From Acidobacteriota bacterium (GTDB taxonomy: Bacteria; Actinomycetota; Acidimicrobiia; ATN3), in NCBI GenBank assembly GCA_003577105.1, contig QEUQ01000004.1, positions 22,156 to 86,155 on the forward strand: a stretch of 64,000 bases of DNA, in the 5' to 3' direction. How positions within the stretch are numbered: the first letter of the stretch is position 1; each line of letters begins with the position of its first letter. Positions 1 to 64,000 of the stretch are shown here, in pieces. The notes beneath the pieces were generated by a model that saw only the letters and a program-made list of their open reading frames with translations, did no database searches and was not told the origin of the DNA. A program made the translations under genes and the position numbers.

Positions 1-438
1 GGCCTCAAGTCACCGCTCTCGGATCAAGCGAGGCGGCGGCGCGACTCATTTGAATCGCGCGACGCTGCTCGAGAGCGTCTCGGCTCGAAGGCCCCATTCA
101 TGTTTTGGGCACCGGAGGTATTCGACCTCTATCTCGAATTCGCGCTGGTGAGTGAGGGTGAGGGTGACGGCGTCAGACTGGCTTGCCGCAAGGAGGTCGA
201 GGCCGTCAACTACGAGATGGGAACATCACACGGCGGCTGGGGTGCACTTGAGCGCCTCGAAATTCCCGTGACCTTCGCCGCGGGCGCCCTGTCTTCACGA
301 GAGGGACCGATTGCCACGCCGCCACTTGCCAAACGCGTGGCCAACTCCCGCTACGTGGAGTTCGAAGACCGGACTCACTTCGGCCCATTTGAAGACCCGG
401 CACTCTGCGCGGCGGAGATCGAAGCGCACCTCAGCTGA
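1..438 (+). CDS. C-terminal part of an alpha/beta-hydrolase-fold protein (gene continues upstream of the window)
   Basis: The reading frame is open from position 1 with no stop before the annotated ATG at 100. The C-terminal pattern '...VTFAAGALS...YVEFEDRTHFGPFEDP...' resembles alpha/beta-hydrolase C-termini (catalytic His region). Confidence 0.4.
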   Translation, partial: GLKSPLSDQARRRRDSFESRDAARERLGSKAPFMFWAPEVFDLYLEFALVSEGEGDGVRLACRKEVEAVNYEMGTSHGGWGALERLEIPVTFAAGALSSREGPIATPPLAKRVANSRYVEFEDRTHFGPFEDPALCAAEIEAHLS

Positions 439-3040
439 GATCAATCGCCGAGTTCTCCCAAAGCTCGAAAGTCGCAGACCTGGCGGTGACCGGTGAGGTG
501 ATCTCGTAGCAATCGGGTGGCAAGCCTGTGAAGTGCGCCACTCCCCCTTCTCCGGTGTACGCCTCGATGTACCCATCGCTCGGTCTGAACTTACGCACAA
601 TGTGAACCCTGCTCCGCCTCCCCGCCTCCCCGGCGCCGACTTCGAGGTCAAAGCGAGGGGCCGGCCAGAGACCCGGCTGGAGCGGATCGCCGGCAACTGC
701 AAAGTGGAACCAGTTGCTACCCATCTCGCCGAGCGGGTTCTCCCAATCCAAGAAGACCGTGTATCCGCACGGACTCTCCGCCGGAGTCGTGAATGAGATC
801 TCCCCGGCCATAACCGACGAGCGCGCGTTGACCGGCGAATAGAACTGGCCCGTCTCGAGCTCGCTCACGGCACCCTCGCCCCGGGGCAACGCAACACTGT
901 GGTTCTCAGGTGCGGCAATTCCGGTGCCACCCAAGACCGATGCGGAAGGGTCCGAAGTAATGATCTCGGTCTCGCGCATCCGACAAAGCCTCCAAGTCAC
1001 TACCAGAGCGTTGGTGTCATGGTCTCTGTCGGAGACAACCCAGACCGGGAGGGAGACGGCCTCGCCCGGAGCAAAGACATTTCTCGGATGCGCAATCACC
1101 GCCTTCAGCGGTGCCAGGGCGTCTCTCAGCCATCGGTATCCGAGCTTTGACCTTCGATCGACATCGACTAGCCCCATGCCTGCGTAGCCCCACCAGTCCG
1201 TGAGCATGTGAACCATGAAGTTCGAACTCGCCCAAGTGCGCATAGTCTCGGCCTGGCACTTGAGCAGGTGGGCTCCATATCGCTGGCAGGCGTAAATCCA
1301 ATCCTGCGGGCATGAATACCGCTCGGGCGCGCCTACATAGGTGGCAGTGGTGCCAAAGCATGAGAGCCGGCCCGCCCATTCCCGAAGATTCTCTGAATCA
1401 GGCGGCCAGCCTTGGTCGCCCCAAAGAGCCGAGGACCACCCCGGCGCCGGAAAGCCGAACTCCGAGACGAAGCCGGCTGGCTCGGTGGCAAAGTCCCCAA
1501 GTGTCCCTCCCGCAAGCGAGCCCTCGTACTTGTGGGAATCGGCCACCCCCGATGCCCCAATCACCGGCCGCGAAGGATCAATTGCCGCTAGGCGATCGCG
1601 AAGCAGTCGGTCGAGGGCCTGATTGTCCGGGTCAGCGGCATCGTCTTCGGGCGGCTCCGGAGCCCACGCATATGGCGGCTCGTTGTGGCAGCACCAATAG
1701 ACAACGCTCGGGTGGTTCCAAAGGACATAGGCCATCTCCGCTGCCATCTTCGGTGCGCGCTCCCGAAAGCCCCGGTTGAGCGACTCGTCTGACTCGTAAT
1801 TCCACTGCAGCGAGAAGTCCTGAAAGATAAGGAGGCCCGCCCGGTCAGCGGCGTCATAGAACGCGGCGGGTTGCTGATGTGCGTGCAACCCAAGACTGTT
1901 GAGGCCGAGGTCAGCGGCGAGGGCGAGATCTCGCCGGTACCAGTCTTCGTCAAGGCCCGCGAGATGCTGCGTGGGAATGTAGTTGGCTCCGCGGATCGGA
2001 ACCGGCTTGTTGTTGAGGCGAAATACCCAGCTCTGCGCTGAAGGGTCTTCCAGTACGAAGTTCCGAAATCCGAATGTGGTCGAGCGCGAATCCGAGACCG
2101 CGCCTTGGGCCAGGGCCGTCGCCGTCATATCGTAAAGGGCCGGGCGCAACCCCGATGCGTCAGGAGACCAGATGGCAGCGTCGGCAAGCTCGGTCGTCAA
2201 GTCGATCCTGTTTGCTCCGGGATCAAGAGTTGCGCCGACAACCCCGCCATATGACTGGAGTCCTTCAATTGCGATTCCGAGCTCAATGCCAAGCGGTTCG
2301 GCAGTTCTATTTGTTGCTAGCACGGCGATGTTGAGCTGCTTGTCAGACGGGGTGGCAAAGACCGCGTCGATTCGCACCGGGCCCGTCGCCCTCAACCGGA
2401 CTCCACCGGTGATCCCGCCAGTTGGCATTGACTGACCCACCACCGGCGTCCAGCCTGGGGTCGACGCTCCGGGCATGCCTCCGGGGCGAGAGTCGTGATA
2501 GTTCAAGACGCCCTTGATCTGGCGCTTGCGATGCTCGACGAGATACTTCGACGGGTCCAGTTCCTCAAGTGGGCACTCGATCTTGACGGCAAGAACCGAG
2601 CCTGGCCTCGCCCTTCCTGAAACGTCAAAGCTGAAGGGTGCGAAATACCCCTCGTGCCGGCCAAGTAACTCTCCGTCTAGATAGACCTCGCTGAAGTAGT
2701 CGGCCGATGTGAATTCGAGATCGAGCCAGTTGCCTGTGCGCGCATGCGGCAAGGCAATCTTGCGTCTGTACCAGACCGGACCGAAATATCGGGAGAGAGC
2801 AGGCTCGGTGCCGTAGCAATTGGGCACACTGACGCTCGGCCAGCTTGTGTCATCTAGGGCAGCTGCCGAGCAATCGCCTTCGATCGCCAGTCGGCGCCAC
2901 TGCCCGTCGAGACTGATCGCGTGGGCGCCTGTATCGCTTGGAACCGATGTCGCTTGAAGCACCTGAATATCACGAGCCTCTGCGGCTGATTCGATTCCTC
3001 TGAATCGGGAATGCGCCATGACGGGCGCCCCACCCGGCAT
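431..3040 (-). CDS. Glycoside hydrolase family 2 (beta-mannosidase/beta-galactosidase-like)
   Basis: ORF of 904 aa with GH2-type sugar-binding / Ig-like / TIM-barrel order and the motif 'WNHPSVVYWCCHNEPP'. The first Met (3145) overlaps divergent queF, so an internal Met (3040 or 3019) is the more likely start. Confidence 0.8.
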   Translation of the reverse strand: MPGGAPVMAHSRFRGIESAAEARDIQVLQATSVPSDTGAHAISLDGQWRRLAIEGDCSAAALDDTSWPSVSVPNCYGTEPALSRYFGPVWYRRKIALPHARTGNWLDLEFTSADYFSEVYLDGELLGRHEGYFAPFSFDVSGRARPGSVLAVKIECPLEELDPSKYLVEHRKRQIKGVLNYHDSRPGGMPGASTPGWTPVVGQSMPTGGITGGVRLRATGPVRIDAVFATPSDKQLNIAVLATNRTAEPLGIELGIAIEGLQSYGGVVGATLDPGANRIDLTTELADAAIWSPDASGLRPALYDMTATALAQGAVSDSRSTTFGFRNFVLEDPSAQSWVFRLNNKPVPIRGANYIPTQHLAGLDEDWYRRDLALAADLGLNSLGLHAHQQPAAFYDAADRAGLLIFQDFSLQWNYESDESLNRGFRERAPKMAAEMAYVLWNHPSVVYWCCHNEPPYAWAPEPPEDDAADPDNQALDRLLRDRLAAIDPSRPVIGASGVADSHKYEGSLAGGTLGDFATEPAGFVSEFGFPAPGWSSALWGDQGWPPDSENLREWAGRLSCFGTTATYVGAPERYSCPQDWIYACQRYGAHLLKCQAETMRTWASSNFMVHMLTDWWGYAGMGLVDVDRRSKLGYRWLRDALAPLKAVIAHPRNVFAPGEAVSLPVWVVSDRDHDTNALVVTWRLCRMRETEIITSDPSASVLGGTGIAAPENHSVALPRGEGAVSELETGQFYSPVNARSSVMAGEISFTTPAESPCGYTVFLDWENPLGEMGSNWFHFAVAGDPLQPGLWPAPRFDLEVGAGEAGRRSRVHIVRKFRPSDGYIEAYTGEGGVAHFTGLPPDCYEITSPVTARSATFELWENSAIDLS

Positions 3041-3105
3041 CCGGAGAGGTGACGGCGAGAGCTCTATGGTGCACACCTGCTCATCTGATTGGATAGCCTC
3101 ATGCC

Positions 3106-3459
3106 ATGAGTACCAAACCAAGCCGCGAACTCGAGGCGATTCCAAACCCGAATCCGGAACGGGACTATGAAGTCACCATGGTCTGCCCCGAATTCACCTG
3201 CCTCTGTCCACGCACGGGGCAACCGGACTTTGCGACGTTCACAATCCACTACCGCCCCGGACCCTCGATCGTCGAACTGAAATCCCTCAAGCTTTACCTT
3301 TGGTCGTTCAGGGACGAAGGGCACTTTCACGAGGCCGTCACCAATCAGGTACTCGACGATCTTGTTGCCGCGATCGAACCCAGGGAGATGACGGTCGAGG
3401 CCAAGTTCAACATCAGGGGTGGCATAACGACGACCGTCACAGCCAAGCACGAAGGCTGA
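3106..3459 (+). CDS. queF: NADPH-dependent 7-cyano-7-deazaguanine (preQ0) reductase, type I
   Basis: 117-aa protein with the QueF/YkvM hallmarks: '[17 protein letters not shown]' (catalytic Cys) and 'ELKSLKLYL...FHE'. Confidence 0.9.
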
Positions 3460-3460
3460 G

Positions 3461-3907
3461 CTACGACGGGATTCCGCCATGGCCGACCCCGGCCTCCTCG
3501 GATGCGGTTGAAGCGCTCTGCGGCGCGGCTGGGTCAGTCGGCGCAGGACCACTCGGCGCCGGCGGAGCGCCCTTGCCCCGCTTCTTCTTCTGGGCCTTCG
3601 GTGGTTTGTCGGCCTTCTTTGCCGCCCGTGTGGCCTTGTTCGCACTCCTGTTGCGCTTGGCGCGCGATGGCGATAGCAACGGTTCGGTCCTGAGATTGGC
3701 AGCTTCCCAGGCGTCATCGTGTGATCGCATCCACGATGCTGCGCCGCAGAACAAAGCCGCAAGAAGACCGGCCCCGAGTGCAGATGGACCGCGCTGCGCG
3801 TACGGCCAGAGAGCGAACCACCCACCTGCGGCGAGAAGGAACCCAGCAGCCCCTACCGCCAAGCTTTGAAGTATTTGCGGCCGTAACCGGTACCTGCGCA
3901 TTGCCAC
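3461..3907 (-). CDS. Hypothetical membrane protein with Lys/Pro-rich basic C-terminal tail
   Basis: Two hydrophobic segments followed by a 'KRNRSANKATRAAKKADKPPKAQKKKRGKG' tail. No recognisable family. Confidence 0.35.
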   Translation of the reverse strand: MAMRRYRLRPQILQSLAVGAAGFLLAAGGWFALWPYAQRGPSALGAGLLAALFCGAASWMRSHDDAWEAANLRTEPLLSPSRAKRNRSANKATRAAKKADKPPKAQKKKRGKGAPPAPSGPAPTDPAAPQSASTASEEAGVGHGGIPS

Positions 3908-4075
3908 ACCCTTCGTCGCTGTGCCGTGCGCGCGGCACCTAGGGTAGAAGCTGATCGCCTTCGGTGCGAGAATCTCCGGTTCTTGGGTGGGTTGTGTGGC
4001 TAGTCGTTTGCTCGACGGGACAGCTTGGTTCGAGGGATCAGACGCCTCCGACCGATGGGTCGATCTTCGGCATAA

Positions 4076-4465
4076 TTGGCTGTTCTGCTATCTGGGGTGG
4101 CGCCGGTGATTTCGAGAGAAGACGACATAGCGCTGCGCCGCCTGCACTACACGGAGTTGCTCGACGCTGCGCACATCCGGGAAGAGAAGGACGACGGCGA
4201 GCCCGTCGTTTCCAACGGAATTGCAATGTGCAAGATCCACCACGCGGCCTACGACCGGGACATCATGGGGATCTCACCGGACTATCGCATCGAGCTTCGG
4301 CGTGATGTGCTCGAAGAATCCGATGGTCCCACGCTCCGCTACACGCTCCAGGGCCTGCACGGCGAGGCCATTTGGACGCCGCGGTCTAGGCGGCACAAGC
4401 CAGATCCCGACCTGCTGGCTGAGCGTTTCGATCGGTTCAGGGCGCATGGAAGTTTCCCCGGCTAA
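4076..4465 (+). pseudogene. HNH endonuclease domain protein, probably 5'-truncated
   Basis: Contains the HNH_2-type motif 'AAHI...NGIAMCKIHHAAYDRD' but only about 130 aa; the upstream frame is non-coding-like, suggesting loss of the N-terminal half. Confidence 0.45.
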
Positions 4466-4725
4466 GAAGCGGAAGTTTTGATGGCAAGACGTCGGGTGGC
4501 TGGCAGAAGACTCTCACGAGCACGTATTCGAATTTCACCCCGAACTCACTTGGATGCGCCTCGGCGGGCGAGTACTTGCGCCAAAGCACACAGCCCGCGG
4601 GCTGATCGAACGCATTCGAGTTCTGCGTGAGTTCGGTATTGCAGTGAATGACTTGGAGATAGAAGATCGTTTGGCGGAGCGGGCAAAGGCAGACCTCGTC
4701 GAGGGCGAGCGGCAAAGCCGCTCGC

Positions 4726-4962
4726 CTACTCGTCTTTCAGATCAAGGTTGTCTAAGACCCTCTGGATCTCCTCGGGCGTGCCCCACTCATGCCTACAGGA
4801 ACTGCACAACCACCTTGGGCTGTCTGCTTCAACGATGCAGCCGCGCGGAACTGTGCCTTCCGCTAGGTCATCTGGCGATCCGACAAGCCCGTAGATGAGT
4901 TCAAGCACATTTGCCGACCCACACTTAGGGCACGGAGGACGGTCTGATTCAGATTGTGTCAT
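4726..4962 (-). CDS. Small zinc-ribbon protein (CPKC...CSSC)
   Basis: 'MTQSESDRPPCPKCGSANV...WLCSSCRHEWG' four-Cys zinc ribbon. The longer ORF (to 5235) is low-complexity, so the internal Met at 4962 is the likely start. Confidence 0.4.
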   Translation of the reverse strand: MTQSESDRPPCPKCGSANVLELIYGLVGSPDDLAEGTVPRGCIVEADSPRWLCSSCRHEWGTPEEIQRVLDNLDLKDE

Positions 4963-5003
4963 TGCCAAAACCCCCAGATTGATTGAGTTCAAGGCTAGCG
5001 ACG

Positions 5004-5016
5004 GGGTGTGACAATT
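5004..5016 (-). promoter_or_regulatory. Recurrent motif TTGTCACACCCC (instance 1), ~40 bp upstream of the zinc-ribbon gene
   Basis: Reverse complement of 'ggggtgtgacaat'. The same motif recurs at 6151, 7048, 40341, 44649, 50311 and 50834. Confidence 0.3.
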
Positions 5017-5303
5017 TCCGGGCCGGCTTCGGCAGCGGATCGCCGGCCGAAGGTCTGGAGCAGACTTTTCGCCGAAACCCGCTCCTCTCTCGGAGATCAA
5101 CAGGAAACGCCCGAACGCTATCGCCGGCTTAGACCGGTGCTGTCCCGTCGATATTCTCGGAGTCGCCGTGCCAGCTGGATCCTGATTGCCACCAAGGGCC
5201 AGCCAAGTTTTCGGAGCGAAGGGAAACGACTCCACAGCACTGCTCCATCTGTCTCCCGACCGCCACGCCGGATCGCATCGTGGCTGGCAACCCGCTACTC
5301 CAA

Positions 5304-5636
5304 TCAGCGTGTCAGCGCGCTCACCGTTTCCAGCACCGCGAACTTGCTATGCGACTCGCCGGGCTGATGCAGACCGATCGCCAGCTCAAAACCGGTGGCA
5401 TCCGCGATCTTGAGTAACGACCTGACGCTCGGCATCTGAGACCCACCCTCCCATCGTGCTATTGCGGCCTGCGACGAGCCGATCTTTCGCGCGAGCTCAT
5501 CTTGAGTGAGGCCAGCCGATGCGCGCGCCTTGAGGATCACATAACCAACCCCCATCGAACGACGCTCGCTCTCGTACGCCCGCCTGGCAGCACCGCTGAG
5601 AGGGCGGGGCTGCTTATGCTCTCGCCATGTCGTCAC
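5304..5636 (-). CDS. higA: HTH XRE-family antitoxin (HigA-like)
   Basis: 'LTQDELARKIGSSQAAIARWEGG' helix-turn-helix; overlaps the upstream toxin stop by 4 bp. Confidence 0.7.
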   Translation of the reverse strand: MTTWREHKQPRPLSGAARRAYESERRSMGVGYVILKARASAGLTQDELARKIGSSQAAIARWEGGSQMPSVRSLLKIADATGFELAIGLHQPGESHSKFAVLETVSALTR

Positions 5637-6106
5637 TTTTCGTTCTCATTTCTCCTGAGCCAGGCTCGCATGGGTTTTTCGGCTCGTGCGATCTCCGTAG
5701 GCGGCGTCCTTCTTGAAGTCTTTCGAAAGCTCGACAATAGAATCATTCTGCGTTTCGGATCCGCGAAATAGGTCACGCGCCACTTTCCAGGGCGGAGCTC
5801 CCGTAGCTTCCCTCTTAGCTGCCGACTATGGGGCTCCGACAGTAGCGGGCCGAATTCCTCCAATAGATCGATGTGGTGGCGAACTCGACCGCAGTCACCT
5901 GGGTGCGCCCGCTCAAGTTCTTCCAACCACAGCCTGACGGGCTCCCTTCCATTTGCGTCACTGAAGAACCACACCTCCCACATGTTGCGGCTCATATCAT
6001 AATTAGCATATGCATGTCGGCTTGGTCGGTCAAGGGAAGAACATCGTCCGAACAGTCGACTCGTGCGCATTGAGGCATGTGGCCCCCCTTCGAAAATCCG
6101 TGCCAT
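5633..6106 (-). CDS. higB: RelE/ParE-superfamily toxin (HigB / Gp49-like killer protein)
   Basis: 'WEVWFFSDANG...VRLW...LEE' N-terminus typical of the Gp49/HigB family. The true start is probably the internal Met near 5983-5995. Confidence 0.65.
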   Translation of the reverse strand: MARIFEGGPHASMRTSRLFGRCSSLDRPSRHAYANYDMSRNMWEVWFFSDANGREPVRLWLEELERAHPGDCGRVRHHIDLLEEFGPLLSEPHSRQLRGKLRELRPGKWRVTYFADPKRRMILLSSFRKTSRRTPPTEIARAEKPMRAWLRRNENEK

Positions 6107-6136
6107 TCAGCCGGCCAATAACCAACAGGCTGATCA

Positions 6137-6339
6137 CTGAACCTATCGACGGGGTGTGACAATCGATGCCGCGCCAAAGAGGAGCGCCGCATGTGATCGA
6201 GAAGCTGCAAAGAATCTGGAGAGGTCTGACGGGACGCGACACGACGTATCCGCACGAACTCGCGTTCGTGTTGACGTCGCCGTTGCGGAACTTGATCCTT
6301 AGCCCAGCAGCGCTTGCATCATGCCTCTCGCTTGAGGAA
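6137..6339 (+). repeat. Direct repeat copy 1 (~200 bp, ~90% identical to 7033-7235)
   Basis: Contains the TTGTCACACCCC motif (6151-6163) and a 5' fragment of the 7059-7676 methyltransferase gene (ORF 6166-6381, 'VIEKLQRIWRGLTGR(D/E)TTYPHELAF...'). Confidence 0.8.
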
Positions 6340-6381
6340 GTACCGGCGGCTCGCGAACTCCGGCTGGCCGACGCACGATGA
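6166..6381 (+). pseudogene. 5' fragment of SAM-dependent methyltransferase gene (duplicate of the start of 7059-7676)
   Basis: The first ~57 aa are near-identical to the N-terminus of the full methyltransferase, then diverge and terminate. Confidence 0.6.
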
Positions 6382-6389
6382 GGCCGCGG

Positions 6390-6821
6390 CTAAGAGGCCG
6401 CTCGATCAAGGATTTGCTGCACACGCTGGTGTGAAATTCCCAAGAGGGTCGCCGCGTCACGTCGACTGACACCGCGCGCCGTGAGCTGCTCAACAGCGAG
6501 AGCTGTCTTCTCATTCAGTTGATCCTCAATTGCGCGAGCTTCGTCCCGCATCCTTCGAGTCGTCTCGACTAGAGCGAGCAATCGCTTCGGGAAGCCGAAT
6601 CGGGGAACGATTTCGAAGTCATCTGCAGCGGTCTCGTACCAGAGCGCCAGAGCATCTGCCATGTTGGCTTTGGCTGATTCGATAGTCCGGCCGTAGCTGT
6701 GTACGCGCGGCTCATCGATCGATTCGACCAGCCATGTTCCGTTGTCATCTGGCGTGAACCGAACCTCTACGGTCTTGGTCTTGCGCTTGGATTTCATCGC
6801 AACCATTTCCTTCCCAAGCAC
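6390..6821 (-). CDS. hicB: HicB-family antitoxin with C-terminal HTH
   Basis: UPF0150/HicB-like N-terminus ('KTVEVRFTPDDNGTWLVESIDEPRVHSYGRTIESAKANMADAL') plus a C-terminal HTH ('LLGISHQRVQQIL'); directly downstream of hicA. Confidence 0.75.
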   Translation of the reverse strand: MLGKEMVAMKSKRKTKTVEVRFTPDDNGTWLVESIDEPRVHSYGRTIESAKANMADALALWYETAADDFEIVPRFGFPKRLLALVETTRRMRDEARAIEDQLNEKTALAVEQLTARGVSRRDAATLLGISHQRVQQILDRAAS

Positions 6822-6994
6822 GGCTCTAGATCTCGCTCAATCGCCCGAAGCAGCCCCGTGCCCAGATCACGGCCAGCATGCCTAGGCACGACCGACTGGC
6901 AGTGCCCGCATCGGACAACCATGTGAGAACCGCTCTGGCGGACCCCCTCACAACCCTGCCTTCGCAGGCGTCGAATCAATTCTCTGTCGGTCAT
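6794..6994 (-). CDS. hicA: HicA-family toxin (YcfA-like mRNA interferase)
   Basis: 66 aa, 'LRRQGCEGVRQSGSHMVV' signature. Confidence 0.8.
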   Translation of the reverse strand: MTDRELIRRLRRQGCEGVRQSGSHMVVRCGHCQSVVPRHAGRDLGTGLLRAIERDLEPCLGRKWLR

Positions 6995-7032
6995 TCTAAC
7001 TGTCTATGCACTAGACGGAAAAGGGAACACCT

Positions 7033-7235
7033 CTGAACCTATCGACCGGGTGTGACAATTGATGTCGCACTACGCAGGGGCGCTCAAGGTGATCGAGAAA
7101 CTGCAAAGAATCTGGAGAGGCCTGACGGGGCGTGAGACGACGTATCCGCACGAACTCGCGTTCATCTTGACGTCGCCGCTGCGGAACTTGATCCTTAGCC
7201 CAGCAGCGCTTGCATCACGCCTCTCGCTTGAGGAA
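7033..7235 (+). repeat. Direct repeat copy 2 (motif, promoter region and 5' end of the methyltransferase gene)
   Basis: Aligns to 6137-6339 with about 90% identity. Confidence 0.8.
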
Positions 7236-7676
7236 TCAGACGTCGTTCTCGAAATCGGCCCAGGACCCGGCTACTTCAGCTCAGAGATTGCCCAGCGCCT
7301 GCCACAGGGCCGCCTCGAGCTTTTCGACCTGCAGCCCGAGATGCTCAAGAAGGCACGCCGGCGCATTCAGCACCACAGCTTGACCAATGCCGGATACACA
7401 GCTGGTGATGCGACACGCCTTCCATACCGTGACGGCGTATTCGACCGTGTCTTTCTCGTCGCGGTCCTCGGCGAGGTGCCAGATCATGAAGCCTGCCTAC
7501 AGGAGGCACATCGGGTGCTCAAGGCCGATGGCCAACTGTCGATCACCGAACAGCCGGGCGATCCCGACTTCATCAAGCGCGCTCATCTCGATCAGATGGC
7601 GGCACGGGCAGGATTCGAGCCCGCAGAGTCGTTCGGCAGGGGCCTGAACTACACGGCGAATTACGGGAAGGCCTAG
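7059..7676 (+). CDS. Class I SAM-dependent methyltransferase (type 11 / UbiE-like)
   Basis: 'VLEIGPGPGYFS' motif I, 'LFDLQPEML', 'DRVFLVAVL' motifs. Confidence 0.8.
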   Translation: MMSHYAGALKVIEKLQRIWRGLTGRETTYPHELAFILTSPLRNLILSPAALASRLSLEESDVVLEIGPGPGYFSSEIAQRLPQGRLELFDLQPEMLKKARRRIQHHSLTNAGYTAGDATRLPYRDGVFDRVFLVAVLGEVPDHEACLQEAHRVLKADGQLSITEQPGDPDFIKRAHLDQMAARAGFEPAESFGRGLNYTANYGKA

Positions 7677-7745
7677 GCGAAAGCCGCCAGCGCCGATCCG
7701 ACAAGACAGTCTTGCCAATTCCTACCGCAGTAGTAAGATGGCGGC

Positions 7746-8060
7746 ATGCCAGCTCGGAAATACTCCGCATCAATGGATTCAGACCTGCTACTCGAGGTCG
7801 AAAGCGCCGCGCTTGCAGAGGGTGTGACCACGTCGGCATGGCTGGCTCGGGCCGCTGAGGACCGGCTTGCAATCATCGGTCTGCGTGAGTTCATCGCAGA
7901 CTGGGAATCGCAACACGGAGAGATCACCAGAGAGGAGCGGCGACGAGCGCGTAGCAAGATCGACCACGCCATAGCGACGAGCGGCCAGCCCAAGAGTTCA
8001 AGAGCGCGCACCAAAAATGCCTCGGGATCAGCGGAGAACCGCACGAAGAGAGCCAGCTAA
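7746..8060 (+). CDS. vapB: Ribbon-helix-helix antitoxin (VapB/CopG-like)
   Basis: Small protein immediately upstream of a PIN toxin, separated by 3 bp. Confidence 0.55.
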   Translation: MPARKYSASMDSDLLLEVESAALAEGVTTSAWLARAAEDRLAIIGLREFIADWESQHGEITREERRRARSKIDHAIATSGQPKSSRARTKNASGSAENRTKRAS

Positions 8061-8062
8061 GC

Positions 8063-8464
8063 GTGAAGAGGGGGGATCACCGCGGTCTAACACTCGACGC
8101 AGGTGCTCTGATCGCGATCGACCGCAACGACCGCAACGACCGCAACATCATGGCGCTATTGAAGGATTTCGTTGAAAGAGGCGTAGTTCCCACAATTCCC
8201 GCTCCCGTCGTCGCCCAAGCGTGGCGATCCTCACGCCAGTCAAACCTCGCCCGCTTCATCAAGCTCTGCCGCGTCGAACCTACCGATCTAGAACTCGCTC
8301 GCCTTGCCGGGGAGCTGTGCCGATCGGCCGATGTAGCTGATGCGATCGACGCGATCGTCGTAGCAAGCGCCGCTCGCAGAGGTGATCTGGTGGCGACCTC
8401 CGATGCCCGGCACTTCAGGCGCATGGCAGCCCACGTTGAGGGCGTCGTGATACTCAACATCTGA
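8063..8464 (+). CDS. vapC: PIN-domain toxin VapC
   Basis: 'LTLDAGALIAIDR' PIN N-terminus with an acidic triad. Contains a 3x 'gaccgcaac' tandem repeat (DRNDRNDRN) at 8119-8145. Confidence 0.75.
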   Translation: MKRGDHRGLTLDAGALIAIDRNDRNDRNIMALLKDFVERGVVPTIPAPVVAQAWRSSRQSNLARFIKLCRVEPTDLELARLAGELCRSADVADAIDAIVVASAARRGDLVATSDARHFRRMAAHVEGVVILNI

Positions 8465-8475
8465 CTCCCCCGAAC

Positions 8476-10716
8476 TCACGAAACCGCACTGATCTTGACG
8501 GGCACTCCGTTTACGACCGAAGTGCCGGATGGGCGATCTACGACCCCCGGGTCAACTACGACATTGATGTTCGACCCGGGCCTGCCTGACGCGACTGACA
8601 GCTGAGCACCGGGTGAATCGTGGCCCCACCCAATGGTCATGCTCGCGACACCGGCCATGACGGCATCTGTTACCTCGGCTGTGACTTCGATCATCCCTTC
8701 GGCCGATTCGACAACGACCTTGTCTCCATCGGCGATACCGCGCTCTTTGGCGTCGAGTGGATTTAGCTGAATGGTGCACGACTCGCGACCCCTGCTCAGC
8801 GAGCGGAGATTGTGCATCCACGAGTTCATGCCCTTCAGCGTCCGCCTGCTGATAAGCAGGATCTCGCTATTGGACACAGGGCCTGGCGAAGTCTCGGTCG
8901 CGCCCCCACCCAACACCCCACCCGGCCCCCCAGACGGCACACCAACCACTCCCCCGCCCAGCATCCCGCCACCAAGCGCGCCGGAGCCACCAGAGCGACC
9001 GAAACGCTCGGCAAGGCGAAGCACATCAGCCATAACCAGACTCGGAGCTAGATCAATTCCTCCCCCCGGAGTCTGGAGTATTTGCGGAAGATGAGGCTCC
9101 AGCGGCCCAAGATCAATCCCGTGGGGTTGCCGCTTCAACTCCGAGAGCGAGAGCCTCTGCGGGCCGAGTCGCAATAGCACATCCAAAAGAACGCCCGAAC
9201 CGATTGCCCACTTGATTGCACCCCCCGCAGCCCGCGCGACCACATTCGGAATACGTCGCTCAGATGCGATTGCCGAGATCAGCGAGGTGAGGATTTCGAG
9301 CTCGTGGCGCGTCCCCGGCTCACGCGCAAATACAGCCGGTGAAAAGTGCGCGCTGTTCCGAATAGCAATCGAGTGCTCAAGTGCCGGGTACTGATCGGAT
9401 TCGAGCGCCAGCGATGGCGGCATCACGATATCTGCACGCCAGTTCGTTTCGTTGATGTAGTAGTCGATCGAGGCCAGGAACCCGATATCGCCAAGGGCCT
9501 TCTCGAGCCGGGCAGACCCCGGATTGGTGAGTACGGGATTGCCCGCCACGATGAGCATCGCCTTGATCTGACCTCTCCCCGGTGTCTCAAGCTCATCGAC
9601 GAGTGCGGCTACGGGACGCTCCGCATTGAACTCTGCGAGCCCCGCAACCCGGCTGCGCCATCGGCCGTACTTGCCGGGCTCACGCAGCACCTTGCTCAAC
9701 GCCGCGAGGTCAACCGCCGGGGTCGTGAACATTGGTCCACCAGGCGAATCAAGCTTGCCCGTCGCAATGTTCACAACATCAATCAGCCAAGTCGTCAGCG
9801 TGCCGAACTCTTGCGCGGACGTGCCCATGCGCCCATACCAGACTGCGCGCTCGGTCTCGCCAAATCTGCGGGCGAGCTTGCGGGCCGCCGAAGCACTGAC
9901 CCCCGTAACCCCTTCGGTGCGATCCGGCGAATACTGCGCTGCAAGGTCTAGCACCTGATCGAGGTTCTCGACTATCGGCTCGAGGTGACGCAGTTGGATG
10001 AGCCCGTCTCGCTCCAAGGTGTTCAGCACCGAGAGGAGCAGATAGGCGTCGGTCCCCGGTCGGATTGCCAGGTGTTCATTTGCAATGGCCGCGGTCTCGG
10101 TACGGCGAGGGTCGATCACCACGATTTCCCCGCCACGCTCACCGATGGCGCTGAGGCGCCTCTTGGTGTCTGGTATCCCCATGACGCTGCCGTGGCTCAC
10201 CATCGGGTTGGCACCCATGATCACGAGCATCTCCGTACGCTCGACGTCTGGCACCGGAAGGATTGCCTGGTTGCCATAGAGGAGTCGTGAGACGAGCATT
10301 CGTGGGTATGCGTCGACGGAATTCGATGTATAGGTGTTGCGCGATCCCAAATATCGGATGAGCGGTAACAGAGCTAGCATCGCCTGGTAGTTGTGGCCCA
10401 TCGGATTCCCGTAGTAGAGGGCGGCTGCGTCACGTCCGCCTTCACGCTGGGCGGCCACAAGCTGTCTCGCGGTCTCGGTTACGGCTTCACGCCAGCTGAT
10501 CTCATGCCATTCGGATCCAATGCGGCGCATGGGGTGGCGCAGCCGGTCGGGATCATTCAGAAGGTCCTTGTGAGCCGATCCCTTTGGGCAGATGTGTCCC
10601 CGGCTAAACGGGTCAGCCATGTCACCGCGAATGCGACGTATGTCGCGCCCTGAGTGCTCAATCTCAAGGCCGCAGATGGCGTCGCAGAAGTTGCAGATTG
10701 CAAAGGATGTCTTCAA
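8476..10716 (-). CDS. Molybdopterin (bis-MGD) oxidoreductase, formate-dehydrogenase/nitrate-reductase-like
   Basis: N-terminal 'CNFCDAICGLEIE' 4Fe-4S motif plus molybdopterin oxidoreductase and molybdopterin dinucleotide-binding regions. Has an unusual Gly-rich low-complexity insert ('GGSGALGGGMLGGGVVGVPSGGPGGVLGGG'). Confidence 0.85.
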   Translation of the reverse strand: MKTSFAICNFCDAICGLEIEHSGRDIRRIRGDMADPFSRGHICPKGSAHKDLLNDPDRLRHPMRRIGSEWHEISWREAVTETARQLVAAQREGGRDAAALYYGNPMGHNYQAMLALLPLIRYLGSRNTYTSNSVDAYPRMLVSRLLYGNQAILPVPDVERTEMLVIMGANPMVSHGSVMGIPDTKRRLSAIGERGGEIVVIDPRRTETAAIANEHLAIRPGTDAYLLLSVLNTLERDGLIQLRHLEPIVENLDQVLDLAAQYSPDRTEGVTGVSASAARKLARRFGETERAVWYGRMGTSAQEFGTLTTWLIDVVNIATGKLDSPGGPMFTTPAVDLAALSKVLREPGKYGRWRSRVAGLAEFNAERPVAALVDELETPGRGQIKAMLIVAGNPVLTNPGSARLEKALGDIGFLASIDYYINETNWRADIVMPPSLALESDQYPALEHSIAIRNSAHFSPAVFAREPGTRHELEILTSLISAIASERRIPNVVARAAGGAIKWAIGSGVLLDVLLRLGPQRLSLSELKRQPHGIDLGPLEPHLPQILQTPGGGIDLAPSLVMADVLRLAERFGRSGGSGALGGGMLGGGVVGVPSGGPGGVLGGGATETSPGPVSNSEILLISRRTLKGMNSWMHNLRSLSRGRESCTIQLNPLDAKERGIADGDKVVVESAEGMIEVTAEVTDAVMAGVASMTIGWGHDSPGAQLSVASGRPGSNINVVVDPGVVDRPSGTSVVNGVPVKISAVS

Positions 10717-10764
10717 TGGAGATCAATATGGTTCGCTCGTTGATCACATCTTCGCGGAGGTTCG

Positions 10765-11202
10765 GTGACCGAGAAGACTGCACAAGATGCAATTGCCCTC
10801 GCACGCAAGTGCCATGAAGGGCAGACCGACAAGGCTGGCAAGCCATACATCGATCATGTGATGCGGGTAGTAAGTCGATTCGATGACGACTTCTCTTGCC
10901 AAGTCGCCGCACTTCACGACGTTCTAGAAGATAGTGACGTGACGCCATCGGACCTCTTGGGCGAGGGGTATTCGCCTGAAGTAGTCGATGCGGTGGTACT
11001 GCTGAGTCGCGACTACGCGATTGACGATCACTCGTATTACGAAGCAATCAAGAGAAATCCTGCGGCTCTTGCGGTCAAGCTTGCTGATTTAGACGACAAC
11101 TCGAATCCAGCTCGCCTGTGTGAGCTCGAGAAGATCGACAAGGCCACAGCTGATTGGTTGCGTAAGAAGTATCGGCTGGCCTGGGAGCATCTCTCGGACT
11201 AG
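10765..11202 (+). CDS. HD-domain phosphohydrolase (RelA/SpoT-type small alarmone hydrolase-like)
   Basis: 'HEGQTDKAGKPYIDHVMRV' and 'LHDVLEDS' HD motifs resembling (p)ppGpp hydrolase domains. Confidence 0.6.
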   Translation: MTEKTAQDAIALARKCHEGQTDKAGKPYIDHVMRVVSRFDDDFSCQVAALHDVLEDSDVTPSDLLGEGYSPEVVDAVVLLSRDYAIDDHSYYEAIKRNPAALAVKLADLDDNSNPARLCELEKIDKATADWLRKKYRLAWEHLSD

Positions 11203-11399
11203 CACTCATGACTCGCGACGAGGAAGCACCAATTCATGACTGAAAAGAACCGGATCTTGGATTTCGTGGACTCGGTCTTCGCGGAAATAGATATAACCAG
11301 AAGTTGTGGATCACCCACTCGTTCGAGGACGCGGCGCACCTTCCTATGTGAAAGGTAAACAAACGCCGGCAGTAGACGCCGGCGAGGAAGGAAACGCCG

Positions 11400-11972
11400 A
11401 TGCTGATGTTAGCGAATGAAGACGTCGAAGGCGCGGAGTTCGCGTCGACGCTGGATTCGATCTGTCGCGAGGGAGCAAAGAGGATGCTTGCCGCCGAGCT
11501 CGAGGCCGAGGTGGCGGAGTACGTTTCCGCGTTCTCAGACGATCTTAATGAGGAGGGCCATCGTCTTGTGGTGAGAAACGGCCACCACAACGCCCGGACG
11601 GTGACAACGGCCGCAGGCGCATTGGAGGTGAGGGCCCCGAGAGTCAATGACAAGAGGGTGGACTCCGAGACGGGCGAACGGCACCGCTTCGTCTCCAAGG
11701 TCTTGCCTCCCTGGTGTCGCAAGTCTCCCAAGGTGGTCGAGGTCTTGCCCCTGCTGTATCTACACGGCCTCTCCACCGGGGACTTCACAGACGCGCTCGG
11801 AGCGTACTTCGGCTCAGCCGCCGGCCTGTCGGCTTCTGTCATCTCCCGGCGCGGTTCGCAGGCCAGATGGCGGAAGATCAACGGGCCGGAGCTCGTGGCA
11901 CTCGTACGCGCCGGGGCCAGGTTCGAGAAAGGTGTACTTGTCGAGAGCTGCGAGGAGGAGGTCGCCGCGTGA
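11400..11972 (+). pseudogene. IS256-family (mutator-type) transposase, N-terminal fragment
   Basis: 'AELEAEVAEYV...RNGHHNARTV.T.AG.LEV.APRVND' matches IS256-family N-termini; only ~190 aa, catalytic DDE region absent. Confidence 0.65.
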
Positions 11973-12079
11973 TCAGCGGGGAGGCTCATCCACAACATTT
12001 GACAATGTCTCTCGCTCCTCAATCGCAGACAACCAAACAAGGTGCGTAGCTGGTCGGCCGTCGCGAGGTGCGCTCGCCG

Positions 12080-12369
12080 CTATGGAAGGATCGAGTGGCC
12101 GCCTATCGCGACCCAGACGAAATGGGGTTCTCCAGCGCGAACCGCTGGACCGTATTTGAAGATCGCACGACCGTCGGAAGCCCATGTCATTTCGAAGCAC
12201 CCGGGTAGCCCCCGAACGCCCTTGACGCGAAGCCCCGGTCGAAACTCTCGGGCCTTCGCGTCCTCGATGAACCGTGCGAGCGCTCTGCGAAATGCCTCAC
12301 GAGCCGAGGGGTCGAGCCGCCTATAGGCTCGAAGAAAGTCTTCGGTCGCCTCGTAGGTTGGCAACCGCG
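12080..12369 (-). CDS. RelE/ParE-family toxin (putative)
   Basis: Small basic protein immediately downstream of, and overlapping, a small acidic putative antitoxin. C-terminal 'FVWVAIGGHSI' is RelE/ParE-like. Confidence 0.4.
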
Positions 12370-12597
12370 TTACTGCAGTGCTTCGAGGAAGTCTTCGCCG
12401 TCGTCGAAGCGAGCGGTTCGCCCTGCATCGAGGTCCGCAAGCGAGTCTCTGAGGTGACGCTGCCACTCCGCGGTCCAAACCCAAGCTTGGTCGGGGTCAA
12501 TGTCGTCGATCAGAACGCGCCGAATGAGCAGGGACGCGCTTTCGACTGCTCCGTCGGGAAGCTCATCTACCATGCGATGGAGTTCAGCTCGTGTCAT
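12370..12597 (-). CDS. Putative antitoxin (small acidic protein)
   Basis: 75-aa acidic protein upstream of the putative toxin. Confidence 0.35.
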   Translation of the reverse strand: MTRAELHRMVDELPDGAVESASLLIRRVLIDDIDPDQAWVWTAEWQRHLRDSLADLDAGRTARFDDGEDFLEALQ

Positions 12598-13092
12598 GGC
12601 AACAATTCTAGCTTCCGTGTCAATAGCATCGGTTCGAGGCTAGCCCCCCTGTGTCAGAAGGCCTACCGTCGTGAGTGCATGGGCAGCGATACGCCGGTAT
12701 CGCGTTGGCGGAACGCTCGAGACGGTCGAGCCGTACGACGATCCGCGGGTCGGGCATTTTCTAGGCGAACACACCCGACCCAATGCGTCGATCGCGCCGA
12801 GAACACCACGGTAGTTGCCGTCCTTCAACATGTCGGCGGGCCTTTCATAATCAAGCGACGGGTTCGGGCTGAAGAGCCACTCTTCACTCGCCTCCGGTTT
12901 GGGCGTTCGCGACAGTCGATCCACGACGACTAGCGGCACGAGTTCAACAACTGCCGACCTCACCGGTCGCTCGGACTCGCGACGCCGGCAGAGTTCGCGG
13001 CCCGGTGGAGGGCCGGGAGTGCACCCCGAGTCTCATATCGCGTGGACCGAAGGATGGGGCTCAGTCACGGCCACGTCCACGCAAGTGGTGTA

Positions 13093-14419
13093 AGACCACA
13101 GCGTCATCCTCACTTCTGAATTAGCCAGCTTCCTCGATCTCCGGCCTCACCCCCTCTCGTCCGTCTTCACCCGCGTCGATCACGACGAAGCGCGTCTTTG
13201 CCAGCGACTCGATCGACATGTAGCGCCTTGTGATCAGCCACTCGTCGTTCTGCTCAGATAGCACGGAGCCGACTAGGCGGATGATCGATCCCCGGTTGGG
13301 GAAGATGCCGACTACGTCGGTCCGGCGACGGATCTCCTTGTTCAGCCGCTCCTGCGGGTTGTTCGACCAGATCTGTCGCCAGTGCTCCTTGGGGAAGGTT
13401 CCAAAGGCCAAGATCTCCTCCCTCGCGTCGGCGAGCATCTCGGCAGCGTCTTCGAAGTGGGGGGCGAGCTCTGCAACCACCCTCTCGAACTGGGCATAGA
13501 CAGATGCCCTGTCCGGTTGGGCGAAGATCGAGCGGACAAGAGTGGCCACCATGTCGGCTGAGGCCTTTGGGACCTTGGTCAACAAGTTCCTGAGGAAGTG
13601 GGCCCGGCACCTCTGCCACGCCGCACCTGGGAGCTCGGCAGCGATCGCGGATTTGAGCCCCTCATGGGCGTCGGAGACGACGAGCTTGACACCAGATAGC
13701 CCTCGGGCCTTGAGAGATCTGATGAAGCTGGGCCAACCCGCGCCGTCTTCGGTGGTGACGACGTCAAGGCCTAAGATCTCTCGACTCCCGTCGGCATTGA
13801 CACCGGTTGCGATGAGAGCACAGACATTGACGACACGCCCGCCCTCTCGACATCGCTGGGTGATCGCATCGATCCAGATGTAGGGGTAGCCGCCTTCGTC
13901 CAAGGGGCGGGACCGAAACGCCTCGACTCCCTCGTCGAGGCTTCTTGCGAGTGCGCTTACCTGGGACGCGGAGATCGCTTCGATGCCAAGGGTCTTGATC
14001 ACCTTCTCTACACGGCGTGTCGAGACGCCTTGGACGTAGGCCTCGGCGACAACGGCGATAAGCGCACGCTCTGCACGCCGTCTCGGGGTGACCAGCCAGT
14101 CGGGGAAGTACGAGCCGGTTCTGAGTTTGGGGATGGCAAGTTCCATCGTGCCGACCCGGGTGTCAAAGGTCCGCTCCCGATACCCGTTGCGGGAGTTCAC
14201 CCGGTCGGGAGTCCTCTCGCCGTAGTTGGCGTTGCAGAGCGCATCTGCCTCGGCAGACATGAGCTGGCCGGCGAACTCCTCGACCATCTCTTTGATGACA
14301 TCTCCGTCAGAATCTTCAAGCCGCTTGCGCAGCCAGGTCAGAACGTCCATGTTATGTGCGACCATCGCGTTACTCCTCAAGTGGTACTTAGTGGTCTTCT
14401 TGAGGATGACGCGGTGGTC
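13093..14419 (-). mobile_element. IS256-family insertion sequence (complete, ~1.33 kb) with terminal inverted repeats
   Basis: Left end 'gaccacagcgtcatcctca' (13093-) matches the reverse complement of the right end '...tgaggatgacgcggtggtc' (-14419) at 18 of 19 positions. Encloses the transposase CDS 13121-14380. Confidence 0.75.
13121..14380 (-). CDS. IS256-family transposase (mutator type)
   Basis: 419 aa with typical IS256-family N-terminus and a DDE region ('ISASQVS', 'PYIWIDA...', 'GLKSAIAAELPGAAWQRCRAHFLRN'). Confidence 0.9.
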   Translation of the reverse strand: MRSNAMVAHNMDVLTWLRKRLEDSDGDVIKEMVEEFAGQLMSAEADALCNANYGERTPDRVNSRNGYRERTFDTRVGTMELAIPKLRTGSYFPDWLVTPRRRAERALIAVVAEAYVQGVSTRRVEKVIKTLGIEAISASQVSALARSLDEGVEAFRSRPLDEGGYPYIWIDAITQRCREGGRVVNVCALIATGVNADGSREILGLDVVTTEDGAGWPSFIRSLKARGLSGVKLVVSDAHEGLKSAIAAELPGAAWQRCRAHFLRNLLTKVPKASADMVATLVRSIFAQPDRASVYAQFERVVAELAPHFEDAAEMLADAREEILAFGTFPKEHWRQIWSNNPQERLNKEIRRRTDVVGIFPNRGSIIRLVGSVLSEQNDEWLITRRYMSIESLAKTRFVVIDAGEDGREGVRPEIEEAG

Positions 14420-14717
14420 ATCAATCTTTGTGGATCTCCTGGCCCGTCGGGCTAGGTGTCAGGCCCTTCGTACACCACGGGCGTGCACGCTACTCTCAGT
14501 TCACGAGGGCCCGGGCATTCACACAATCTAACGGGTCAGCAAGCGAATATTCGTTCGCACTCTTGATTTCACTAAGTCACCAGACGAGATACTAGATCAG
14601 GTGGTGCTTCTAGCTAACGAGATTCGCTCTACAACGACAGTATTGTTGGGTCTCAATCGGCTTTCAGCCCAATTGGGTACGAAATCCCGAGCCCTGCAAT
14701 CGGCATATCTGGGTCGA

Positions 14718-15137
14718 TCACTTTCGTCGCCAAGGATCGATTGTCTTGATGCCCGTATAGCGGAAATCCTTGACGTTCCGCGTTAACAGCGCCGACCCGT
14801 GAGCTCGGCAAATCGAGGCAACCTGGGCATCGAACCCGTCGATCGGAACTCCCCGGCGATCGCGCGCATCGACTATCTCCGGGTAACACAGCGCCGCAGT
14901 CTCATCGAAGGGCAAAACCTGATCCTCAAACGCACCGAAGACGTCAATAGCCGTGGCCTTCAAGATCTCTTTGCGGCGACCCTTCGGCAGTCGCTCGATT
15001 CCGTAGAGAATCTCTGCAACCGTGATTGAGGTTGTGCACAACTCCCCGCTAGGTCGAGCCAGCACCCAATCTCTCACTGCGGGGTCCGGCTCGGGCCTCA
15101 TGAGCTCAGACACTACGTTGGTATCGACAACGATCAT
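14718..15137 (-). CDS. vapC: PIN-domain toxin VapC (FitB-like)
   Basis: 'MIVVDTNVVSELMRP' PIN N-terminus and a C-terminal acidic residue ('LLTRNVKDF'). Confidence 0.85.
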   Translation of the reverse strand: MIVVDTNVVSELMRPEPDPAVRDWVLARPSGELCTTSITVAEILYGIERLPKGRRKEILKATAIDVFGAFEDQVLPFDETAALCYPEIVDARDRRGVPIDGFDAQVASICRAHGSALLTRNVKDFRYTGIKTIDPWRRK

Positions 15138-15379
15138 TCAGACAGATCTGGTGATCGCACCGTAGCCGACCGCTCGGGTAGGTCAAGTGTGACACCGCCT
15201 ACCTCACTGAAGCGCTCCACGAGTGATGCGAGCAGGCCCTTGGAATCACCCGGCTCACTGACCGCCTCAGCAAGGATGGCGCGAATCTCGGCTTCCATCG
15301 ATCGGCGATTCGCAGCTGCTCGGATGCGCAGTCGCTCTCTCACTTGGTCATCTAGATTTCGAATGCTCACAGCTGCCAT
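15134..15379 (-). CDS. vapB: VapB/FitA-type antitoxin (RHH)
   Basis: 'MAAVSIRNLDDQVRERLRIRAAANRRSMEAEIRAIL' is classic FitA/VapB; the internal Met at 15379 is the likely start; 4-bp overlap with vapC. Confidence 0.75.
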   Translation of the reverse strand: MAAVSIRNLDDQVRERLRIRAAANRRSMEAEIRAILAEAVSEPGDSKGLLASLVERFSEVGGVTLDLPERSATVRSPDLSE

Positions 15380-15776
15380 CGCCAATACCTCCTTAGTGCT
15401 AGCAATGCTAGCACTGGTAGGCAGGTGAGTCTCCCCAACCCAGACTGCATGGCCGACGACCCCCTTGCCGTTCGCGGTTACCTTGACGTTGTTTGCTGCC
15501 CGTGTAGTCTTCACCTAGAAAGTGCCCTTCTCGTCGAGGTTCCTGTGCGGCTTGCACCCGCCGTTTCCCCTGTCAGGAGGGCGTTTTCGCGGATTTACCT
15601 GCTCAGATCAGGGCGTTTTCGTGGAGAATCGTGGCTAATGCAACGAGTTCGGGACCCCGAGTACGCGGCTCTCGCGCCAATCTTCCTTTTCCTCCATGTC
15701 GCCGCCGTGGAGGTGCTTGTGGCACTGCCCGCCCACGAGTCATCGTCGAGGCGGCACGTGGCTGGGTGATGTCGGG

Positions 15777-16547
15777 ATGGCCGCGCGATCATCTGGCAAC
15801 CGAAATGAATACGACCAGTGGCTTGCCACGCTGCGGGAGTTCCGAGGCGAAGTCTTAAGCCACCGCGGATACGGAGTGCGTGCTGAACTCGACTACAACC
15901 TCGGATCGGCTCTGTCGGCCTTCGGCCGGAATCTTACGGAACTTGAGAGGCTGGCCGCGGGAGTCCCAGCAGACTCGGGTGATGCACAGCGCTCATACTT
16001 CTTCAAGAAGGATGCGCTGTCCGTCGAGATGCGAGAGAAAATCGACAGGACGCTCTCGAACACCCTCAGCTCGGGCCAGCGCGTGCTGGAGATTGCCAAG
16101 GCGTGCATCCACCGGCTTTACACACCTAAGTCTGCTACGCGCCAGACCCTCGACGAAAAGCTGGAGGTGTTTCGAGGTCTCGATGTTTGTGCCGCCTTCC
16201 AGGAGGTTCGCAATACTAACGACCATGCGGGCTATGCATCATGGGGCCAGGGATCCTCAAACACGCTCAATGGTGACGGGACAATCGAACGAATCTTTCA
16301 AGTCCCGTTGGCAGCGAAGAAGCCGGTCCTCAATCTGAAGTTCGATGCCTATACGCAGTACAGCGAGACACGAGATGACAACGATCTGGTATCGATGTTG
16401 AAGGAGTTCGGACAAGGACTCGTCCAGTTGGTGGAGGATCTAACCGATGAGACCCTCTGCACCGAGCGAGCCGCTATGGACGAATTCGAGTCCATGCGGG
16501 CGAATCTGAAGAAACACGAACGGAGCCGACCAAACAACGAAACGTGA
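15777..16547 (+). CDS. Hypothetical protein (unknown function), upstream partner of a trypsin-like protease
   Basis: About 256 aa with no recognisable motif; 30-bp gap to the next gene. Confidence 0.35.
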   Translation: MAARSSGNRNEYDQWLATLREFRGEVLSHRGYGVRAELDYNLGSALSAFGRNLTELERLAAGVPADSGDAQRSYFFKKDALSVEMREKIDRTLSNTLSSGQRVLEIAKACIHRLYTPKSATRQTLDEKLEVFRGLDVCAAFQEVRNTNDHAGYASWGQGSSNTLNGDGTIERIFQVPLAAKKPVLNLKFDAYTQYSETRDDNDLVSMLKEFGQGLVQLVEDLTDETLCTERAAMDEFESMRANLKKHERSRPNNET

Positions 16548-16577
16548 CAAGGTCGTGCGAATCACTGGAGCAGAAGA

Positions 16578-17306
16578 ATGAGCCATCACTACGAGAACAT
16601 GCCTCGGTGCGCGTTCTTCATCGCTGGGCAAGATGGTCGCCCTGCGGGGACAGCTTTTGCTCTCGCCGCATCGGACACGAGTCCGATCTTTGTCGCCACG
16701 GCTCGACATGTTGTTCGAGGCTGTGCACCAAGTCCGAATGATTACACGGACCTCGTCATGAACTCGACGGCGGGTGAGGAATTTCGAATTCCTATTTGCC
16801 GCGCGGCGTGGATCGAGCACGAAACGGAGGATGTCGCTGTGACGTGTCTGGATCGTGACGATGTCGAGGACACAGCCAGCTTCACGTACTTCTACCTCGA
16901 CGACCGTATCGGGAAGAAATGGCAAGAGGACTTCCCTCTGCTCGGGTACCGGGTCATCACGGTTGGGCTATTTTCGGAGGCTCCCGGCAAGGGCGTCGTT
17001 CGACCGGTACTCCGATTCGGCGCCGTAGCGCGCCTCAACGACGAGCGCCATTTGCTGAGAAGCGCCGATGGGACCGACCAAGGCGATTTCGATTCGTACA
17101 TTGTCGACGTTACATCCACACCGGGATTCAGTGGCGCGCCGGTGTTCCTCGACTCGAACGTCCCATGCGTACTCGGCGTGCTACTGGGGCACTGGAATAT
17201 CAGCGCGCCCGACGGCAAGACTGGCTCACACCACTCTGGCCTCGCCCTCGTATCGCCCACTCGGTACGCAGCAGAGGTGATCGACCGATGGGAGCCATCT
17301 GGCTAA
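16578..17306 (+). CDS. Trypsin-like (S1/chymotrypsin-fold) serine peptidase domain protein
   Basis: 'FVATARHVV' (His region) and 'TPGFSGAPVF' (GDSGGP-like Ser motif). No signal peptide. Confidence 0.55.
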   Translation: MSHHYENMPRCAFFIAGQDGRPAGTAFALAASDTSPIFVATARHVVRGCAPSPNDYTDLVMNSTAGEEFRIPICRAAWIEHETEDVAVTCLDRDDVEDTASFTYFYLDDRIGKKWQEDFPLLGYRVITVGLFSEAPGKGVVRPVLRFGAVARLNDERHLLRSADGTDQGDFDSYIVDVTSTPGFSGAPVFLDSNVPCVLGVLLGHWNISAPDGKTGSHHSGLALVSPTRYAAEVIDRWEPSG

Positions 17307-17477
17307 CGGCAGAGCGCTCAGGCACGCATTGGTACCGCGAGCCACGGCGCTACTCCGAGCTTCAAAGCGCTACGCGCCCGCGCTCGTCTCACCTCCGTGA
17401 TGGCGGCCGGATCCAGTACCCAAATGTCGATATCGTCGACTACGGACCGTGTGCGAACGATATAGGGAGGTTTCGGT

Positions 17478-17978
17478 GGGTCAAATAGCGATAATCGGCT
17501 GGGGGTCACTCGTCTGGGATCCTCGCGACTTGCCGATTGAATCCCCATGGCACGACGACGGCCCAGAGCTGCCAATCGAATTCGCGCGGATTTCGTCGGG
17601 GACCGGCTGACACTCGTGGTTTTGGAGGATGCGCCGCTCCAGCCCACCTACTGGGCCGCCAGTACCAAGGCGACCTTGGCGCAGGCCAGCGACGATCTCC
17701 GCGGACGGGAGGGCACAATCGACAGCTGCATTGAGAGCGTCGAGCGCGACGACGCCACATCTCAGCCAGACGAGACCGCTACCGAAGCCCGCGAGCGCGT
17801 CGGCGCTTGGCTACGCGAGGGCACCGAACTCACTGGTGCCACCTGGACTGGGTTGCGATCTAACTTTCGGGAAAAGACGCAGTGTCCGTTCAGTAGCAAC
17901 GCGGCGCTCGAGTACCTCCGGGGGCTGATCGACACTAAACGAGCTCATCGGATTTCAGCGGGGAGTCACGGTCGGTAG
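17478..17978 (+). pseudogene. Gamma-glutamylcyclotransferase (ChaC/GGCT)-like gene with apparent +1 frameshift near 17600
   Basis: Frame A (GTG 17478) encodes 'IAIIGWGSLVWDPRDL...' and stops at ~17610. The frame of ORF 17547 continues '...RLTLVVLEDAPLQPTYW...'. The two frames overlap across 'gaattcgcgcggatttcgtcgggg'. Confidence 0.3.
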
Positions 17979-19360
17979 CAGATCCCAATTGGGTCTTCCC
18001 GCATAGAGCAGCGCACGGATTCTGTAGTTCCTGAACCGTCTGAACCCAAGCGCGATGCGCTTGACTCTCTTGATCAAGTTGTTGATGGCCTCGGTCGGCC
18101 CGTTCGAGTATCGGACCTGATGCCAGGCGACGATCTGGTCGAACCAGCGGCGTAGCGTCCGGCCAAGTGACCGGACCTCGACCGGGAAGGAATCGTCTTG
18201 GAGGTCAGCTGCCAGCTCGGTAACGAAGGTGGCGGCAAGTTGGGGATCATCGATCTCGTAGATGGATCTGATGACCTCCTTGGCGTGCCAGGCCATCCGG
18301 ACATCGCCGTGGGGGTCGCCTGCTCGTAGCAGCCCCATCAACTTGGCCTCTCCTTTCTCGTCGAGACGTTCGTGCGCCTTGGTCAACAGACGCCTCGCCC
18401 GATATAGGGGGTCGGCCTTCTGCCCCCGGTGGCCAAGGGTCTCGTTCTGTACGCGTCGGCGACACGCATCTGGCTTGGTATTGGCCAGCTTCACCACATG
18501 AAACGGGTCCGCGATCTGGGTCGCGTGGGCGAGTGTGTCTTCGAAGACCTTCCGATACGGACCGGAAAGGTCGAGTACGCCAAAACAGATGCCGTCCCGC
18601 CACTCCTTGGGCTGTGCCTCGATCCACTCGCTCGGCCCCTTGGCGGAACGCCCCTCGACCACATCTAACAGTCGGGCCTCATCAGCGCCAACGCCCACGA
18701 TTGAGGTGGACCAGTTCTTGCTCCTCCACTTGCCCTTTCGGACAAACAGAGTCTCGTCGAGCCCGAGGGCTGCAACCTCACCGATCCGTCCGTCGTCATC
18801 ATCGACCAGAGCCGTCCCGTAGGCGAGAACCGCGTCGTTGACGGTGTGCCAATCGGCCCCGAGCTCGTCGGCGACCTCTTGGATACTCCGACCTAACTTG
18901 CCGACTTGGTAGGTCACCCAGCGTCCGGCCCGATCGGTCATCTTTCCCCGAGGCGGCGCGATCGTAGGTACCTGCTCGGTGAAGGAGGCCGTCGAGCATT
19001 CGCAGGCGTAGATGAGCCGGCGCTTGCGCCAGACGATCCTTGTAGGCCGGCCGAATGCCGGAAGGTCCACCAGCTCGACTTCGGGACGATCCTTCACCCA
19101 GGCGCCACCCGAGCACCTTGGGCATCTCGGCCGCTCGACGCGGGCCTCTATGTGAATGAGCAGCGGCTCGCCGTCGACATCATCGACGCCAAGGATGTTG
19201 ACGGCGGGAAGTCCGACAAGAATCTCGGCGATGCGCGTAGGGTTGGTCTCCACAGGGGCTCTCCCGGTTCAGGTGGATGAGACCTCCTGATTCTGGGAGC
19301 CCCTGTTACGCGCCTGGTGGACCTCAGACCCCGCTTATTTCCGAAGTGCCGGTAACTCCA
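17900..19360 (-). mobile_element. ISL3-family insertion sequence (approximate boundaries)
   Basis: Surrounds the transposase; terminal repeats were not resolved by eye. Confidence 0.5.
17955..19253 (-). CDS. ISL3-family transposase
   Basis: 432 aa with an N-terminal zinc-finger ('CPRCSGGAWVKDR') and an ISL3/IS204-type DDE domain. Confidence 0.9.
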   Translation of the reverse strand: METNPTRIAEILVGLPAVNILGVDDVDGEPLLIHIEARVERPRCPRCSGGAWVKDRPEVELVDLPAFGRPTRIVWRKRRLIYACECSTASFTEQVPTIAPPRGKMTDRAGRWVTYQVGKLGRSIQEVADELGADWHTVNDAVLAYGTALVDDDDGRIGEVAALGLDETLFVRKGKWRSKNWSTSIVGVGADEARLLDVVEGRSAKGPSEWIEAQPKEWRDGICFGVLDLSGPYRKVFEDTLAHATQIADPFHVVKLANTKPDACRRRVQNETLGHRGQKADPLYRARRLLTKAHERLDEKGEAKLMGLLRAGDPHGDVRMAWHAKEVIRSIYEIDDPQLAATFVTELAADLQDDSFPVEVRSLGRTLRRWFDQIVAWHQVRYSNGPTEAINNLIKRVKRIALGFRRFRNYRIRALLYAGRPNWDLLPTVTPR

Positions 19361-19394
19361 GTTTGGCAATGAGCACGCCACCCTGGCGTTCAGC

Positions 19395-20504
19395 TCAACT
19401 GGCGTATGCGGGGGACCGTGGGAACTTGGCGGTGGCATCGTATCGATGTTGGAGATTCGCCAACAGTCTCAGTGCCGTATTTCCGCAGGAATACGGAGTC
19501 AGGTAAACGAAGATCTTGTCAGGAGTGATGTCGATCGTGATTCGTTCGCCAATGTGGAGATCGACGACTTGAGCAGTGAAGTAGTTCTCCGTAACCTCCT
19601 CGGGAACTCCCCAGAGGCGGAAAGGCTCACGACACGAGAACAGCCCCTCCAGCAAGCGGGGCATGTCGGTAATACGACGACCGAGTTCAATCGTTACGAT
19701 CTCGCCGTCGATTTCGAATCCAGTGTCGGGCGAACCCCGCCACTGGATTCGGTGTGCTGCTTCGATCGATAGCACGAGATCCGCGTACTGACGGATCGTG
19801 TCGGCCACGAACCCAACGTGCGTTTCAAACGATTCCCCGCGAGCAACGAATCGTCCATTGAACTGAACTATTTCATCAAGAGGGGCACCATCGGATTCTG
19901 CGTCGCTCACTTTGGTCGCTACTCCCGTGAGCGCGGCTGCGGTCTTGTATTCAGTCGCTCGTAGCACGCTGAGGAGATCGGTGGCTCCATCGCCCTCGAC
20001 CTGAATGCGCAACCGCCGGTCCTTGACGCCGCTTAGAGGCAGAAGGTCGGCACCCCTGAAATCGGCCTTGAACCAGGTCGCCTGCGACTGCGACTGAATC
20101 TGTTCAAGCAGGAACTGAGGGAACCAGCACGCGTCGACCTTGGAATCCCAAGCAAGGCGGCGTACTTCTCTGTGAGCGTTCCCTGACGCCGATGCCGTAT
20201 GGAGCAGCCAGAAGCGCGGGTCGAGCACATCGACGAAGAATGTGACTGCGTCGCTTTCCATCATCAGCAACGTGTTGTCCCCCGTGGCCTGGATACGCAT
20301 GTCATTTCGATGCGCGAGGTCCTCCGCGAATTCCGCCGCGCCGCTTGTGTCGCTCAAGCCATCAACTTCAAGGCCGTATGACTTGACGGGGCCGCGACCA
20401 CGAACCAGTTTTTGATCGGATGGCAGCCCGCGGCCGGCCAAGAATGGACTGAGCAGACTCGCCAATCCTTGACGATCGAGGCCGTTAGTAGGGCTCGTCT
20501 TCAC
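19395..20504 (-). CDS. Hypothetical protein (369 aa), last gene of the SbcCD-like cluster
   Basis: No recognisable domain; 4-bp overlap with the upstream ORF. Confidence 0.4.
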   Translation of the reverse strand: MKTSPTNGLDRQGLASLLSPFLAGRGLPSDQKLVRGRGPVKSYGLEVDGLSDTSGAAEFAEDLAHRNDMRIQATGDNTLLMMESDAVTFFVDVLDPRFWLLHTASASGNAHREVRRLAWDSKVDACWFPQFLLEQIQSQSQATWFKADFRGADLLPLSGVKDRRLRIQVEGDGATDLLSVLRATEYKTAAALTGVATKVSDAESDGAPLDEIVQFNGRFVARGESFETHVGFVADTIRQYADLVLSIEAAHRIQWRGSPDTGFEIDGEIVTIELGRRITDMPRLLEGLFSCREPFRLWGVPEEVTENYFTAQVVDLHIGERITIDITPDKIFVYLTPYSCGNTALRLLANLQHRYDATAKFPRSPAYAS

Positions 20505-21430
20505 TTTTCAGGGTCTCCTCTCTCGGCCTCGCCGGCGAACTCATCGAGGGAAAGCTGCCCTTCGATCTCGGGTCGACGTCGGCGTCGCCGCCCCGACGCC
20601 TGACGCAGCAGCCGCTGCCAACCCTGTGTCTGTCCTCTGGGGTCCGAATCAGCAGGATTCCTAAGTATCGTAACGGTCCCGCCTCTTTGATTCCTCACTC
20701 GCCCGGTCGTTCGCGAAACGGTGAAGTCACCGAAGAACGTCGTTTGGGCCGCCCGGTGGAGCACGTCCGTTACCCGGACAGCGATTCGCGAACGTGTCGT
20801 GTGGCTCAGCATCGTCAGAAAGGGAACGCGATCTACAAGTGCAATAACGGGGACGACTGACTCGCCACGGCTCATTGCGGCTACTACCTCCGCGACGAAG
20901 ATTCGCTCGATGTCGTCGTCCGAGCTTTCCGCGTCCACCTGGATCAGCGCGGGCGGGGGCCCTGGGACCGGGACCTCAAACGGCTTCAATTCGGAGCCCG
21001 ACGGGACCCTCAACCTGCACTGCCGCCCCCCGACAGCCAGCGTCGCGCAGCTTAGGCCAGATTGCTGTATCCCCTTCAGAATGCGCTCTTCGTTTTCTTC
21101 GAGGAAGGCGTACACGACCTCGACCTTCGTTTTCGACGCCTTCGGGGGGTTGATCGTGATTATGCGACGAAGGTCCTTCAGCGTCATCGCTCCGTACTTC
21201 CGCGCCTGATCGACATCGACGTTTGCGCCGCTCTTGGCCTCGGTAACGATTGCGAGTTTCGAGTCATCGGAAAGCGCAACCCCATCGGCCATGACGGTTG
21301 AAATCGCCGTCGAGATCGGCACTTCAAACCACGCCGGGCGCAGTCCTTGACTACCGAGGGGTCTCGGCCAGCCCGCGTCACCGCGCATCAACGCTATCCA
21401 AGCGTTGATAGGGATGAGCCGTCGATCCAT
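20501..21430 (-). CDS. Hypothetical protein (309 aa)
   Basis: No recognisable domain; co-oriented and translationally coupled to 19395-20504. Confidence 0.4.
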   Translation of the reverse strand: MDRRLIPINAWIALMRGDAGWPRPLGSQGLRPAWFEVPISTAISTVMADGVALSDDSKLAIVTEAKSGANVDVDQARKYGAMTLKDLRRIITINPPKASKTKVEVVYAFLEENEERILKGIQQSGLSCATLAVGGRQCRLRVPSGSELKPFEVPVPGPPPALIQVDAESSDDDIERIFVAEVVAAMSRGESVVPVIALVDRVPFLTMLSHTTRSRIAVRVTDVLHRAAQTTFFGDFTVSRTTGRVRNQRGGTVTILRNPADSDPRGQTQGWQRLLRQASGRRRRRRPEIEGQLSLDEFAGEAERGDPEK

Positions 21431-21716
21431 CAGCGTCCTCCCTGGGTTTCCGCGGATACGAGCGAACGGGCCAGAGCATTCTGCTTCAGCGGCGTGACAG
21501 CGTGAGGGAATTCGTCGCCGGCGTCGTAGCGACGATCTCCTTGTCGAAGACAGGCCGCGTCAAGTCCACGGCCGATTTCAAGGCGGCGCTCGAGATCCCA
21601 GCCGAACGGCAGGCCCTCGTGGCCGCGACCCGCATACGACCGGCTCAAGATCGTGGCCCGCGCAAGCGAATTCCGCGACTCGTGCCGAGAGCCGGTTTCA
21701 ATGCCATCACCGGTCG

Positions 21717-24398
21717 TCATGAGGATGCGAGCTCCTCGGATGGTCGCGCGCCTTGAGGAAGCTTGACCGTGACGGCGTCGCCGATGAATCGGTAGCGATC
21801 CGGGTAGCAGGTGAGCAGGATCACTTGGCACTGCTGGCGCGCGGCGATCATGCGAATCACTGCCCCAAGTGCCTCGAGCCGTTCAGGATCGCTGTAGCCC
21901 AGCGCATCATCGAGCACAACGGGTACGCCTGAGTCCGGGTCGACAAGAGCAGCCGTTGCCAGGCGCGCCAAGATCGAGAGCTGTTCGCGAGCCCCAACGC
22001 TCAGCTGCTCGAAGGGGACCGTCACGCCGTCAAGCGCACGCCGGCTGATCGCGAGGTCTTCACTCAGCTCGACCGCGAAGCTGGCACCGAAAACGATCCG
22101 GCCCAGCTCTTCGATCTTCTCCCGCAGCGGTGCCCTGTACCGCTGAAACGCTTCAGTGCGGCAAGCTGCCATCGTCTCGTAGAGCTTCGCGGCAGCTTGC
22201 GCGCGACGCCACAGCGATTCCCAAGCTCGGCGCTGATGCTCCAGCTGAGACCTGGCTTCGTCCAGTTGCTCCGCTATGCCATCAGCGCCCAGAGTCTCAA
22301 GCTTCACGCGTGCGTCGCGAAGGTCGTGCGCGGTGCTGTCCCGGTCCTCCCTGCATCTGTCGACTGCGGCGGAAGCGTTTTCAGCTCTGGCCCGGACTTT
22401 CTCGGGCTCAAGAGCCTCGTACTCACGACGGCCGTCCTCTAGGCGAGCCGCCTTCTCTTGGACATCGCGCTCCTTAGAGCGGAGCTTCTCTTCAAGCTCC
22501 TCATCTGAATGCTGCTGCCGGGCTCCTTCCAGCTCTTCCCGGACCTGTGCCAGTCGGCCCCGCAGCTGCTCGTGATCGGCCTGTTGCTTGGCAAGTTGCT
22601 GATTGAGCGTTTCGAGTTGGGACTGTGCAGCATCCCGCTCACTTTCGGCTTCAGCGCGCTCCTCATCGGCCTCCTCTCGGGCCGTTTCAGCAGCGGCCAA
22701 GAGCGCGCTGGCGTCGTCGAGGTCAGCAGCCATCGATAAGTCAGATTGGCGCGTTTCCGGATGCGCATCCACAAATGCTCTGAGGTTGCTCACCTTCTGC
22801 TTAAGTTCTTCTCGACTCAAGTCTCGAAGAGCATCTCGGATGCGCTCCTCAGCATGCTTGATAACGCCGGCTGCCTCGCGTCGCTCGTCGTTGACTCGCT
22901 TGGCGTCAGCAAGGTCGGTTACCCCGAGGTCGGCCAGGAGCCCAGCGATGTTCGCCTGGACATCGTCGAGTTCCCGGGATGCAATCTCCGGGGAAGATCC
23001 GGGCCGAACCGTGATTGTGACAATCTCGGGGATCTCGAACTTGGCCTCGGCGGTAACTCTCCTCTCAATAGGGTGGCCATCCCGGAGCTGCTCTGGCTCA
23101 CCGTCAATCACGAGCGAGGAGTTAGTGTGAGGCTCTAGGCGAACACTCGGGCTCCCAGCCTCAAGGGTTGCGCGCTTCACAATCGCCTCGTGCTCAAGTT
23201 GCCGCAGACGCTCCAGCGCGTCGTCATCCACGAGACTCCGACTCACGACTTCTTGCGCGACGGCCACCTCCTGCTCGGCCGCTTCTGCTCGAGCCAGGCG
23301 CTCGCCCATCATTTCGAGGTCGAGCTTGCCTCGAAGGAAGTCATGGTCGGTCCTCCGAATCTGCTCGATTCGGCGGCAGTCTTCCAGGACAGAATTCGCC
23401 TGCTTGCCGCGCTCGATCGCCCTGTCAACACGAACTCTGGCGTTCGCCTGATCGCTCGATACCGCCGCGCGGCCACTCGCGAGGCCGGTTTCTTGCTCGA
23501 TGTACTGCTTTTCGTCGTCAGCGAGCTTTCTACGCCGCTCCACCGCGTCGCTGACGGGAGCTAATTCGGCCTTGGCGCTGTTGAGTTCAGACTCAAGCTG
23601 TTCAATCTCTGACGCCTTCGCAATCACGTTATCGAGCTTGGCACCGAGATCCGCGGCCTCAGCCTCCGCCTCCGCAAGGCGGATTTCGAGTCGGGCGCGA
23701 TCTCTTGCAAGGCTTTCCGCTGTTGATGTGAGCTCTTCAAGGTCTCTGAGGGCCGTTTCTCGCTCACCCTCGCGACCTTCGAGTTCCCTCACTGCGTCTT
23801 CTTGCTCCTGTATTTCCTTCTTGCGCTTCCCGGTACCCGTGAAGTACTTGCCAAACTCGGTCTCTGCCTTCGCGAAAAGTGTGTCTTCCGCGGCACTCAC
23901 GGGTGTGCTGCCGGCAGCGCCATCGAGTGCAGCCTGAAGCGCATGCGACTCACCCAGCGTCGGCTGAGAGATCTCTGTGCCCTGCTCGAATTGAAGAGCT
24001 GCCCAAAGACCCTCGTCCAACGTCTCCGCGATGATCTCGCTCATCCGTTCGTGCGCTTCTCGTCCCGCGATCGATTCAGTTCGCGGCTTGGTGATCTGCA
24101 GTGTCGTCTCGCCACGCCGGCCTGGGCCAAATGTCTTGCTGTAGGTGAGTTCGTAGTCCCCCGTCTGCAACGTCAACTCAACCCGGGGGTCAGCATCCCG
24201 ATGAACCGGCCTGCTCGCCTTGACATCCTTCTTGGTTGAGTCTGAAGGCGCAGTAAAGAGAAGGTTGATGGCTTCTATGAGCGACGACTTACCGACCTCA
24301 TTCGGACCTTCGACGATTGTGATCCCATCAGTACTGAAATCAACATCGCACTCATCAACCCCACGGAAGTTACGGATGCCGACACGGTGAATCCTCAC
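21717..24398 (-). CDS. SbcC/Rad50-like AAA ATPase with long coiled coil (actinobacterial Rv1278-like)
   Basis: N-terminal 'IRNFRGVDECDVDFSTDGITIVEGPNEVGKSSLIEAI' P-loop, ~500 aa of Ala/Glu/Arg-rich coiled coil, C-terminal 'QVILLTCYPDRY' D-loop region; 4-bp overlap with the upstream SbcD-like gene. Confidence 0.8.
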   Translation of the reverse strand: MRIHRVGIRNFRGVDECDVDFSTDGITIVEGPNEVGKSSLIEAINLLFTAPSDSTKKDVKASRPVHRDADPRVELTLQTGDYELTYSKTFGPGRRGETTLQITKPRTESIAGREAHERMSEIIAETLDEGLWAALQFEQGTEISQPTLGESHALQAALDGAAGSTPVSAAEDTLFAKAETEFGKYFTGTGKRKKEIQEQEDAVRELEGREGERETALRDLEELTSTAESLARDRARLEIRLAEAEAEAADLGAKLDNVIAKASEIEQLESELNSAKAELAPVSDAVERRRKLADDEKQYIEQETGLASGRAAVSSDQANARVRVDRAIERGKQANSVLEDCRRIEQIRRTDHDFLRGKLDLEMMGERLARAEAAEQEVAVAQEVVSRSLVDDDALERLRQLEHEAIVKRATLEAGSPSVRLEPHTNSSLVIDGEPEQLRDGHPIERRVTAEAKFEIPEIVTITVRPGSSPEIASRELDDVQANIAGLLADLGVTDLADAKRVNDERREAAGVIKHAEERIRDALRDLSREELKQKVSNLRAFVDAHPETRQSDLSMAADLDDASALLAAAETAREEADEERAEAESERDAAQSQLETLNQQLAKQQADHEQLRGRLAQVREELEGARQQHSDEELEEKLRSKERDVQEKAARLEDGRREYEALEPEKVRARAENASAAVDRCREDRDSTAHDLRDARVKLETLGADGIAEQLDEARSQLEHQRRAWESLWRRAQAAAKLYETMAACRTEAFQRYRAPLREKIEELGRIVFGASFAVELSEDLAISRRALDGVTVPFEQLSVGAREQLSILARLATAALVDPDSGVPVVLDDALGYSDPERLEALGAVIRMIAARQQCQVILLTCYPDRYRFIGDAVTVKLPQGARPSEELASS

Positions 24399-25558
24399 GT
24401 GCCGCTCCTAGCCAACCGGTAAAGCAATCCCAGTGCGTCTCGAGCCGCCCGCGACGGATCGTCAAGATCGGTGCCTCCCGTCGATGCCTCGGCCACAAGA
24501 CGATCGAGTGCATCTTTGGCGAAGCCGGAAAGTCCAAGGTCGCTGAAGTCGTCGTCGTCAGGGCGAACCGCGAGATCACTCTCGCGGTCCCAGTCTTCGA
24601 CAGCAGCGAAAAGGTCGCTCGCTCTGTCGAGAATCTCACCCAGCTCGGCTTCCTCGCGAATGCTGACCGTCCCCCGAAATGCCAGCTTTAAGATCTTTCG
24701 ATCCTTCTGTGAGAAACTCTCGAGCCAATCGTCGACAACCCTCAGGTCATCAGCCCCGTCTATCGGAAACTCCCGGCGGATGAAACTCCAGGTTCCAGTG
24801 TGGCGCTTCTCGACCCGGCACTTCGAGCCGTCGAGCTCGACGACAAGGATGTTGCCGGAATCGTCTTCGACGTAATCGGTGGGCTCCGGGGTCCCCGAGT
24901 ACCAAATGCGGCCGGTCTCCCCTGCATCGAGCGTCGAGTGCCTGTCGCCGAGGGCAACGTAGTCGAGTAGTCCGTCGCGCACATTCTGCTCGGCCGATGC
25001 GAGGGAGATAAGCGCTGGATTCGCTTCATCTGGTACCAGCGAATCGAGCTGCCCGTGCGCGACGCCAATCCGGATGCCCGACTTGCCGCCGCCTTCGATA
25101 CCCGCTTTCGCGATTGCATCCGCGAGGAGGTCTGTCAGCGGCTTACGAGTAAGCAACGGAGCTGCGATTACCTGGACTCCCGGTGACACCTCTACAAGTC
25201 CCGGCTCGTCGAGGACAACGACATTGTCCGGCTTGCGTTCCCCGAACTCGGGCGTTTGGTATATCGACGATGGATCAAGCGCGTCGTGGTTGCCCGGGAG
25301 CAAGTAGAAGGTGACTTCGCACTCGGAGATCGCTTCGAGAGTGGCATACACCGTGCGACGGTGCAGGAAGTTGGAGTCGAAGACATCGCCTGCAACGACT
25401 ACAAAATCACAGGATTCCTCAGCCGCAACGCGCCCAATCGCCCGGATGGCTTCGAGTCGCGCGTCATTGAACCGAGCTTGCGCATCGGCATCGAGGAAGT
25501 GCCGCGTCATCCCGATCTGCCAGTCGGATGTGTGGATGAATCGAGTGCCGTCAGACAT
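24395..25558 (-). CDS. SbcD/Mre11-like metallophosphoesterase (Rv1277-like)
   Basis: 'FIHTSDWQIG', 'VVVAGDVFD', 'LLPGNHD' calcineurin-like phosphoesterase motifs; internal Met at 25558 taken as start. Confidence 0.8.
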   Translation of the reverse strand: MSDGTRFIHTSDWQIGMTRHFLDADAQARFNDARLEAIRAIGRVAAEESCDFVVVAGDVFDSNFLHRRTVYATLEAISECEVTFYLLPGNHDALDPSSIYQTPEFGERKPDNVVVLDEPGLVEVSPGVQVIAAPLLTRKPLTDLLADAIAKAGIEGGGKSGIRIGVAHGQLDSLVPDEANPALISLASAEQNVRDGLLDYVALGDRHSTLDAGETGRIWYSGTPEPTDYVEDDSGNILVVELDGSKCRVEKRHTGTWSFIRREFPIDGADDLRVVDDWLESFSQKDRKILKLAFRGTVSIREEAELGEILDRASDLFAAVEDWDRESDLAVRPDDDDFSDLGLSGFAKDALDRLVAEASTGGTDLDDPSRAARDALGLLYRLARSGT

Positions 25559-25713
25559 GCGAGGTCTCACTCGGGTCTGGGTTCGACCGGTATTGAGAGA
25601 CAATGCACGTCAACTCCAAATTTGTTCCGGTTCCTGCCCGTGGAGAGATGCAGCACGGGACGGGCCACAGATGGCCATCTCGGGGGCACGAGGCACAACT
25701 GAGAACATCGTTC

Positions 25714-28011
25714 TCAGCCCCACTTGTTCTTCACAAAAGAGACGAGATCCTTTCCCTCAAGAACTCGCGTTGAGTTGTTCACGCGCACGTAGAACACCTG
25801 CTCGCCCTTGGATGTTTTCGCGTATACCGCTTCGGGAGAGGGTGAAACGGTGATGGTGCAAACCTGCTCCTCCTCGATGCCCTCAATGCGGATTCGAGCG
25901 CGAGCCGACGTCGCCGCGCCGAGCGCGGAGGCGAGAACGCTGCTCAGCGCGTTCACATACCGATCCGCGTCGATGCCTTTGTGATCGAGATCTGCTTGAA
26001 TCCCGAGTACCTGATGATCGTCCGAAATCCCTATGGCCAAGGTACCCCCGTCAGCGTTGAAGAACGCCGCTACTGTCTTGATCACGCTCTCTGTCACAAC
26101 CTTTTCGGGCACGTCCGGCTTGTAGCTGAAGAACGCCGACGACTTGAACTCGACAGTCCCATCTTCATCGGCATCGATGAGATCCTTGAGAGTCCACCTT
26201 GGCTCAGTAGGCGGTGACGCAGGAGGTGCGTCTTGCTCGGTCTCATCGCTGGGAAAGTCCCCGTTCCGAAGCTTCTCGAACGCTATCCGCACAACGTTGG
26301 CAATCAGTTGCCGCCGCTCCTTGAGGAACTCGGTGTATTCCATGTTCTCCCACCCTTCAGGCAATGCGTGCCAGAAGCGGGCTTTCTGTTGTTCTTCGCC
26401 GTTGAGTTCACCAAACAGGGCAGGGAAGTACGCGCTAGGGGGCTGGTCACCAATCGAAGCGTTATCGGGCCATTCGACGAAGGCGTAGTTGGCGATCTGA
26501 TTCCGCATACGACTATCGAATCCAAGGGTTCCCAAGTATTTCGCAGGAAAGAGGTGGTGACGTTCGATCGCAGAACGAGGCGCGTGGGTCGATGGGTTCA
26601 GCAGCTCGGCGGTCGTGAGCCGCGAGAACAGAGGAGTAGCACTGAGGAGGACGAGGCTTGCGTGATACGCGAACAGCGTCGGGCTGTAGGCAGCAGAGGT
26701 CTCTAATCCAGACGGCAGCTGGATCTCCCAATAGTCGTTGGTAAGCGCCGTTTCGATGATCTGGTCGAGGGCCAAAACGAAGCCGTCTGAGCCGGTCACG
26801 CCTTCGAGCTGGCGGAGATCTGCCTCCACGCGCGTCTCGAAGCTTCCCGTATACCGTCCGGTTATCGCGGTCATGAAGAACCAGCGAGCGATCACTTCCC
26901 GAAGTAGCCTCCGGTCGACGCCATAGGTCCGCAGGCCTATCAGGTAAAAGAGGTAGCCAAACAACAGGTTGTTCTCCGAGCTGATCATCGAGTGGCTGCA
27001 GTATCCGGCTCGGCGGATCCCCTTCAAGAACTCGTGCCAGTTCGTCAGGTCTAGCACCGCCGATTGTGCGTCGCGCAGTGCGTCAAACTGTCGCTCCCGG
27101 ACCTCAGCAGAGACTTCGCCAGTCGCTAGATCCTTCCCGCGCAAGACCTGATAGACCGACCTGAGTCGGCCACGCCGGAACGCCAGGCCTGCCGCGACTC
27201 GCAGCAGTTGGTCTGGCGAGGGCGCGATAAAAGGGTTCGCGGGAGACGCCACACCCGAAGGCGCGGTCTTCGCGGCACGCGCGAACTCCTCCAGGGCCTT
27301 GCGCCCCTTATCCCACCAAACAGACATCAGGGTAAGAATGAAATCTGCTTGATCAAGTCGGACACCCTCGCTGTTGATACGCACGAAAATCTCGGCGACC
27401 TGCTCTTCGTCGATGTCGCTGCCAAGTTCTACGATCTTGAATGGATAATTCCTCATGTCGAAGAGGCGGTCGATGGCTGTCCAGTGGCGGTCCTCCTCAT
27501 CCTCGTCCAGCTCGCCTTTGGCGGCCTCCAGACGATCGATGAATGACTGCACCTTCTTCTTCATTCCTCCACCGGCCCAAAGGGTGGAGATGTCGGAAAT
27601 GAACTCAGGATCCTTCTCAATTGCGGCGTCAGCCACTTCGAACTGGGCATCGCGGGGCCTAAAAGCGATACGAATTCGGCTCTCGGTAAAGTCATCGCGG
27701 ACAACGGGCTGACCCGTCATGACGGCATAGAGCGAGGTAAGGCGCTGTTGGCCATCTACGATCATGAGGCGTGGCGCGGCCTCCTTCGTGTCGGTACCAA
27801 TACTCCTGGCGCCGGCCTCGGCCCCCGTTGACCAGAGCAACAAGAACCCGACAGGAAATCCCCGATACATCGAGTCGAAAAGGTCCCGGACCTTTGCGGC
27901 CTTCCAGACGAACGGGCGCTGGATGTCTGGCAGCGCGATCTCGCCTCGCCGAATCTCCTCTAATAGAGTCGACAGGTTATATGTCGTGTCTTTGAAGACT
28001 GTTATGGCCAC
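25714..28011 (-). CDS. GmrSD-like type IV restriction enzyme (DUF262 + DUF1524/HNH-like) fused to a C-terminal AlbA_2 / Schlafen-like domain
   Basis: N-terminal DUF262 'DIQRPFVWK...DGQQRLTSL', central DUF1524 'IERHHLFPAKYL', C-terminal 'EFKSS...NADGGTLAIGISDDHQVLGI' (AlbA_2-like). Confidence 0.7.
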   Translation of the reverse strand: MAITVFKDTTYNLSTLLEEIRRGEIALPDIQRPFVWKAAKVRDLFDSMYRGFPVGFLLLWSTGAEAGARSIGTDTKEAAPRLMIVDGQQRLTSLYAVMTGQPVVRDDFTESRIRIAFRPRDAQFEVADAAIEKDPEFISDISTLWAGGGMKKKVQSFIDRLEAAKGELDEDEEDRHWTAIDRLFDMRNYPFKIVELGSDIDEEQVAEIFVRINSEGVRLDQADFILTLMSVWWDKGRKALEEFARAAKTAPSGVASPANPFIAPSPDQLLRVAAGLAFRRGRLRSVYQVLRGKDLATGEVSAEVRERQFDALRDAQSAVLDLTNWHEFLKGIRRAGYCSHSMISSENNLLFGYLFYLIGLRTYGVDRRLLREVIARWFFMTAITGRYTGSFETRVEADLRQLEGVTGSDGFVLALDQIIETALTNDYWEIQLPSGLETSAAYSPTLFAYHASLVLLSATPLFSRLTTAELLNPSTHAPRSAIERHHLFPAKYLGTLGFDSRMRNQIANYAFVEWPDNASIGDQPPSAYFPALFGELNGEEQQKARFWHALPEGWENMEYTEFLKERRQLIANVVRIAFEKLRNGDFPSDETEQDAPPASPPTEPRWTLKDLIDADEDGTVEFKSSAFFSYKPDVPEKVVTESVIKTVAAFFNADGGTLAIGISDDHQVLGIQADLDHKGIDADRYVNALSSVLASALGAATSARARIRIEGIEEEQVCTITVSPSPEAVYAKTSKGEQVFYVRVNNSTRVLEGKDLVSFVKNKWG

Positions 28012-28153
28012 GTTTTCCTCCCTCTGATCCGATACTCACTATCTGGCGCAGACGCGTCGGCGGGCAGCTGTCTATCTTGCTCCGCCACCCCGTCAGCGAA
28101 CGAGTGCTTGTAGAAACCGCTCGCGACCTTTGGGCGGAAACTGCATTGAAAAG

Positions 28154-31100
28154 TCATTTCATGGATTCCATAAGGGTGAGGATGGTGTCTTTGGTGCGGT
28201 AGGTGCCGTAGGTGGCTTCGTCGTGGCGGCGGACGATGGGGAAGGTGTCGAGGATGTACGCCGCGTCGTCGGCGTTGATGCCGTAGAGGTGGAAGAAGGC
28301 GGCGTCGAGTTCGCAGCGGAGTTGGAAGCGGCGCTCGGGGTCCCACGCGAAAGGCGGGCCGTCGTAGCCGAGGTCGCGAGCGAATGGTTCGAGACCCCAC
28401 GACGTGTAGACGAGTTCTAGGACGCGCGAAGAAATCCAGTCGGCGAGCGTTTCGGCTGGCGCCCATGGCGCAGACGCGTCGTACGTCGAGGGCGAGAAGA
28501 CCGGCAGCTGCTTGAATGTGAAGAACTTCATGTGTGTGCCACCGACCTTCTGGCGGGCCACAAAGTCGTATACGAAAGCGTCAATGTTTCCGAGAAGACT
28601 GGCGTACACAACAGGAAGCTGCCCGCTCGACGGTAATAGCAGGAGGAAATTGTCACCGACGCCAACCAGTGGGATGAGGGCCGATATCGCGGTGCGCTCG
28701 TCGGTGCTGCGGGCAATATCGCGCCAGCCGAGGAGCCAGGGGCGGTCCCATTTGCCGGCAAGGCGGGCCGAGACATCCGCAGCGGGGACCCAGTAGCGGG
28801 GCAGCGGCTGGTAGTTGGGGTCGGCAAGCACGGAATCGGAAATGTCTGGGAGCTGGGTGCTCTTGGAGCCCGCTGGGAGCATCGAGTAGTCGCCGAAGCG
28901 GTGGTTGAACTGGTGGATCATCTTGGCCTCGTACAAGGGCACGTACTGCTCGTCGGCGCGCTGGAAGATGTTGCCTTTCAGTGTCCAGCCGTCGGCTTCG
29001 AGCCCCTCGCGAGTGCGGAAGAGCCCCGAGTCTGAAGTCATGTTGAACAAACCTTGTTTCAGCTGTGCGCCCCAGGGATTGCCTTCTTCCCCCTTGGACT
29101 CATCGATCAGTACGGGCACACGCTCGTAAATTGCCTTGGTGATCTCGGCGTCCCGCCGCGTGCGGAAGATCGGACACGTCTTGGTATTCGGATTGATCAG
29201 TGCGATGTCGGCGGGGCTGAGCGTGATTTGCTTCTCGGGGCGCGCAACATCTTCGGTCGAGTGTGCAAAGAAGACAAAGTCGGCTGCTGCGGCGGGAGAC
29301 TCGGGACCGGTAAGAGCGAGCAAGCAGAACTTGACTCTGCTGTCCACCGCTGGAAACACACGATCGCGGTTCTCGAAGTCCAGGAGCGCGACAAGCGAGC
29401 TCTGCTCGACGAGATCTTGAAAGAAGAACTTGGTCGTGTCATCCGTCGCGATCCCCGACGGCAGCACAGCGCCAACTCGTCCGGCATCCGACGCCAATGT
29501 GCGCATCCCCTCGGCAAAAACCGCGTAGCTGTTGATCTTGCCGGTTCCGCTCAGCGGGTACCTGCCGGACGATCGAACGAAATGGCTTGTCGCATGGCTG
29601 TTGTGAACAGCTCGCTTGAATTCCGCGTGCAGTTCGGGCTGTTCGGATTCGAGCTTCGCAATAAGCTTCTTGCGCTCTGCTCCTGAGGCGGACGCGATTT
29701 CGGGGTCGCGTGAGGCGAAGAACTCCTGTTCAGCAGTAACGAGCTGCTCCCATGGCGGGTTTCCGACGACGACATCAAAGCCGCCGCGCCATCCGGTTAC
29801 CTCGTCTGAGTCGATCGCGAGGTTGTCTTTGGGCGAGAAGACATCGGGGAAAGCCAGATGGAAGTGGAAGAACTGGTTTTCGCGAGCGAGCCGGTCGATC
29901 TCATCCAGAGTCCGGCGGGGCACCGGGGCATCGCCTGTCACGAGGTTGGTCAAGACCTCTTGGGTGACAGGCTCTGGGCCGTCTGTGACCGCGGGCCAGA
30001 AGAAGGCCGCACACCAGGCATCTGCAACCAGCTTTGCCTTCTCGAAGTCATCGGAAGCGACTAGGCTCCGATAACGCTGCTCCTTCTCTCCCACTTGGTA
30101 TATGGAGTCCTGCGGCGCATCCTCTAGTTCGAGGGCGCCGGCGCTGATTGCTGAGTAGCGCGATTCGAGGCCGCGCTGGGGTGCGAGGCTGAGCTGCCCG
30201 CCCTCAGACGCCAACTTGTTCCGCTTCTTATACGACGCCGCGATCTTCTTGTCGTCGCCTTCGATAGGCGCAAAGGCCTCGTTGGGAATCCCGCGCTTGA
30301 TGAGTGCCGGGGTGGCCCCTACGAGCGAATCGCCGACCAAGATCTTGTGGTCGAGGAAGGCCAGGGGCTTGCCGGGCTCCATCGCCTCCATCCATAGCGA
30401 GACTCTGCATAGCTCAGCTGCCATCTCGTTCTTGTCGACGCCATAGATGCAGCGGGCGATGACATCTCTCAGCGCGTGGCGCACCGCTTCGGGGGGCGGC
30501 TCTTCTTCGCCGGTGCGCACTTGAGCTACGCGGCGAGCAATGCGACGAGCGGCGGCAACGAGGAAGTGGCCGCTGCCCGTAGCCGGGTCGAGCACTTTGA
30601 CATCTAGTAGGGCGGCTTCGGGGTCGTCGCTTTGCTGCGCTCGATCCAAGATTGGGTCAAGTGCTCGATCTAGGAGTTCATCGATTAGCGATGACGGCGT
30701 GTAGTAGCTCCCCGTAGTCTTGCGCTCATTGCCACTTGCGACCTTGAGTTCAAAGGTAGCCGCATCGAGACTGAGCACGGGGTGAAGCTCTAGGAGCGAC
30801 TCGTAAACCGAGCCAAGCTCTTCTGCACCTAGGTTCTTGTAGTCGACCCTACGGCGCTTACCCGCTGCATCGACTAGAGAGAGCGACCTGATCGCGTCGA
30901 GAAGGCCGAGTTCGGGGCATCCACGTTCGTCACCAAGCCACCCGGTGACGAGGCGCAGAATCTCGAATAGGTCGGAGTGCGCCGTGCCAACCCTCCGCTC
31001 AGCGAGTTCGCGCAGGCGCGCAGTTGAGTAGTTGTCTATGTAGAGATTGCGGGCTTCGCCGGATGCTTCCGGGCCGAAGAGAAGGTTCCGGTCATCGGCG

Positions 31101-32008
31101 ACGAAGAGGAAGATCAGGCGATAGATCAGGCGCATCAGCTGGCGGTAGTAGGCGAGTGTCGAGAGCTCGCCGCTTCGCAGGCGGTCACGGAGTACGTCGT
31201 TCTTCGGGTGCTCGAGAAAGCCCGAGCCCAGGGCTGCAAGAGCCTCTTCGACCCCGGCGCGCAACTGGTCGAGGGCGCGGGTGCCTTCGCGAATGGCGGT
31301 GTCACGCCAGCGTTCGAGCCAGCAGGTCTCGGGCGGCTCTCCCTCGACCCGGGAGACATGGAAGAGCATGTACGCGAGGACAAAATCGGCGTAGAGATCA
31401 CCGTCGAAGATTGCTTCTAGGTCGAACTCGAGATATGCCTGGCGGGCGAGACTGGCGTTGTCCCGCAGGAGTCTGAGGCGCACGCCATTGGAGACGATGC
31501 CCCAGAGATGATCGTCTGAGCGGTTGAGGAACTCTTGTACCAGCGAGTGCGGGCTCGCCTGCGCGGCGCCGCGGGCGCCGGCCGTTCGCTTGTCTATGTC
31601 TAAGCGGGCGCCGATCAGGTGGATCGGCACATGGCCCCAGAAGTGCGATAGGGGGTATTCCCGCCCATCAAGCTCAGTCGCCTTGCGGGCAGGCTGGAGT
31701 CGGCCAAACCCGAGCTCTTGGAAGAGAATCAGCAACCATCGGTCGCGGGTGAGCCCGGTGGCATGGTCGTCTTCGGGGGTCTTTGCGAGTGCGTCTTTGT
31801 AAGCGGCCCATGCGCCGACGAGGCGAGTCCATGCGCGGTTGGCAGCTTCACCGAGGCGCTCGCCCGAGGCGAGGTGGTAGTCACCGGGGCGGAGGCCCTT
31901 GAGCTCGCTGTCACCCTGAGATATGCGGGCGACTATGTCGGGCGGAATCAGCGACCCCTCGACCGTGAGGGAGATGAACGACGCAGTCTCTTGGCGGCGG
32001 CGGGCCAT
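28154..32008 (-). CDS. N6-adenine DNA methyltransferase, Eco57I/PglX/DrmMI-type (1284 aa)
   Basis: 'TGSYYTPSSLIDELLD', 'VLDPATGSGHFLVAAARRIA' (motif I), 'VVGNPPW' (motif IV). Size and N-terminal region match BREX PglX / DISARM DrmMI-class enzymes. Confidence 0.85.
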   Translation of the reverse strand: MARRRQETASFISLTVEGSLIPPDIVARISQGDSELKGLRPGDYHLASGERLGEAANRAWTRLVGAWAAYKDALAKTPEDDHATGLTRDRWLLILFQELGFGRLQPARKATELDGREYPLSHFWGHVPIHLIGARLDIDKRTAGARGAAQASPHSLVQEFLNRSDDHLWGIVSNGVRLRLLRDNASLARQAYLEFDLEAIFDGDLYADFVLAYMLFHVSRVEGEPPETCWLERWRDTAIREGTRALDQLRAGVEEALAALGSGFLEHPKNDVLRDRLRSGELSTLAYYRQLMRLIYRLIFLFVADDRNLLFGPEASGEARNLYIDNYSTARLRELAERRVGTAHSDLFEILRLVTGWLGDERGCPELGLLDAIRSLSLVDAAGKRRRVDYKNLGAEELGSVYESLLELHPVLSLDAATFELKVASGNERKTTGSYYTPSSLIDELLDRALDPILDRAQQSDDPEAALLDVKVLDPATGSGHFLVAAARRIARRVAQVRTGEEEPPPEAVRHALRDVIARCIYGVDKNEMAAELCRVSLWMEAMEPGKPLAFLDHKILVGDSLVGATPALIKRGIPNEAFAPIEGDDKKIAASYKKRNKLASEGGQLSLAPQRGLESRYSAISAGALELEDAPQDSIYQVGEKEQRYRSLVASDDFEKAKLVADAWCAAFFWPAVTDGPEPVTQEVLTNLVTGDAPVPRRTLDEIDRLARENQFFHFHLAFPDVFSPKDNLAIDSDEVTGWRGGFDVVVGNPPWEQLVTAEQEFFASRDPEIASASGAERKKLIAKLESEQPELHAEFKRAVHNSHATSHFVRSSGRYPLSGTGKINSYAVFAEGMRTLASDAGRVGAVLPSGIATDDTTKFFFQDLVEQSSLVALLDFENRDRVFPAVDSRVKFCLLALTGPESPAAAADFVFFAHSTEDVARPEKQITLSPADIALINPNTKTCPIFRTRRDAEITKAIYERVPVLIDESKGEEGNPWGAQLKQGLFNMTSDSGLFRTREGLEADGWTLKGNIFQRADEQYVPLYEAKMIHQFNHRFGDYSMLPAGSKSTQLPDISDSVLADPNYQPLPRYWVPAADVSARLAGKWDRPWLLGWRDIARSTDERTAISALIPLVGVGDNFLLLLPSSGQLPVVYASLLGNIDAFVYDFVARQKVGGTHMKFFTFKQLPVFSPSTYDASAPWAPAETLADWISSRVLELVYTSWGLEPFARDLGYDGPPFAWDPERRFQLRCELDAAFFHLYGINADDAAYILDTFPIVRRHDEATYGTYRTKDTILTLMESMK

Positions 32009-32010
32009 CG

Positions 32011-34962
32011 CTACGCTCCCCCGCCCTGTGTTGCTTGTGCCTGTGGCTGGGGCACATAGACGTAGATACCGACGATGTCGCGTGGAAGCTCGGCCTCTAC
32101 ATCGACCTTGGCGCCCTTAGCTTTGGCGGCCTCGCGCACTCGCATGTGCTGTTCTGCGACGGCATCGGCACGCCGGAGCGCCTCGGCCTCAAAGACGGGC
32201 GCCAGGCCGGCGGCGGATTCGAGCGCGGCGGCGATGCGTGTTCGCGCATCCTCTGACGCGATGTTGCCGTCGGGGCGGGTATCGAGAAGCGCCTCGATCT
32301 CGTCGGGCTCAAGCCACTCAGCTTTGCCGGTGCTGTTGCGCCATGCGAGCACACCACAGTCTTCGACAAGTGACCGCTTGAGGCCGCTCGGCGTCTTGGC
32401 CGTGAGGTGGAACCTGATGCGAAGCAGCACAAGGGTCGTCGCCGTTGTGACACCCGAGGTGCGAAATGCGCCGCACCGCCTTGCGGGCGAGATCTGGCCG
32501 GCCCCGGGTTCGTCAACGGGGTCAATTGCGAGATCGAGAAGGTAGGTCGCCAATCCGTTGACGAATGGGTGAGTGCGGCTGAAGTACTGCGCTCCCTTGG
32601 GGGCGGGGAAATCAAATGTCGCAGTCAGATCGTTAGAGCCGTTGTGAGTTGGCCCAGGCGCCGTGTTGGTGCTCGCGTAGTCGCGCAATGCCCGAGGTGT
32701 ATGTGCGAGGTTGATTTCAACGGTATCGAGGGGTTTCGCGGTCGCAGTCTTTGCCGTGCCGCCAAGTGCCGGGATCGCGGTCAGTATGAAGTCGCGCACC
32801 GACCCCGGAGAGCCCATCGCCCTGCGCATCTCATCGACGACTTCGCCTACTTCTGCAGCGTCGATGCCGTGCTGGGCAAAGATCGTGCGGGAGCGCTTCT
32901 CGGTGTCGGCGGCTTGTTCCCACTCGCCGAAGAGCTCCTCGCGCTTGGGTTTCAAGAACTCATCGAGAAGGCGGAGCTGTTCGCCCTGTGAGCCCGACTG
33001 CTCTCTTAGTAGGAGCCCCTCGAAGATCGCCTCGACGAGGTTGTTCGAGTCGACCGGTACGGGTACCGAGACACCAGTGGCCTGGCGAATCGCCTTGTGC
33101 TTGCGGATCAAAATGTCGAGAACGATGCCGTCGATCTGGTTGTCGGTGCTGTAGTAGGTGAGGACTCGCACCTTGGGGCTCTTCTGGCCGAAGCGATCGA
33201 CGCGCCCATCGCGCTGCTCGTGCCGGGTTGGGTTCCACGCCAGGTCGTAGTGGACTACTGCGTCAAACCAGTCTTGTAAGTTGATGCCTTCGCTCAGGCA
33301 ATCGGTGGCAACGAGGATCCGCTTCTCTGACTTCGCGAGTTCGCACACCCGGGCCTCGCGCTCATCGTGTGGAAGGCGGCCGGTGACCGCGATGACCTCA
33401 GTGCCCTTCTTGAGCTTCTTTCGCAGCTGCTCGGCGAGATACTCGGCGGTTGGAATGAAGCGGCAGAAGACAATCGGACTGAAGCCGTCTTTGAGAAGTT
33501 CGGCAATGAGCTTTGTTGCCTTCTTCAGCTTGGGGTCGCCATCACCGGCGAGGGCCTCTGCTGCCTTGGCCATCTCTCGCAGACGACGTTGCTCGCTCTC
33601 GGCCACAGCCGGGCTTGTTTCGGATTCGATCTCGTCAGAGATTGAACCGGGGATTACGTCGCTTGGGTCACCTGCATCGTCATCGGCGAGGTCGAGAACA
33701 GTCCGGCGCCCGACCTCGTCGGCCTCTTCCGGTGTCTCGGTATTGATTGCCGCCGCCCGGGTTCTCAGCGTCTCGGCAGCAGCCATTGGCGATGACCCGA
33801 GAGACCTCAGCAGTGCAAGGGCCGACCACCACTGGACCCGGTTGCGATACGTGCCGGTCTCGGTGTCGCGGATCTTCTCTCTCGCGTAGTCGACGGCGCG
33901 GTTGAAGAGCTTCTGATACTCGGGTGTCAGCTCATAAGCGGCTTCGGAGTCTTCACGATCAGGGAACGATGTATCGGTCTCGAGGTAATGGCGGATGTCG
34001 CCCCTGCGGCGCTGGACCATGTGGCGCGCAAGAGCTCTCCGGTGCTTTTCATTTTGCGGGCCGTTCAGATCGTCGGGCATTTCGCGGAGCTTGCTGTTGA
34101 GTAATGCCACGAGCGACTTGAACGATTCGGGCTTGCCGCTATGAGGCGTCGCAGTAACAAGGACAATGTGGCGATCGTCGTCTTCGGCGAGCTTGGTCAC
34201 GAGCTGGTTGCGCAGATGGCGATTGTGGGTCTCGGCTCCAACCGAACAAGTGTGAGCCTCGTCGACAATCACCAGGTTAGGACATGCCCTGACGAAGTCA
34301 TCGCGGCGACGATCCGACTTGATGAAGTCGATCGAGACGATTGTCACGGGATGCGCTTCAAAGAGCGACTGGCCGAAACTGGTCTGGCGCTCTAGGCGTG
34401 AGACAGTCGACGGCAGTACGACTTCGGCTTCGATGTGGAACTTTTCTGACAGCTCGCCACGCCACTGCTCGGCAAGATGAGGCGGGCAGAGCACGCAGAG
34501 CCCGGTTGCGTCACCTTGTTCGAGAAGTTCCTTGGCAATGAGCGCGGCCTCGATGGTCTTGCCGACGCCGACATCATCTGCAATGAGAAGGCGCACCGGG
34601 TCGAGACGGAGCGCCATGAGCAAGGGCACCAGTTGGTAGGGGCGGGGTTCGACGGCGACCTTGGCGACTGATCTGAAGGGGCCGGCTGATGATCTGAAGC
34701 CGATACGCAGTGAGTCTCTCAGTAGGCGGCACGAGAGGTAGTCGCCGAGCTGAGAGGGGTCGGGCGGGTCGAATTGCGCTGACTCGACCTTCTCGAGCGT
34801 CGCGAGCACACCGGCTGCCTCGATGGCAGAGCCGCCGAGAGGGTGGAGCACCAACAAATCGCCTGCTGATTCGGGCTGGACGATCCACTCACGTCCGCGG
34901 GCACGCACGATCGACCCTGGCGAGAAGCGCTCGGCTGCGGGGGCCTGCTCGCTCACACTCAT
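32011..34962 (-). CDS. SNF2-family helicase (DrmD-like)
   Basis: 'LLIADDVGVGKTIEA', 'DEAHTCS', helicase-C 'TDCLSEGINLQ...RDGRVDRFGQ'; start overlaps the stop of the upstream gene (ATGA). Confidence 0.85.
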   Translation of the reverse strand: MSVSEQAPAAERFSPGSIVRARGREWIVQPESAGDLLVLHPLGGSAIEAAGVLATLEKVESAQFDPPDPSQLGDYLSCRLLRDSLRIGFRSSAGPFRSVAKVAVEPRPYQLVPLLMALRLDPVRLLIADDVGVGKTIEAALIAKELLEQGDATGLCVLCPPHLAEQWRGELSEKFHIEAEVVLPSTVSRLERQTSFGQSLFEAHPVTIVSIDFIKSDRRRDDFVRACPNLVIVDEAHTCSVGAETHNRHLRNQLVTKLAEDDDRHIVLVTATPHSGKPESFKSLVALLNSKLREMPDDLNGPQNEKHRRALARHMVQRRRGDIRHYLETDTSFPDREDSEAAYELTPEYQKLFNRAVDYAREKIRDTETGTYRNRVQWWSALALLRSLGSSPMAAAETLRTRAAAINTETPEEADEVGRRTVLDLADDDAGDPSDVIPGSISDEIESETSPAVAESEQRRLREMAKAAEALAGDGDPKLKKATKLIAELLKDGFSPIVFCRFIPTAEYLAEQLRKKLKKGTEVIAVTGRLPHDEREARVCELAKSEKRILVATDCLSEGINLQDWFDAVVHYDLAWNPTRHEQRDGRVDRFGQKSPKVRVLTYYSTDNQIDGIVLDILIRKHKAIRQATGVSVPVPVDSNNLVEAIFEGLLLREQSGSQGEQLRLLDEFLKPKREELFGEWEQAADTEKRSRTIFAQHGIDAAEVGEVVDEMRRAMGSPGSVRDFILTAIPALGGTAKTATAKPLDTVEINLAHTPRALRDYASTNTAPGPTHNGSNDLTATFDFPAPKGAQYFSRTHPFVNGLATYLLDLAIDPVDEPGAGQISPARRCGAFRTSGVTTATTLVLLRIRFHLTAKTPSGLKRSLVEDCGVLAWRNSTGKAEWLEPDEIEALLDTRPDGNIASEDARTRIAAALESAAGLAPVFEAEALRRADAVAEQHMRVREAAKAKGAKVDVEAELPRDIVGIYVYVPQPQAQATQGGGA

Positions 34963-37900
34963 GGCGTACCGAAGATCTCGGGGTAGCCGGCTGCAATCTC
35001 AGGCCAAGCCGACTTGTCGTATCCGAAAACAATGATGGTGTAGCCGGCATCGGTGAGGGCGTCGCGCTTCTCGGCGTCGCCCTTTGCCACATCAGCGTTG
35101 TCGTGAATAGGGCCGTCTATGAATACAGCAGCTGAGTACGACTTATAGAAAAAGTCGGGTTGTACGTAGTGGCCATCGATCTTCACCTGTGCTGCATCAG
35201 GCATGTCGAGATTGGCTTCGTCAACGAACTTCAACCACTCGCGCTCGAGGTCTGAATCGCATAGCTTCTCGAGTCTTGCCCGGTGCTCGGCACGTGTCAG
35301 CGGCCCCGGGGATGCAGCAACCTTTGCGTTGGTGAGATCCATCAGGAGCTGGCGAATCGCCTTGCGGTCGAGTGCCTTGTGGTCTCGCTGATTGCGATAG
35401 GTCATGAGGCAGTTGTAGCAAGCTTTCTCGCAGTCTTCTTCGGCGTTGTCGGCGCGGCGCAGGTCGTCGCCGGTCTCGGGATCAAAATGACAAATCTCAA
35501 GTGCCTTACCTGCGATGCCCGCTAGAGCATTGGGGTCATCGACTAGCTGACGAAGTACTCCGGCGCCGCCTTCGGCTGCTTCATAGAAGAGGAGCCTCCT
35601 CGGGTCGCCCCCGGTCGGAAGGGCTTCGGAGGCAATCTCGTTCTCTTCAAGTTCGTAGACGATGCCAATTGCCGCGGCGAGTGCTGCTTGGAGGGACTTG
35701 ATCTCTGCGGTGCCGAGGTCATCGCCGGGCTCGATCAGAAGGCAGTTCTTCTTGTCATCCACATAGGGAACAACCATGCGCTTGCTTGCGCTCATCGGGT
35801 CGCCGGGGTCTTCGTCTTCGGACAGCTCGTCGTTCCGGCCCCAATAGCCATTTTGGGTGTCGAGCTGGAAGCCCCAGGCATCTTGCTTCTTACGCCTGCG
35901 CCACCCGGCATTGACACGCCAAATGGTTGCCGAGCTTCCGTAGCTGAGCCGACCCCACTCGTCGCCATTGATCTCGACCTGGCCAATGCGCCTGTGAGTG
36001 CTGTTGCCTGAGCCGCCGAATCTGAAGAAGGCATGGATCTCGTAGCCGATGCGGAGGCGGTCCTCTTCATCGGAGGTAATGCGCTGGCGCCGCCTCGTGT
36101 TTGCGTTGCGCATCCGAAAGAGATCGGAGCGGGCAAAGCCGAGAGCCCCACCACAGAGGTGGCACTCGTCGGGCCCCGGAGGTTGAGGTATCTCGTGAAT
36201 GTATCCACATGATTCGCAGAGCTTGGCCGTACTCGTCAGGGCGTTCATCTCGTCGGTGTCTTTGCTGCCGGCGAAGATCACACCGTTGATCTGATACTTC
36301 GCCCCTTCGTGGTAGACGATCGCCCGGGGACCGAACTCGGAGATCGCTAGGAAGCGAGGCCGGCTCAGGTATTCGTCGAAGCCCTTGTTCCGCCTGCGGG
36401 CCGGAATGTATGCCGATATCGGCAGGCGAGGGAAGCTGTAGCCGGGGAGGAACCCTTGGCTCGCAAAGTAGCGGTACGAGTAGAAGTCAGACTGGCTGAC
36501 TTTTCCCTCTGAGCTGAGCAAGATCTTGATCTGTTGCTCGGCCTCATTGCGCAGACGCGTGGCGGTCTTTCGTGCCTCGGCTGCCGTGGCGGCGTTCTGA
36601 ATCACCGCGTTCTGGTTCCGGTGCTGGGATTGGGCGGCAAAGTAGAGCTCACGCCAGCGGTCACATGCCCGGTCAAGCTGGCTGGGGCACTGACTGATTA
36701 CCTCGTCGAGCCAATAATCTGAGTACCAGTCGGGGTCTCCCGGTCGCAGATCGATTTCGTCGAGCATTGATGCGGCCCTAGTCCGCGCCGTAGATGCAGC
36801 GGTCTTGCTTCTCAGCGCCTCGGCGACGTGGTCTTTGAGGGGGTAGTGGCCGGTCTCATTTTCGAGATCGAGGATGTCACGCAGCGACTTGTGGAGATCC
36901 ACGCCGGTGGCGCGGAGCCAGATCGCTTGAACGTGTGAGCGAATCAGATCTTCGTTGTGTAAGTCGATGCGGGGCAGGGAGACTTCGCCCGAGACCATCG
37001 CATCTTGGCGGCGGAAGAAGTACTGGTCGTGCGGGCTGCCGGCGGTGCAGTAGGTGATGACAATCGCGGGCTGGCCCTGACGCCCTGCTCGCCCTGAGCG
37101 CTGCGCGTAGTTGGCGGGCGAAGGTGGAACGTTTCGCATGTGGACCGCGTTGAGATCGGCGATATCTACGCCGAGCTCCATGGTCGGCGAACAGTAGAGG
37201 ATCGGCAGCTGCGCGGATCTGAAGTTCTCTTCGCGTCGTTCGCGCACCTCGTAAGGGACCTGCGCGGTGTGCTCGTGGGCTTCTAGACCCTTTGTTGAGA
37301 GCGCGGCTAAGCGGTAGAAGTCGGTGAAGAACTCGTTGGCGGCATCTGGGATTGCGGTGGCCGTCTCGTTGTCTTGGCCAGTGCCCTCTGCGTCGCCAGT
37401 GCCCTCTGCGTCGCCTCCGCTCGTGCGGAGTTCGTCTCTGACGGGGGTGCCGTCGCCCGGAACCCATTTCATGCCCGCTGCGACTAGTTGATAACCACCT
37501 GCTTGGTCACCTTTGGCTTCGTCAATGCACTCGACCAACCCGGCTTTGCGGAGATTCTCGAGCAGATCGAGAAGTACCATCGGCACTTCATCGGATCCGA
37601 TCGGCGACTCTAAGTTGGGGAAAGTACTTTTCTTTCGTAGGAACTGGCCGATGAGGCTCCGTGCCGAGCCATAGCGGTTGAGGCTGGACTCACCCCGCTT
37701 ACTGACCCTGGGATACAACAAGCCCGACTTCTCGAGGTTCTCACCTTCATCAATTGCCCACGGCTCGCGAAGACGCTGTTCGGAAACGCTGCGAATTCGC
37801 TCTTGTTCCACCGGGTCGAGATACGAGACCTTGATCAGCAGTTCAGTCCGCATGAACTGGAGGAGTGTTGTAGCGACTTTGGCGCGCACCTCGGGTGTGG

Positions 37901-40304
37901 CCGTTGTGAGGGCGAGGTGGAGGCCGGTCCAGTCATCGTCGTTGGCACAGAGCTCATCGAGTGACCGGTACTCGATCTTGAGTAGTCCACACTGCTCAAG
38001 GTTGGGCGAGGTGATGCGCCAGCCGCGCTTGAGGTCTTGGTAGAGGCGATAGCCGAGGACTTCGCGCATGGCACGGTAGGTGTCGTCTTTGGCCGCGTAC
38101 TTGACCTCTCGATCTGCCGCGAAGTCCTCCAAGCCAAGGTTGAGCGAATCAAGTACGCGATGAGGAAGTTCCTCATGGGTGAGCCCCTCGGGATCTGCCT
38201 CCTCGGCTGCGTTGAGGAGAGCCGCTCGGATCATCCCCGTCTGGATGAAGTCGTTGAAGTGACCGGCCTGAAGTGATGCATCTTGCCGGTCGTCGGTGAA
38301 GCTGAGGAGCTTGCGGGCTTGAGCCGCCAGATCTTGGTCGGCTTTGAGGCGGCGAACAAGCGACAGCGAGAGGATCGTCGTTGCGGTGGATCGCCCTTCG
38401 CTAGATAGCGTGCCGAGCTTGGCGAAGTCCGAGCGCTGCTTCGACGAGTAGGTGACCCCACACTTGATACAGAACTGGAATGGCGCATAGATCAGCGCGC
38501 AGTCGACACCGCTGCCGGTTGCGTCTGCTCCGTTCTGTGCGCCATCGGTGCCAACTCGAATCGCTCTGGGTATGTGCTTCTTGCTGTTGCGCTTGACCCG
38601 AGCGTCAGAACCGCTCCCTTCGATCCAGTCTTCTGGAATCAGCGAGATCTGTTCTGAAGGGCCGACCGGCCAAGGCTTGGTCTCACTCATATATAGGAAT
38701 GCAGGTTTCTTGCCAGAATCCTCGAAGCGATCGGTCAGCTCTCTGGGCGAGAAGGTGAGGTCGCTTTCGTCTTCGTCGTCGGAGGCATATACGACGTAGT
38801 ACTCCTGCCCGCATCCCGGATTTCGACAGAAGGCGATGGGCAGGAGAATCTTGTCGCGATCGCCGGGAACGAATTGCTGTGCTTCGGTTGTAATGTGGCG
38901 TTGATCGGCCGGTTCAAGCGATGCATAGGCGCTCGTTCCGCGGCCGATGAACTGGTGAAGTCTGAATGCGAAGACCGGGAAACCCGTTGCGGGGTTGGTG
39001 ATCGCGTTGCCGTCGAGGAGGGCTTGGCGGATGGCCGATGTGGCGGCATCGGGGTCTGTCGACGTGAGCTGCGCGAGTACTTCGGCCGCACCTCCGTGGC
39101 CGTCAATAGGCCGTGGCTTCTGGCGAATGTAAGTGCCGGTTTCGTCTTCACGTATCAGGCCGAAGGTGGACTCGATCCATTGCGCTAGCGGGTCTCCTTG
39201 GAGGTCAGCGAAATTCTCCGGCCGGTTGTAGTTGTTGATGCGCTTGCCCAGCGCATCCCGAAAAATCTCGCTGTTGAGATCGGGTTCGTGCGTCGCGCGG
39301 CGAAGTGTTTCGCCGATGACGTTCTTAGCATCGACCGTTGTGCCAAAGATCTGCGTGGCAACCTCAGCGACACGAGTCCGTTGCTCTTCTATGGAGCTGC
39401 CACCGGCGAGCGTTGCCGACGTGCCAACGCATTGAAGACTCGGTGAGTTGCAGGTTTCCCGCACCCGCCTGGCGAGCATCGCAACATCTGCGCCTTGGCG
39501 CCCCCGGTAGGTGTGGAGCTCGTCGAAGACCAAGAACTGAAGGCCCTCGGCTCCGGCAATCAGCTTGGCTTCTTGGGGGCGAGTCAAGATGAGCTCGAGC
39601 ATGACGTAGTTGGTGAGCAAGATGTCGGGAGGGTCAGTGATGATCGCCTGCTTGGCCTCCTCGTTTTCCTGTCCGGTGTAGCGGCGGAAGGTGACGGGCG
39701 GTTTGTTCTGCGGGTAGCCGTTGCAGAGGAACTTGGCGAGCTCGCCCTCTTGGGAGTTGGCGAGCGCATTCATCGGGTAGACGACAATCGCCTTGATCGA
39801 GCCTCCCGAGCCTTGACGCAGCACCCTGTCGACGATGGGAACGATGTAAGCAAGGCTCTTGCCCGACCCCGTGCCGGTGGTTAGCACGTAGTTCGCCTGG
39901 GTTGCTGCGGCTCTGATGGCCTCTTCCTGGTGCTTGTGGAGCTGGATCAGCTCGCCCTCGCGAGAGGTGCCGTCATCATTCTTGGCCTTGTCACGCCGAA
40001 AAATGCGTTCACACTCCGGGTGGAGCAGGCCTTCGGCGATTAGGTCTGGGATCGGAGCGCCACGCTCGAACGAAGGATTTAACTGGATGCGCGGCTCGGG
40101 CCAGAGGAGGCCACGGTCGAAATAGTCGCTGACTTTCGCCTCGATGCGCGCGTCAGCAATGTTGATGAAACTCCTCACGTATGAGGAGAAGTCATCGATC
40201 AGTCCTTCGCGGAGATCGAATATGTCCACTTGGTTCCGCCCCAGTCGGCCGCCCCGAATTGCAGCTTGTGACCGACCAATTGGGCTTCGCGACAGCGCTT
40301 GCAC
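34959..40304 (-). CDS. Giant (1781 aa) DEAH-box helicase fused to a DUF1998-like domain (as in DrmA+DrmB; DruE-like) with C-terminal DUF559/Vsr-like nuclease-fold domain
   Basis: Helicase motifs '[15 protein letters not shown]', 'FDELHTY', '[13 protein letters not shown]'. DUF1998-like Cys cluster '[33 protein letters not shown]'. C-terminal '[21 protein letters not shown]...[18 protein letters not shown]' resembles DUF559. Confidence 0.7.
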
Positions 40305-40340
40305 GGCCAGCTCGATGCTGCGTCGAGAAGACTAACGCGC

Positions 40341-40351
40341 GGGTGTGACAC
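40341..40351 (-). promoter_or_regulatory. Recurrent motif (GTGTCACACCC) 37 bp upstream of the DISARM-like operon start
   Basis: Same core as the motifs upstream of TA toxin genes. Confidence 0.3.
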
Positions 40352-40777
40352 TCTGCCGTGAGTCTTCCGGCGGGACTCGTTGTGCTCACACGGATTTGTC
40401 GCACCTGGTGGCTAGTGTGCGACTTGCCGGGGCTGACCGTCAGCCGCTTCCTCTTGGTGCTATCTCGCTCAAGGGGAGCCATGCGTTTCATCCGCAACGT
40501 CGAGGACGACAACGGTGATTTGGTCGAACTCATCTACTACTGCAGCTGGCTCTGCTTTTCGACTGAGTCTGACGCGGCGGTCGCGTCGCTGACCGGCGGT
40601 GCCTGGCCGTGCTTAGACTCGGAGCTGACTCTTCCGGCGGTTTGCCGAGGGTGTGGCCGACCCGTCGGTGCAAGCGACTCGATTGAAGTCGAACTGGAAC
40701 TGCATTCGTCGGCCCATGGCGCCTCGACGGATCTCGCTGAGCGATACTTTGGGTCTGGTTTTCGAGAAAGGGGGCGC

Positions 40778-41911
40778 ATGGCGCGCACGCCCAAAGTTCC
40801 GGTTACTCCGAGCCTCTTGAGCTGGGCCAGGGAGCTTTCGGGATACTCGCTGACCGACATCGCCAAACGCGTAGGGGTCAAGGACGCTACCCGTGTGGCC
40901 GCGTGGGAGGCCGGCGACGATCAGCCGACCCTCGCTCAAGTTCGAAAGCTCGCTGCGAGCTATGGCCGAACTCCAGCGTTCTTCTTTCTGAAGACCCCTC
41001 CGCCATCAGATCTTCCTAAGGAACCGGATTTTCGTGGTCTCACCGTCCGCGGCAGCCTAAGTCCAAAGCTCCGTCGTGAAATGCGCCTCGCTGCAGAGCG
41101 CCGTGCTAGCTACATTGAACTGCACGGTGCAGATGACTTCAGGCTCGCGGAGTTAGGCGTCTCGCTAGATCAGCCCGAGACCGCGGCGCGAGTGGTTCGC
41201 GACGCATTGGGCGTCTCGATTCGCGAGCAGTTCGAAGCGCGCGACAACAGTTGGGCATATTCGCTCTGGCTGTCCGCGATCGAGAATTCGGGGGTACTGG
41301 TCTTTCAAATGAGTCGGGTACCGCTCGCGGAGACACGCGGTTTCTCGATATTCGAGCCTGAGTCACCCGTGATTGTCTTGAACGGCGCTGATGTCCCTCA
41401 GGCGAAGAGTTTTACGCTCTTCCATGAGTTGGGCCATCTCCTCGAGAGTTCTGGCGGCATTTGTGGCTGGACAGACGATGCGGCTGAGCGACGTTGCAAC
41501 GCTTTTGCTGCCGACGCGCTGATGCCAGGTGCTGAGTTTCTGCACGAGCTCGGCGACCGCGACCCAATCGAGGCCATTTCCGATCTGGCAAGTCGTTTCC
41601 GGGTCAGTCGTGAGGCGGCCGCAGTTCGATTGAAAGTACTCGGCAGATTGGAACAACAGGATCTAGACCGCATTCGCCAGGAGACAGCTGACTGGGTCGC
41701 CGAAAACAGGCAGCGAGCAAGCGATCGGGAGGGCGGGCCACCGCATCACCTGATCCACCTTCGCAATCTCGGTCAGCGTTACGTCGAGGCTGTGCTCGAC
41801 GCCTATCAAGACGATCGGATCACGTTCGCCGATGCTGCCTTCTACCTAGATGCGAAGGTCCCGACGATTCAGCGCATGGAGCAAGCGCTTCAAGATCGAA
41901 ATGCGAGCTAG
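40778..41911 (+). CDS. HTH (XRE) + ImmA/IrrE-family metallopeptidase (COG2856) regulator
   Basis: HTH 'LTDIAKRVGVKDATRVAAWEAG' and HEXXH 'FTLFHELGHLL'. The longer ORF from 40358 has a non-conserved N-terminal extension, so the internal Met at 40778 is preferred. Confidence 0.7.
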   Translation: MARTPKVPVTPSLLSWARELSGYSLTDIAKRVGVKDATRVAAWEAGDDQPTLAQVRKLAASYGRTPAFFFLKTPPPSDLPKEPDFRGLTVRGSLSPKLRREMRLAAERRASYIELHGADDFRLAELGVSLDQPETAARVVRDALGVSIREQFEARDNSWAYSLWLSAIENSGVLVFQMSRVPLAETRGFSIFEPESPVIVLNGADVPQAKSFTLFHELGHLLESSGGICGWTDDAAERRCNAFAADALMPGAEFLHELGDRDPIEAISDLASRFRVSREAAAVRLKVLGRLEQQDLDRIRQETADWVAENRQRASDREGGPPHHLIHLRNLGQRYVEAVLDAYQDDRITFADAAFYLDAKVPTIQRMEQALQDRNAS

Positions 41912-41914
41912 GCG

Positions 41915-42400
41915 GTGCCGGCTGTGCCCGCCGACAGTTACTGCATCGACACCAATGTCGTTATGGACCTCGGGCGTGTCTATCCGCGCGACGTGTTCCC
42001 AGGCGTGTGGGAATCAATCGAGACGCTCGTCGTCGAGGGGAGGGCTGTCATCCCCAGAGAGGTCCTCGATGAGTTGGAGCGACATGATCCCGACGCCTAC
42101 GAATGGGCGAAGGGACTCGATGACTTCGTGGTTGAACCTGACGATCACGAAATAGCAATCGTCGCGGAAATCGCCGAGAACCATCCCGATTGGGTGCAAG
42201 GGCGCAAGAACGCCGCCGACCCCTTTGTGGTCGCGAACGCGTCTGGTCACGGGAGAATTGTCGTTACACATGAAAGGCGGCGCGGGCCGGGCGTCTTGGA
42301 TCACAATCTCGGCATACCCAACGTCGCTGACGAATACGATCTCGAATGCATCTCGCTGCAAGAACTCGCTCGCCGTGAGCAATGGCAATTCAAGCGATAG
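41915..42400 (+). CDS. DUF4411-like PIN-fold protein (partner of ImmA/IrrE regulators)
   Basis: 'YCIDTNVVMDL' PIN-like N-terminus, 4 bp after the ImmA gene. This pairing is a known TA-like module. Confidence 0.55.
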   Translation: MPAVPADSYCIDTNVVMDLGRVYPRDVFPGVWESIETLVVEGRAVIPREVLDELERHDPDAYEWAKGLDDFVVEPDDHEIAIVAEIAENHPDWVQGRKNAADPFVVANASGHGRIVVTHERRRGPGVLDHNLGIPNVADEYDLECISLQELARREQWQFKR

Positions 42401-42472
42401 GTCGGCTCAAGTCCCCCAACCGAATCGCGTGGCAGCAGCGACGGGTGGAAGGCTGGCTGCACTTCGCTTGAG

Positions 42473-44380
42473 TCACAGGCAGCCGTCGTAGAGTTCGGCG
42501 TTGACCTTGAATCCGCTGTCAATGAAACGGACGACGTCATTTTCCGTGTGGAAGACCAGCGAGGTGCCGACGTTTGTCGGAAGGACTGGATCGACCTGGA
42601 CGATTGACCACGGCGGGTACTCTCCCTTGATGTTGAGATGGGTTCGGCCGGAGTAGGTACCGATGACCTGTGTTCCCGTATTGCCGATTCCGAGACCTTC
42701 TGCAGTGAGACTTGTCGAAGTTCCGTAGACGCGAGTGCTCACGATCACGCCGTAGTTGAGCATGAACCGGATGTCCCAGCCTGTCGGAGCCGCGTAGCGG
42801 CAAGAGCCATCGCCATAGAAATCCATACCAAGCGTGTATGTGAATCCCCCGATCTGGGCAGCCTCTGTAATCGACATCCCCGCGCGAATCGGGCCAATAC
42901 CTCTATGGTGGATGCGCGATGCCGCCGACAGGTAGGGCTCAGGCGCAGCCGGCGGACCGGGCTGGGCAGCGCCAACATGGCCGCCGTCTGCGAATCCTTT
43001 ATAGGTGAAATACATCGGGCGCTCGGTGACGATTGGCTGGTCTGACGCGACGCGCGCCGAGTCATCGACCCCGACGCCAAGATCGTTGCCGACCGCGAGC
43101 GTTCGGCGAGAGTTGGCCGGAACCATCAGTGATGTCGACGCCGTGGCCCCACCGGGGAACTGGTATGCGACGGTCACCCGTGCGTCGATGCCACCGGGAT
43201 TCTGAAACGTCAGGTACTCGTCGAATCCGGGGCCTGTGTAGCCCTCGGCGAAGTAGCCGGTTGTAAGCGGCGCGCTCTGCCCGACGACGACGCTGCCGCC
43301 ATCGACCGAACCCTTGTAGTTGAAGTACATCGGGCGCTCGGCCAGCACAGGCTGGTCTGAGGTGACTTTGGCCGAGACCTCTTGGTTGGCACCGACAACG
43401 TTGTTGACCCGCACGGTCGAGCGGGCGTGTGGCGGCACCACAAGCGCATTGCCAAAGGGCGTGCCCGAAGACGACTGATATGCGATCGAGACGTTGGCCG
43501 CGACCGATCCGGGGTTCTGCAGCGTGATGTACTCGTCGAATCCGGCGCCGGTATAGCCCTCGGCGAAGTAAAGGGTGGTGGCGGCTGCACTTTGCGCGGG
43601 CGAGACGTGTCCGTCGGTGATCGACCCGTGATAGGTGAAGTACATCGGACGCTCGGCCAGTATCGGCGCATCCGAGGTGAGCTTGGCACTCACCTCTTGG
43701 CCGGGGCCGACCTCGGCGTTGACGTTGACGGTCTGGCGCGAGGTCGGAGCGACTACATGTTGGGTGTTGATCACCGGTCCGGTGCCGAGCTGGTACTCGA
43801 TGTCGACGGTGGCCGGTGCGCCACCCGGGTTCTGCAACGTGATGTACTCGTCAAAGCCCAGGCCGGTGTACCCCTCTGCAAAGTACATCGTCTGGGCGAG
43901 CTGGCTCTGGCCGGATGCGACGTGCCCGCCCGTGACCGACCCCTTGTAGGTGAAATACATCGGGCGCTCGGCGAAGATCACCTGATCTGACTCGATCTTG
44001 GCGCTCACCTCTTGGCCGGGGCCGACCTCTGAGTTGACGTTGACAGTGGCGCGTGAGTTGGGCGCGACCTGGCGGCTGGTGTTGATCGTCGCCCCGGTGC
44101 CGGTCTGGTAAGTGATGTCGACGTTGGCCGTGGCCGTTGTCGGGTTCTGAATGGTGAGGTACTCCTCGAAGCCCGGCCCCGTATAGCCCTCGGCGAAGTA
44201 GAGGGTTGTTACCGGGGATGGGATGCGGGCCGTGTCGTGGGCCCTGGCCGTTGCGGTTGCCGGTGTCGCGGGCGTCGCGGCGATCACGAGCGCGGCGATT
44301 GCGGCGAGAGCTGCCGCCCTTCGGCGTTCTTGCGGCCGCCGCCGCCTCTGCCTCTGGTTCGTCCGACCCGTCTGCGCCAT
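42473..44380 (-). CDS. Tat-signal secreted protein with four tandem ~100-aa repeat domains
   Basis: 'RRRRPQERRRAAALAAIAAL' Tat-like N-terminus. Repeats of 'YFAEGYTG.GF.EY.T.QNP....V...YQ...G......VAP.SR.TV.VN..VG..QEVSAK..SD.P...ERPMYF.Y.G'. Confidence 0.55.
   Translation of the reverse strand: MAQTGRTNQRQRRRRPQERRRAAALAAIAALVIAATPATPATATARAHDTARIPSPVTTLYFAEGYTGPGFEEYLTIQNPTTATANVDITYQTGTGATINTSRQVAPNSRATVNVNSEVGPGQEVSAKIESDQVIFAERPMYFTYKGSVTGGHVASGQSQLAQTMYFAEGYTGLGFDEYITLQNPGGAPATVDIEYQLGTGPVINTQHVVAPTSRQTVNVNAEVGPGQEVSAKLTSDAPILAERPMYFTYHGSITDGHVSPAQSAAATTLYFAEGYTGAGFDEYITLQNPGSVAANVSIAYQSSSGTPFGNALVVPPHARSTVRVNNVVGANQEVSAKVTSDQPVLAERPMYFNYKGSVDGGSVVVGQSAPLTTGYFAEGYTGPGFDEYLTFQNPGGIDARVTVAYQFPGGATASTSLMVPANSRRTLAVGNDLGVGVDDSARVASDQPIVTERPMYFTYKGFADGGHVGAAQPGPPAAPEPYLSAASRIHHRGIGPIRAGMSITEAAQIGGFTYTLGMDFYGDGSCRYAAPTGWDIRFMLNYGVIVSTRVYGTSTSLTAEGLGIGNTGTQVIGTYSGRTHLNIKGEYPPWSIVQVDPVLPTNVGTSLVFHTENDVVRFIDSGFKVNAELYDGCL
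43015..44209 (-). repeat. Four tandem ~300-bp coding repeats inside 42473-44380
   Basis: Seen as four near-identical peptide repeats in the ORF. Confidence 0.6.
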
Positions 44381-44725
44381 GTTGCGAATCCCTCATGCCG
44401 ATTCGGCGATGCGCTTCGGTCGTCGAGCCTACCCGAGACAAACGCGACCCCATCACTGGCATCAAGAATTGAGTAAACCGGGGCACAGCCTTTGAGCTGC
44501 CCCCAAATCCCTTAACCGGGCCGTCCCGTCCGGATTGCTTTGGGCGTTCAATTCTTCGGAGCAGGCCTCGCGGTCTCTCCAGTCACACTCCCTCAGCCAC
44601 CTCGGCAATCCGATCGGAACGGAATCTAGGGCACGAGGGAGGTTAGATGTCACACCGCTCGCATACGCTCGGCTTCGATCACTTCCCCCGCCCATCCGAA
44701 CGGCGGTGAGAAGGAGTCTCCAAGA

Positions 44726-44920
44726 ATGAAGGTGAGAGAGGTGATCAAGTTGCTCGAACGAGACGGCTGGTACCAAGTCGCGATGCGCGGCAGCCATCGG
44801 CAATTCAAGAACACGAGAAAACCCGGGCGGGTGACAGTCGCCGGAAGCCCTTCTGACGATCTTGCTCCGGGTACGCTTAACAGCATCCTCAAACAAGCCC
44901 AATTGAAGGGTCGATACTGA
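44726..44920 (+). CDS. hicA: HicA-family toxin
   Basis: 'KLLERDGWYQVAMRGSHRQF' HicA signature, 64 aa. Confidence 0.8.
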   Translation: MKVREVIKLLERDGWYQVAMRGSHRQFKNTRKPGRVTVAGSPSDDLAPGTLNSILKQAQLKGRY

Positions 44921-45126
44921 TGCGCTACGCCGTTGTCATCGAGAAGGCTGACGGGAATTTGTCGGCGTACGTACCCGATCTTCCGGGATGTGTCGCGACC
45001 GGCAGAACCCGCGAGGAGGTCGAGAGGAACATCCGCGAGGCAATCCGATTTCATATCGACGGCCTGCTTGAAGACGGCGCGCCGGTGCCAGACCCAGAGT
45101 TCGACTTCGAGTACGTCGACGCCTAG
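44920..45126 (+). CDS. hicB: HicB-family antitoxin
   Basis: 'YAVVIEKADGNLSAYVPDLPGCVATGRTREEVERNIREAI' UPF0150/HicB; overlaps the hicA stop. Confidence 0.8.
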   Translation: MRYAVVIEKADGNLSAYVPDLPGCVATGRTREEVERNIREAIRFHIDGLLEDGAPVPDPEFDFEYVDA

Positions 45127-45509
45127 GTACCTGGTATCGGGCTGAGCAAGCGCGGCAATGCCTTTCTTGAAATGCGCGGGGGCACGCACAGTCTCAAGAG
45201 GCCGTAGCACATCGAACTTGGTCCAGATTGGCTACTGGGGCAACCGACCATTCGCGGGCGGCGGATCCAAGAGGAAGAAGCTGCCCGGATTGCCGAGGCG
45301 CCGGGCGCTTCTGAGAATCCGGCGCGACGACTCCGAGCTTTCGAATGACGCAATAGGCGACGCCAGGCGATGGTTCGGCCTCGCTAACCACCTAGCGAGG
45401 CAATGCGTTTGAGGCCCGAGCCACGGTTAGTGCGGGTGCTGTCCTGGACGAGTCCTCAAATCCCGACGAATGCCAGGCCGGGGCGAGGTCGCTTGCCGGC
45501 AGACACGAA

Positions 45510-48095
45510 TCACATGCCGAGGAGCTCTCGCAGCCGGGCCGGACGCATGACAACGTCGAAATCCTCGGAGTCTGCGACCGACTCCCTCTCGAAGCTGGCG
45601 ATCAAGCGGTCCAGCTCTTCACGCCGGGTCGGGTCCTCGGCCGCCTCGCGCGGAGTCAGACCGCCCAGGGCGGGCACCGGTTGTTCGCACCATCGTTCTT
45701 CATAGCGGTCGCGGTACTCCGCCATTAAGGCCCGGGCCTCGAGAGGGATCTCCTCATCGCTCAACGAAGCTCCCGCCGACTCGGCCATCTCAGATGCGCG
45801 AGCCTGCACCGTCGCAACATCTAACGGTTCGCGCCGTTCGGAGACGACCAGGCAACCGCCCGGCATACGGTCAAGCAATGCAAGCACTCTGCGGGCCCGT
45901 TCTTCACTGTTCACATTCACAGTAAGCCGGCTGCCGTTGAGTGCAAGCTGAGCGCGGATAATCGACTCATCTTCGTCGAGGTCGTGCACCTCGACCCAGC
46001 CATCCCGCTCTCCTTCGAAGTTCGCGTCGAGGAAATCGACTGCCTCGGGTGGATTAGCAACCTCAAGCTCGATCTCGCAGAGCACGAGATCATCACCTTC
46101 TCGATTTGCCAGGCGCGGTGGCGCGTGTGCTGCAGAGAACCATTCGGCAATGGAATACGGATCACCGTCGTCGAGTATCGCGAGCAACCCCCGTTCGTGG
46201 CCGGGCTCGACAACGATGATTCCGCCCACGAATTGGTAACCGCCGCCGTCTGGCACCGGGCGCGCACAGATCATCATCTTCGGATGCGCGATCTCGCTGA
46301 ACGACCGCTCGCGCACCTCGACGCTCTCGCCGGTCCGGAGGTCTCGCAAGGTAAGTCCCTCGCCAGCCTCTACGTCGATCACCTCGAAGACGCTCCGCTC
46401 AACGAACAGCCACGAATGCGCCAGCACCGATTCGTCCTCTGGCAACAGCGGGCCCCGCTCCTCCAAGAAACGCTCAAACCAGCCTCCCTCGGTAAGCGCG
46501 AGGTCGATCACGATCGGGTCTGAGAGCGCTTCGAGAATCGAATCGTTGTCGTGCGGGTCGACGGCCCGGGCCGAGGCCAGAGTCATCACGGCCATGCGCG
46601 CATTCCTGCCGCGCCTCTCAAGAAAGCACGTTGCCTTGCGACAAAGCCAGCCGATGCGATCAGGCAGCGGGGGCAGCTCGGTAATGCCGAGGTGGCATTG
46701 CTTGTACTTCCGGCCCGATCCACACCAGCAGGGCTCGTTCCTTCCCATCTTCGCAGTGCTTGTGCGCGCGAATTCCCTGACTTCAGCGAGAGGCACCTCT
46801 ATCGCCGAAGATGTGGCCACGCGGCCCCAGTACCGCGCCGCGAGCGGGGCGTCGCCACGGTCTGACGCGTACCATCCGAGCCTGTCGAGTGCCGGCTCAA
46901 AATCGCCGTCGGCTTCAATTGCGGCCTTCAGATGTTCCTCAGCAACTTCGGGCTCAAGTGACCGCTCGGCACAAATTGCAGAGATGTATCGGGCGATCGC
47001 CTTCTCACGCCGTGTGCGCGCAGCCCCTGCCAGCGCCTTAGCGAATTGAGCTCGCGACTCCGGCTCGAGATACGCGCTGGCCGCAGGTGGTTCTCTGTAC
47101 GGCTGGTCGAAAAGTTCGTCACAGACGATTTCAAGGACTTCGGGTTTCGACATCACGCTCAGGTGTTCTCTCAAGTCCTCGGCCGTCGGCGGACCTTCGT
47201 ATTCGGTGAGCAACTCGACGTCGATGCCCGATGCGACGTCGGCGGTATCGAGAACCCTCAGGACCGGCAAAGTGAGGTTCGAGTCGCGGCCGAGCTCATC
47301 CATTACTCGTCCCAGGCGTATCACGCGGGTAAGGCTGTGCCAGACAGACGCGTCGTGAGCTACGTCTCGCCCTCGAACCTCAAGCCCTGCCTGGTGATAC
47401 AGCTCGGAGAGAGGCGGAGCGGCCGAGCTGAACGCGTCGGGAGCGTCAAGAAGCACAGCCAGCAGCAACTCCTCTGCGCTGACGGGCAGCCACGGCTCTT
47501 CCACCTCCACGTCGTAAGCTGCGCGCACCGCGGCGACCAAGGCGCCGCTGGTTTTCGGGTCGGCATTCACCCGAGCAATCATCAGCCTGCCACGGTCGTC
47601 GGAGCTAGCCGAGTCGACTCTGATCGCGACGGCTTTGCCCGCCTCGAAGCCGTCGAGCCAGCCCGGCGGACCGTGCCAGGTGATGGCACCGCCGGGGCCG
47701 TCCCAGATCTCGATCACGGTCGTCTCGTCGTCTGCCAAATTGAGCACGTCGTAGCCGCGAAAGCCGGCCAGGTCACACGTGGCGCCGATGACCCCCGACT
47801 GCTGCTCGGCCTCGGTCAGGCGGTGGGTTAGTGTGATTCCATCGGTTAGACCGCGCTTGTGGACCACGCGATCGGGCGCAAGCAGTGCGAATGGGCCGTA
47901 GTCGCGGTCTATGAGTTCTTCGAATACCTCGTCGAGCAGCGCTCGGTCAGACTGATTGGTGTCGTCGAGTCCGAGCCGGTCGCACACCGCACGGTCGAGG
48001 TCGGCGCATCCGATTCCCTGGTCTGCCGCAACGATTTCGATCATTGCCGCTTCGACCCGCGCGGGTGAGTCTTCGGGCAGATCCTCAATCTTCAT
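45510..48095 (-). CDS. Large SEC-C-motif protein (861 aa), otherwise unknown
   Basis: 'NEPCWCGSGRKYKQCH' SEC-C metal-binding motif in the middle; the rest has no recognised domain. Confidence 0.5.
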   Translation of the reverse strand: MKIEDLPEDSPARVEAAMIEIVAADQGIGCADLDRAVCDRLGLDDTNQSDRALLDEVFEELIDRDYGPFALLAPDRVVHKRGLTDGITLTHRLTEAEQQSGVIGATCDLAGFRGYDVLNLADDETTVIEIWDGPGGAITWHGPPGWLDGFEAGKAVAIRVDSASSDDRGRLMIARVNADPKTSGALVAAVRAAYDVEVEEPWLPVSAEELLLAVLLDAPDAFSSAAPPLSELYHQAGLEVRGRDVAHDASVWHSLTRVIRLGRVMDELGRDSNLTLPVLRVLDTADVASGIDVELLTEYEGPPTAEDLREHLSVMSKPEVLEIVCDELFDQPYREPPAASAYLEPESRAQFAKALAGAARTRREKAIARYISAICAERSLEPEVAEEHLKAAIEADGDFEPALDRLGWYASDRGDAPLAARYWGRVATSSAIEVPLAEVREFARTSTAKMGRNEPCWCGSGRKYKQCHLGITELPPLPDRIGWLCRKATCFLERRGRNARMAVMTLASARAVDPHDNDSILEALSDPIVIDLALTEGGWFERFLEERGPLLPEDESVLAHSWLFVERSVFEVIDVEAGEGLTLRDLRTGESVEVRERSFSEIAHPKMMICARPVPDGGGYQFVGGIIVVEPGHERGLLAILDDGDPYSIAEWFSAAHAPPRLANREGDDLVLCEIELEVANPPEAVDFLDANFEGERDGWVEVHDLDEDESIIRAQLALNGSRLTVNVNSEERARRVLALLDRMPGGCLVVSERREPLDVATVQARASEMAESAGASLSDEEIPLEARALMAEYRDRYEERWCEQPVPALGGLTPREAAEDPTRREELDRLIASFERESVADSEDFDVVMRPARLRELLGM

Positions 48096-48149
48096 TGTGA
48101 CTGAGACTAGCAGCGACCGTTGGTCCTCGTGGTTCCCCGCGATCTCGCT

Positions 48150-48911
48150 TCACGGGTAGATGCTCCCCACCCCTATGAGATACCAGCGGCCGTCGACGCG
48201 TGCCAGCTCCGCGTAGAGGTTCCAGCCGACCTGCGCGAGATCGCTTGCTTCCCGGGGCACCTCGATCGGGCCGATTGTTTCGTCCATTTCCGACGCCGAT
48301 GCCCAGCCGGGACCGAACCAGATCGCGCCCTCTTCAACTCGTGCGATGTCGACGTAGTCTTCGATCAAGTCCGCTTCGTCAAGGTCTTCGAAGCTGGCGA
48401 CACGCGGCCCGCCGAGCGACACTTCATGTAGGAGACCGGTAAGCTTCTCGGCTCGGGGCAGGTCGCGTGCGGCTTCCGCGCCAGCGTCAGCTCCGATTCT
48501 TGCGTCTGCGGAGTCTATGTATTCTCGTCGCTCGAGCCACTTGGCCAGCTTGCGTGTGACGGTTCCCGAAGCTCGCAGCAATTCCTCGCCTGCAACGACC
48601 TTTCGGACCATGAAGTAGCCGAGGAACATGCTCAGGTTCGGGACGATCTGATCGGGACCGAAGAGGTTGGTAAAGGCACCTTCGTCGCCCCCGTCGTAGG
48701 CACGCTGCCATCGCTTCTTGTCGAACTCGCCGAGGTCCTCGTAGGCATAAGAGTTCAAGTAGTCCTTGAGCAGGCCTACCACGTCTGCGTAGTTGCGGAA
48801 GGTGCGCTCTGATAGACGTTCGCGTTCGTCCGCGAGAAAGTCGTCGAGAACCGAGTCGATGCTCGGCGTTTCGGAATTGGCGGCGGAGGGCATGTGCCTA
48901 TCTTGACGCAT
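48150..48911 (-). CDS. Hypothetical protein (~250 aa)
   Basis: Co-oriented, 55 bp upstream of the SEC-C protein; no recognised domain. Confidence 0.35.
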   Translation of the reverse strand: MRQDRHMPSAANSETPSIDSVLDDFLADERERLSERTFRNYADVVGLLKDYLNSYAYEDLGEFDKKRWQRAYDGGDEGAFTNLFGPDQIVPNLSMFLGYFMVRKVVAGEELLRASGTVTRKLAKWLERREYIDSADARIGADAGAEAARDLPRAEKLTGLLHEVSLGGPRVASFEDLDEADLIEDYVDIARVEEGAIWFGPGWASASEMDETIGPIEVPREASDLAQVGWNLYAELARVDGRWYLIGVGSIYP

Positions 48912-48934
48912 TCGCGTTTCGCCTGGCTCTCATG

Positions 48935-49045
48935 GGTCGTATGCGCGCATCCGAGAGGCCATTCGGCTTCCCATCGACGGGCCCGTTGAAGACGGCGCGC
49001 CGGCTCCGGACCCGGAATTCATCTGCGAATGCGTCGACGCGCAAG
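48935..49045 (+). pseudogene. hicB 3'-end remnant (~75% nt identity to 45031-45126)
   Basis: Translates to 'ARIREAIRLPIDGPVEDGAPAPDPEFICECVDA', compared with HicB 'NIREAIRFHIDGLLEDGAPVPDPEFDFEYVDA'. Confidence 0.5.
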
Positions 49046-49079
49046 CACGCGCTGCGCGCCTCGGTGGCCCGTCCGGCGG

Positions 49080-50180
49080 TCAGTGCGAGACAAACGACGC
49101 AGACGTGGCCCGGCCATCCTTGAACGTGAACTGGAAGTCGTATAGCGAAAGCGTGCCGAGGCCAACCACCGACGTGAACTGAACTAGTCCTGGCGGGAAG
49201 TCCGAGGCCGCTGGAAGTGTGAAGAACGGCGGCTCTGGTGGCGCACCCCACGCTTTCACGTTGTCATTTACGAGCACGACGTGATCACCGTTGCCGACAT
49301 CAAGGGTGAACTGCACCTTGTCATAAGCCTCAGTACCAGTAAATGGAATGGGAGCTTTGGCAACCTGATTGCTCAATAACGAGATGTCACCGTTTAGGGG
49401 GGTAAATGGCAGCGTCGCGCCCGTGTCGAAGAAGGCTAGGTTCTTCTCCGCGATTCGTGACCGCTGCCCGTCGCGTTCAAGAAACACGCCCCCCGCCTCC
49501 GAGACGATGCTGGCGCGAATCCTCGAATCCACCATGAAGTCAACTCTAGAAATGTTTGCCGTGTAGCCGTATTTGAGGGAACCCGGGCTGACAAGAGGTA
49601 CGGCCGCAACTCCACGAAGCTTCTCGGGCGGCAGCGCTGCAAATTCGACGATCGCACTGTTCTGGCCTCCATTTGGGAACTGAAATGACATGTGGTCCGG
49701 CCGCAATTGGTCGATGACCGTCTCGACGCCGGGTAGGTTCTCGCCTTCCATGTTTCCCGACACACCAATGATCGAGTGCGGACCGACCCAGTTCTTGAAG
49801 TTCGCATCCCCGTATTTCAGATTCGGTGCGACTTCGACGACCGAATTGTCGGCGCCCAAAGCCTTCAGAGGCGCTGTCGCCGGGCAGAATTCCGCGAATC
49901 CGGCTCCGTAGTAGAAGGTTGGCTTGCTCGGGCAGGTGAGATTCGGGTCTTCGGGGTGACCGCCTACAAAGAGGTAGACGCTCCCGGTATCGACTTGGCT
50001 TCGAATGCGCTCGTTGCCGCGGACCAAGATCATGTCTGTGCTCGACGGAAATTGATCTTGAAGGGTCGGCTGGAGCTGTAGAGCAGTGCTTTGGAGGCCG
50101 GGCGGCTTTGCGCAAGCTGTGAGCGCGACGAACGCGAAAGAGAGAATCACTGCCCGGGCCCTCGGCTTATTGCGACGCAT
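49080..50180 (-). CDS. Putative lipoprotein / secreted protein, unknown function
   Basis: Signal peptide with lipobox 'AFVALTAC'; 366 aa. Confidence 0.45.
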   Translation of the reverse strand: MRRNKPRARAVILSFAFVALTACAKPPGLQSTALQLQPTLQDQFPSSTDMILVRGNERIRSQVDTGSVYLFVGGHPEDPNLTCPSKPTFYYGAGFAEFCPATAPLKALGADNSVVEVAPNLKYGDANFKNWVGPHSIIGVSGNMEGENLPGVETVIDQLRPDHMSFQFPNGGQNSAIVEFAALPPEKLRGVAAVPLVSPGSLKYGYTANISRVDFMVDSRIRASIVSEAGGVFLERDGQRSRIAEKNLAFFDTGATLPFTPLNGDISLLSNQVAKAPIPFTGTEAYDKVQFTLDVGNGDHVVLVNDNVKAWGAPPEPPFFTLPAASDFPPGLVQFTSVVGLGTLSLYDFQFTFKDGRATSASFVSH

Positions 50181-50339
50181 TCTTCGACCTCTCGCCGGCG
50201 ATAAACGATGCGTTCGCGGGGATCACGGCGATACCGGATGCTCCCAGGAGTCCGTGAGTCTACCCGCTCGTAGGGGGGGTGCCGTGCCGCTGTTACCCGG
50301 CCGTCGAATCTGTCATACCACCCGAATAGCGTCGGAACC

Positions 50340-50591
50340 ATGAATACAGAACGGCTGCTGCGCAAGATCAAACAAGGCAACGTGAACAACGTCGCCCTTG
50401 CCGATCTGCATCGCCTCCTCGTCGGTCTGGGATTTGACTTAGCACGTGTTCGTGGCAGTCATCACGTCTACAGCCACCTCGAATGCCGCGAGATCGTCAA
50501 TGTGCAGGAGGTCGGAGGCCAAGCGAAGCCATATCAGGTTCGGCAGATCGCGCATCTGATAGACCGCTACAATTTGGAGCTGGAGGCGTGA
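50340..50591 (+). CDS. hicA: HicA-family toxin
   Basis: 'LHRLLVGLGFDLARVRGSHHVY' motif; motif TGTCATACCACCC lies 20 bp upstream. Confidence 0.7.
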   Translation: MNTERLLRKIKQGNVNNVALADLHRLLVGLGFDLARVRGSHHVYSHLECREIVNVQEVGGQAKPYQVRQIAHLIDRYNLELEA

Positions 50592-50809
50592 ACTTGTCGG
50601 ATTACGCGATCAATATCTTCTATAGCGAGGACGACGCCGGCTATATCGCCGAAATTCCGGAACTCCCTGGTTGCTCGGCCTTTGGAGACTCACCCGAGAA
50701 AGCGCTGGCCGAATTGCAGGTTGCGCGAGGAGCCTGGATTTCCGCTGCCAAAGAAAGTGGCATTGAGATTCCGAAGCCCGTGACTCGACACGCCGCCTCG
50801 GGCAGTTAG
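50588..50809 (+). CDS. hicB: HicB-family antitoxin (GTG start overlapping the hicA stop)
   Basis: 'INIFYSEDDAGYIAEIPELPGCSAFGDSPEKALAEL' UPF0150/HicB. Confidence 0.65.
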   Translation: MNLSDYAINIFYSEDDAGYIAEIPELPGCSAFGDSPEKALAELQVARGAWISAAKESGIEIPKPVTRHAASGS

Positions 50810-50864
50810 TCGACTAGACGCACACCCCCAAGAATTGTCATACCCCTCTGACACACTCAGAGAC

Positions 50865-51371
50865 ATGAACGCAATTAACTTCCGAGACGAAATTCTCTTT
50901 CGAATCGATCACGCAATTGAGCAACACGGCTACTTCATTCAGTACGTCGTGGGCGATGGCCGGCACCCGACTTGGGCCTACACGATCGGATGTCTGAACC
51001 TCGACCGTCCCGAGGCAGTCGTCGTCGGCCTTGATCCCGAATCGACTGCAGGAATCCTCCGATGCTACTGGCATGCGATTTCAAGCGGTGCCGATCTGGC
51101 GACAGGCCGCGAGGTCGAGCAGCCGGCCTTCGACCGCCTCGCACGCCTCGTCGAGGTCGCCAAGCGCCACTGGCGGGGCAAAGAAGATCTCATGCTTGGC
51201 TGCCGCAACTACTATCGGTCGATCGGCGGATTCCCGTCTGCGCCAAGGGCGGTTCAGATCGTCTGGTGCGATGACGATGGTCGCTACCCATGGCACGAAG
51301 GATTCCCATCGAAACTTCGCAAGCTCCAGGTGCTCTACGACGATGGCAGGACTCCAGTTGACAGCGAATGA
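50865..51371 (+). CDS. Hypothetical protein (~168 aa)
   Basis: Motif ATTGTCATACCCC lies 20 bp upstream; no recognised domain. Confidence 0.35.
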   Translation: MNAINFRDEILFRIDHAIEQHGYFIQYVVGDGRHPTWAYTIGCLNLDRPEAVVVGLDPESTAGILRCYWHAISSGADLATGREVEQPAFDRLARLVEVAKRHWRGKEDLMLGCRNYYRSIGGFPSAPRAVQIVWCDDDGRYPWHEGFPSKLRKLQVLYDDGRTPVDSE

Positions 51372-51658
51372 GATATCCTTACTTCTGCCTCATAGTAAGG
51401 ACTTCCCGATTGGACGTAGCAGCCAAGCTCACATCGAAGGGCCAAGTGACGATTCCGAAGCCGGTGCGAGACGCACTCGAACTCGCCGAGGGCGACGCGG
51501 TCGTGTTTCGAATCGAGGGCAAGACCGCAACAATGGCGCGCACGCCGAACCTGCTCGACTTGGCAGGCTCGATCGATGTTCCGGCGAGCCGGCGCAGCGA
51601 GCGCTGGGGTGAGGTCCGGCGCGCATCCAGAAAGACGCGGAGCGCCAAGCGGCGGTGA
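51368..51658 (+). CDS. vapB: AbrB/MazE/SpoVT-family antitoxin (VapB-like)
   Basis: 'AKLTSKGQVTIPKPVRDALELAEGDAVVF' swapped-hairpin motif. The first ~15 codons are likely not translated. Confidence 0.6.
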   Translation: MRYPYFCLIVRTSRLDVAAKLTSKGQVTIPKPVRDALELAEGDAVVFRIEGKTATMARTPNLLDLAGSIDVPASRRSERWGEVRRASRKTRSAKRR

Positions 51659-52059
51659 CTGCTCTCGTTGACACCAACGTCCTTGTTCGCCACCTCACAG
51701 GCGATCCGCCCGCCGCGGCAGCAAGTGCGACGAGGCTTCTCGGATCTGCCAAAGACCTGCTGATGCCCGATCTCATACTCGCCGAAGTTGTCTATGTGCT
51801 CGAGTCGTTCTACGAGGCCCCGCGTGCTCAGGTTGCCGAGTGCGCACGCTCGATACTCGGGTTCGAGCCAATACGCGTCGATGACCCAGCGCTGCTAATG
51901 CGAGCAGTCGAGGTCTACGAAACCGACCGAATCGACTTCGCAGAGGCTTATCTGGTGGCAACCGCCGAGGCAACGGGTATCGACACGGTCGTGTCATTCG
52001 ACAAGTCAATCGACCGAATCGAGAGCGTCGAGCGCGTCGATCCCGGCAAGGTCAAGTGA
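51655..52059 (+). CDS. vapC: PIN-domain toxin VapC
   Basis: 'ALVDTNVLVRHL' PIN N-terminus; overlaps the antitoxin stop by 4 bp. Confidence 0.8.
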   Translation: MTALVDTNVLVRHLTGDPPAAAASATRLLGSAKDLLMPDLILAEVVYVLESFYEAPRAQVAECARSILGFEPIRVDDPALLMRAVEVYETDRIDFAEAYLVATAEATGIDTVVSFDKSIDRIESVERVDPGKVK

Positions 52060-52142
52060 CTGGCGGAGCGAGGCCCGCGCCGACGCACGGCCCGCGCCAG
52101 CCCGTACTCTTGGCCACTCGCCGCGAATCAGAGGTAACTCAC

Positions 52143-53462
52143 ATGAATCAACGGCGCCAGATGCCCGTCATGGCGGCCCTCGCCGCCGCACTCCTCGTCT
52201 TCACGTCCGCATGTACCAAGGCTGACGAGACCAAGACTGCCCCACCGTCACCTAACGTGAAGACGAAGGCGGGTACCGGCAAATATGCGTGGACGCAATT
52301 TGGCCCAGGATCGACTGTTCTCGTGCGCTCAGTGGCCAAGGGTGGCTGCCCTGACGCACACGTCGACGGCGCAACGGTCAAGTCAGAGGTTTTCGCGCAT
52401 CCGACTCAGAACTTCCCCATGACCACGTGCCAAGCCGAGATCGCGCCAACCGCAAAGTCGGTGACGATCGACGGAGTCGCGGTGCCGCCGCCGCCGAAGC
52501 AGCTCGAGAAGGTCATTGTCGTCGGCGATATCGGCTGCTACATGCAGGGAAAGGACTTCCAGGCATGTCTCGATCCGAGCCAATTCCCGGCGGCCGCCCT
52601 CGCCAGGCAGATCGAAGCAGCCAAGCCCGACCTGGTCGTCTTTGTCGGCGACATCTACTACAGCCAGACCGAATGCCCGCCCGAGAAGGCGGCAGAGTGC
52701 GGCGGCGTACCGACCGGAGACAACTGGGAATCGTGGGCGTACGACTTCTTCGACCCGTATTCGCCCGCGCTGAGCGCAGCGCCCTGGATCTTCACGCGAG
52801 GCAATCACGAATCGTGTGACACCAAGAACGACAACGGCGGGCCGGGGTGGTTCCAGGTGCTCGCCCCGGCCAACATTCCGTGTTCGAACAACACCGACCC
52901 CTACCGGGTCGACATCGCCGGGCAGTCGTTCATCGTCTTCGATTCGGCAATTGCCGATGACAATCCGGCCAAGGCATCACAAGTGCCGGACTACGCCGAG
53001 AACTTCAAGAAGGTTCACGAGCTTGCCGCAGGGCACCCCAACACGTGGTTTGTCGATCATCGCCCGCTTTGGGCTGCGGCCGAATCAAAGAAGGGGCCGT
53101 ATGCCCTAAACCAAACGCTCCAAGATGCAATCAAGAGCTCAGGAAACACGCTGCCGGCCGATGTGTCGCTGATCCTCTCGGGCCACATGCACTCGCTGGC
53201 GTATTACACGTTCGCCGATGGCCGCCCCGCCCAGATCGTCTCGGGTGGCGGCAGCGCGATTCTCGACAAGCACACCGGAGACTTCGCGCAACAGACAATC
53301 GACGGTGTCACCTTTGCCGGCGCGGAGATCACCGCGCAGTTCGGGTATGTGCAGCTCCATCGCATTGACGATCGAGCCAATTGGCAACTGGAGTTTGTAA
53401 CGAAGGGCGGTTCGGTTTGGAAGCAGTGCCGTCTCGCCGGCTCGAAGCTGGACTGCGCCTAA
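52143..53462 (+). CDS. Metallophosphoesterase (calcineurin/purple-acid-phosphatase-like) lipoprotein
   Basis: Lipobox 'LVFTSAC'; 'VIVVGDIGCY', 'VVFVGDIYY', 'RGNHES', 'LSGHMH' phosphoesterase motifs. Confidence 0.7.
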   Translation: MNQRRQMPVMAALAAALLVFTSACTKADETKTAPPSPNVKTKAGTGKYAWTQFGPGSTVLVRSVAKGGCPDAHVDGATVKSEVFAHPTQNFPMTTCQAEIAPTAKSVTIDGVAVPPPPKQLEKVIVVGDIGCYMQGKDFQACLDPSQFPAAALARQIEAAKPDLVVFVGDIYYSQTECPPEKAAECGGVPTGDNWESWAYDFFDPYSPALSAAPWIFTRGNHESCDTKNDNGGPGWFQVLAPANIPCSNNTDPYRVDIAGQSFIVFDSAIADDNPAKASQVPDYAENFKKVHELAAGHPNTWFVDHRPLWAAAESKKGPYALNQTLQDAIKSSGNTLPADVSLILSGHMHSLAYYTFADGRPAQIVSGGGSAILDKHTGDFAQQTIDGVTFAGAEITAQFGYVQLHRIDDRANWQLEFVTKGGSVWKQCRLAGSKLDCA

Positions 53463-53606
53463 ACCACCCACGCGCGCCCAGTCAATGGCCGGCGGAAGGC
53501 GATCTCTGCCCCGATGGTCTCGCCTCGTGTTGCGTGGCATACGGCCTTTCCAAGAGCTGCTAACGTCAAAGTCTCACCAACGAGCACCGTCTGGGAAGGG
53601 CCGGCA

Positions 53607-54284
53607 ATGACTAGATTTGCGCGGACGACGAATTGGCTAGTAGCAGCAGCCGCAGTAACGGTCTTGATCGCCGCAACATCGTGCTCAAAGCCGGTCCAGG
53701 TCGAGGACGATGCCTACAAGAGTCCAGAGCCAAAGGCCACGCCTCCTGCCCTCACGGAGGGCACAGGGCCAGGCGACTCGATGCGAACCAACAACGTGAT
53801 CCTCTTCACCCTCAACGGCTTCCCCAATGGCTTCCAGTTGACGGGATACAAGGTGTCGAGTGGCCAGCCATGGGGTGGCGTGACGACGTCATCAACTCAG
53901 TACGAAGGCGAACCCGCCTTTATAGTCACGGCTAAGGCAGGCCGGCACAAGACGACGGATGTAGCCGACTGGTTCAAGGATCAGGTTGGCGGCGGCCAAA
54001 TGCTCGGCGCAAAGAGCAGTTCGTCGTCGCCGGATCAGCTGAACTTCGCCATTTGCGGAAACCTCACCTTCGGGGACGGATTCGAGCAGTTCACCCGCCT
54101 GGGGCAGGGAAACGACAGCGTCGAAAACGACTGGTGGGTAGGTGGGCCCGCGTACAACCAGAAGGGAAATGTGGGAGGCATGGCCGCGCTCTGTACGACT
54201 GGCCAGTCTCAAACCGTGGGTTTCACCCAGACTCCGCCCAATGCCGCCGCCGATCAATACTTCATTGTGAATCGCTGCTACTGA
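53607..54284 (+). CDS. Putative lipoprotein, unknown function
   Basis: Signal peptide with lipobox 'LIAATSC'. Confidence 0.4.
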   Translation: MTRFARTTNWLVAAAAVTVLIAATSCSKPVQVEDDAYKSPEPKATPPALTEGTGPGDSMRTNNVILFTLNGFPNGFQLTGYKVSSGQPWGGVTTSSTQYEGEPAFIVTAKAGRHKTTDVADWFKDQVGGGQMLGAKSSSSSPDQLNFAICGNLTFGDGFEQFTRLGQGNDSVENDWWVGGPAYNQKGNVGGMAALCTTGQSQTVGFTQTPPNAAADQYFIVNRCY

Positions 54285-54365
54285 ATCGAGCGGGGCCGCC
54301 AGGCGCAAGTCACGGATCGGAGTAGGTAAGCCAGGGCCACGGGAATGCGCCAACCACCTCGATGC

Positions 54366-54725
54366 TCACCGAGAGGAATTGGCAAACTCGCGGACCGGCC
54401 GAGTCCTCGGCCCACTTTCGAACCCGATCAACAGCCTCACCCCGAGAGCATTCGCAACTCGCTGGAGTGTGTGAACAGAGACCCTGTGACGCCCGCTCTC
54501 GAGACGCGAGATCGCCGAGTGGCTAGTTCCGACGCGCTCGGCGAGTTGCTGCTGAGATATTCCAAGTGATGCTCGGTGCTTGATCACCAACCTGGCTAGT
54601 TCTTCAAACTGAGCCAAACGTTGCTGCTCGGCGGCGTACTCAGGGCTTCTACTCGAACGAAGTCGACGCGTGTCCGCGACTTTCGACCCTACAGGTTCCA
54701 TCTTCGCCATGACTACCCTCCACAC
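54366..54725 (-). CDS. higA: HTH XRE-family antitoxin (HigA-like)
   Basis: 'LGISQQQLAERVGTSHSAISRLESG' HTH; downstream of the toxin. Confidence 0.7.
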   Translation of the reverse strand: MWRVVMAKMEPVGSKVADTRRLRSSRSPEYAAEQQRLAQFEELARLVIKHRASLGISQQQLAERVGTSHSAISRLESGRHRVSVHTLQRVANALGVRLLIGFESGPRTRPVREFANSSR

Positions 54726-54793
54726 CTAAGTCACAAGTTTATCAATATTGATACAGTCACCTCAACGCCGACTCGAGTCGACTCCCTAGCGAG

Positions 54794-55195
54794 TCATGGC
54801 GCGTCGTGGCCCGCAGCCCTAGGCCGGCGGCGTCGTAGGGCATTCATTCGTGCCTTGAAATCAGCCCAACGCGCCTCCGCGATCTGGATTTCGGTTTCCG
54901 GAATCCGGCTCGTCGTCTTCTGGAAGACGTGAAGAAGTACGAGCAGATTGCGCGAACGCCGATAAGGAACCCGGTACTGCTCCCTCCCGAAATGACACCG
55001 GAGTTCGCGAAGCTCTCCTCTGACCTGCGAAGTGTGGGGAAACGGCAGGTGCGCCATGTCGCCCGAAAGCATGTTTAGCCGGTCAATCTGGTTGTCGAGA
55101 GCGACCTGCCGACGCGTGTCAAGTTGATCAATGAAGTCGTTTACCGGCTCCGTACCGTCAGACGCTCGGTAGTGGACGGCCTGGAAATTTCCCAT
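54794..55195 (-). CDS. higB: RelE/ParE-superfamily toxin (HigB/Gp49-like)
   Basis: Same family as 5633-6106 ('VRGELRELRCHFGREQYRVPY'). Confidence 0.6.
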   Translation of the reverse strand: MGNFQAVHYRASDGTEPVNDFIDQLDTRRQVALDNQIDRLNMLSGDMAHLPFPHTSQVRGELRELRCHFGREQYRVPYRRSRNLLVLLHVFQKTTSRIPETEIQIAEARWADFKARMNALRRRRPRAAGHDAP

Positions 55196-55264
55196 GGTTG
55201 GAACCTACCTTTGGCCTATGACACTCAGGATCCGCATATCGCGGTATGGCGTAAACCGCGGATC

Positions 55265-55345
55265 GGAGCAGGCGAGCCAGGGCCACGGGAATGCGCCAAC
55301 CACCTCGATGCTCACCGAGAGAAGTCGGCGAACTCGCGGACCGGC
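55265..55345 (-). repeat. Duplicate of the higA 3' end (~90% identical to 54335-54425)
   Basis: A run of 45 identical nucleotides, 'ccagggccacgggaatgcgccaaccacctcgatgctcaccgagag'. The peptide '...RPRPVREFADFSR' compares with HigA '...RTRPVREFANSSR'. Confidence 0.7.
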
Positions 55346-55415
55346 CGAGGCCGAGGATCAGACGCGCTAAGGTAAGAATTGATCTCCCCCGGCGCAGAGA
55401 GCCGATGGAATCCGG

Positions 55416-57398
55416 ATGGGCCGGTTGAGGAATCACATGTCAAACCGCCTCTCCGGCGAGACAAGCCCATATCTTCGCCAGCACGCAGATAACCCGGTTG
55501 ACTGGTGGCCCTGGTGTGACGAGGCCTTTGCCGAGGCCAGGCAGCGAAATGTCCCGATTCTGCTGTCAGTCGGCTATTCCTCTTGCCATTGGTGTCATGT
55601 GATGGCGCACGAGAGCTTTGAAGACCCGGCAACCGCTACGCAGATGAACTCAGACTTCGTAAGCATCAAGGTTGACCGGGAGGAACGCCCCGACATCGAC
55701 TCCATATACATGGACGCCGTGACTGCCATGACCGGTCGCGGCGGATGGCCAATGACCGTCTTTCTCGACCACGACGGCCGCCCGTTTTTCGGTGGCACCT
55801 ACTTCCCACCCGATGACCGACCCGGCGTGCCGTCGTTCAAGAGCCTCATGGCCGCGATTACCGAGGCCTGGAAAGAGAGCCGCAGCGAGGTTGAAGCGCA
55901 AGCGGCCAAGCTGGCCCAGGCAGTCATTCCGCCAAGTTTCGCAAACCCGTCGGCCCCCAGTGCCGCCCTCTTGGACAAGGCCCTGCGCGCCTTGCAGTCC
56001 ACCTACGACTTCGAGTTTGGCGGATTCGGGTCAGCTCCGAAGTTTCCCAACACTATGAACTTGGCCTTCTGCCTCGCGATGGCCTACCCCGAAGATGAAC
56101 GCACCCTTGCGATCGTGCGCAACAGCCTTAGATCCATGGCCCTTGGCGGCATTTACGACCAAGTCGGCGGTGGGTTCGCCCGCTACTCAGTCGATGAGAG
56201 ATGGGAGATCCCCCACTTCGAGAAGATGCTCTATGACAACGCGCAACTTGCGCGCCTGTACCTCTGGGCGGGAATCGCCCTCGACTCACCCTTCTTCATC
56301 CGGATTGCAACCGAAACCCTCGACTATCTAGCACGGGAAATGCTCGACGAGTCAGGCAACTTCTACTCCTCCACCGACGCTGACTCCGACGGCGAGGAAG
56401 GGAAGTTCTTTGCCTGGAGCTATGAGGAATTCATCGAAGTAGCAGGGGAAGACGCAACCAGGCATTTCGGGGTCACCAGAAATGGCAACTTCGAAGGAGA
56501 GAACGTACTGACAGCTGCGCGCCCGCTCGAAGAACTCGAAAATCAAGAGCGCTTAGCAATCGAATCCGCTCGAGAAGCGCTCTTTGAACGGCGTTCCCGC
56601 AGAACTCGCCCTTCGACCGACGACAAGATTGTCTGCGCATGGAATGGCCTCGCGATTTCGGCCTTTGCTGACGCCGCAAGGGCGCTCGGGCGCACCGACT
56701 ACCTCGACATTGCACTGAAGTGCGCCGAGGCCTGGCTCGCCGAGATTCATGCCGATGAGCTCGTGCGGATCAAGGGCGGCGACGTGCCTGCATTTGCAGC
56801 CGACTACGGGCTTCTCGGGCTCGGCTACATCTCGCTATTTGAGGCCACAGGGCAATGGCGCTGGGTCGACGAAGCCAAACACCTCGCCTCGACACTCTTT
56901 TCGAATTTCAGGGATGAGAGCGACGGGTTTCTCTTCACCACATCCGATAAGACCCTAATTGCCCGCCCTAAGGAGCTCTTTGACAACGCTGAACCAAGTG
57001 CTTCCTCGGCAGGGGCAGAGCTTGCATTGCATCTCGCAACGCTGACTGACGATCAGTCACTGCGCGAGGCGACCAAGAAGATCACCTCGAGTGCGTCAGG
57101 ACTGATCGAACGTGCTCCAGGCGGCTTCGGGGCGATGCTCCAGGTGATTGCCAGACAGCTCGCACCCCCGGTCGAGATCATCGTTTCAGGTGACGACCTT
57201 GCGGCTGAGGCCTGCAGGCGATTTCTGCCATTTGCAGCACTCGTTACCGGCGCAGTTGGGGCAGATCCCACGACGCCTCTACTACTTGGGAAGGATTTGG
57301 CATCCAGACCGGTTGGTTACATTTGTAAGAATTACGCATGTGATGCCCCTGTATACGATCTGACCGGTTTGCGCTTGGCCCTTGACGAGGCTCGCTGA
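55416..57398 (+). CDS. Thioredoxin-domain protein YyaL/SPATA20-like (DUF255 + six-hairpin glycosidase-like domain)
   Basis: '[17 protein letters not shown]...[22 protein letters not shown]' DUF255 signature. Confidence 0.85.
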
Positions 57399-57587
57399 AG
57401 CAAACCAGCAGGTCAGACGTGAAAATTGCTAAAGCGCTTTAGTTGAACTGCTTGTTTGACTACAATTAGATGTCCTGCCGGCGACCTGGTCGGCTAAGTA
57501 GGCGTGAGAAAACGCGCGGATACCCAAGTAACGCGACCGGAAGACAACTAAGACCTCACAAACCTGCGTATTTCAACTAGACACGAC

Positions 57588-57608
57588 CGCCCGCGTTCGA
57601 GCGCGGGC
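57588..57608 (+). promoter_or_regulatory. Hairpin 'gcccgcgttcgagcgcgggc' in the 5' leader of the sigma-factor gene
   Basis: 8-bp GC-rich inverted repeat about 30 bp upstream of the ATG. Confidence 0.3.
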
Positions 57609-57637
57609 GCCATCAACGAGAAGGACCAGAAACCTAG

Positions 57638-58579
57638 ATGGCCAAGACGCGCAGTGAACCGAGCGAGCACGAAGATCTACTCGGTCAGTACCTGAAGGAG
57701 ATCGGTCAGCACCCCCTGCTGACCCAGGCAGACGAAGTCGTGCTCGCCAAGGCCATTGAGGCCGGCGTAGAGGCCCAAGAACGCCTCGACGATTCCGATA
57801 CCAAGAAGACTCGCGACGAGACAATCAAGCTCAAAAGGGTTGCACGTGAAGGTGAGGCTGCCCGCAAGCGATTCCTTGAATCCAACCTTCGCCTAGTGGT
57901 CTCGATCGCCAAGAAGTACACGAACTCTTCGGGTATGCCCCTCCTCGATCTGATCCAAGAAGGCAACCTTGGCCTCATGAGGGCAGTTGAGAAGTTCGAC
58001 TACCGACGAGGTTTCAAGTTCTCGACTTACGCGACGTGGTGGATTCGTCAGGCAATCACCCGCGCAATAGCTGACAAGTCACGTGTGATTCGTGTGCCGG
58101 TTCACATGACCGAGGTGGTTACCAAGCTCAATCAGGCACGTGCTCGCCTTGAGCTCGAACTTGGCCGCAGGCCCACAGAAGATGAACTGGCTGAAGCGAC
58201 TCAGCTACCCGTAGAGAAGGTCCGTCTCGCCCTCGAGTCTATTTATGACGTCGGTTCAATCCACGAGACCGTGGGCGAAGAAGATGAGACCGAGCTCGAG
58301 GACTTCATCGAGGATCCAGACGCCGCCAAACCGTTAGACGAGGCGGTTCTAGCAGCGCAAAAAGACGAGATACGCAAGATCCTTCAAGTCCTCAAGCCAC
58401 GAGAGCGCGCAATTCTTGAACTACGCTTCGGCCTTGACAGCGGCGAAGAGCGCACACTCGAAGAAGTTGGGAAGTCCTTCGGGCTGACAAGGGAACGCAT
58501 CCGCCAGATTGAGGCCAAGGCACTCTCGAAGCTTCGCCACCCGTCAATGGGTACTCTGGTAATCGAGCAAGCTTCGTAG
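57638..58579 (+). CDS. RNA polymerase sigma-70 family factor (group 1/2, SigA/SigB-like, short N-terminus)
   Basis: Regions 1.2-4: '[15 protein letters not shown]', '[36 protein letters not shown]', '[20 protein letters not shown]'. Confidence 0.9.
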
Positions 58580-58612
58580 CCGGCCGAAGCCACCCCTGGG
58601 GAGGTACAACCG

Positions 58613-59329
58613 ATGCCGACTTGCACCTTCTGCGGATCGGTCAATTCACCCGAGGCCTCCCGCTGCACACTTTGCGATCAGGTGCTAGTCAAAGAGACTG
58701 GTCCAAGCAAGGCTGATCAAGCCACCGGTGCCAGGACGTCACGCTACGGCGGCGCCACAACATCGGACGATTCCCGCCCTCCCCCCGGATGGGGTCCCGC
58801 AGAACCGGAGGCTCCTCCACCAGGATGGGGAACCGCGGATTCTTCGAGCTACGGCACTCGAGCACCGGTTGCGAGACGCAACTACGACGCGCCCAAGAAG
58901 AAGAAGCGCAAGGGCGGGGCCTCAGCAGGGGCAATCCTCGGAAACCTCCGGGTCCTGGCCATTGTCATCGTGGTTGGTGTGCTGATTTTTCTTGGCGCCA
59001 AGTCGCAGTTCGGGGGGGAATCGCTGAGTGTTGCGCTTGTCACGGGCTCCGATGTCGCCGTAACCGGAACCTTTGAGGTCCTCGACGAGAGCGAGAACGT
59101 CATCGGCTCGACCGAAATCGGTGACGCCGGATCGAAGTGCGGATCAGGACGGCTCTCGAACTTCAAGGTCAAGGCCAAGGGCGCCAAAGAGTACTACTTC
59201 AGATACAACGGAGTGACCGCAGGGCCGCTAGATGCCGCCGCGGTCAAAGCCAACGATCGAAATGTCACAATCAACGAGACGACGCGCGGCCTTGTGGCAA
59301 CGACGGATCGCCCGCGGGCCTGTCTGTAG
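58613..59329 (+). CDS. Zinc-ribbon membrane protein, unknown function
   Basis: 'CTFCGSVNSPEASRCTLCD' ribbon, one transmembrane segment, Pro/Gly-rich linker. Confidence 0.4.
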   Translation: MPTCTFCGSVNSPEASRCTLCDQVLVKETGPSKADQATGARTSRYGGATTSDDSRPPPGWGPAEPEAPPPGWGTADSSSYGTRAPVARRNYDAPKKKKRKGGASAGAILGNLRVLAIVIVVGVLIFLGAKSQFGGESLSVALVTGSDVAVTGTFEVLDESENVIGSTEIGDAGSKCGSGRLSNFKVKAKGAKEYYFRYNGVTAGPLDAAAVKANDRNVTINETTRGLVATTDRPRACL

Positions 59330-59345
59330 TCGAGGCGCGAAAGAC

Positions 59346-59372
59346 CCCGCCTCTGCGGGCGGGGTCTAAAGC
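59346..59372. terminator. Bidirectional intrinsic-terminator-like hairpin between convergent genes
   Basis: 'agaccccgcc tctgc gggcggggtct', a perfect 10-bp GC-rich stem. Confidence 0.5.
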
Positions 59373-60736
59373 ACCAGAATCGCAACCACCACAATGATTA
59401 CAAGAACAACGACTGCGACTCCGATGAGCAGCATCTTCGAGTTCCCACCCGGTCCAGCTCCGCCCACCGAAGTTTTCTTGCCGGCCGATGCGGCCCCGGC
59501 GCTCCAAGTGGGACCAGCTGTACTTCTCGATGTTTCGCCGTAGGCGCCTGGCGGAATGGCAGTACCGGCAGTTGGCGGGGCAGGCTGGCCAGCCATCGGA
59601 GGTGCCATGCCGGGGGGGCCACCAGCCATCGGAGGCGCCATGCCGGGGGGGCCACCAGCCATCGGAGGTGCCATGCCGGGGGGGCCACCGACGACAGGAG
59701 GCGCCATGCCGGGAGGTCCACCGACGACAGGCGGCGCCATGCCGGGAGGGCCACCGACGACAGGTGGCGCCATGCCAGGGGGGCCACCCTGCAGCTGATC
59801 ATCGATGGGTGGGGCCATGCCGGGAGGACCAGCTGGAATCTCGGTCGACTCCCACGGCGGGGGCTCGGCCTCGACACTCTCCGACGAGCTCTCGAAGAAG
59901 AAGCTGTACCGGTCAGGTGACTCATCACGGCCAAGCTGAAACGCCTCGGCGAGAGCCACGGCATCTGGGCGATCCTCGGGATCCTTTGACAGCGCCAACG
60001 ACAGGGTCGGTCTGAGCCCGCCTCCAATCGGCAATTCGCTCAAGTCGAGATCTTCCTTGACGGTCTTGGTCAAGATCTCCCGCACGTCATCGCCGGTGAA
60101 CGGGTCCTCACCGGTCAGCGCATAAACAAAGACGCATGCGGCAGCGAAAATGTCACTGGCCGGCGTTGCGTCTTTGCCGAGGATCTGCTCGGGTGCCATG
60201 TATCCAGGGGTGCCAAGGAGTGGTTCGTCGGCCTGGACCTTCGAGGCCACCGCCATCTGGGCAAGCCCGAAGTCAAGGACCTTGGCGGTTCCACCGGTGA
60301 TCATCACGTTCTCAGGCTTGATGTCGCGATGCACCATGCCGCGCTCGTGGGCTGCAGCTAAGCCTTTGCACATCGCCTCGAGGTAGGTGCACGCATCTTT
60401 GAGGTCAAGCGCACCACCGCCAGGGGAATCAACTATGTCGCGAAGGGTGTCACCTACGACATATTCCATGACGATGTAGGGAGGGCTGCCATCTACGACG
60501 TCATAGAGGGTCACGACGTTGGGATGCTGCAGGTTCGCCGCGGCCCTGGCCTCTATCAGAAACCGTTGAATCGCCTGCGTCGCTCCGAGTGGTGCGTCCT
60601 CGCCCATGTCAAGAGAGAGCTGTTTGATGGCCACATCTCGATGCAACAGGCCGTCACGCGCATGGTAGACGACTCCCATGCCGCCCCGGCCAAGTTCACC
60701 AATGATTTGGTATCGCTGCTTTAGGTCGTCGCTCAC
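59366..60736 (-). CDS. Ser/Thr protein kinase with C-terminal Pro-rich repeat region and transmembrane anchor
   Basis: 'IGELGRGGMGVVY', 'HRDIKPENVM', 'DFGLA', 'GTPGYMAPE' Hanks motifs; 7x 'GGPPGMAPPVVG' repeats; C-terminal transmembrane segment. Confidence 0.85.
   Translation of the reverse strand: MSDDLKQRYQIIGELGRGGMGVVYHARDGLLHRDVAIKQLSLDMGEDAPLGATQAIQRFLIEARAAANLQHPNVVTLYDVVDGSPPYIVMEYVVGDTLRDIVDSPGGGALDLKDACTYLEAMCKGLAAAHERGMVHRDIKPENVMITGGTAKVLDFGLAQMAVASKVQADEPLLGTPGYMAPEQILGKDATPASDIFAAACVFVYALTGEDPFTGDDVREILTKTVKEDLDLSELPIGGGLRPTLSLALSKDPEDRPDAVALAEAFQLGRDESPDRYSFFFESSSESVEAEPPPWESTEIPAGPPGMAPPIDDQLQGGPPGMAPPVVGGPPGMAPPVVGGPPGMAPPVVGGPPGMAPPMAGGPPGMAPPMAGGPPGMAPPMAGQPAPPTAGTAIPPGAYGETSRSTAGPTWSAGAASAGKKTSVGGAGPGGNSKMLLIGVAVVVLVIIVVVAILVL
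59585..59790 (-). repeat. Seven tandem 36-bp repeats (encode GGPPGMAPP(V/M)(V/A)G) within the kinase gene
   Basis: Visible directly as a repeating 'atgccggg(g/a)gggccaccagccatcggagg(t/c)gcc' unit. Confidence 0.8.
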
Positions 60737-60925
60737 GCGTCTCTCTTAGTCGCATCTCCAATAGAGGGCACGCCACGACGCGAACGAGAACAAAGCCTCC
60801 CCGTAAGCGGCGACGCCCCCTGAATGCGTCCCCTGCATTTCTCTAGGCTACCGAAAAGCGTCGGCCGCTAGTGGGAATACCTTGAGTTTTAAGCTATCCA
60901 AGCACCGACAGCGAAGCGGCCACTC

Positions 60926-61653
60926 CTACCCAGCTACTTCAATTGGGATGGGCGGTCCGGCTGAAGTCTTGCCGTCCAAAAGAACAAAGATCTGATATCG
61001 CCCAGGCTTGACGTTTGACGGCAGCACCAGATCGACATCATATTCGCAGGTGGGAGCTGATTTTGCCTTCCCTGCGCCGAGGTACTTGGCGAACGGGCTC
61101 GCAGCTGGTGCGCCTTCCTTCTCGAGCAGCGCGACCACCATGGGCTCGCCGGGACTTGACGCCCCCGAGAGCCTGAAGCCCTCCCCTGGCCGGATGCGAG
61201 AGGCCGAAGCGATTGGGTGAGTGAAGCCTCGCGGGTAGTTGCACTGGACAGCTCCGTCGCCTGCGCAGCCTTGCCCGCAATCAACAACCACCTCGATAGT
61301 CGTACCGGGTGGCAGTTGATCTGAGACCGGCGGGGACTGCGAGATGACCTTTGAGGCTGCAGCCTTTGCCGGATCTGCCGGAGTTCCATCTGCTAGCACG
61401 GGTCTGACCTCGAAGCCTCGCTTGGCGAGGTCCGCCGCAAGGTCCGCATAGGTCCCGGTGGCGGGCGGCTGCGACGTCTGAGTCGCGTCGGGACTGCGAG
61501 GCGCAGGCTCAGCTGTCTTGGTCAGGTCGGGGCCAGCGCTTGAGCCGGTCGCAACGCGCGGCTCATCTGCACGCCCCACGAAGACTGCGATGACGAGTGC
61601 GGCCGCGACTGCAATCGCAACCACGATCACTCCCCACCGACCTGTCTTGTCCA
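60926..61653 (-). CDS. Membrane-anchored protein with a PASTA-like extracellular domain
   Basis: Transmembrane helix 'WGVIVVAIAVAAALVIAVFV' then 'YADLAADLAKRGFEV...ISQSPP...GTTIEVVV' (PASTA-like); internal Met at 61653 preferred. Confidence 0.4.
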
Positions 61654-61835
61654 TTCCTCGAGCCCTTCCTAAGCCGATCTTCCCTGATAGTACGCATCGG
61701 CGTTGCACGGCGCGAGCAATACAACCGAGAATTGGCCTTCAACGGAGCAATCTCGCGCCACTTCGGCGCAGCACAGGAGTTGGGGCGGTAGCAGTGGCGA
61801 CGCCGGTCATCAAAATCCATTCGCGCCGGGCGCGC

Positions 61836-63134
61836 CGCCTTTGGCTACGCGAGCCTAACGCCGTGTTGGCCAGCCTTCAGTATGACTTCGACGAAGGTGC
61901 GATCGACGCCCCGGGCATGTCACTGCTCTCGTGGCTCGCCTTTACCACAGGCGGCGACCTCATCCTTGCCGAACACGCAGCGCGGCGAGCTATTGACCTG
62001 GACCCGGCCTCGCGCTTCGCCGCCGCCACGTTGTCCGAAATCTTGCGGTACCGCTCGGACTTCGACGGTGCAGTTGAAGTGCTCCGCAAAGCTCGGGCGG
62101 CAAACCCTGGAATCGCCTGGTATGACCTCTCGCTTGCCGACGCACTAATCGATGCCAAGCGATACGAGGAGGCAACGTGGGTACTCGAGGAGGCCGTCGA
62201 GAGCCCAGATCTGAAACGTCACGCATTGAAGCGGCTGGCCCGAATCTCACTGGACAAGGGCGAGATTGAGGTCGCAATTCAATGGCAGTCGGCCCTGATT
62301 GACCTCGCACCCAACTATCTCGTCTACGCGAACGACTACCTGACACTTGCAGAGCTGTACTCGGGAAACGGAGACAGCGAGCTAGCCGAAGCTGTATTGC
62401 GGAAGGCTCAGGGGATATATCCCAGGAACGAAGAGATTTCCGAGGCGCTTGGTGAGCCCGCACCCGTCGCGGCTGCCCGCCCTCGCTTCGACGAAGATGC
62501 GGCTGGGGTGAGACGGATTCCCGTAAGAACCCCACTGATCACATCCCGCTCTGACTTGATCTCGGTTGTAGATGCTGCGACGACTTCGATCCGAAGGCCG
62601 GGTGACATCATTGCGGTCTCGGAAAGTCCGGCGGCCGCCTCGCAAGGGCGAGTGCTACCCCTCGAGCTCATCAAGCCTTCGTTGATCGCAAAGATTCTCT
62701 GCAGATACGTTGGCAAGATCGGGCCGCTTCACAGCCCCGCGGGCATGCAGGGGGCGATTCTCGACGTCGGCGCGACGAGGGTTCTAGCGGGCGCCGTTGC
62801 CGGCGCTTTCGGGAAGCTGATGGGGCGCAAGGGGTGGTTCTACAAGATCGCAGGTCCGTCGACGGCGATGATCGACGATGTCGCGGCCTGCCTCCCGCCC
62901 TTGGACCACCATGTGATTTTCGGCCCGAGCCAGCCCGACAGCCTTGCCAGCCGGCTCGCCGGTGCGCTCGGCTGCGAAGTGGCAATTGTCGACGCCAATC
63001 ACCTGACAGGTGCATGGGTGGTAGGCGCATCTGACGGCGTCAACCGCTCATGGGTCGAAGAGGTCCTCGCTGACAACCCCGCGGGCAACGAAGATGAGCA
63101 GACCCCGGTTGTCGTTATTCAGTCTCTGAACTGA
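61836..63134 (+). CDS. TPR-repeat protein with C-terminal F420-0:gamma-glutamyl ligase (CofE)-like domain (tentative)
   Basis: N-terminal TPR-like helices. C-terminal 'IIAVSESPAAASQGRVLPLELIKPS...MIDDVAAC...' resembles the F420-ligase family; start uncertain. Confidence 0.35.
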   Translation, partial: RLWLREPNAVLASLQYDFDEGAIDAPGMSLLSWLAFTTGGDLILAEHAARRAIDLDPASRFAAATLSEILRYRSDFDGAVEVLRKARAANPGIAWYDLSLADALIDAKRYEEATWVLEEAVESPDLKRHALKRLARISLDKGEIEVAIQWQSALIDLAPNYLVYANDYLTLAELYSGNGDSELAEAVLRKAQGIYPRNEEISEALGEPAPVAAARPRFDEDAAGVRRIPVRTPLITSRSDLISVVDAATTSIRRPGDIIAVSESPAAASQGRVLPLELIKPSLIAKILCRYVGKIGPLHSPAGMQGAILDVGATRVLAGAVAGAFGKLMGRKGWFYKIAGPSTAMIDDVAACLPPLDHHVIFGPSQPDSLASRLAGALGCEVAIVDANHLTGAWVVGASDGVNRSWVEEVLADNPAGNEDEQTPVVVIQSLN

Positions 63135-64000
63135 CGACACTCGCCGCGATCTTCGCGGCCTCAACTGCCCTCTCGACGCTCAGAGCTTGGTGCACCGGCA
63201 AGGCGATCAGCTCCGAGCGAACCTGCCTGAGGTCCTCGTAGCCTTCTAGTAAGGGATGTGCCACGGGCCAAATCTCGATTGCCCTCACTCCCCTGCCCCA
63301 CAAGCCCTTCATGACTGCGTCGCGGCGCTTGACCCTGATTGGCACGTATAGCGGGCAAGTGCCATCCGGAAGGGCCCGATATGCCGGTTGCACCAAGTCA
63401 GCCAAGACCTCGGCCGCCGCAACGAAATTCTCCCTGCGCCGCTCCCGAATTGCCGCGGCGTCGGCCCGGCGAAGGGCCCGACCGGTGAGCCGTGAAGGCT
63501 CGGCCGCGGCAGCCCTCAAGTCTGCTTCGGTCAGATTCCACTCGCCGATAACCGTCTCAGTCATCGTCCCGGCCTCCGCGGCCCGGCCGGTAGCGCTGAC
63601 TCGCTCCAGGACCGCTCCTGCAACTGCCGATATTGGCGCGAACCCTGAAAGCGCCGCCCGATTGAGGATGAGCGAGGCTAGTGCCCGGCGGCTCTGGGCC
63701 CGAAGTTCGGGCTGATCAATGTCTCCGCTGACCACGAGCGCACCGCCGTCTGGTACGCCGAGGCTCTTGCGGGGGCAGAAGATGGCTGCATCGGCCCCGT
63801 TGCCAAGTGGCCTCCCAGATGGCGACGAGGAGAAGAGCCCGTGAGCGACGTCTTCAATGACGATCTTCCCGGCGCTCCTAGCTTCTTCGTAGGGGGTCGG
63901 AAATCCGAAGTTCGAGATCAGGTACAGGGCGTCACAGCCTCGCGCGACTTCGGTCATGTGATCGACATCAACTTCGAGGTCTGAACTGACCCGGTAGAAC
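63115..64000 (-). CDS. DegT/DnrJ/EryC1/StrS-family PLP-dependent aminotransferase (N-terminus beyond the window end)
   Basis: 'VIEDVAHGLFS...GADAAIFCPRKSLGVPDGGALV' (conserved Lys region). Only the C-terminal ~60% lies in the window. Confidence 0.55.
   Translation of the reverse strand, partial: FYRVSSDLEVDVDHMTEVARGCDALYLISNFGFPTPYEEARSAGKIVIEDVAHGLFSSSPSGRPLGNGADAAIFCPRKSLGVPDGGALVVSGDIDQPELRAQSRRALASLILNRAALSGFAPISAVAGAVLERVSATGRAAEAGTMTETVIGEWNLTEADLRAAAAEPSRLTGRALRRADAAAIRERRRENFVAAAEVLADLVQPAYRALPDGTCPLYVPIRVKRRDAVMKGLWGRGVRAIEIWPVAHPLLEGYEDLRQVRSELIALPVHQALSVERAVEAAKIAASVVSSETE

Follow-up and report, generated by a model that had tools for sequence, protein, structure and literature searches.

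In Escherichia coli several toxin-antitoxin (TA) loci, namely dinJ-yafQ, yafNO, tisB-istR and symER, are under SOS (LexA) control and respond to release of the repressor at palindromic LexA boxes. Mycobacteria possess a LexA-independent damage response as well. Single-stranded DNA, arising upon DNA damage, activates PafBC, a heterodimer of WYL-domain proteins that is wedged between region 4 of sigma-A and the DNA. PafB recognises a GTC triplet at about -26, and the housekeeping RNA polymerase is therefore able to fire from promoters lacking a -35. PafBC ChIP-seq revealed the consensus tGTCgg(N10)tA(N3)T, consisting of a '-26 element' and a canonical -10 without a -35 (PMC8635444), and the RecA-NDp/PafBC promoters of mycobacteria read tTGTCRgtg-N8-TAnnnT (PMC8635444; PMC6789036; PMC5656591). 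Both recA and uvrB of M. smegmatis are PafBC-dependent (PMC5656591), and PafBC has been reported in nearly all actinobacterial species (PMC8635444). The P1 promoter of higB1-higA1-Rv1957 in M. tuberculosis is a RecA-NDp promoter inducible by mitomycin C (PMC2897130; PMC3968373). Furthermore, upon DNA damage the WYL-type activator DdaA exerts direct control over restriction-modification and CRISPR-Cas systems as well as over repair genes (PMC12392091).

The window analysed here is a stretch of 64,000 nucleotides from a metagenome-assembled genome (MAG). The genome carries the NCBI label 'Acidobacteria bacterium'; its assignment to Actinomycetota comes from sigma-factor homologues and from the motif described below. 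An earlier note on this DNA had listed seven occurrences of TTGTCA(C/T)ACCCC upstream of toxin genes and a defence operon. All seven are present, none more than 1-2 nt from the position given. The 12-mer TTGTCAYACCCC matches exactly at three of them only, 5003-5014 (-), 6151-6162 (-) and 50835-50846 (+), with 0 matches expected by chance (100 shuffles), and the remaining four deviate by 1-2 bases. The extended context that several instances were said to share is exact at 6151 alone; the copy at 7047 deviates in one base, and at 5003 only part of it is present. Matches of the core TGTCAYACC number 7 in the window, where 100 first-order Markov simulations predict 0.47, and they fall exactly on the seven sites of the note. 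TGTCAY-N10-TAnnnT also occurs 7 times (0.15 expected), at six of these sites and at an additional one, 55202-55223 (-). A scan of the window with a position weight matrix (PWM) added a ninth candidate at 40396-40418 (+); its 15.9 bits lie only slightly above the background, whose best match reaches 13.1. All nine sites are intergenic and each points to a neighbouring gene start; gene calls occupy 84-96 % of the DNA (two overlapping contigs). Existence, geometry and orientation of the motif are established in the sequence analysis. The sites, given as putative -26 element and -10 with PWM score, and the genes they face are as follows.

Site 1, 4992..5014 (-): TTGTCACACCCCGTCGC-TAGCCT, 27.7 bits; faces a Zn-ribbon gene, 4726-4962 (-), Pfam Zn_Ribbon_YjdM
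Site 2, 6140..6162 (-): TTGTCACACCCCGTCGA-TAGGTT, 31.1 bits, within the duplication 6137-6360; faces a higB-like gene (Gp49), 5633-5995 (-), longest ORF to 6106, with its partner HTH_3 antitoxin gene, 5304-5636 (-)
Site 3, 7036..7058 (-): TTGTCACACCCGGTCGA-TAGGTT, 29.8 bits, within the duplication copy 7033-7256; faces hicA, 6794-6994 (-), and a hicB-like gene, 6390-6821 (-), and lies back to back with a SAM-methyltransferase gene, 7059-7676 (+)
Site 4, 40329..40351 (-): GTGTCACACCCGCGCGT-TAGTCT, 23.0 bits; faces the defence operon
Candidate site 5 (new), 40396..40418 (+): TTGTCGCACCTGGTGGC-TAGTGT, 15.9 bits, divergent from site 4; faces an ImmA/IrrE-like HTH+M78 gene, 40481-41911 (+), and a DUF4411 gene, 41915-42400 (+)
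Site 6, 44647..44669 (+): ATGTCACACCGCTCGCA-TACGCT, 22.6 bits; faces hicA, 44726-44920 (+), and hicB, 44920-45126 (+)
Site 7, 50310..50332 (+): CTGTCATACCACCCGAA-TAGCGT, 21.4 bits; 7 nt, then the ATG of hicA, 50340-50591 (+), which is leaderless and followed by hicB, 50588-50809
Site 8, 50835..50857 (+): TTGTCATACCCCTCTGA-CACACT, 24.0 bits; 7 nt, then the ATG of a leaderless DUF4262 gene, 50865-51371 (+), followed with 4-nt overlaps by a MazE/AbrB-like gene, 51368-51658, and a PIN gene, 51655-52059
Site 9 (new), 55202..55224 (-): GTGTCATAGGCCAAAGG-TAGGTT, 19.7 bits; 6 nt, then the ATG of a leaderless higB-like gene, 54794-55195 (-), with PDB matches to HigB/HigB1 and an HTH antitoxin gene, 54366-54725 (-)

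The -10 of site 8 is imperfect (CACACT), and site 9 has AGG in place of ACC. The DUF4262, MazE/AbrB-like and PIN genes may be co-transcribed.

The stretch common to the window sites is only ~23 nt long, is non-palindromic and lies between unrelated flanks. Six of the seven TGTCAYACC sites are followed, after 7 nt and in fixed phase, by a TAnnnT -10 hexamer. A -35 hexamer was not found at the sites, and a sigma-70 scan gave no -35/-10 pair there. The start codons of hicA at 50340, DUF4262 and higB at 55195 lie 6-7 nt past the -10 hexamer, a leaderless arrangement. Start codons follow the 12-mer at a distance of 18 nt (hicA at 50340 and DUF4262), 40 nt (Zn-ribbon gene), 52 nt (hicA at 6994), 67 nt (hicA at 44726) and 110 nt (defence operon, whose start at 40229 was set by orthologue alignment). 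At site 2 the distance is 44 nt to the start of the longest higB ORF and ~155 nt to the start matching the Gp49 domain. The suggestion of a common promoter element is supported by the fixed N7 phase, the three leaderless genes and the absence of a -35.

Sites 6151 and 7047 are non-independent because both lie inside a direct duplication of 224 nt (copy A 6137-6360, copy B 7033-7256, 86 % identity). The duplicated DNA comprises the promoter motif and the 5' end of the methyltransferase gene, of which 6166-6381 is a truncated 5' copy. Except for this copied promoter, recent duplication of TA modules is not the source of the shared motif, since the three HicA proteins can scarcely be aligned and the two HigB-like ones share 37 % identity.

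The operon behind site 4 encodes the following proteins.

34959-40229 (-): DruE-like DEAD+DUF1998 helicase, first gene behind site 4 (profile match 6e-95)
32011-34962 (-): DpdE/DrmD-like SNF2 protein (2e-252 / 7e-89)
28154-32008 (-): DrmMI-like methyltransferase (9e-63)
25714-28011: GmrSD-Schlafen protein, a possible further member

With its helicase, SNF2 protein and methyltransferase the operon comes nearest to the helicase-methyltransferase defence systems DISARM, Druantia and Dpd. It had been called DISARM-like; a PLD-type DrmC and separate DrmA and DrmB were not found in it. The name is only approximate, because each of three named systems supplies a best model. The DruE-like gene has four homologues of 69-73 % identity with differing neighbours, and all four are preceded by TGTCAYACC-N7-(TAGTCT/TAACCT/GATAAT). 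In the upstream alignment of these orthologous operons TGTCA.ACC is invariant and the flanks are unalignable. The motif is conserved ahead of four orthologous defence operons despite diverged intergenic DNA. The GTC triplet is unchanged in these four sites as well as in all nine window sites.

Public genomes and metagenomes were scanned for the extended form TTGTCACACCCNGTCGNTAG, with 18 specified bases. Among 185,579 species genomes 18 matches were found, 17 of them in Actinomycetota MAGs mostly labelled Acidimicrobiia/Acidimicrobiales; 24 metagenome contigs also matched, 19 of which have a GC content of at least 0.64. These sites are uninformative on the natural variability of the 18 positions, because the retrieval pattern fixed them. 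The sixth base of the -10, left free by the pattern, is T in 28 of 34 non-redundant external sites, and a long ORF begins 5-8 nt downstream in 16 of 32; often the site lies 6-7 nt ahead of a leaderless start codon. This T bias and these ORF starts, together with the start-codon spacing in the window, indicate that TAnnnT acts as a -10. The genes behind the external sites code for UvrB (2x), Lhr (4x), RadA, a RecQ-like helicase, ComM/YifB, an SSB-like protein, RecA, a LysM protein and many DUF222/HNH proteins. The extended motif is taxonomically restricted and associated with repair genes. Its position ahead of recA, uvrB, lhr, radA and others in other Acidimicrobiia points to a general DNA-damage promoter of the lineage. 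Coordination of TA and defence loci, as proposed in the earlier note, is plausible but too narrow a description of such an element.

We consider it probable (about 72 %), on the basis of sequence, that the motif forms the '-26 element' in a promoter without a -35, the Acidimicrobiia form of the RecA-NDp/PafBC-dependent DNA-damage promoter. The window sites have the TGTCnn-N10-TAnnnT geometry of the mycobacterial promoters, with GTC at ~-26, the same spacing to TAnnnT, no -35 and no palindrome, and in other Acidimicrobiia the motif, like the mycobacterial promoters, stands ahead of repair genes including recA and uvrB. After GTC the motif continues with AYACC(CCGTCG) where mycobacteria have gg/RGTG, and the strong sites, unlike the mycobacterial ones, are conserved across almost the entire spacer. 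Acidimicrobiia are not part of the published PafBC promoter alignments, and regulator binding and damage induction are predictions here. As in the M. tuberculosis locus, a HigB (Gp49-type)/HTH antitoxin module in the window has a probable promoter of the RecA-NDp type, and the higB-like protein matches HigB1 structures (PDB). A second sigma-70-like promoter immediately before higB (6033-6005), of putative function, might recall the P1/P2 arrangement of M. tuberculosis. Unlike that locus, the window has the motif at five RNase-toxin modules of a single island, three hicAB and two higBA, and no SecB-like chaperone gene.

A PafBC-type WYL activator is the best candidate for the regulator, although the window ORFs that were scanned yielded no PafB/PafC (HTH-WYL-WCX) gene. 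The differing bases 3' of GTC (AYACCCCGTCG) make another regulator of equal geometry possible, for instance a WYL paralogue, or a sigma-adapting factor of different descent, which took over the damage regulon of Acidimicrobiia. Actinobacterial genomes encode ~5 WYL proteins each (PMC6789036), and the WYL activators DriD and DdaA govern DNA-damage regulons in other phyla. Nevertheless, such a replacement is unlikely: in the cryo-EM model PafB and sigma-A depend on GTC and on exactly this N10 phase to the -10, PafBC is reported from almost every actinobacterial species (PMC8635444), and the regulon (recA, uvrB, lhr, radA, DUF222/HNH) agrees with the mycobacterial one. Far less probable is an operator for an island-encoded repressor, either the ImmA-linked HTH protein suggested in the earlier note or the HicB/HigA antitoxins. 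Autorepression at the promoter is the rule for TA operons, genes for HTH proteins adjoin several sites, and the motif overlaps the promoter. However, it is non-palindromic, keeps a fixed phase to the -10 and is conserved throughout a bacterial class, standing ahead of core repair genes in many genomes of Acidimicrobiia, where the island is not necessarily present. The antitoxins come from families without relation to each other, HicB and HTH_3. The ImmA/HTH gene has its own upstream candidate site (40396-40418 +), and its product is likely to be a target rather than the regulator.

Slightly more improbable still is a -35 of an alternative sigma promoter, such as the ECF41 type TGTCACA-n16-CGTC, or of an ordinary sigma-70 promoter. 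The ECF41 -35 consensus is indeed TGTCACA (PMC3426412), TTGTCA is identical to TTGACA in 5 of 6 bases, and a sigma-70-family gene is located at 57638-58579. The latter, however, is of group 1/2 type with regions 1.2-4, and TAnnnT, 11 nt past TTGTCA, is too near for any -35/-10 pair of the sigma-70 family. A [CT]GT[CT] -10 at 15-17 nt is missing from all of 47 sites, leaderless starts 6-7 nt past TAnnnT would precede an ECF41-type transcription start, and ECF41 controls a different set of genes, those for carboxymuconolactone decarboxylase/oxidoreductase/epimerase (COE). Just as doubtful is a non-regulatory origin, as a duplication remnant or a recombination or mobile-element end (attC-like, MITE-like) travelling with TA cassettes. 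Two sites are copies within the 224-nt duplication, long direct repeats flank two TA cassettes, and the island looks mobile, with ISL3 and Mutator-family transposases. Against this, the sites share ~23 nt between unrelated flanks and have no inverted-repeat partner, no integrase was found among the ORFs scanned, and elsewhere the motif precedes the single-copy core genes recA, uvrB and radA in fixed phase to the start codon.

Under the PafBC-type reading, DNA damage would induce the three hicAB and two higBA modules and the Zn-ribbon gene, and likewise the DUF4262(-MazE/PIN) operon, the ImmA-DUF4411 pair and the DruE/DrmD/DrmMI-type anti-phage operon. The island genes would be switched on together with the repair genes of the cell. 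For the E. coli SOS loci a tie between toxin modules and the damage regulon is likewise known; the actinobacterial LexA box is not enriched in the window. DdaA follows the same logic as suggested for the anti-phage operon, in another phylum and with another motif and other defence systems, its binding being experimental and that of the regulator proposed here predicted from sequence. The motif precedes five TA pairs and a large anti-phage operon, which are therefore probably induced alongside DNA repair. Prophage induction and phage infection are possible sources of damage and single-stranded DNA. Upon DNA damage or accumulation of single-stranded DNA, the likely outcome would be growth arrest by the RNase toxins together with raised defence.

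The recurrent 12-mer TTGTCA(C/T)ACCCC (TTGTCAYACCCC) that the earlier note had described before seven gene starts was borne out by counting. The exact 12-mer occurs three times in the window (5003-5014 and 6151-6162 on the minus strand, 50835-50846 on the plus strand; 0 expected from 100 shuffles) and 11 times with at most two mismatches (5 expected), the remaining four of the seven sites being among these. Common to all seven, in the motif's own orientation, is the 9-mer TGTCAYACC, found exactly 7 times against 0.47 expected, and in six of the seven a TAnnnT hexamer follows exactly 7 bases past it. For TGTCAY-N10-TAnnnT the window has 7 matches where 0.15 are expected; besides the six sites just mentioned it picks out a new one at 55202-55223 (-), right before a second higB-like gene. 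A position-weight matrix (PWM) made from these eight sites, which score 19.7-31.1 bits, yielded a ninth candidate at 40396-40418 (+), TTGTCGCACCTGGTGGCTAGTGT, with 15.9 bits; the best remaining match scored 13.1. All nine sites are intergenic and each is aimed at the nearest gene start; gene calls from two overlapping metagenome contigs span 84-96% of the DNA there. The downstream genes were assigned by Pfam, NCBIfam and PADLOC searches.

Genes behind the nine sites (site, then gene)
4992-5014 (-): Zn-ribbon protein, 4726-4962 (-)
6140-6162 (-): Gp49/HigB-like toxin and HTH_3 antitoxin, 5304-5995 (-)
7036-7058 (-): HicA/HicB, 6390-6994 (-)
40329-40351 (-): DruE-like DEAD+DUF1998 helicase, 34959-40229 (-), first gene of the defence operon; then DpdE/DrmD-like SNF2 protein, DrmMI-like methyltransferase and possibly GmrSD-Schlafen
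40396-40418 (+): ImmA/IrrE-like HTH+M78 protein and DUF4411, 40481-42400 (+)
44647-44669 (+): HicA/HicB, 44726-45126 (+)
50310-50332 (+): HicA/HicB, 50340-50809 (+)
50835-50857 (+): DUF4262 protein, 50865-51371 (+), then overlapping MazE-like and PIN genes
55202-55224 (-): second HigB-like/HTH pair, 54366-55195 (-)

The toxin of the 54366-55195 pair matches the HigB1 (M. tuberculosis) and HigB (S. pneumoniae) structures. A homologue search with the DUF4262 protein returned nothing besides the protein itself, and the PWM scan gave no site at two VapBC-type modules (7746-8464 and 14718-15514). Since the three HicA proteins can hardly be aligned with one another and the two HigB-like proteins share 37% identity, the shared motif does not stem from recent gene duplication. 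The exception is the pair of sites at 6151 and 7047. Both fall within a direct duplication of 224 nt with 86% identity (6137-6360/7033-7256), which also takes in a methyltransferase gene's 5' end, and they are of one origin, not two. The duplication flanks the hicBA cassette at 6390-6994, repeating the promoter and methyltransferase 5' end and leaving a truncated methyltransferase copy at 6166-6381. Direct repeats of 105 nt and 89% identity (54302-54406/55248-55352) likewise flank the higBA-like cassette at 54366-55195. In both cases the long repeat is made of adjoining host sequence, and such repeat-bracketed TA cassettes would be consistent with a circular cassette having entered by a Campbell-type single crossover through a short homologous arm. 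A sigma-70-like promoter, TTGACC-17-TATGCT, was also seen at 6005-6033 (-), between the 6140-6162 site and the start of the Gp49-domain higB (~5995), a layout that resembles P1/P2 of M. tuberculosis higBA1.

The elements have the geometry of a promoter. Every one of the 9 window sites and of the 4 sites in orthologous defence operons has TGTC, and TAnnnT follows at exactly N10 in eight of the nine window sites, the site before DUF4262 having CACACT. The starts of hicA at 50340, DUF4262 at 50865 and higB at 55195 lie 6-7 nt past the hexamer, the arrangement of leaderless actinobacterial mRNAs, which identifies TAnnnT as the -10. TGTCA starts 16 nt before this -10 and TTGTCA is separated from it by 11 nt, far too near to be a -35. 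In mycobacteria the in vivo consensus of PafBC-dependent promoters is tGTCgg(N10)tA(N3)T, a hybrid of a canonical -10 and a '-26 element'; in the published structure the GTC triplet is read by PafB, with PafC touching region 4 of sigma-A, a mode named sigma adaptation (PMC8635444). The geometry in the window is that of this mycobacterial PafBC-dependent (RecA-NDp) promoter. The bases 3' of GTC differ, being AYACC(CC), lengthened to ACACCCCGTCG in strong sites, against gg or RGTG in mycobacteria; they represent either a lineage-specific variant or the mark of a different reader protein. The view of the motif as a common promoter element is upheld by its fixed N7 phase to TAnnnT, the leaderless starts and the lack of a -35 hexamer.

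An extended form, TTGTCACACCCNGTCGNTAG, with 18 fixed bases, was scanned over 185,579 species genomes (596 Gb). It was found at 18 loci, 17 of them in MAGs of Actinomycetota that mostly carry the label Acidimicrobiia or Acidimicrobiales (Microthrixaceae, Aldehydirespiratoraceae, Poriferisodalis); the remaining locus, in one Myxococcota MAG, looks like chance. Among the sequences with matches are complete Acidimicrobiia chromosomes (OZ242337.1, NZ_OZ241968.1). A uniform-composition estimate gives ~17 chance matches and is clearly too high; as only one match appears chance-like, the argument rests on taxon and gene context and not on match count. In metagenomes the form was found in 24 contigs, 19 of which have a GC of at least 0.64. 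Downstream of the element in these retrieved loci and contigs (L numbers) are UvrB (L129, L130), Lhr (L123, L134, L153, L164), RadA (L139), a RecQ-like helicase (L126), ComM/YifB (L140, L132), an SSB-like protein (L133/L156), RecA (L150, a 42-residue fragment with 16/16 PDB matches to RecA), a small LysM protein (L137) and many DUF222/HNH proteins. A LexA-independent damage regulon of recA, uvrB, helicases and others is found behind the element in Acidimicrobiia genomes and metagenome contigs. Since recA and uvrB of M. smegmatis are PafBC-dependent (PMC5656591) and repair genes stand behind the element here, it is read as the DNA-damage promoter of the lineage. Two features that the pattern does not force fit the expectation for a promoter: the hexamer ends in T at 28/34 non-redundant external sites, and a long ORF begins 5-8 nt past the hexamer in 16/32. 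A relaxed search of the flanks of the 18 genome loci found no extra sites. The strong motif form also precedes a DUF1883-TIR protein (L138, 5468-6247, minus strand) and, as a separate observation, an AbiEi_4-like protein (L148, 284-988, minus strand), both on Acidimicrobiia-like contigs; they are further defence/TA-type genes with the damage promoter.

The 18-base form has no match in viral contigs. The generic form TTGTCAYACCCC-N5-TAnnnT gave at least 120 matches in IMG/VR viral contigs, dominated by noise. Among the viral matches listed, 26 are in contigs with a GC content of 0.58 or more and several look genuine, e.g. TTGTCACACCCCCTCGATAGGTT (contigs L009, L015, L021, L118, L076, L077, L084 and others), and an identical 23-mer is repeated in four contigs. 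A 343-aa ORF facing the site in L077 presumably resembles a YqaJ-type exonuclease, as judged by eye. The damage-type promoter may be used by actinobacterial prophages too. One HicA query found no relatives in viral contigs; a second found two, both with ordinary TTGACA-N17-TATAnT promoters and without the motif, which therefore belongs to the host lineage and not to the hicA gene family.

Several other readings of the element were weighed. It had been proposed that it is the operator of the ImmA/HTH protein; this, and more generally any island-encoded repressor (ImmA-HTH, HicB or HigA), has to be given up, because the motif is non-palindromic, is conserved class-wide at core genes and, as a candidate site, also precedes the ImmA gene itself. 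An ordinary sigma-70 promoter with TTGTCA as -35 would leave 11 nt to the conserved hexamer, and nothing is conserved at 17 nt. A -35 hexamer at 16-18 nt from the -10 is lacking: a sigma-70 scan detected no -35/-10 pair at the three leftmost sites (4992-5014, 6140-6162, 7036-7058), and the hexamers directly 5' of TTGTCA (CGGAAA, CATCGA, CATCAA, GGCAGA and others) are unlike TTGACA. The actinobacterial LexA SOS box has the consensus TCGAAC-N4-GTTCGA. With up to two mismatches it is not enriched in the window, having 6 matches against 4.6 expected, and 0/9 motif promoters carry it; one such match, at 6254, lies inside the duplicated methyltransferase 5' fragment.

ECF41 promoters share the TGTCACA block, with the structure TGTCACA-n16-CGTC (PMC3426412). 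Membership in that group was judged by a CGTC/TGTT -10 at 16+/-1 nt after TGTCACA and by carboxymuconolactone decarboxylase, oxidoreductase or epimerase (COE) targets. This reading was rejected: the sequence [CT]GT[CT] at 15-17 nt was found in 0/47 sites, and the targets are TA, defence and repair genes. An integron or attC-like cassette is contradicted by the absence of imperfect palindromes and by the position of the motif 5' of genes in both orientations; no integrase was found among the ORFs scanned. A repeat or recombination site agrees poorly with a shared stretch of only ~23 nt and with the occurrence of the element before single-copy core genes. Most likely, with a probability of about 0.7, the nine sites are PafBC-type promoters. 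The sequences show their geometry, statistics, orientation and taxonomic restriction, the genes of the regulon in other genomes and the defence-operon footprint; transcription starts, inducibility and the regulator are inferred.

The footprint comes from the homologues nearest to the DruE-like protein, four proteins of 69-73% identity found in other metagenomes. Their operons have the same downstream SNF2 gene and differing upstream neighbours (DUF429/BrnT, Fic, Mrr). All four carry TGTCAYACC-N7-(TAGTCT, TAGTCT, TAACCT or GATAAT) 100-190 nt before the start. TGTCA.ACC is invariant in the upstream alignment, and the other intergenic DNA is unalignable save a short 5'-UTR box by the start codon. 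The conserved motif is a phylogenetic footprint, which argues from sequence comparison for a functional promoter at the defence operon. The alignment fixes the helicase start at 40229 (GTG, ATG or TTG, then GACATATTCGAT). The 5'-UTR box (window 40230-40260, also in L167, L170 and L172, just before the gene start) may serve in ribosome binding or act as a regulatory RNA element. More distant DruE-like homologues (51-54% identity) occur in many phyla, as expected of a mobile defence system. The operon had been called DISARM-like, which holds only approximately. Of the DISARM set of DrmA (helicase), DrmB (DUF1998) and DrmC (PLD) plus DrmMI/DrmMII and DrmD/DrmE, the operon has proteins resembling DrmD and DrmMI; its helicase and DUF1998 parts are joined in a single 1756-aa protein that scores best as DruE, and no PLD protein was found among the eight proteins scanned. 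In a contig of the same population (L001, Logan, SRR7051044) the DrmMI-like methyltransferase gene is 78 nt longer than in the window through an in-frame insertion at 30903, and contig L002 breaks at the same point; this difference may reflect variation in the population or a collapse in the assembly.

The DUF4262 protein has an identical entry at NCBI, DCC49_02280 [Acidobacteria bacterium]. This label of the source MAG is probably wrong, because the promoter motif is specific to Acidimicrobiia and because, of the best 120 relatives of the sigma-70-family protein (57638-58579), all 15 with an organism label belong to Actinomycetota, Actinobacteria or Acidimicrobiia; the organism is taken as an Actinomycetota member close to Acidimicrobiia. 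Two relatives with sigma factors 82-84% identical are syntenic with the window from 55460 rightward, and the TA/defence region left of ~55.4 kb is a variable island. Other features of the region include four tandem 315-nt units (62-77% identity, 42962-44209, minus strand) in the DUF5719 gene at 42473-44380, forming a repeated 105-aa domain. The ORF at 59366-60736 (-) holds an array of 33-nt period (59565-59821, six overlapping 92-nt copies 33 nt apart) encoding 11-aa Pro/Gly-rich repeats; the syntenic ORFs of both relatives have Pkinase domains.

In the proposed mechanism DNA damage, or any process generating ssDNA, would switch on a PafBC-like WYL activator. This would adapt RNAP-sigma-A to the -35-less promoters, and the repair genes would be induced together with the defence operon, the ImmA-DUF4411 pair and five TA modules with RNase toxins. 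PafBC is present in almost every actinobacterial species (PMC8635444), and a pupylation locus is known from the literature in Acidimicrobiales. The regulator is the main uncertainty, since the bases after GTC differ from mycobacterial gg/RGTG and no WYL/PafBC gene was found among the window ORFs scanned. It is tentatively suggested, at somewhat less than even odds, that the Acidimicrobiia damage regulon is run from an extended lineage-specific -26 box, TTGTCACACCCCGTCG, repeatedly adopted by the mobile elements of the class, and that a PafBC-like activator, or its replacement, by sensing ssDNA also serves as an infection alarm. Such an alarm would turn on the HicA/HigB RNase toxins, the ImmA-DUF4411 pair and the DruE/DrmD/DrmMI operon. 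A LexA-independent damage response would then be tied directly, at the level of transcription, to anti-phage immunity in Actinomycetota and kept across orthologous defence operons.

The RecA-NDp promoter class is known (Gamulin 2004, as cited in PMC8223512), and P1 of M. tuberculosis higB1-higA1-Rv1957 is a mitomycin C-induced RecA-NDp promoter (PMC2897130, PMC3968373). In Moraxellaceae the WYL activator DdaA governs both the damage response and anti-phage defence (PMC12392091). higBA1 P1 is the conceptual precedent for TA genes and DdaA for defence; the result extends this established paradigm and overturns nothing. Published PafBC promoter alignments cover other actinobacterial orders only (PMC8635444), and our literature search found no paper giving the Acidimicrobiia form. 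New here are the lineage-specific -26 element, the unusually dense wiring of HicAB/HigBA modules and the conserved link to a DruE/DrmD/DrmMI-type operon. The proposal that the motif coordinates TA and defence loci is plausible in that the promoter element precedes them; it is not specific to them, as repair genes carry it too. If correct, the assignment would provide a sequence-level definition of the DNA-damage promoter of Acidimicrobiia. This class of Actinobacteria is abundant in the environment, has few cultured members and does not feature in the PafBC promoter comparisons published so far. TA modules and a large helicase-methyltransferase operon would be hard-wired into the damage regulon, with the element conserved across orthologues of the defence operon. 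TGTCAYACC-N7-TAnnnT would then be a simple predictor of damage-inducible genes in metagenome-assembled genomes, reaching uncharacterised genes such as those for DUF4262, the Zn-ribbon protein and DUF222/HNH proteins.

Follow-up and report, generated by a model that had tools for sequence, protein, structure and literature searches.

A probable mosaic of an SbcCD-like pair and a candidate nuclease-based immunity cassette, MJECL32/33, in a bacterial defence island

A 6.2-kb stretch of a bacterial defence island is interpreted here, with moderate confidence, as a mosaic in which two functionally independent two-gene modules have been joined by insertion, the first being an SbcCD-like nuclease-ATPase pair and the second, made up of MJECL32-like and MJECL33-like proteins, a nuclease-based immunity module. 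Rare and uncharacterized, the MJECL cassette can reasonably be considered a candidate immunity module of a new kind. The stretch lies within a window of 64,000 nucleotides (contig QEUQ01000004.1, positions 22,156 to 86,155 of the forward strand), to which the coordinates below refer. The four ORFs, their positions and overlaps, the 286-bp gap and the flanks are as given in a preliminary description of this DNA, and all lie on the minus strand.

28154..40304, minus strand: DISARM-like trio (PADLOC and NCBIfam matches)
25714..28011, minus strand: GmrSD_N (DUF262) + Schlafen AlbA_2 protein, 765 aa, upstream of SbcD (context only)
24395..25558, minus strand: SbcD/Mre11-like metallophosphoesterase, 387 aa from the ATG at 25558, which homologue alignment favours over the first TTG, at 25603, to which the ORF reaches
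21717..24398, minus strand: SbcC/Rad50-like coiled-coil ABC ATPase, 893 aa, overlapping SbcD by 4 bp
21431..21716, minus strand: decayed, frameshifted 3' fragment of a DrmMI-like methyltransferase gene (the '286-bp spacer')
20501..21430, minus strand: MJECL32-like protein (PF27326), 309 aa
19395..20504, minus strand: MJECL33-like protein (PF25924), 369 aa, overlapping MJECL32 by 4 bp
about 17943..19349, minus strand: ISL3-family insertion sequence (DDE_Tnp_ISL3 match, 2e-50)

The trio consists of a 1781-aa DEAD/MZB helicase, a 983-aa SNF2 protein and a 1284-aa Eco57I/DrmMI-like methyltransferase (MTase), and the GmrSD_N/AlbA_2 protein, identified by Pfam matches, also matches PADLOC HEC-05 at 2e-32. 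Downstream of MJECL33, the ISL3 element begins 45 nt past the stop codon, has 21-nt imperfect terminal inverted repeats at 17943-17963 and 19329-19349, and carries its transposase gene at 17955-19253. No module of the region stands apart in base composition.

The first pair had been described as SbcD/SbcC-like, and this identity is borne out. Among PDB and NCBIfam entries it matches SbcD, Mre11 and Rad50 best, and its arrangement is that of Escherichia coli SbcCD and Mre11-Rad50, namely a phosphoesterase and a coiled-coil ABC ATPase encoded by overlapping genes in sbcD-then-sbcC order. The SbcD-like protein matches Metallophos (3.4e-10), scores 57.2 bits against TIGR00619 (sbcd), under the cut-off of 77.65, and has more than 5588 homologues; its alignment with E. 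coli SbcD is limited to the N-terminal ~90 residues (E 1e-5). Calcineurin-type phosphoesterases are marked by five motifs (I, DxH; II, GD; III, GNH[DE]; IV, H; V, GHxH). Motifs II (GD), III (GNHD) and IV (H183) are kept, as in SbcCD and Mre11-Rad50, whereas motif I reads DWQ and motif V GDRH; all five are invariant in the family, and since DWQ and GDRH are found unchanged in 23 of its members, they represent a family trait and not decay. The SbcC-like protein matches AAA_15, AAA_23 and SMC_N as well as the N- and C-terminal heads of Rad50, and shares with the known enzymes a Walker A motif (GPNEVGKS) and a signature-like motif (LSVGAREQL), but its Walker B motif (VVLDDALG) has D-D for D-E. A CxxC zinc hook, present in SbcCD/Mre11-Rad50, is absent from this protein and from four homologues, Rad50 models give 39-49 bits against cut-offs of 700-1087, and the pair falls under every curated cut-off. 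Its family, of the Mre11/Rad50 type and very large, has motif variants of its own and lacks the zinc hook. The preliminary description had likened the pair to the actinobacterial Rv1277/Rv1278 type; the nearest proxy for that type, a Mycobacteriales pair from Tsukamurella (44% identity), is named 'exonuclease SbcCD subunit D' and 'AAA family ATPase', and in the literature found Rv1277 and Rv1278 are merely listed. By analogy with SbcCD, this translationally coupled nuclease-ATPase most likely binds DNA ends or hairpins via its ATP-driven coiled-coil head, the phosphoesterase subunit presumably cutting what is bound.

That such genes may be housekeeping in nature, as had been suggested, agrees with the wider family. 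SbcD homologues of 53-64% identity (64% and 53-54%) occur alone in core contexts, i.e., between prfB-tkt and ftsEX-smpB, at glmS/uvrD and at alaDH/ftsK; the family is also present on 40 plasmids. The copy in the window sits inside a defence island, as previously noted, and in this copy and its three closest relatives the pair is island cargo, each time behind a different defence cassette. In one relative (L010) the slot upstream of SbcD holds a 393-aa protein and an AAA_13 ATPase, and in another (L073) SLFN_AlbA_2 and HEPN_RiboL-PSP. The slot is hypervariable, with defence genes swapped in this lineage. The four genes do not form a conserved core-genome block across relatives, the arrangement that would have marked all of them as housekeeping.

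The history of the junction is recorded in the 286-bp spacer, whose length had been given correctly but which is not empty, carrying a 96-aa ORF (21430-21720) called by gene callers. The sole significant match of the spacer within the window is to the 3' end of the MTase gene (28289-28370), extending over 83 nt at 76% identity (E 1e-10; z = 16.6 vs shuffles), with its core at 21543-21625. At the protein level, GHEGLPFGWDLERRLEIGRGLDAACL matches the MTase over 26 letters, and a second piece matches in another frame. The match is collinear with the junction between MTase and MJECL32 in L006, one of four loci (L006-L009) that have the same helicase-SNF2-MTase trio at 74-77% identity and MJECL32-33 directly after it; relative to L006, the SbcCD-like pair is an indel. 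In a 67%-identical relative, the MJECL pair directly follows the methyltransferase and there is no SbcCD at all. The SbcD-SbcC-spacer-MJECL32-33 order recurs in a relative of ~70-76% identity, represented by L010 and L016, which adjoin each other and share an 11-nt overlap. At about 83-140 nt the fossil is short, and blastn does not detect it in L016, where the 96-aa ORF is not conserved; an Rfam search of the spacer found nothing. This ORF is best interpreted as an artefact of the MTase 3'-end pseudogene relic. Since the gap is an MTase 3' fossil, the ancestral order was helicase-SNF2-MTase-MJECL32-MJECL33, and the GmrSD-like/SbcCD block was inserted later.

The distribution of the second pair likewise points to an independent two-gene system, one of the two alternatives raised by the preliminary description. 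MJECL32 adjoins MJECL33 in ~43 of 50 species-level loci (upstream in 40, downstream in three), no constant third neighbour was found among them, and in none of the 50 is there a homologue of SbcC or SbcD within 10 kb, which argues against the other alternative, that the pair supplies accessory effectors to the ATPase in the manner of Lamassu or Wadjet. On plasmids of Methanocaldococcus jannaschii, Halobacterium, Lysinibacillus, Bacillus cereus and Metabacillus the pair occurs alone, in the order 33 then 32, which is also seen in Gemmatimonadota; the window has 32 then 33. The cassette is known from Archaea and from no fewer than six bacterial phyla, being carried on plasmids and ICE-like elements and in defence islands, and integrases, transposases, relaxase/TraG, TIR and ubiquitin-like (Bil-type) genes lie near its copies. 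It is self-contained and horizontally mobile across archaeal and bacterial mobile elements.

Both genes of the cassette are clearly coding, contrary to one outcome that had been considered: homologues number 61 and 18 for the two ORFs (E down to 1e-175), and AlphaFold2 models them with pLDDT of 94 and 84. They had been reported as lacking recognizable domains, which holds for local Pfam-A, NCBIfam and PADLOC searches but not for precomputed Pfam matches, which exist for identical or 99.7%-identical proteins. PF27326 is matched, with the flag 'weak', on protein P0062, which is 99.7% identical and represents the 90% cluster of the window protein; PF25924 is matched unmarked (E <= 1e-5) on a 99.7%-identical protein (L005) and on all 61 homologues. 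From its N terminus, MJECL32 comprises a PD-(D/E)xK core, a PPP linker, a winged helix, a DPRGxTQxxQ motif, a basic tail and the terminal peptide QLSLDEF. The N-terminal domain has the alpha-beta-beta-beta-alpha-beta topology of this nuclease fold, with D on beta2 and (D/E)xK on beta3, its core residues being D49, E64-x-K66, Q75 and Y79. When the MJECL32 family alignment was compared by hhalign with the M. jannaschii partner, the probability was 85% (E 6e-6) with the ExK motif aligned, rising to 96.6% for Lysinibacillus and 97.6% for Gemmatimonadota. MJECL33 consists of three alpha/beta TBP/KA1-like domains, a generic fold that points to no specific function; it matches the M. jannaschii pDSM2661_1 ORF by tblastn (E 2e-27), and it comes from a very rare family, to which ~784 clusters belong out of 1.84 billion representatives. 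From its D...ExK core and winged-helix DNA-binding domain, MJECL32 is predicted to be the DNA-cutting effector, with non-enzymatic MJECL33, as a putative sensor or regulator, binding it and gating its activity upon foreign nucleic acid or protein. The two together would constitute a nuclease-based immunity, or possibly addiction, module.

A more specific form of this model, considered rather unlikely, is that MJECL32/33 is an innate immune module of a new kind, whose restriction-type nuclease is tethered to the sliding clamp via a conserved C-terminal Q-L-S-L-(F) peptide and is released or licensed by TBP-like MJECL33. The target of MJECL32 would then be the beta-clamp in bacterial hosts and PCNA in archaeal ones, and, so tethered, the nuclease would reach actively replicating foreign DNA. 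Clamp-binding peptides follow the consensus QL[S/D]LF or QxxLF, a pentapeptide in a disordered terminal region. The tail glutamine, Q292, is kept in 47 of 49 homologues, and an exact QLSLF/QxxLF tail is encoded at five species-level loci and is also present in three homologues from metagenomes and one Lysinibacillus plasmid protein. The window's own QLSLDEF departs from the consensus in having an acidic residue at position 5; elsewhere the tail reads QLDLL, QLSLL or QLDLW (in 11) or Qx[ST][LIF][DE][DE][LF] (25 of 42). Archaeal homologues have a similar QxxLD tail, which would suit docking to the partner no less than binding to the clamp. The conserved Q-L-[SD]-L-type peptide on its basic disordered tail may either tether the nuclease to the clamp or dock it to MJECL33. 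If the tether is real, MJECL32/33 would act alone or as the missing nuclease arm of helicase-methylase systems such as Hma and DrmC-less DISARM.

Neither MJECL protein has a match in PADLOC-DB v2.0.0 at E <= 0.01, so that the argument for a role in defence is drawn wholly from neighbourhood. The pair is often beside or inside type I R-M, DISARM-like, Druantia-like or Hma operons: a type I hsdMSR operon stops 2 bp before MJECL32 (L020); a DrmMI-like MTase is followed after 3 bp by the pair and, 252 bp on, by a DruE-like helicase (L022); the pair comes behind HmaA in L051; and DrmA is 124 bp away in L045. Hachiman is ~1 kb away on B. cereus pBFR_2, and in M. jannaschii the pair is surrounded by VapBC, an OLD-type nuclease and a protein with an EVE domain. 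Against a role in defence, most of the 50 loci show no recognizable defence gene among the three closest genes to either side, many of these being metabolic. Another reading, regarded as rather unlikely, is that MJECL32/33 is an exchangeable nuclease effector plugged into helicase-methyltransferase systems (DISARM-like, Hma, Druantia-like and type I R-M) and not working by itself, supplying cleavage to operons that lack it, for instance by replacing the PLD nuclease DrmC. In its favour are the placements in L020, L022 and L051, the position directly after the MTase, seen in L006-L009 and ancestral in the window, and an MJECL33-like gene between HmaA and HmaB in L055 and L056; PADLOC and NCBIfam place no PLD-type gene in the window's trio. 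However, most loci and all plasmid copies are without a helicase-methyltransferase system among their nearest genes. Moreover, the HsdR subunit of type I systems already brings a nuclease, the three Hma cases are from related Acidimicrobiia associated with sponges and may go back to a single event, and unrelated systems are as a rule found together in defence islands.

Also held to be rather improbable is that the cassette is a toxin-antitoxin or addiction module with no part in phage defence, MJECL32 being the nuclease toxin and MJECL33 its inhibitor. The tight coupling and overlap of the two genes, their patchy spread over Archaea and Bacteria, and their presence on megaplasmids and ICE-like elements beside VapBC, PIN and MazF-like genes would all suit such a module. 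Yet both proteins are far bigger than typical type II partners, gene order is swapped between clades, there is no obvious autoregulatory antitoxin domain, and the nuclease has a DNA-binding winged helix of its own plus a conserved recruitment-type peptide. The idea also overlaps the favoured one, as many abortive-infection systems are formally toxin-antitoxin-like. Less plausible still is that the whole stretch serves DNA repair, with SbcCD performing housekeeping end-processing and MJECL32/33 acting as a clamp-associated, NucS- or Hjc-like repair/recombination nuclease that happens to lie in a variable region. Against this, MJECL33 is very rare, scattered over distant phyla and plasmids and never in core context, unlike a housekeeping factor, and the SbcCD pair is the indel behind the swapping defence slot described above. 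Finally, a single four-gene Lamassu- or Wadjet-like system, in which the SbcC-like ATPase senses DNA and MJECL32 (nuclease) and MJECL33 act as effector or kleisin-like subunits, is highly improbable and close to refuted: an SMC/Rad50-like ATPase does stand beside a nuclease-fold protein whose winged helix resembles kleisin C-terminal domains, JetB included, but the MJECL pair is unlinked to SMC-like genes elsewhere, the PADLOC LmuB model covers only residues 1-88 of SbcC (the generic N-terminal ATPase head), no LmuA or LmuC model matches SbcD or the MJECL proteins, and of the Wadjet set (JetA, JetB, JetC, JetD) there are no JetA, JetC or JetD matches.

For the immunity module favoured here, the closest named relatives are the adjacent ORFs of M. 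jannaschii plasmid pDSM2661_1 after which PF27326 and PF25924 are named; neither family has a described function, and no paper naming MJECL32 or MJECL33 was found in the literature. As in the window, the two plasmid genes are adjacent and overlapping, but the MJECL32-type partner is longer (438 aa) and gene order is reversed. DISARM, Hma and Druantia-type systems are neighbours, with the MJECL pair repeatedly at the end of or inside their operons, although no component model of these systems matches the MJECL proteins and most pairs lack such a neighbour. The best structural matches of the MJECL32 core are SdaI, FokI and BsmI, type II/IIS restriction endonucleases with a winged-helix recognition domain, in which, as in MJECL32, a winged helix is joined to a PD-(D/E)xK nuclease; in contrast to these enzymes, the MJECL cassette has no cognate methyltransferase and always a second, non-enzymatic subunit, and the domain order of MJECL32 is opposite to that of SdaI. 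NucS/EndoMS is a clamp-tethered PD-(D/E)xK endonuclease. It has no sequence homology to MJECL32, which, unlike NucS/EndoMS, has its nuclease domain at the N terminus followed by the winged helix, depends on an obligate partner gene, is mobile and patchily distributed, and has a putative clamp motif.

The four ORFs that the preliminary description had placed within 19395-25603 were reproduced at exactly those positions, all on the minus strand; they are listed here with the genes around them.

24395-25603, minus strand: SbcD-like gene as read from a TTG codon; homologues begin at the ATG at 25558, which gives 387 aa
21717-24398, minus strand: SbcC-like gene, overlapping the SbcD-like gene by 4 bp
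20501-21430, minus strand: MJECL32, the 309-aa ORF, preceded by a 286-bp gap and overlapping the 369-aa ORF by 4 bp
19395-20504, minus strand: MJECL33, the 369-aa ORF, sharing that 4-bp overlap
25714-28011: protein with GmrSD_N and Schlafen AlbA_2 domains, upstream of the SbcD-like gene
28154-40304, minus strand: DISARM-like trio beyond the GmrSD_N protein, comprising a 1284-aa Eco57I/DrmMI-like methyltransferase (MTase), a 983-aa SNF2 protein and a 1781-aa DEAD/MZB helicase
about 17943-19349: ISL3 element, downstream of MJECL33
16578-17306: Trypsin_2 protease, downstream of the ISL3 element
14718-15514: FitA-like RHH and PIN pair, downstream of the ISL3 element
13121-14380: Mutator-family transposase, downstream of the ISL3 element
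5633-6106: Gp49-like toxin

In the source NCBI MAG, where the contig measures 145,950 bp, locus tags DCC49_02180-02205 belong to this region, and the four ORFs and their neighbours from the ISL3 element to the trio are all annotated as hypothetical. Mobile-element and defence genes make up most of the window between approximately 4 kb and 50 kb, among them toxin-antitoxin pairs, transposases and an M78-HTH protein with DUF4411. The GC and GC3 of the modules are indistinguishable from those of the flanks, Rfam gave no match across 17-29 kb, and a promoter and terminator scan gave no signal exceeding shuffle expectation. The scoring and layout of the trio are unusual: its SNF2 protein aligns end to end with the PADLOC 'DpdE' model at 838 bits and reaches 332 on NCBIfam DrmD, where the cut-off is 610, its helicase carries DEAD, Helicase_C and MZB (DUF1998) domains with best scores to DruE models, its methylase is DrmMI-like, and no PLD-type DrmC was seen within it. 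Divergent from the large helicase, at 40358-42400 on the plus strand, a 517-aa HTH and M78 (ImmA/IrrE) peptidase protein and, after it, a 161-aa DUF4411 protein make up a duo at the island edge that could be a regulator and effector or a toxin-antitoxin-like pair. The MAG is named 'Acidobacteria bacterium' at NCBI; the nearest kin of SbcD, the MJECL pair and the DISARM-like genes are MAGs of Acidimicrobiia and other Actinomycetota, an actinobacterial-type DUF5719 protein lies at 42473-44380, and the NCBI label may be wrong.

Precomputed Pfam annotation assigns the 369-aa protein to PF25924 (MJECL33) and the 309-aa protein to PF27326 (MJECL32), names taken from adjoining ORFs of a Methanocaldococcus jannaschii plasmid that the 369-aa protein matches directly by tblastn (E 2e-27). 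Homologue searches returned 61 clusters for MJECL33 and 18 for MJECL32, and the MJECL33 family is rare, with 784 clusters, nearly all of 350-400 aa, in a full scan of 1.84 billion representatives. AlphaFold2 models of both proteins are confident (pLDDT 94 and 84). Beyond its PD-(D/E)xK nuclease core, the MJECL32 chain runs through a PPP linker that is invariant, a winged helix and a DPRGxTQxxQ motif to a basic tail of low model confidence and, at the C-terminus, a conserved peptide. PDB sequence searches found no solved structure for either family, a literature search on the names and accessions found no paper, and there was no match to MJECL33 among INPHARED phages, to the MJECL33 alignment in IMG/VR, or to MJECL32 by tblastn against plasmids. 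Both are catalogued but uncharacterized Pfam families, and no PADLOC v2 model covers them. An apparent metagenomic fusion of the two (P0227, 655 aa) was set aside as Rosetta-stone evidence: its 40-residue, Arg/Gly/Ala-rich linker looks like the usual 4-bp overlap region translated out of frame, and a frameshift artefact is the probable explanation.

Two readings of the pair had been offered earlier, as accessory effectors of the SMC-like ATPase or as an independent two-gene system, and both were weighed against 50 species-level genome loci encoding an MJECL33 homologue, from Acidimicrobiia and other Actinomycetota, Chloroflexota, Myxococcota and Gemmatimonadota. The first was not borne out, as none of these loci carries an SbcC or SbcD homologue within 10 kb; the winged helix of MJECL32, which is kleisin-like and might have marked an SMC partner, was likewise discounted, since elsewhere the pair is found without any SMC-like neighbour. 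The independent two-gene system holds: MJECL32 adjoins MJECL33 in about 43 of the 50 loci, directly upstream in 40, frequently with a 4-bp overlap, and directly downstream in three, all Gemmatimonadota. In six or seven loci, truncated ones among them, it could not be detected. On plasmids of M. jannaschii, Halobacterium, Lysinibacillus, B. cereus and Metabacillus, MJECL33 comes first and is followed by a partner that profile comparison found to be homologous to MJECL32. The three nearest genes per side, called with a crude GC3-based gene caller and counted as raw frequencies, include no constant third gene; the commonest are restriction-modification and helicase families, integrases, transposases and PIN toxins, amid ordinary metabolic genes. 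Operon-like placements, and defence systems lying near the pair, are as follows.

L020, operon-like: hsdM-hsdS-hsdR, then 2 bp to MJECL32
L022, operon-like: DrmMI-like MTase, 3 bp, the MJECL pair, 252 bp, a DruE-like 1942-aa helicase
L051, operon-like: HmaA, then the MJECL pair
L055 (4050-13225) and L056, Acidimicrobiia chromosomes, operon-like: an MJECL33-like gene between HmaA and HmaB
L045, close but not in operon order: DrmA 124 bp from the MJECL pair on the opposite strand
L078 (B. cereus pBFR_2), close but not in operon order: Hachiman hamAB about 1 kb downstream of the MJECL pair

A profile search of the 2.3 kb upstream of the MJECL33-like gene in L055 and L056 detected no MJECL32 homologue; the absence may reflect decay of MJECL32 or another partner for MJECL33 in these loci. 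In the Bacillaceae megaplasmids, L078 (4887-8069) and L079 (Metabacillus pB218, 4823-7970), a PemK/MazF-family gene, unusually long at about 240 aa, lies approximately 200 bp upstream of MJECL33-MJECL32, and it may be a clade-specific third component.

The other half of the region is SbcCD-like. Pfam, NCBIfam and PDB searches place its proteins nearest to SbcD/Mre11 and SbcC/Rad50; the matching parts are limited to the N-terminal ~90 residues of the SbcD-like protein and the ATPase head of the SbcC-like protein, and every score is below the curated cut-off. The SbcD-like family has >5588 homologues, mostly of ~376 aa and at ~50% identity, with the invariant motifs DWQ, GD, GNHD, H and GDRH, the first and last of which differ from the DxH and GHxH of SbcD/Mre11. 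The SbcC-like ATPase has a Walker A motif, an LSVGA signature and a D-D Walker B motif, without a CxxC hook, and the same is true of four homologues. By likeness to SbcCD, this module would recognize DNA ends or hairpins and cut them in an ATP-dependent manner. Relatives at 64%, 54% and 53% identity have the pair on its own amid core genes (prfB-tkt-[pair]-RPE65-ftsE-ftsX-M23-smpB; ABC transporter/MaoC and alanine dehydrogenase/FtsK; glmS/uvrD), and the family is also found on 40 plasmids, annotated as 'DNA repair exonuclease' and 'AAA family ATPase'. The three closest relatives (76% identity) all lie in island contexts, each time with a different cassette directly upstream of SbcD: GmrSD_N-SLFN in the window, a 393-aa protein with an AAA_13 ATPase in L010, and SLFN_AlbA_2 with HEPN_RiboL-PSP in L073. 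We infer that in this lineage the module is island cargo. Papers naming the M. tuberculosis genes Rv1277/Rv1278 give them only in lists. As a member of a large Mre11/Rad50-like family the SbcCD-like half is ordinary, and its main value is as a reminder of how large, hook-less and uncharacterized that family is.

How the two modules came together can be read from the spacer between them. In four loci (L006-L009) a helicase-SNF2-MTase trio, 74-77% identical to that of the window, is followed directly by MJECL32-33 (58-67% identical), without GmrSD or SbcCD. The single significant match of the spacer within the 64 kb is the 3' end of the resident MTase gene, on the same strand over 83 nt at 76% identity (E 1e-10; z 16.6 relative to dinucleotide shuffles); at the protein level the reading GHEGLPFGWDLERRLEIGRGLDAACL aligned to a stretch of the MTase, an upstream piece matches in a different frame, and the spacer aligns also with the MTase 3' end of L006. 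These matches to the resident and L006 genes identify the spacer as a decayed MTase 3' fragment that remains at the old MTase-MJECL32 junction, into which the GmrSD-like gene and SbcCD were inserted. A possible fifth gene within the spacer was considered: the 96-aa ORF at 21430-21720 on the minus strand (DCC49_02190) is called by gene finders (the public record and the Logan gene caller) and overlaps the stop and start codons of its two neighbours. It was rejected because it is not conserved in L016, where a 17-nt indel and a premature stop codon disrupt its counterpart, and it is explained by the MTase relic; it appears to be read-through of a pseudogene fragment. The contigs L010 and L016, from the same sample, share an 11-nt overlap across which the SbcC reading frame is continuous, and therefore the order SbcD-SbcC-spacer-MJECL32-33 is older than the split from a relative at ~70-76% identity. 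Three independent assemblies (L010, L011 and L012) break at one base, 30 nt before the SbcC stop, with the 11-nt overlap to the start of L016. By blastn, the L016 spacer is similar at its two ends only and has no similarity to the MTase, so the fossil claim is restricted to the window. There it offers a clean, datable case of cassette insertion into a defence island, and a caution that a small 'hypothetical' ORF filling a gap of this kind can be a relic.

What the analysis shows for the modules is their identity, fold, conserved motifs and linkage. MJECL32 would be a DNA-cutting effector and MJECL33 a non-enzymatic partner controlling it. Tight coupling, pairing despite swapped order, cross-domain spread on mobile elements and the neighbouring genes all agree with an immunity or addiction cassette. 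The most fitting description of the pair is that of a candidate for a new nuclease-based module of two genes. If it is an immunity module, it represents a two-gene system common to Archaea and Bacteria and in no current defence catalogue, one that could be tested at once with a 2-kb insert and three obvious active-site mutants. The interest of the region rests on this cassette, its recurrent helicase-methylase embedding, a clamp-motif-like tail and the clean insertion fossil.

In the tail of MJECL32, 47 of 49 homologues retain Q292, and the peptide occurs in three variants: QLSLF or QxxLF (for example 'DQLSLFDYENY*' on a Lysinibacillus plasmid); QLDLL or QLSLL; and QLSLDEF, QLTIEEF or QLTIDEF in the window, B. 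cereus and Metabacillus. The clamp-binding consensus in bacteria is QL[S/D]LF or QxxLF, and NucS, a structural neighbour of MJECL32, employs such a C-terminal peptide; a tail of this type suggests a concrete route for directing an immune nuclease to replicating invaders. In the window, QLSLDEF differs from that consensus in its fifth position and a comparable QxxLD is found in archaeal homologues, so that docking to MJECL33 is an equally good reading. The repeated occurrence of the pair within helicase-methylase operons (Hma, DISARM-like and Druantia-like), or at their 3' end, bears on how such systems destroy DNA, and the four-gene region as a whole is neither a Lamassu- or Wadjet-type system nor a conserved housekeeping block.

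What the first reader, a model, noticed from the sequence alone, without database searches (positions are those of the whole stretch)
25714..28011. GmrSD-like type IV restriction protein fused to an AlbA_2/Schlafen-like domain, placed directly downstream of the DISARM-like operon
A single 765-aa ORF carries DUF262 (DIQRPFVWK...DGQQRLTSL), DUF1524 (HHLFPAKYL) and a ~150-aa C-terminal extension 'EFKSS...NADGGTLAIGISDDHQVLGIQADL'. That extension looks like the AlbA_2 / 'divergent AAA-4' domain found in Schlafen proteins and some helicases. It is co-oriented with the DISARM-like genes, 142 bp downstream of the methyltransferase. Pairing a modification-dependent nuclease with a putative nucleic-acid-sensing AlbA_2 domain next to a methylation-based system suggests layered defence. 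I have not seen this fusion described.
Basis: partly seen in the sequence, partly recalled or inferred. Interest (0 to 1): 0.65.

Follow-up and report, generated by a model that had tools for sequence, protein, structure and literature searches.

The report
BrxU-like restriction enzyme fused to Schlafen RNase
This is a real single gene that joins a BrxU/GmrSD-type DNA-cutting defence enzyme to a Schlafen-type RNA-cutting domain; it belongs to a widespread family whose domain combination was already published in 2025-26 as an anti-phage class, so it is a solid but not new kind of find.

Summary

The Schlafen domain keeps the catalytic Ex4ExK motif and Asp (E616, E621, K623, D664) in all 62 relatives that carry it.

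The fusion is not unique. More than 120 protein clusters, from many phyla, share the full architecture. The DUF262-Slfn class (pSlfn7, 109 members) is published (Nat Microbiol 2026), and a distant E. coli member lacking the HNH motif was shown to protect against T7.

Sister proteins end at about 582 aa or carry RAMA, DUF4268 or HEPN-like domains instead, so the C-terminus is a swappable slot.

The DISARM-like operon 142 bp upstream is real. A similar operon precedes only 2-3 of 84 homologues; the others sit alone or beside BREX, RM or other systems. The gene is an autonomous module, embedded the way BrxU is in BREX.

The parts
25714..28011 (-). Whole gene: 765-aa GmrSD/BrxU-like protein with a C-terminal Schlafen domain (stop codon 25714-25716)
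   Evidence: ORF listing. Identical deposited protein and more than 120 full-length homologue clusters. AlphaFold2 model with mean pLDDT 84.4.
28017..28022 (-). Shine-Dalgarno-like GGGAGG, 5 nt upstream of the GTG start
   Evidence: Upstream sequence printed. The N-termini of homologues align from residue 1.
27334..27975 (-). DUF262 / ParB-like NTPase domain (aa13-226) with R42-DLFDS47 and D86-GQQR90
   Evidence: Pfam PF03235 E=4.3e-32. BrxU 7p9k aligns at aa13-234. R42, D46, S47 and DGQQR are invariant in 85/85 family sequences.
26602..27333 (-). All-helical linker/body region (aa227-470), as in BrxU and SspE
26266..26601 (-). HNH (His-Me finger) / DUF1524-like nuclease region (aa471-582): H485-H486-L-F-P, N504, N508, N517. 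The BrxU-like core ends at about aa 580.
   Evidence: hhalign places HHLFP on BrxU DHIYP and N504/N508/N517 on BrxU's Asn residues. The profile hits BrxU 474-579. The motif is conserved in the family: H486 80/85, N504 85/85. Pfam PF07510 itself does not hit.
26191..26265 (-). Flexible Pro-rich inter-domain linker (aa583-607)
   Evidence: pLDDT <50 for aa590-602. Core-only relatives stop at about aa 582.
25717..26190 (-). Single-lobe Schlafen/AlbA_2 domain (aa608-765) with catalytic E616, E621, K623, D664

Best explanation
The gene encodes an autonomous, single-polypeptide anti-phage protein with two nuclease modules. Residues 1-582 are a BrxU/GmrSD-type type IV restriction core. This core has a ParB-like DUF262 NTP-binding/hydrolysing domain, a helical body and an HNH (His-Me finger) DNase. 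A flexible Pro-rich linker joins it to a single-lobe Schlafen domain (aa608-765) that retains the tRNase catalytic residues. By its Pfam composition the protein falls in the published prokaryotic Schlafen class pSlfn7 (DUF262-Slfn).

Proposed mechanism (inferred, not shown here): the core, probably a dimer like BrxU, recognises invading DNA, most likely modified DNA, under nucleotide control. The HNH cuts that DNA. The tethered Schlafen domains cleave tRNA/RNA, adding a translation-shutdown (abortive-infection-type) layer.

Its position at the 3' end of a DISARM-like operon is the 'embedded/appended accessory defence gene' arrangement known for BrxU in BREX. It is not an obligate DISARM component.

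Shown here: domain identities, motif conservation, fold matches, family distribution and variable context. Inferred: all enzymatic activities, the trigger, oligomeric state and coupling between domains.
For: - Domains: PF03235 and PF04326.
- HHLFP/N504/N508/N517 align with BrxU DHIYP/N/N/N. D/H mutations in that BrxU motif, and DGQQR mutations in HEC-06, abolish defence (paper read).
- All functional motifs are conserved: DGQQR 85/85, H486 80/85, N504 85/85, and E616/E621/K623/D664 in all 62 Slfn-bearing relatives.
- The Ex4(E/D)xK motif is the catalytic motif of human and bacterial Schlafen tRNases. A DUF262-Slfn protein (EcoSlfn7) lowers T7 plating about 540-fold.
- Autonomy: homologues are solitary among housekeeping genes, or lie next to many different systems with no fixed partner, including BREX, RM I/III, DISARM-like, Mokosh, MADS and Gabija.
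- Sister proteins with the same core carry RAMA, DUF4268 or weak HEPN-like hits in the same slot, or nothing. This shows a modular C-terminal accessory position in which RNase-type domains may recur (a ParB+HNH+HEPN architecture is listed in the paper read).
Against: - No activity was measured for this protein or for any close homologue.
- The only tested DUF262-Slfn protein (EcoSlfn7) shares just motif-level similarity, lacks an HNH motif, and is most active against T7/T3. To my knowledge those phages do not carry hypermodified DNA, so 'modified DNA' as the trigger is not supported by that precedent.
- Pfam DUF1524 does not hit, and the hhalign/HMM evidence for the HNH region is weak statistically (E=0.0077; i-E=0.025).
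- Five Slfn-bearing relatives have lost H486, so the HNH may not be essential.
- Some eukaryotic AlbA_2/Slfn domains bind nucleic acid without known cleavage (the SAMD9 domain was crystallised as a 'DNA-binding domain').
Confidence: 0.6

Rival explanations
1. First reader's model. The protein is a GmrSD-type modification-dependent DNase whose only effector is the HNH. The AlbA_2/Schlafen domain is a non-catalytic nucleic-acid-binding or sensing module that helps recognise the target.
Against: The full Schlafen catalytic set (E616, E621, K623, D664) is invariant in 43/43 aligned homologues and in all 62 Slfn-bearing loci. Such strict conservation of acidic active-site residues is not expected for a pure binding domain. 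In bacterial Schlafens these residues are required for toxicity and tRNA cleavage. HNH loss occurs only in Slfn-bearing members, which fits Slfn being able to carry the effector role.
Confidence: 0.15
2. The gene is a functional subunit of the upstream DISARM-like system, for example a nuclease that replaces the missing PLD protein DrmC. It works only together with the helicase, SNF2 and methyltransferase proteins.
For: The gene is co-oriented and only 142 bp downstream of the DrmMI-like gene, and no PLD gene is present in the cluster. Related SNF2+MTase modules lie upstream and co-oriented in Anaeromyxobacter terrae (L051) and Pararhizobium antarcticum (L062). A related MTase gene ends immediately upstream of the homologue in L032.
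Against: Only 2-3 of 84 homologous loci show this arrangement (7 if weaker MTase hits are counted). Three well-assembled homologues sit among housekeeping genes. Other neighbours are BREX, RM I, RM III, Mokosh, MADS, Gabija and more, each in 1-2 loci. In L051 and L062, extra HNH, M78-peptidase and ASCH genes separate the methyltransferase from the homologue. GmrSD-like proteins BrxU and HEC-06 work as single genes.
Confidence: 0.1
3. A sensor-only core. The DUF262/helical/HNH-like part is now just an NTP-gated sensor or regulator, the HNH being vestigial or purely structural. The Schlafen RNase is the sole effector, as presumed for EcoSlfn7, so the protein is a pure abortive-infection toxin and not a restriction enzyme.
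For: EcoSlfn7 defends without any HNH motif. H486 is replaced in 5 Slfn-bearing relatives (Y/R/R/N/L) that keep DGQQR and the Slfn catalytic residues. The authors of the Schlafen study regard fused domains as sensors.
Against: H486 is kept in about 57 of the 62 Slfn-bearing sequences, and N504 in all 85. The motif block ERHHLFP...NQIANxA..EW.DN is among the best conserved stretches. This argues for continued selection on catalysis in most lineages, including this window's protein.
Confidence: 0.15

Closest known systems
BrxU (Escherichia fergusonii pEFER; PDB 7p9k/7p9m), a GmrSD-family type IV restriction enzyme; PADLOC HEC-05
   Same: - N-terminal DUF262 with DGQQR and an (R)-LFDS-type motif.
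- Long helical body.
- C-terminal HNH motif (DHIYP in BrxU, HHLFP here) followed by conserved Asn residues.
- The core is the same length: it ends at about aa 580, and BrxU is 587 aa.
- Sits co-oriented at or inside a methylation-based defence operon.
   Different: - About 16-17% identity only.
- PADLOC HEC-05 models match only aa10-247.
- The first residue of the HNH motif is His rather than Asp.
- This protein has an extra 160-aa Schlafen domain.
- Substrate preference and nucleotide regulation are untested here.
pSlfn7 / EcoSlfn7 (DUF262-Slfn fusion, E. coli UC4224, WP_028985442.1; Nat Microbiol 2026, PMC13056530)
   Same: - Same Pfam composition, PF03235 N-terminal and PF04326 C-terminal.
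- Same Ex4ExK motif and Asp.
- The class is enriched next to defence genes (defence score 0.76).
- The class is experimentally antiviral.
   Different: - EcoSlfn7 is 589 aa, has DGLQR and has no [D/E/H]H..P HNH motif.
- BLASTP finds only two short local matches to it.
- It sits in a P2-like prophage hotspot.
- The window protein keeps a complete BrxU-like HNH core.
- Whether proteins of this subfamily are among the 109 listed pSlfn7 members could not be established (the stored file is truncated).
SspE and other GmrSD-like defence proteins (EcoCT GmrSD, HEC-06, DndI-type DUF262 proteins)
   Different: - The SspE PADLOC model hits only weakly (E=1.2e-5, N-terminus only).
- No phosphorothioation genes were detected among the window ORFs scanned.
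- None of these proteins carries a Schlafen domain.
ParB(DUF262)+HNH+HEPN fusions and GmrSD homologues with DUF4268/DUF4357 (Anantharaman 2013, PMC3710099; Machnicka 2015, PMC4619093)
   Same: The same principle of an accessory domain appended C-terminally to a GmrSD core. Sister proteins of this very core family carry RAMA/DUF4357, DUF4268 or weak HEPN-like matches in the same slot.
   Different: Here the appended domain is Schlafen/AlbA_2. Neither paper lists that combination.

Membership tests
GmrSD/BrxU-like type IV restriction enzymes | N-terminal DUF262 (ParB/Srx-like) domain with the DGQQR nucleotide-hydrolysis motif | tested here: met
   PF03235 E=4.3e-32 at aa13-226. DGQQR at aa86-90, invariant in 85/85 relatives. 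Aligns to BrxU 8-260.
GmrSD/BrxU-like type IV restriction enzymes | C-terminal DUF1524 domain recognised by its Pfam model (PF07510) | tested here: not met
   No PF07510 hit on the full protein at E<=0.01, nor on aa230-600 or aa438-550 at E<=10. None of 10 sister proteins hit it either.
GmrSD/BrxU-like type IV restriction enzymes | HNH/His-Me finger motif ([D/E]H..P ... N ... N) in a DUF1524-like fold downstream of a 200-400-aa helical linker | tested here: met
GmrSD/BrxU-like type IV restriction enzymes | Cleavage of modified (hmC/glc-hmC or other) DNA, regulated by NTP | not testable with these tools
   Needs biochemistry or phage assays.
Prokaryotic Schlafen class pSlfn7 (DUF262-Slfn) | Schlafen/AlbA_2 nuclease domain (PF04326) fused to DUF262 in one polypeptide | tested here: met
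Prokaryotic Schlafen class pSlfn7 (DUF262-Slfn) | Catalytic Ex4(E/D)xK motif | tested here: met
   E616-DGTV-E621-F-K623. Invariant in A1 and in all 62 Slfn-bearing loci. D664, the 'IGxxDD' Asp, is also invariant.
Prokaryotic Schlafen class pSlfn7 (DUF262-Slfn) | Orthology / full-length similarity to the experimentally tested member EcoSlfn7 | tested here: not met
   BLASTP gives only two short local matches, E=5e-4 and 0.01. EcoSlfn7 is 589 aa and has no HNH motif.
Prokaryotic Schlafen class pSlfn7 (DUF262-Slfn) | Anti-phage activity through tRNA cleavage | not testable with these tools
   Shown for RorSlfn5. For EcoSlfn7 only protection was shown. Nothing has been measured for this subfamily.
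DISARM (as a component of the neighbouring system) | Conserved co-occurrence of the gene with the DrmA/B, DrmD and DrmMI genes | tested here: not met
   tblastn of the window's helicase, SNF2 and MTase proteins against 84 homologous loci found the SNF2+MTase module upstream in only 2 loci (L051, L062) and a related MTase in 1 (L032). Weaker hits occur in 4 more. Solitary homologues are seen.
DISARM (identity of the neighbouring operon itself) | Canonical class 1 gene set (DrmA, DrmB/DUF1998, DrmC/PLD, DrmD, DrmMI) passing curated thresholds | tested here: inconclusive
   DrmMI-like (PADLOC E=9e-63, partial). SNF2 scores 332 bits against NCBIfam DISARM_DrmD, whose cut-off is 610, and its best PADLOC hit is a DpdE model (838 bits). 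The 1781-aa helicase with an MZB/DUF1998 domain hits DruE best. No PLD gene was found. The operon is 'DISARM-like', not canonical.

The most novel reading that the evidence does not exclude
A type IV restriction enzyme wired to an abortive-infection effector. The BrxU-like core senses modified (or otherwise foreign) DNA under NTP control. Besides cutting that DNA with its HNH, it licenses the tethered Schlafen tRNase, perhaps by dimerisation that pairs two single lobes into a SLFN-like clamp. One polypeptide would then couple DNA-modification sensing to translational shutdown. In lineages where the HNH histidine has decayed (for example some Streptomyces), the core would have become a pure sensor for the RNase. 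The recurrent swapping of Slfn, HEPN-like, RAMA and DUF4268 domains at the same C-terminal slot would make this core family a general 'GmrSD chassis' for plug-in effectors or readers.
Probability: 0.3. Interest if true: 0.65.

Novelty: new member of a known kind. Interest (0 to 1): 0.35.

Why it matters
If the dual-nuclease reading holds, this subfamily would show how a modification-dependent restriction enzyme can be backed up, within the same polypeptide, by a Schlafen-type tRNase of the type used by human SLFN11 and SAMD9 against viruses. It would also give a tractable model for how DUF262-Slfn (pSlfn7) proteins sense infection, which the published work leaves open. Practically, it flags a widespread family: 254 clusters at 50% identity match the core at E<=1e-30. 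PADLOC and NCBIfam do not name this family, and Pfam only half-annotates it. As a discovery it is incremental. The domain combination and its antiviral role are already in the literature, and the defence-island placement follows the known BrxU/BREX pattern.

Tried and rejected
- Pfam DUF1524 on the isolated middle region at E<=10: no hit, only a spurious NYD-SP28_assoc match. The DUF1524 call had to rest on BrxU/SspE comparisons instead.
- NCBIfam: no family for the target.
- PADLOC: only N-terminal DUF262-level hits to HEC-05, PDC-M55C, NsnA and SspE.
- Promoter/terminator consensus scan of the flanking gaps: nothing above shuffled expectation, so operon membership stays undecided.
- Composition profile: no compositional island signal.
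- Looked for six RefSeq contig accessions of family members in the Schlafen paper's supplementary tables, to see whether this subfamily is among the 109 pSlfn7 entries. None was found, but the stored table is truncated, so the result is inconclusive.
- Literature searches for 'DUF262 + AlbA_2' (0 papers) and 'Schlafen + ParB + HNH + restriction'. No paper in the library explicitly describes the ParB+HNH+Schlafen triple architecture.
- Considered the downstream SbcD/SbcC-like pair as a partner and rejected it: 0 of 84 homologous loci have relatives of these or of the two unknown ORFs nearby.
- Plasmid and phage collections hold only core-only relatives (aa1-581), none with the Slfn domain, so there is no evidence in these collections that the fused form is carried by plasmids or phages.
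- A single-sequence phmmer search for Slfn in sister proteins under-detected domains. I replaced it with a family HMM plus Pfam, which showed that the about 150-aa tails of several sisters are DUF4268, RAMA or HEPN-like and not divergent Slfn.
Full report
**1. Observation**

The ORF at 25714..28011 (-) is real and intact. It has 765 codons, a GTG start and a GGGAGG ribosome-binding site 5 nt upstream.

Pfam-A gives two significant domains:
- PF03235 GmrSD_N/DUF262, aa13-226, E=4.3e-32.
- PF04326 SLFN_AlbA_2, aa616-750, E=1.4e-16 (5.7e-18 on the isolated tail).

The gene is co-oriented with a DrmMI-like methyltransferase and starts 142 bp downstream of it (28154-32008). That methyltransferase follows an SNF2 gene (32011-34962) and a 1781-aa DEAD/Helicase_C/MZB(DUF1998) helicase (34959-40304). 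An identical protein is deposited from a MAG labelled 'Acidobacteria bacterium' (DCC49_02205).

**2. Is the middle part DUF1524?**

Pfam PF07510 does not match. There is no hit on the full protein, and none on aa230-600 or aa438-550 at E<=10. Other evidence shows that this region is nevertheless the BrxU-type HNH module:
- A profile of 43 homologues (A1) hits BrxU (7p9k) in two stretches. These are aa13-234 to BrxU 8-260, and aa480-580 to BrxU 474-579 (i-E 0.025).
- hhalign places H485-H486-L-F-P on BrxU D-H-I-Y-P. It places N504, N508 and N517 on the three Asn residues of BrxU's motif, and runs to the C-terminus of BrxU.
- The AlphaFold2 model (mean pLDDT 84.4, pTM 0.68) has BrxU as its top Foldseek hit in the PDB (E=1.3e-13, 648 columns).
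- The block ERHHLFP(K/R)..L...NQIANxA..EW.DN is one of the most conserved parts of the family. Across the 85 family sequences (84 homologous loci plus the window protein), H486 is kept in 80 and N504 in all 85.
- In BrxU and HEC-06 the equivalent acidic/His pair is required for defence. The DGQQR motif is required in HEC-06 (paper read).

So residues 1-582 are a complete GmrSD/BrxU-like core, although a divergent one. PADLOC's BrxU models (HEC-05) match only its N-terminus, and NCBIfam has no model for it.

**3. The C-terminal domain**

Residues 583-607 are a low-confidence Pro-rich linker. Residues 608-765 fold with pLDDT above 90. This domain matches the following:
- The C-lobe of SLFN14/11/12/5, by sequence profile.

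The published catalytic signature of Schlafen tRNases is Ex4(E/D)xK. It is present here as E616-DGTV-E621-F-K623. The Asp of 'IGxxDD' (D664) aligns with the SLFN14 'IGVDD' Asp. All four residues are invariant in the 43-sequence alignment and in all 62 Slfn-bearing genomic homologues examined.

**4. Family and distribution**

The fusion is not a one-off.
- The word-indexed search returned only full-length hits among its best 120 clusters, at 49-79% identity. Nearly all are annotated PF03235+PF04326, and the few that are not are truncated.
- A scan of one genome per species returned 80 loci. They span Actinomycetota (Streptomyces, Microbacterium, Nocardia), Acidobacteriota, Planctomycetota, Chloroflexota, Alpha-, Gamma- and Deltaproteobacteria, Bacteroidota, Gemmatimonadota and a few archaea.
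- An exhaustive search with the subfamily-specific middle region (aa240-600) found 254 clusters at 50% identity with E<=1e-30, 737 with E<=1e-10 and 1,552 with E<=1e-3.

Within this core family the C-terminus is a variable slot:
- About 14 of the 84 loci end at 582-597 aa, the length of BrxU.
- About 62 carry the Schlafen domain.
- Four carry RAMA (PF18755/DUF4357) instead.
- Among the representatives, others carry DUF4268, or give weak HEPN matches that fall below Pfam cut-offs. Some have 200-450-aa N-terminal extensions that no Pfam family matched in the two examples scanned.

DUF4268 and DUF4357 were already noted as GmrSD add-ons in 2015. A ParB(DUF262)+HNH+HEPN architecture was listed in 2013. 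In the plasmid and phage collections only core-only relatives were found.

One small evolutionary hint concerns the catalytic His. The five sequences that have lost H486 (L007, L025, L028, L040, L063) all carry the Schlafen domain. They retain DGQQR and the Slfn catalytic residues. None of the 15 sequences without an aligned C-terminal tail has lost H486. The numbers are small and phylogenetically clustered (three of the five are Streptomyces), so this is only suggestive.

**5. Genomic context**

Three well-assembled homologues sit alone among housekeeping genes such as metH, the cox operon and prfB.

I ran tblastn with the window's neighbours against the 84 homologous loci. The results were:
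- The related SNF2+methyltransferase module lies upstream and co-oriented in Anaeromyxobacter terrae (L051) and Pararhizobium antarcticum (L062, which also has the helicase).
- A related methyltransferase gene ends immediately upstream of the homologue in L032.
- Weaker methyltransferase/SNF2 similarities occur in four more loci.
- There were no hits at all for the SbcD-like gene, the SbcC-like gene or the two unknown downstream ORFs.

In L051 and L062, HNH/HNH_2 endonuclease, M78-peptidase and ASCH genes separate the methyltransferase from the homologue.

A PADLOC scan of the 135 nearest-neighbour ORFs of 34 Slfn-bearing loci found a diverse set of hits. They include BrxC/BrxA/BrxL/PglZ, type I and type III RM subunits, DrmD/DrmMI, MkoA, MADS proteins, GajB, SoFic and Upx. 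Each occurs in only one or two members.

The gene is therefore an autonomous module that is often parked beside or inside other defence systems, frequently methylation-based ones. It has no fixed partner. This is the pattern described for BrxU in BREX, and for GmrSD-like genes embedded in Hma and RM-I systems, where embedded genes are co-oriented with their host system in 96.7% of cases.

No promoter or terminator consensus could decide whether the gene is co-transcribed with the methyltransferase.

**6. What is already known**

[quoted passage not shown] It catalogued 5,930 prokaryotic Schlafens in 55 architectures. DUF262-Slfn is class pSlfn7, at 1.8% of the total, with 109 members and a defence score of 0.76. 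EcoSlfn7 from E. coli UC4224 reduced T7 plating about 540-fold. That paper gives no mechanism for the DUF262 fusion and never mentions GmrSD, ParB or HNH.

I located EcoSlfn7 (WP_028985442.1) in a P2-like prophage hotspot. It has the same two Pfam domains. However, it is only 589 aa, has DGLQR instead of DGQQR, has no [D/E/H]H..P HNH motif, and shares only two short local BLASTP matches with the window protein.

The window protein thus fits the published class by domain composition. It represents a different, larger lineage that keeps the whole BrxU-like nuclease core. I could not establish whether such proteins are among the 109 listed members, because the stored table is truncated. No paper in the searchable library explicitly describes the ParB+HNH+Schlafen combination.

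**7. Mechanism**

Best-supported reading (confidence about 0.6): this is a stand-alone, two-effector defence protein. Only the motifs, folds and conservation are shown here. Every activity below is inferred.
- By analogy with BrxU, the DUF262 domain binds and hydrolyses NTP and controls a dimeric state.
- The core recognises invading, probably modified, DNA, and the HNH cuts it.
- The flexibly tethered Schlafen domains cleave tRNA or other RNA, adding a translation-arrest layer.

Three rivals remain:
The invariant catalytic residues argue against this.
- (b) The protein is a subunit of the DISARM-like system and substitutes for the missing PLD protein DrmC. The rarity of that linkage argues against this.
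- (c) The core is only a sensor and Slfn is the sole effector, as presumably in EcoSlfn7. Sporadic HNH decay supports this. The strong HNH conservation in most members, including this one, argues against it.

One caveat applies to the 'modified DNA' trigger. EcoSlfn7 is most active on T7/T3, which to my knowledge do not have hypermodified DNA.

**8. Verdict**

- The domain calls are right.
- DUF1524 is right only in the structural and motif sense.
- 'Sensor' is probably wrong.
- 'Undescribed' is out of date.
- 'Downstream of DISARM-like' is true, but it is not a defining association.

Novelty: a new, uncharacterised member, and arguably a distinct HNH-retaining lineage, of known kinds (GmrSD/BrxU-like enzymes; pSlfn7). 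Interest is moderate to low at 0.35. The most novel reading still open is a restriction enzyme that licenses a built-in Schlafen tRNase, on a core that accepts interchangeable C-terminal effector or reader domains. I give that about 0.3 probability.

Noticed in passing
window 28154-40304 (-): The upstream three-gene operon is DISARM-like but non-canonical. It has a 1781-aa helicase with DEAD, Helicase_C and MZB/DUF1998 domains that looks like a fused DrmA+DrmB; its best PADLOC hits are Druantia DruE models. The 983-aa SNF2 protein matches PADLOC DpdE model PDLC02853 end to end (838 bits) but scores only 332 bits against NCBIfam DISARM_DrmD, whose cut-off is 610. The third gene is a 1284-aa DrmMI-like N6-adenine methyltransferase. 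No PLD (DrmC) gene was found. Related SNF2+MTase modules occur in L051 and L062.
   Followed up: partly
window 19395-25603 (-): Four co-oriented genes lie immediately downstream, with 4-bp start/stop overlaps within each of the two pairs. They are an SbcD/Mre11-like metallophosphoesterase (24395-25603), an SbcC/Rad50/LmuB-like ABC/SMC ATPase (21717-24398), and two ORFs of 309 and 369 aa with no Pfam, NCBIfam or PADLOC hit (20501-21430, 19395-20504). This may be another defence module. It is not found near any of the 84 homologues of the target.
   Followed up: partly
window 40358-42400 (+): Divergently transcribed from the helicase is an HTH_3 + Peptidase_M78 (ImmA/IrrE-like) protein of 517 aa, followed 3 bp later by a DUF4411 protein of 161 aa. 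It looks like a regulator or toxin-type pair at the edge of the island. An M78-peptidase gene also sits between the MTase and the target homologue in L062.
   Followed up: no
window 13121-14380 (-) and 17955-19253 (-): A Mutator-family transposase and an ISL3-family transposase flank the downstream side of the defence cluster. This is consistent with a mobile or recombination-prone island. GC content across 12-46 kb shows no distinct compositional signal.
   Followed up: no
loci L025, L028, L040 (Streptomyces), L007, L063; also L029, L033, L050: In some Slfn-bearing homologues the HNH motif has decayed. H486 is replaced by R, N, R, Y and L in the first five. H485 and/or N517 are changed in L029, L033 and L050. 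DGQQR and the Schlafen catalytic residues stay intact in all of them. No core-only homologue has lost H486.
   Followed up: partly
loci L059, L070, L071, L075; proteins P0155, P0132, P0135, P0140, P0133, P0144, P0153: The same GmrSD-like core carries alternative C-terminal domains: RAMA/DUF4357, DUF4268, and weak HEPN_SAV2148 or HEPN_Swt1 hits that fall below Pfam cut-offs. P0133, P0144 and P0153 (and other representatives) also carry N-terminal extensions of about 200-450 aa; no Pfam family matched them in P0144 and P0153. The family behaves as a modular chassis.
   Followed up: partly
L001 8001-9770 (E. coli UC4224 chromosome, NZ_CP104472.1 4519514-4521283): The experimentally validated EcoSlfn7 gene sits in a P2-like prophage, between the portal gene and the DinI-like and replication genes, next to a short pseudogene. 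This region looks like a prophage cargo/defence hotspot. The identical locus occurs in only 3 of 5,426 complete E. coli genomes.
   Followed up: no
L051 5643-9931 and L062 8064-9990: Between the DISARM-like methyltransferase and the GmrSD-Slfn homologue, these loci hold runs of small HNH/HNH_2 endonuclease genes (three in L051, one in L062), plus an ASCH-domain gene and an M78 peptidase. All are co-oriented and tightly packed.
   Followed up: no
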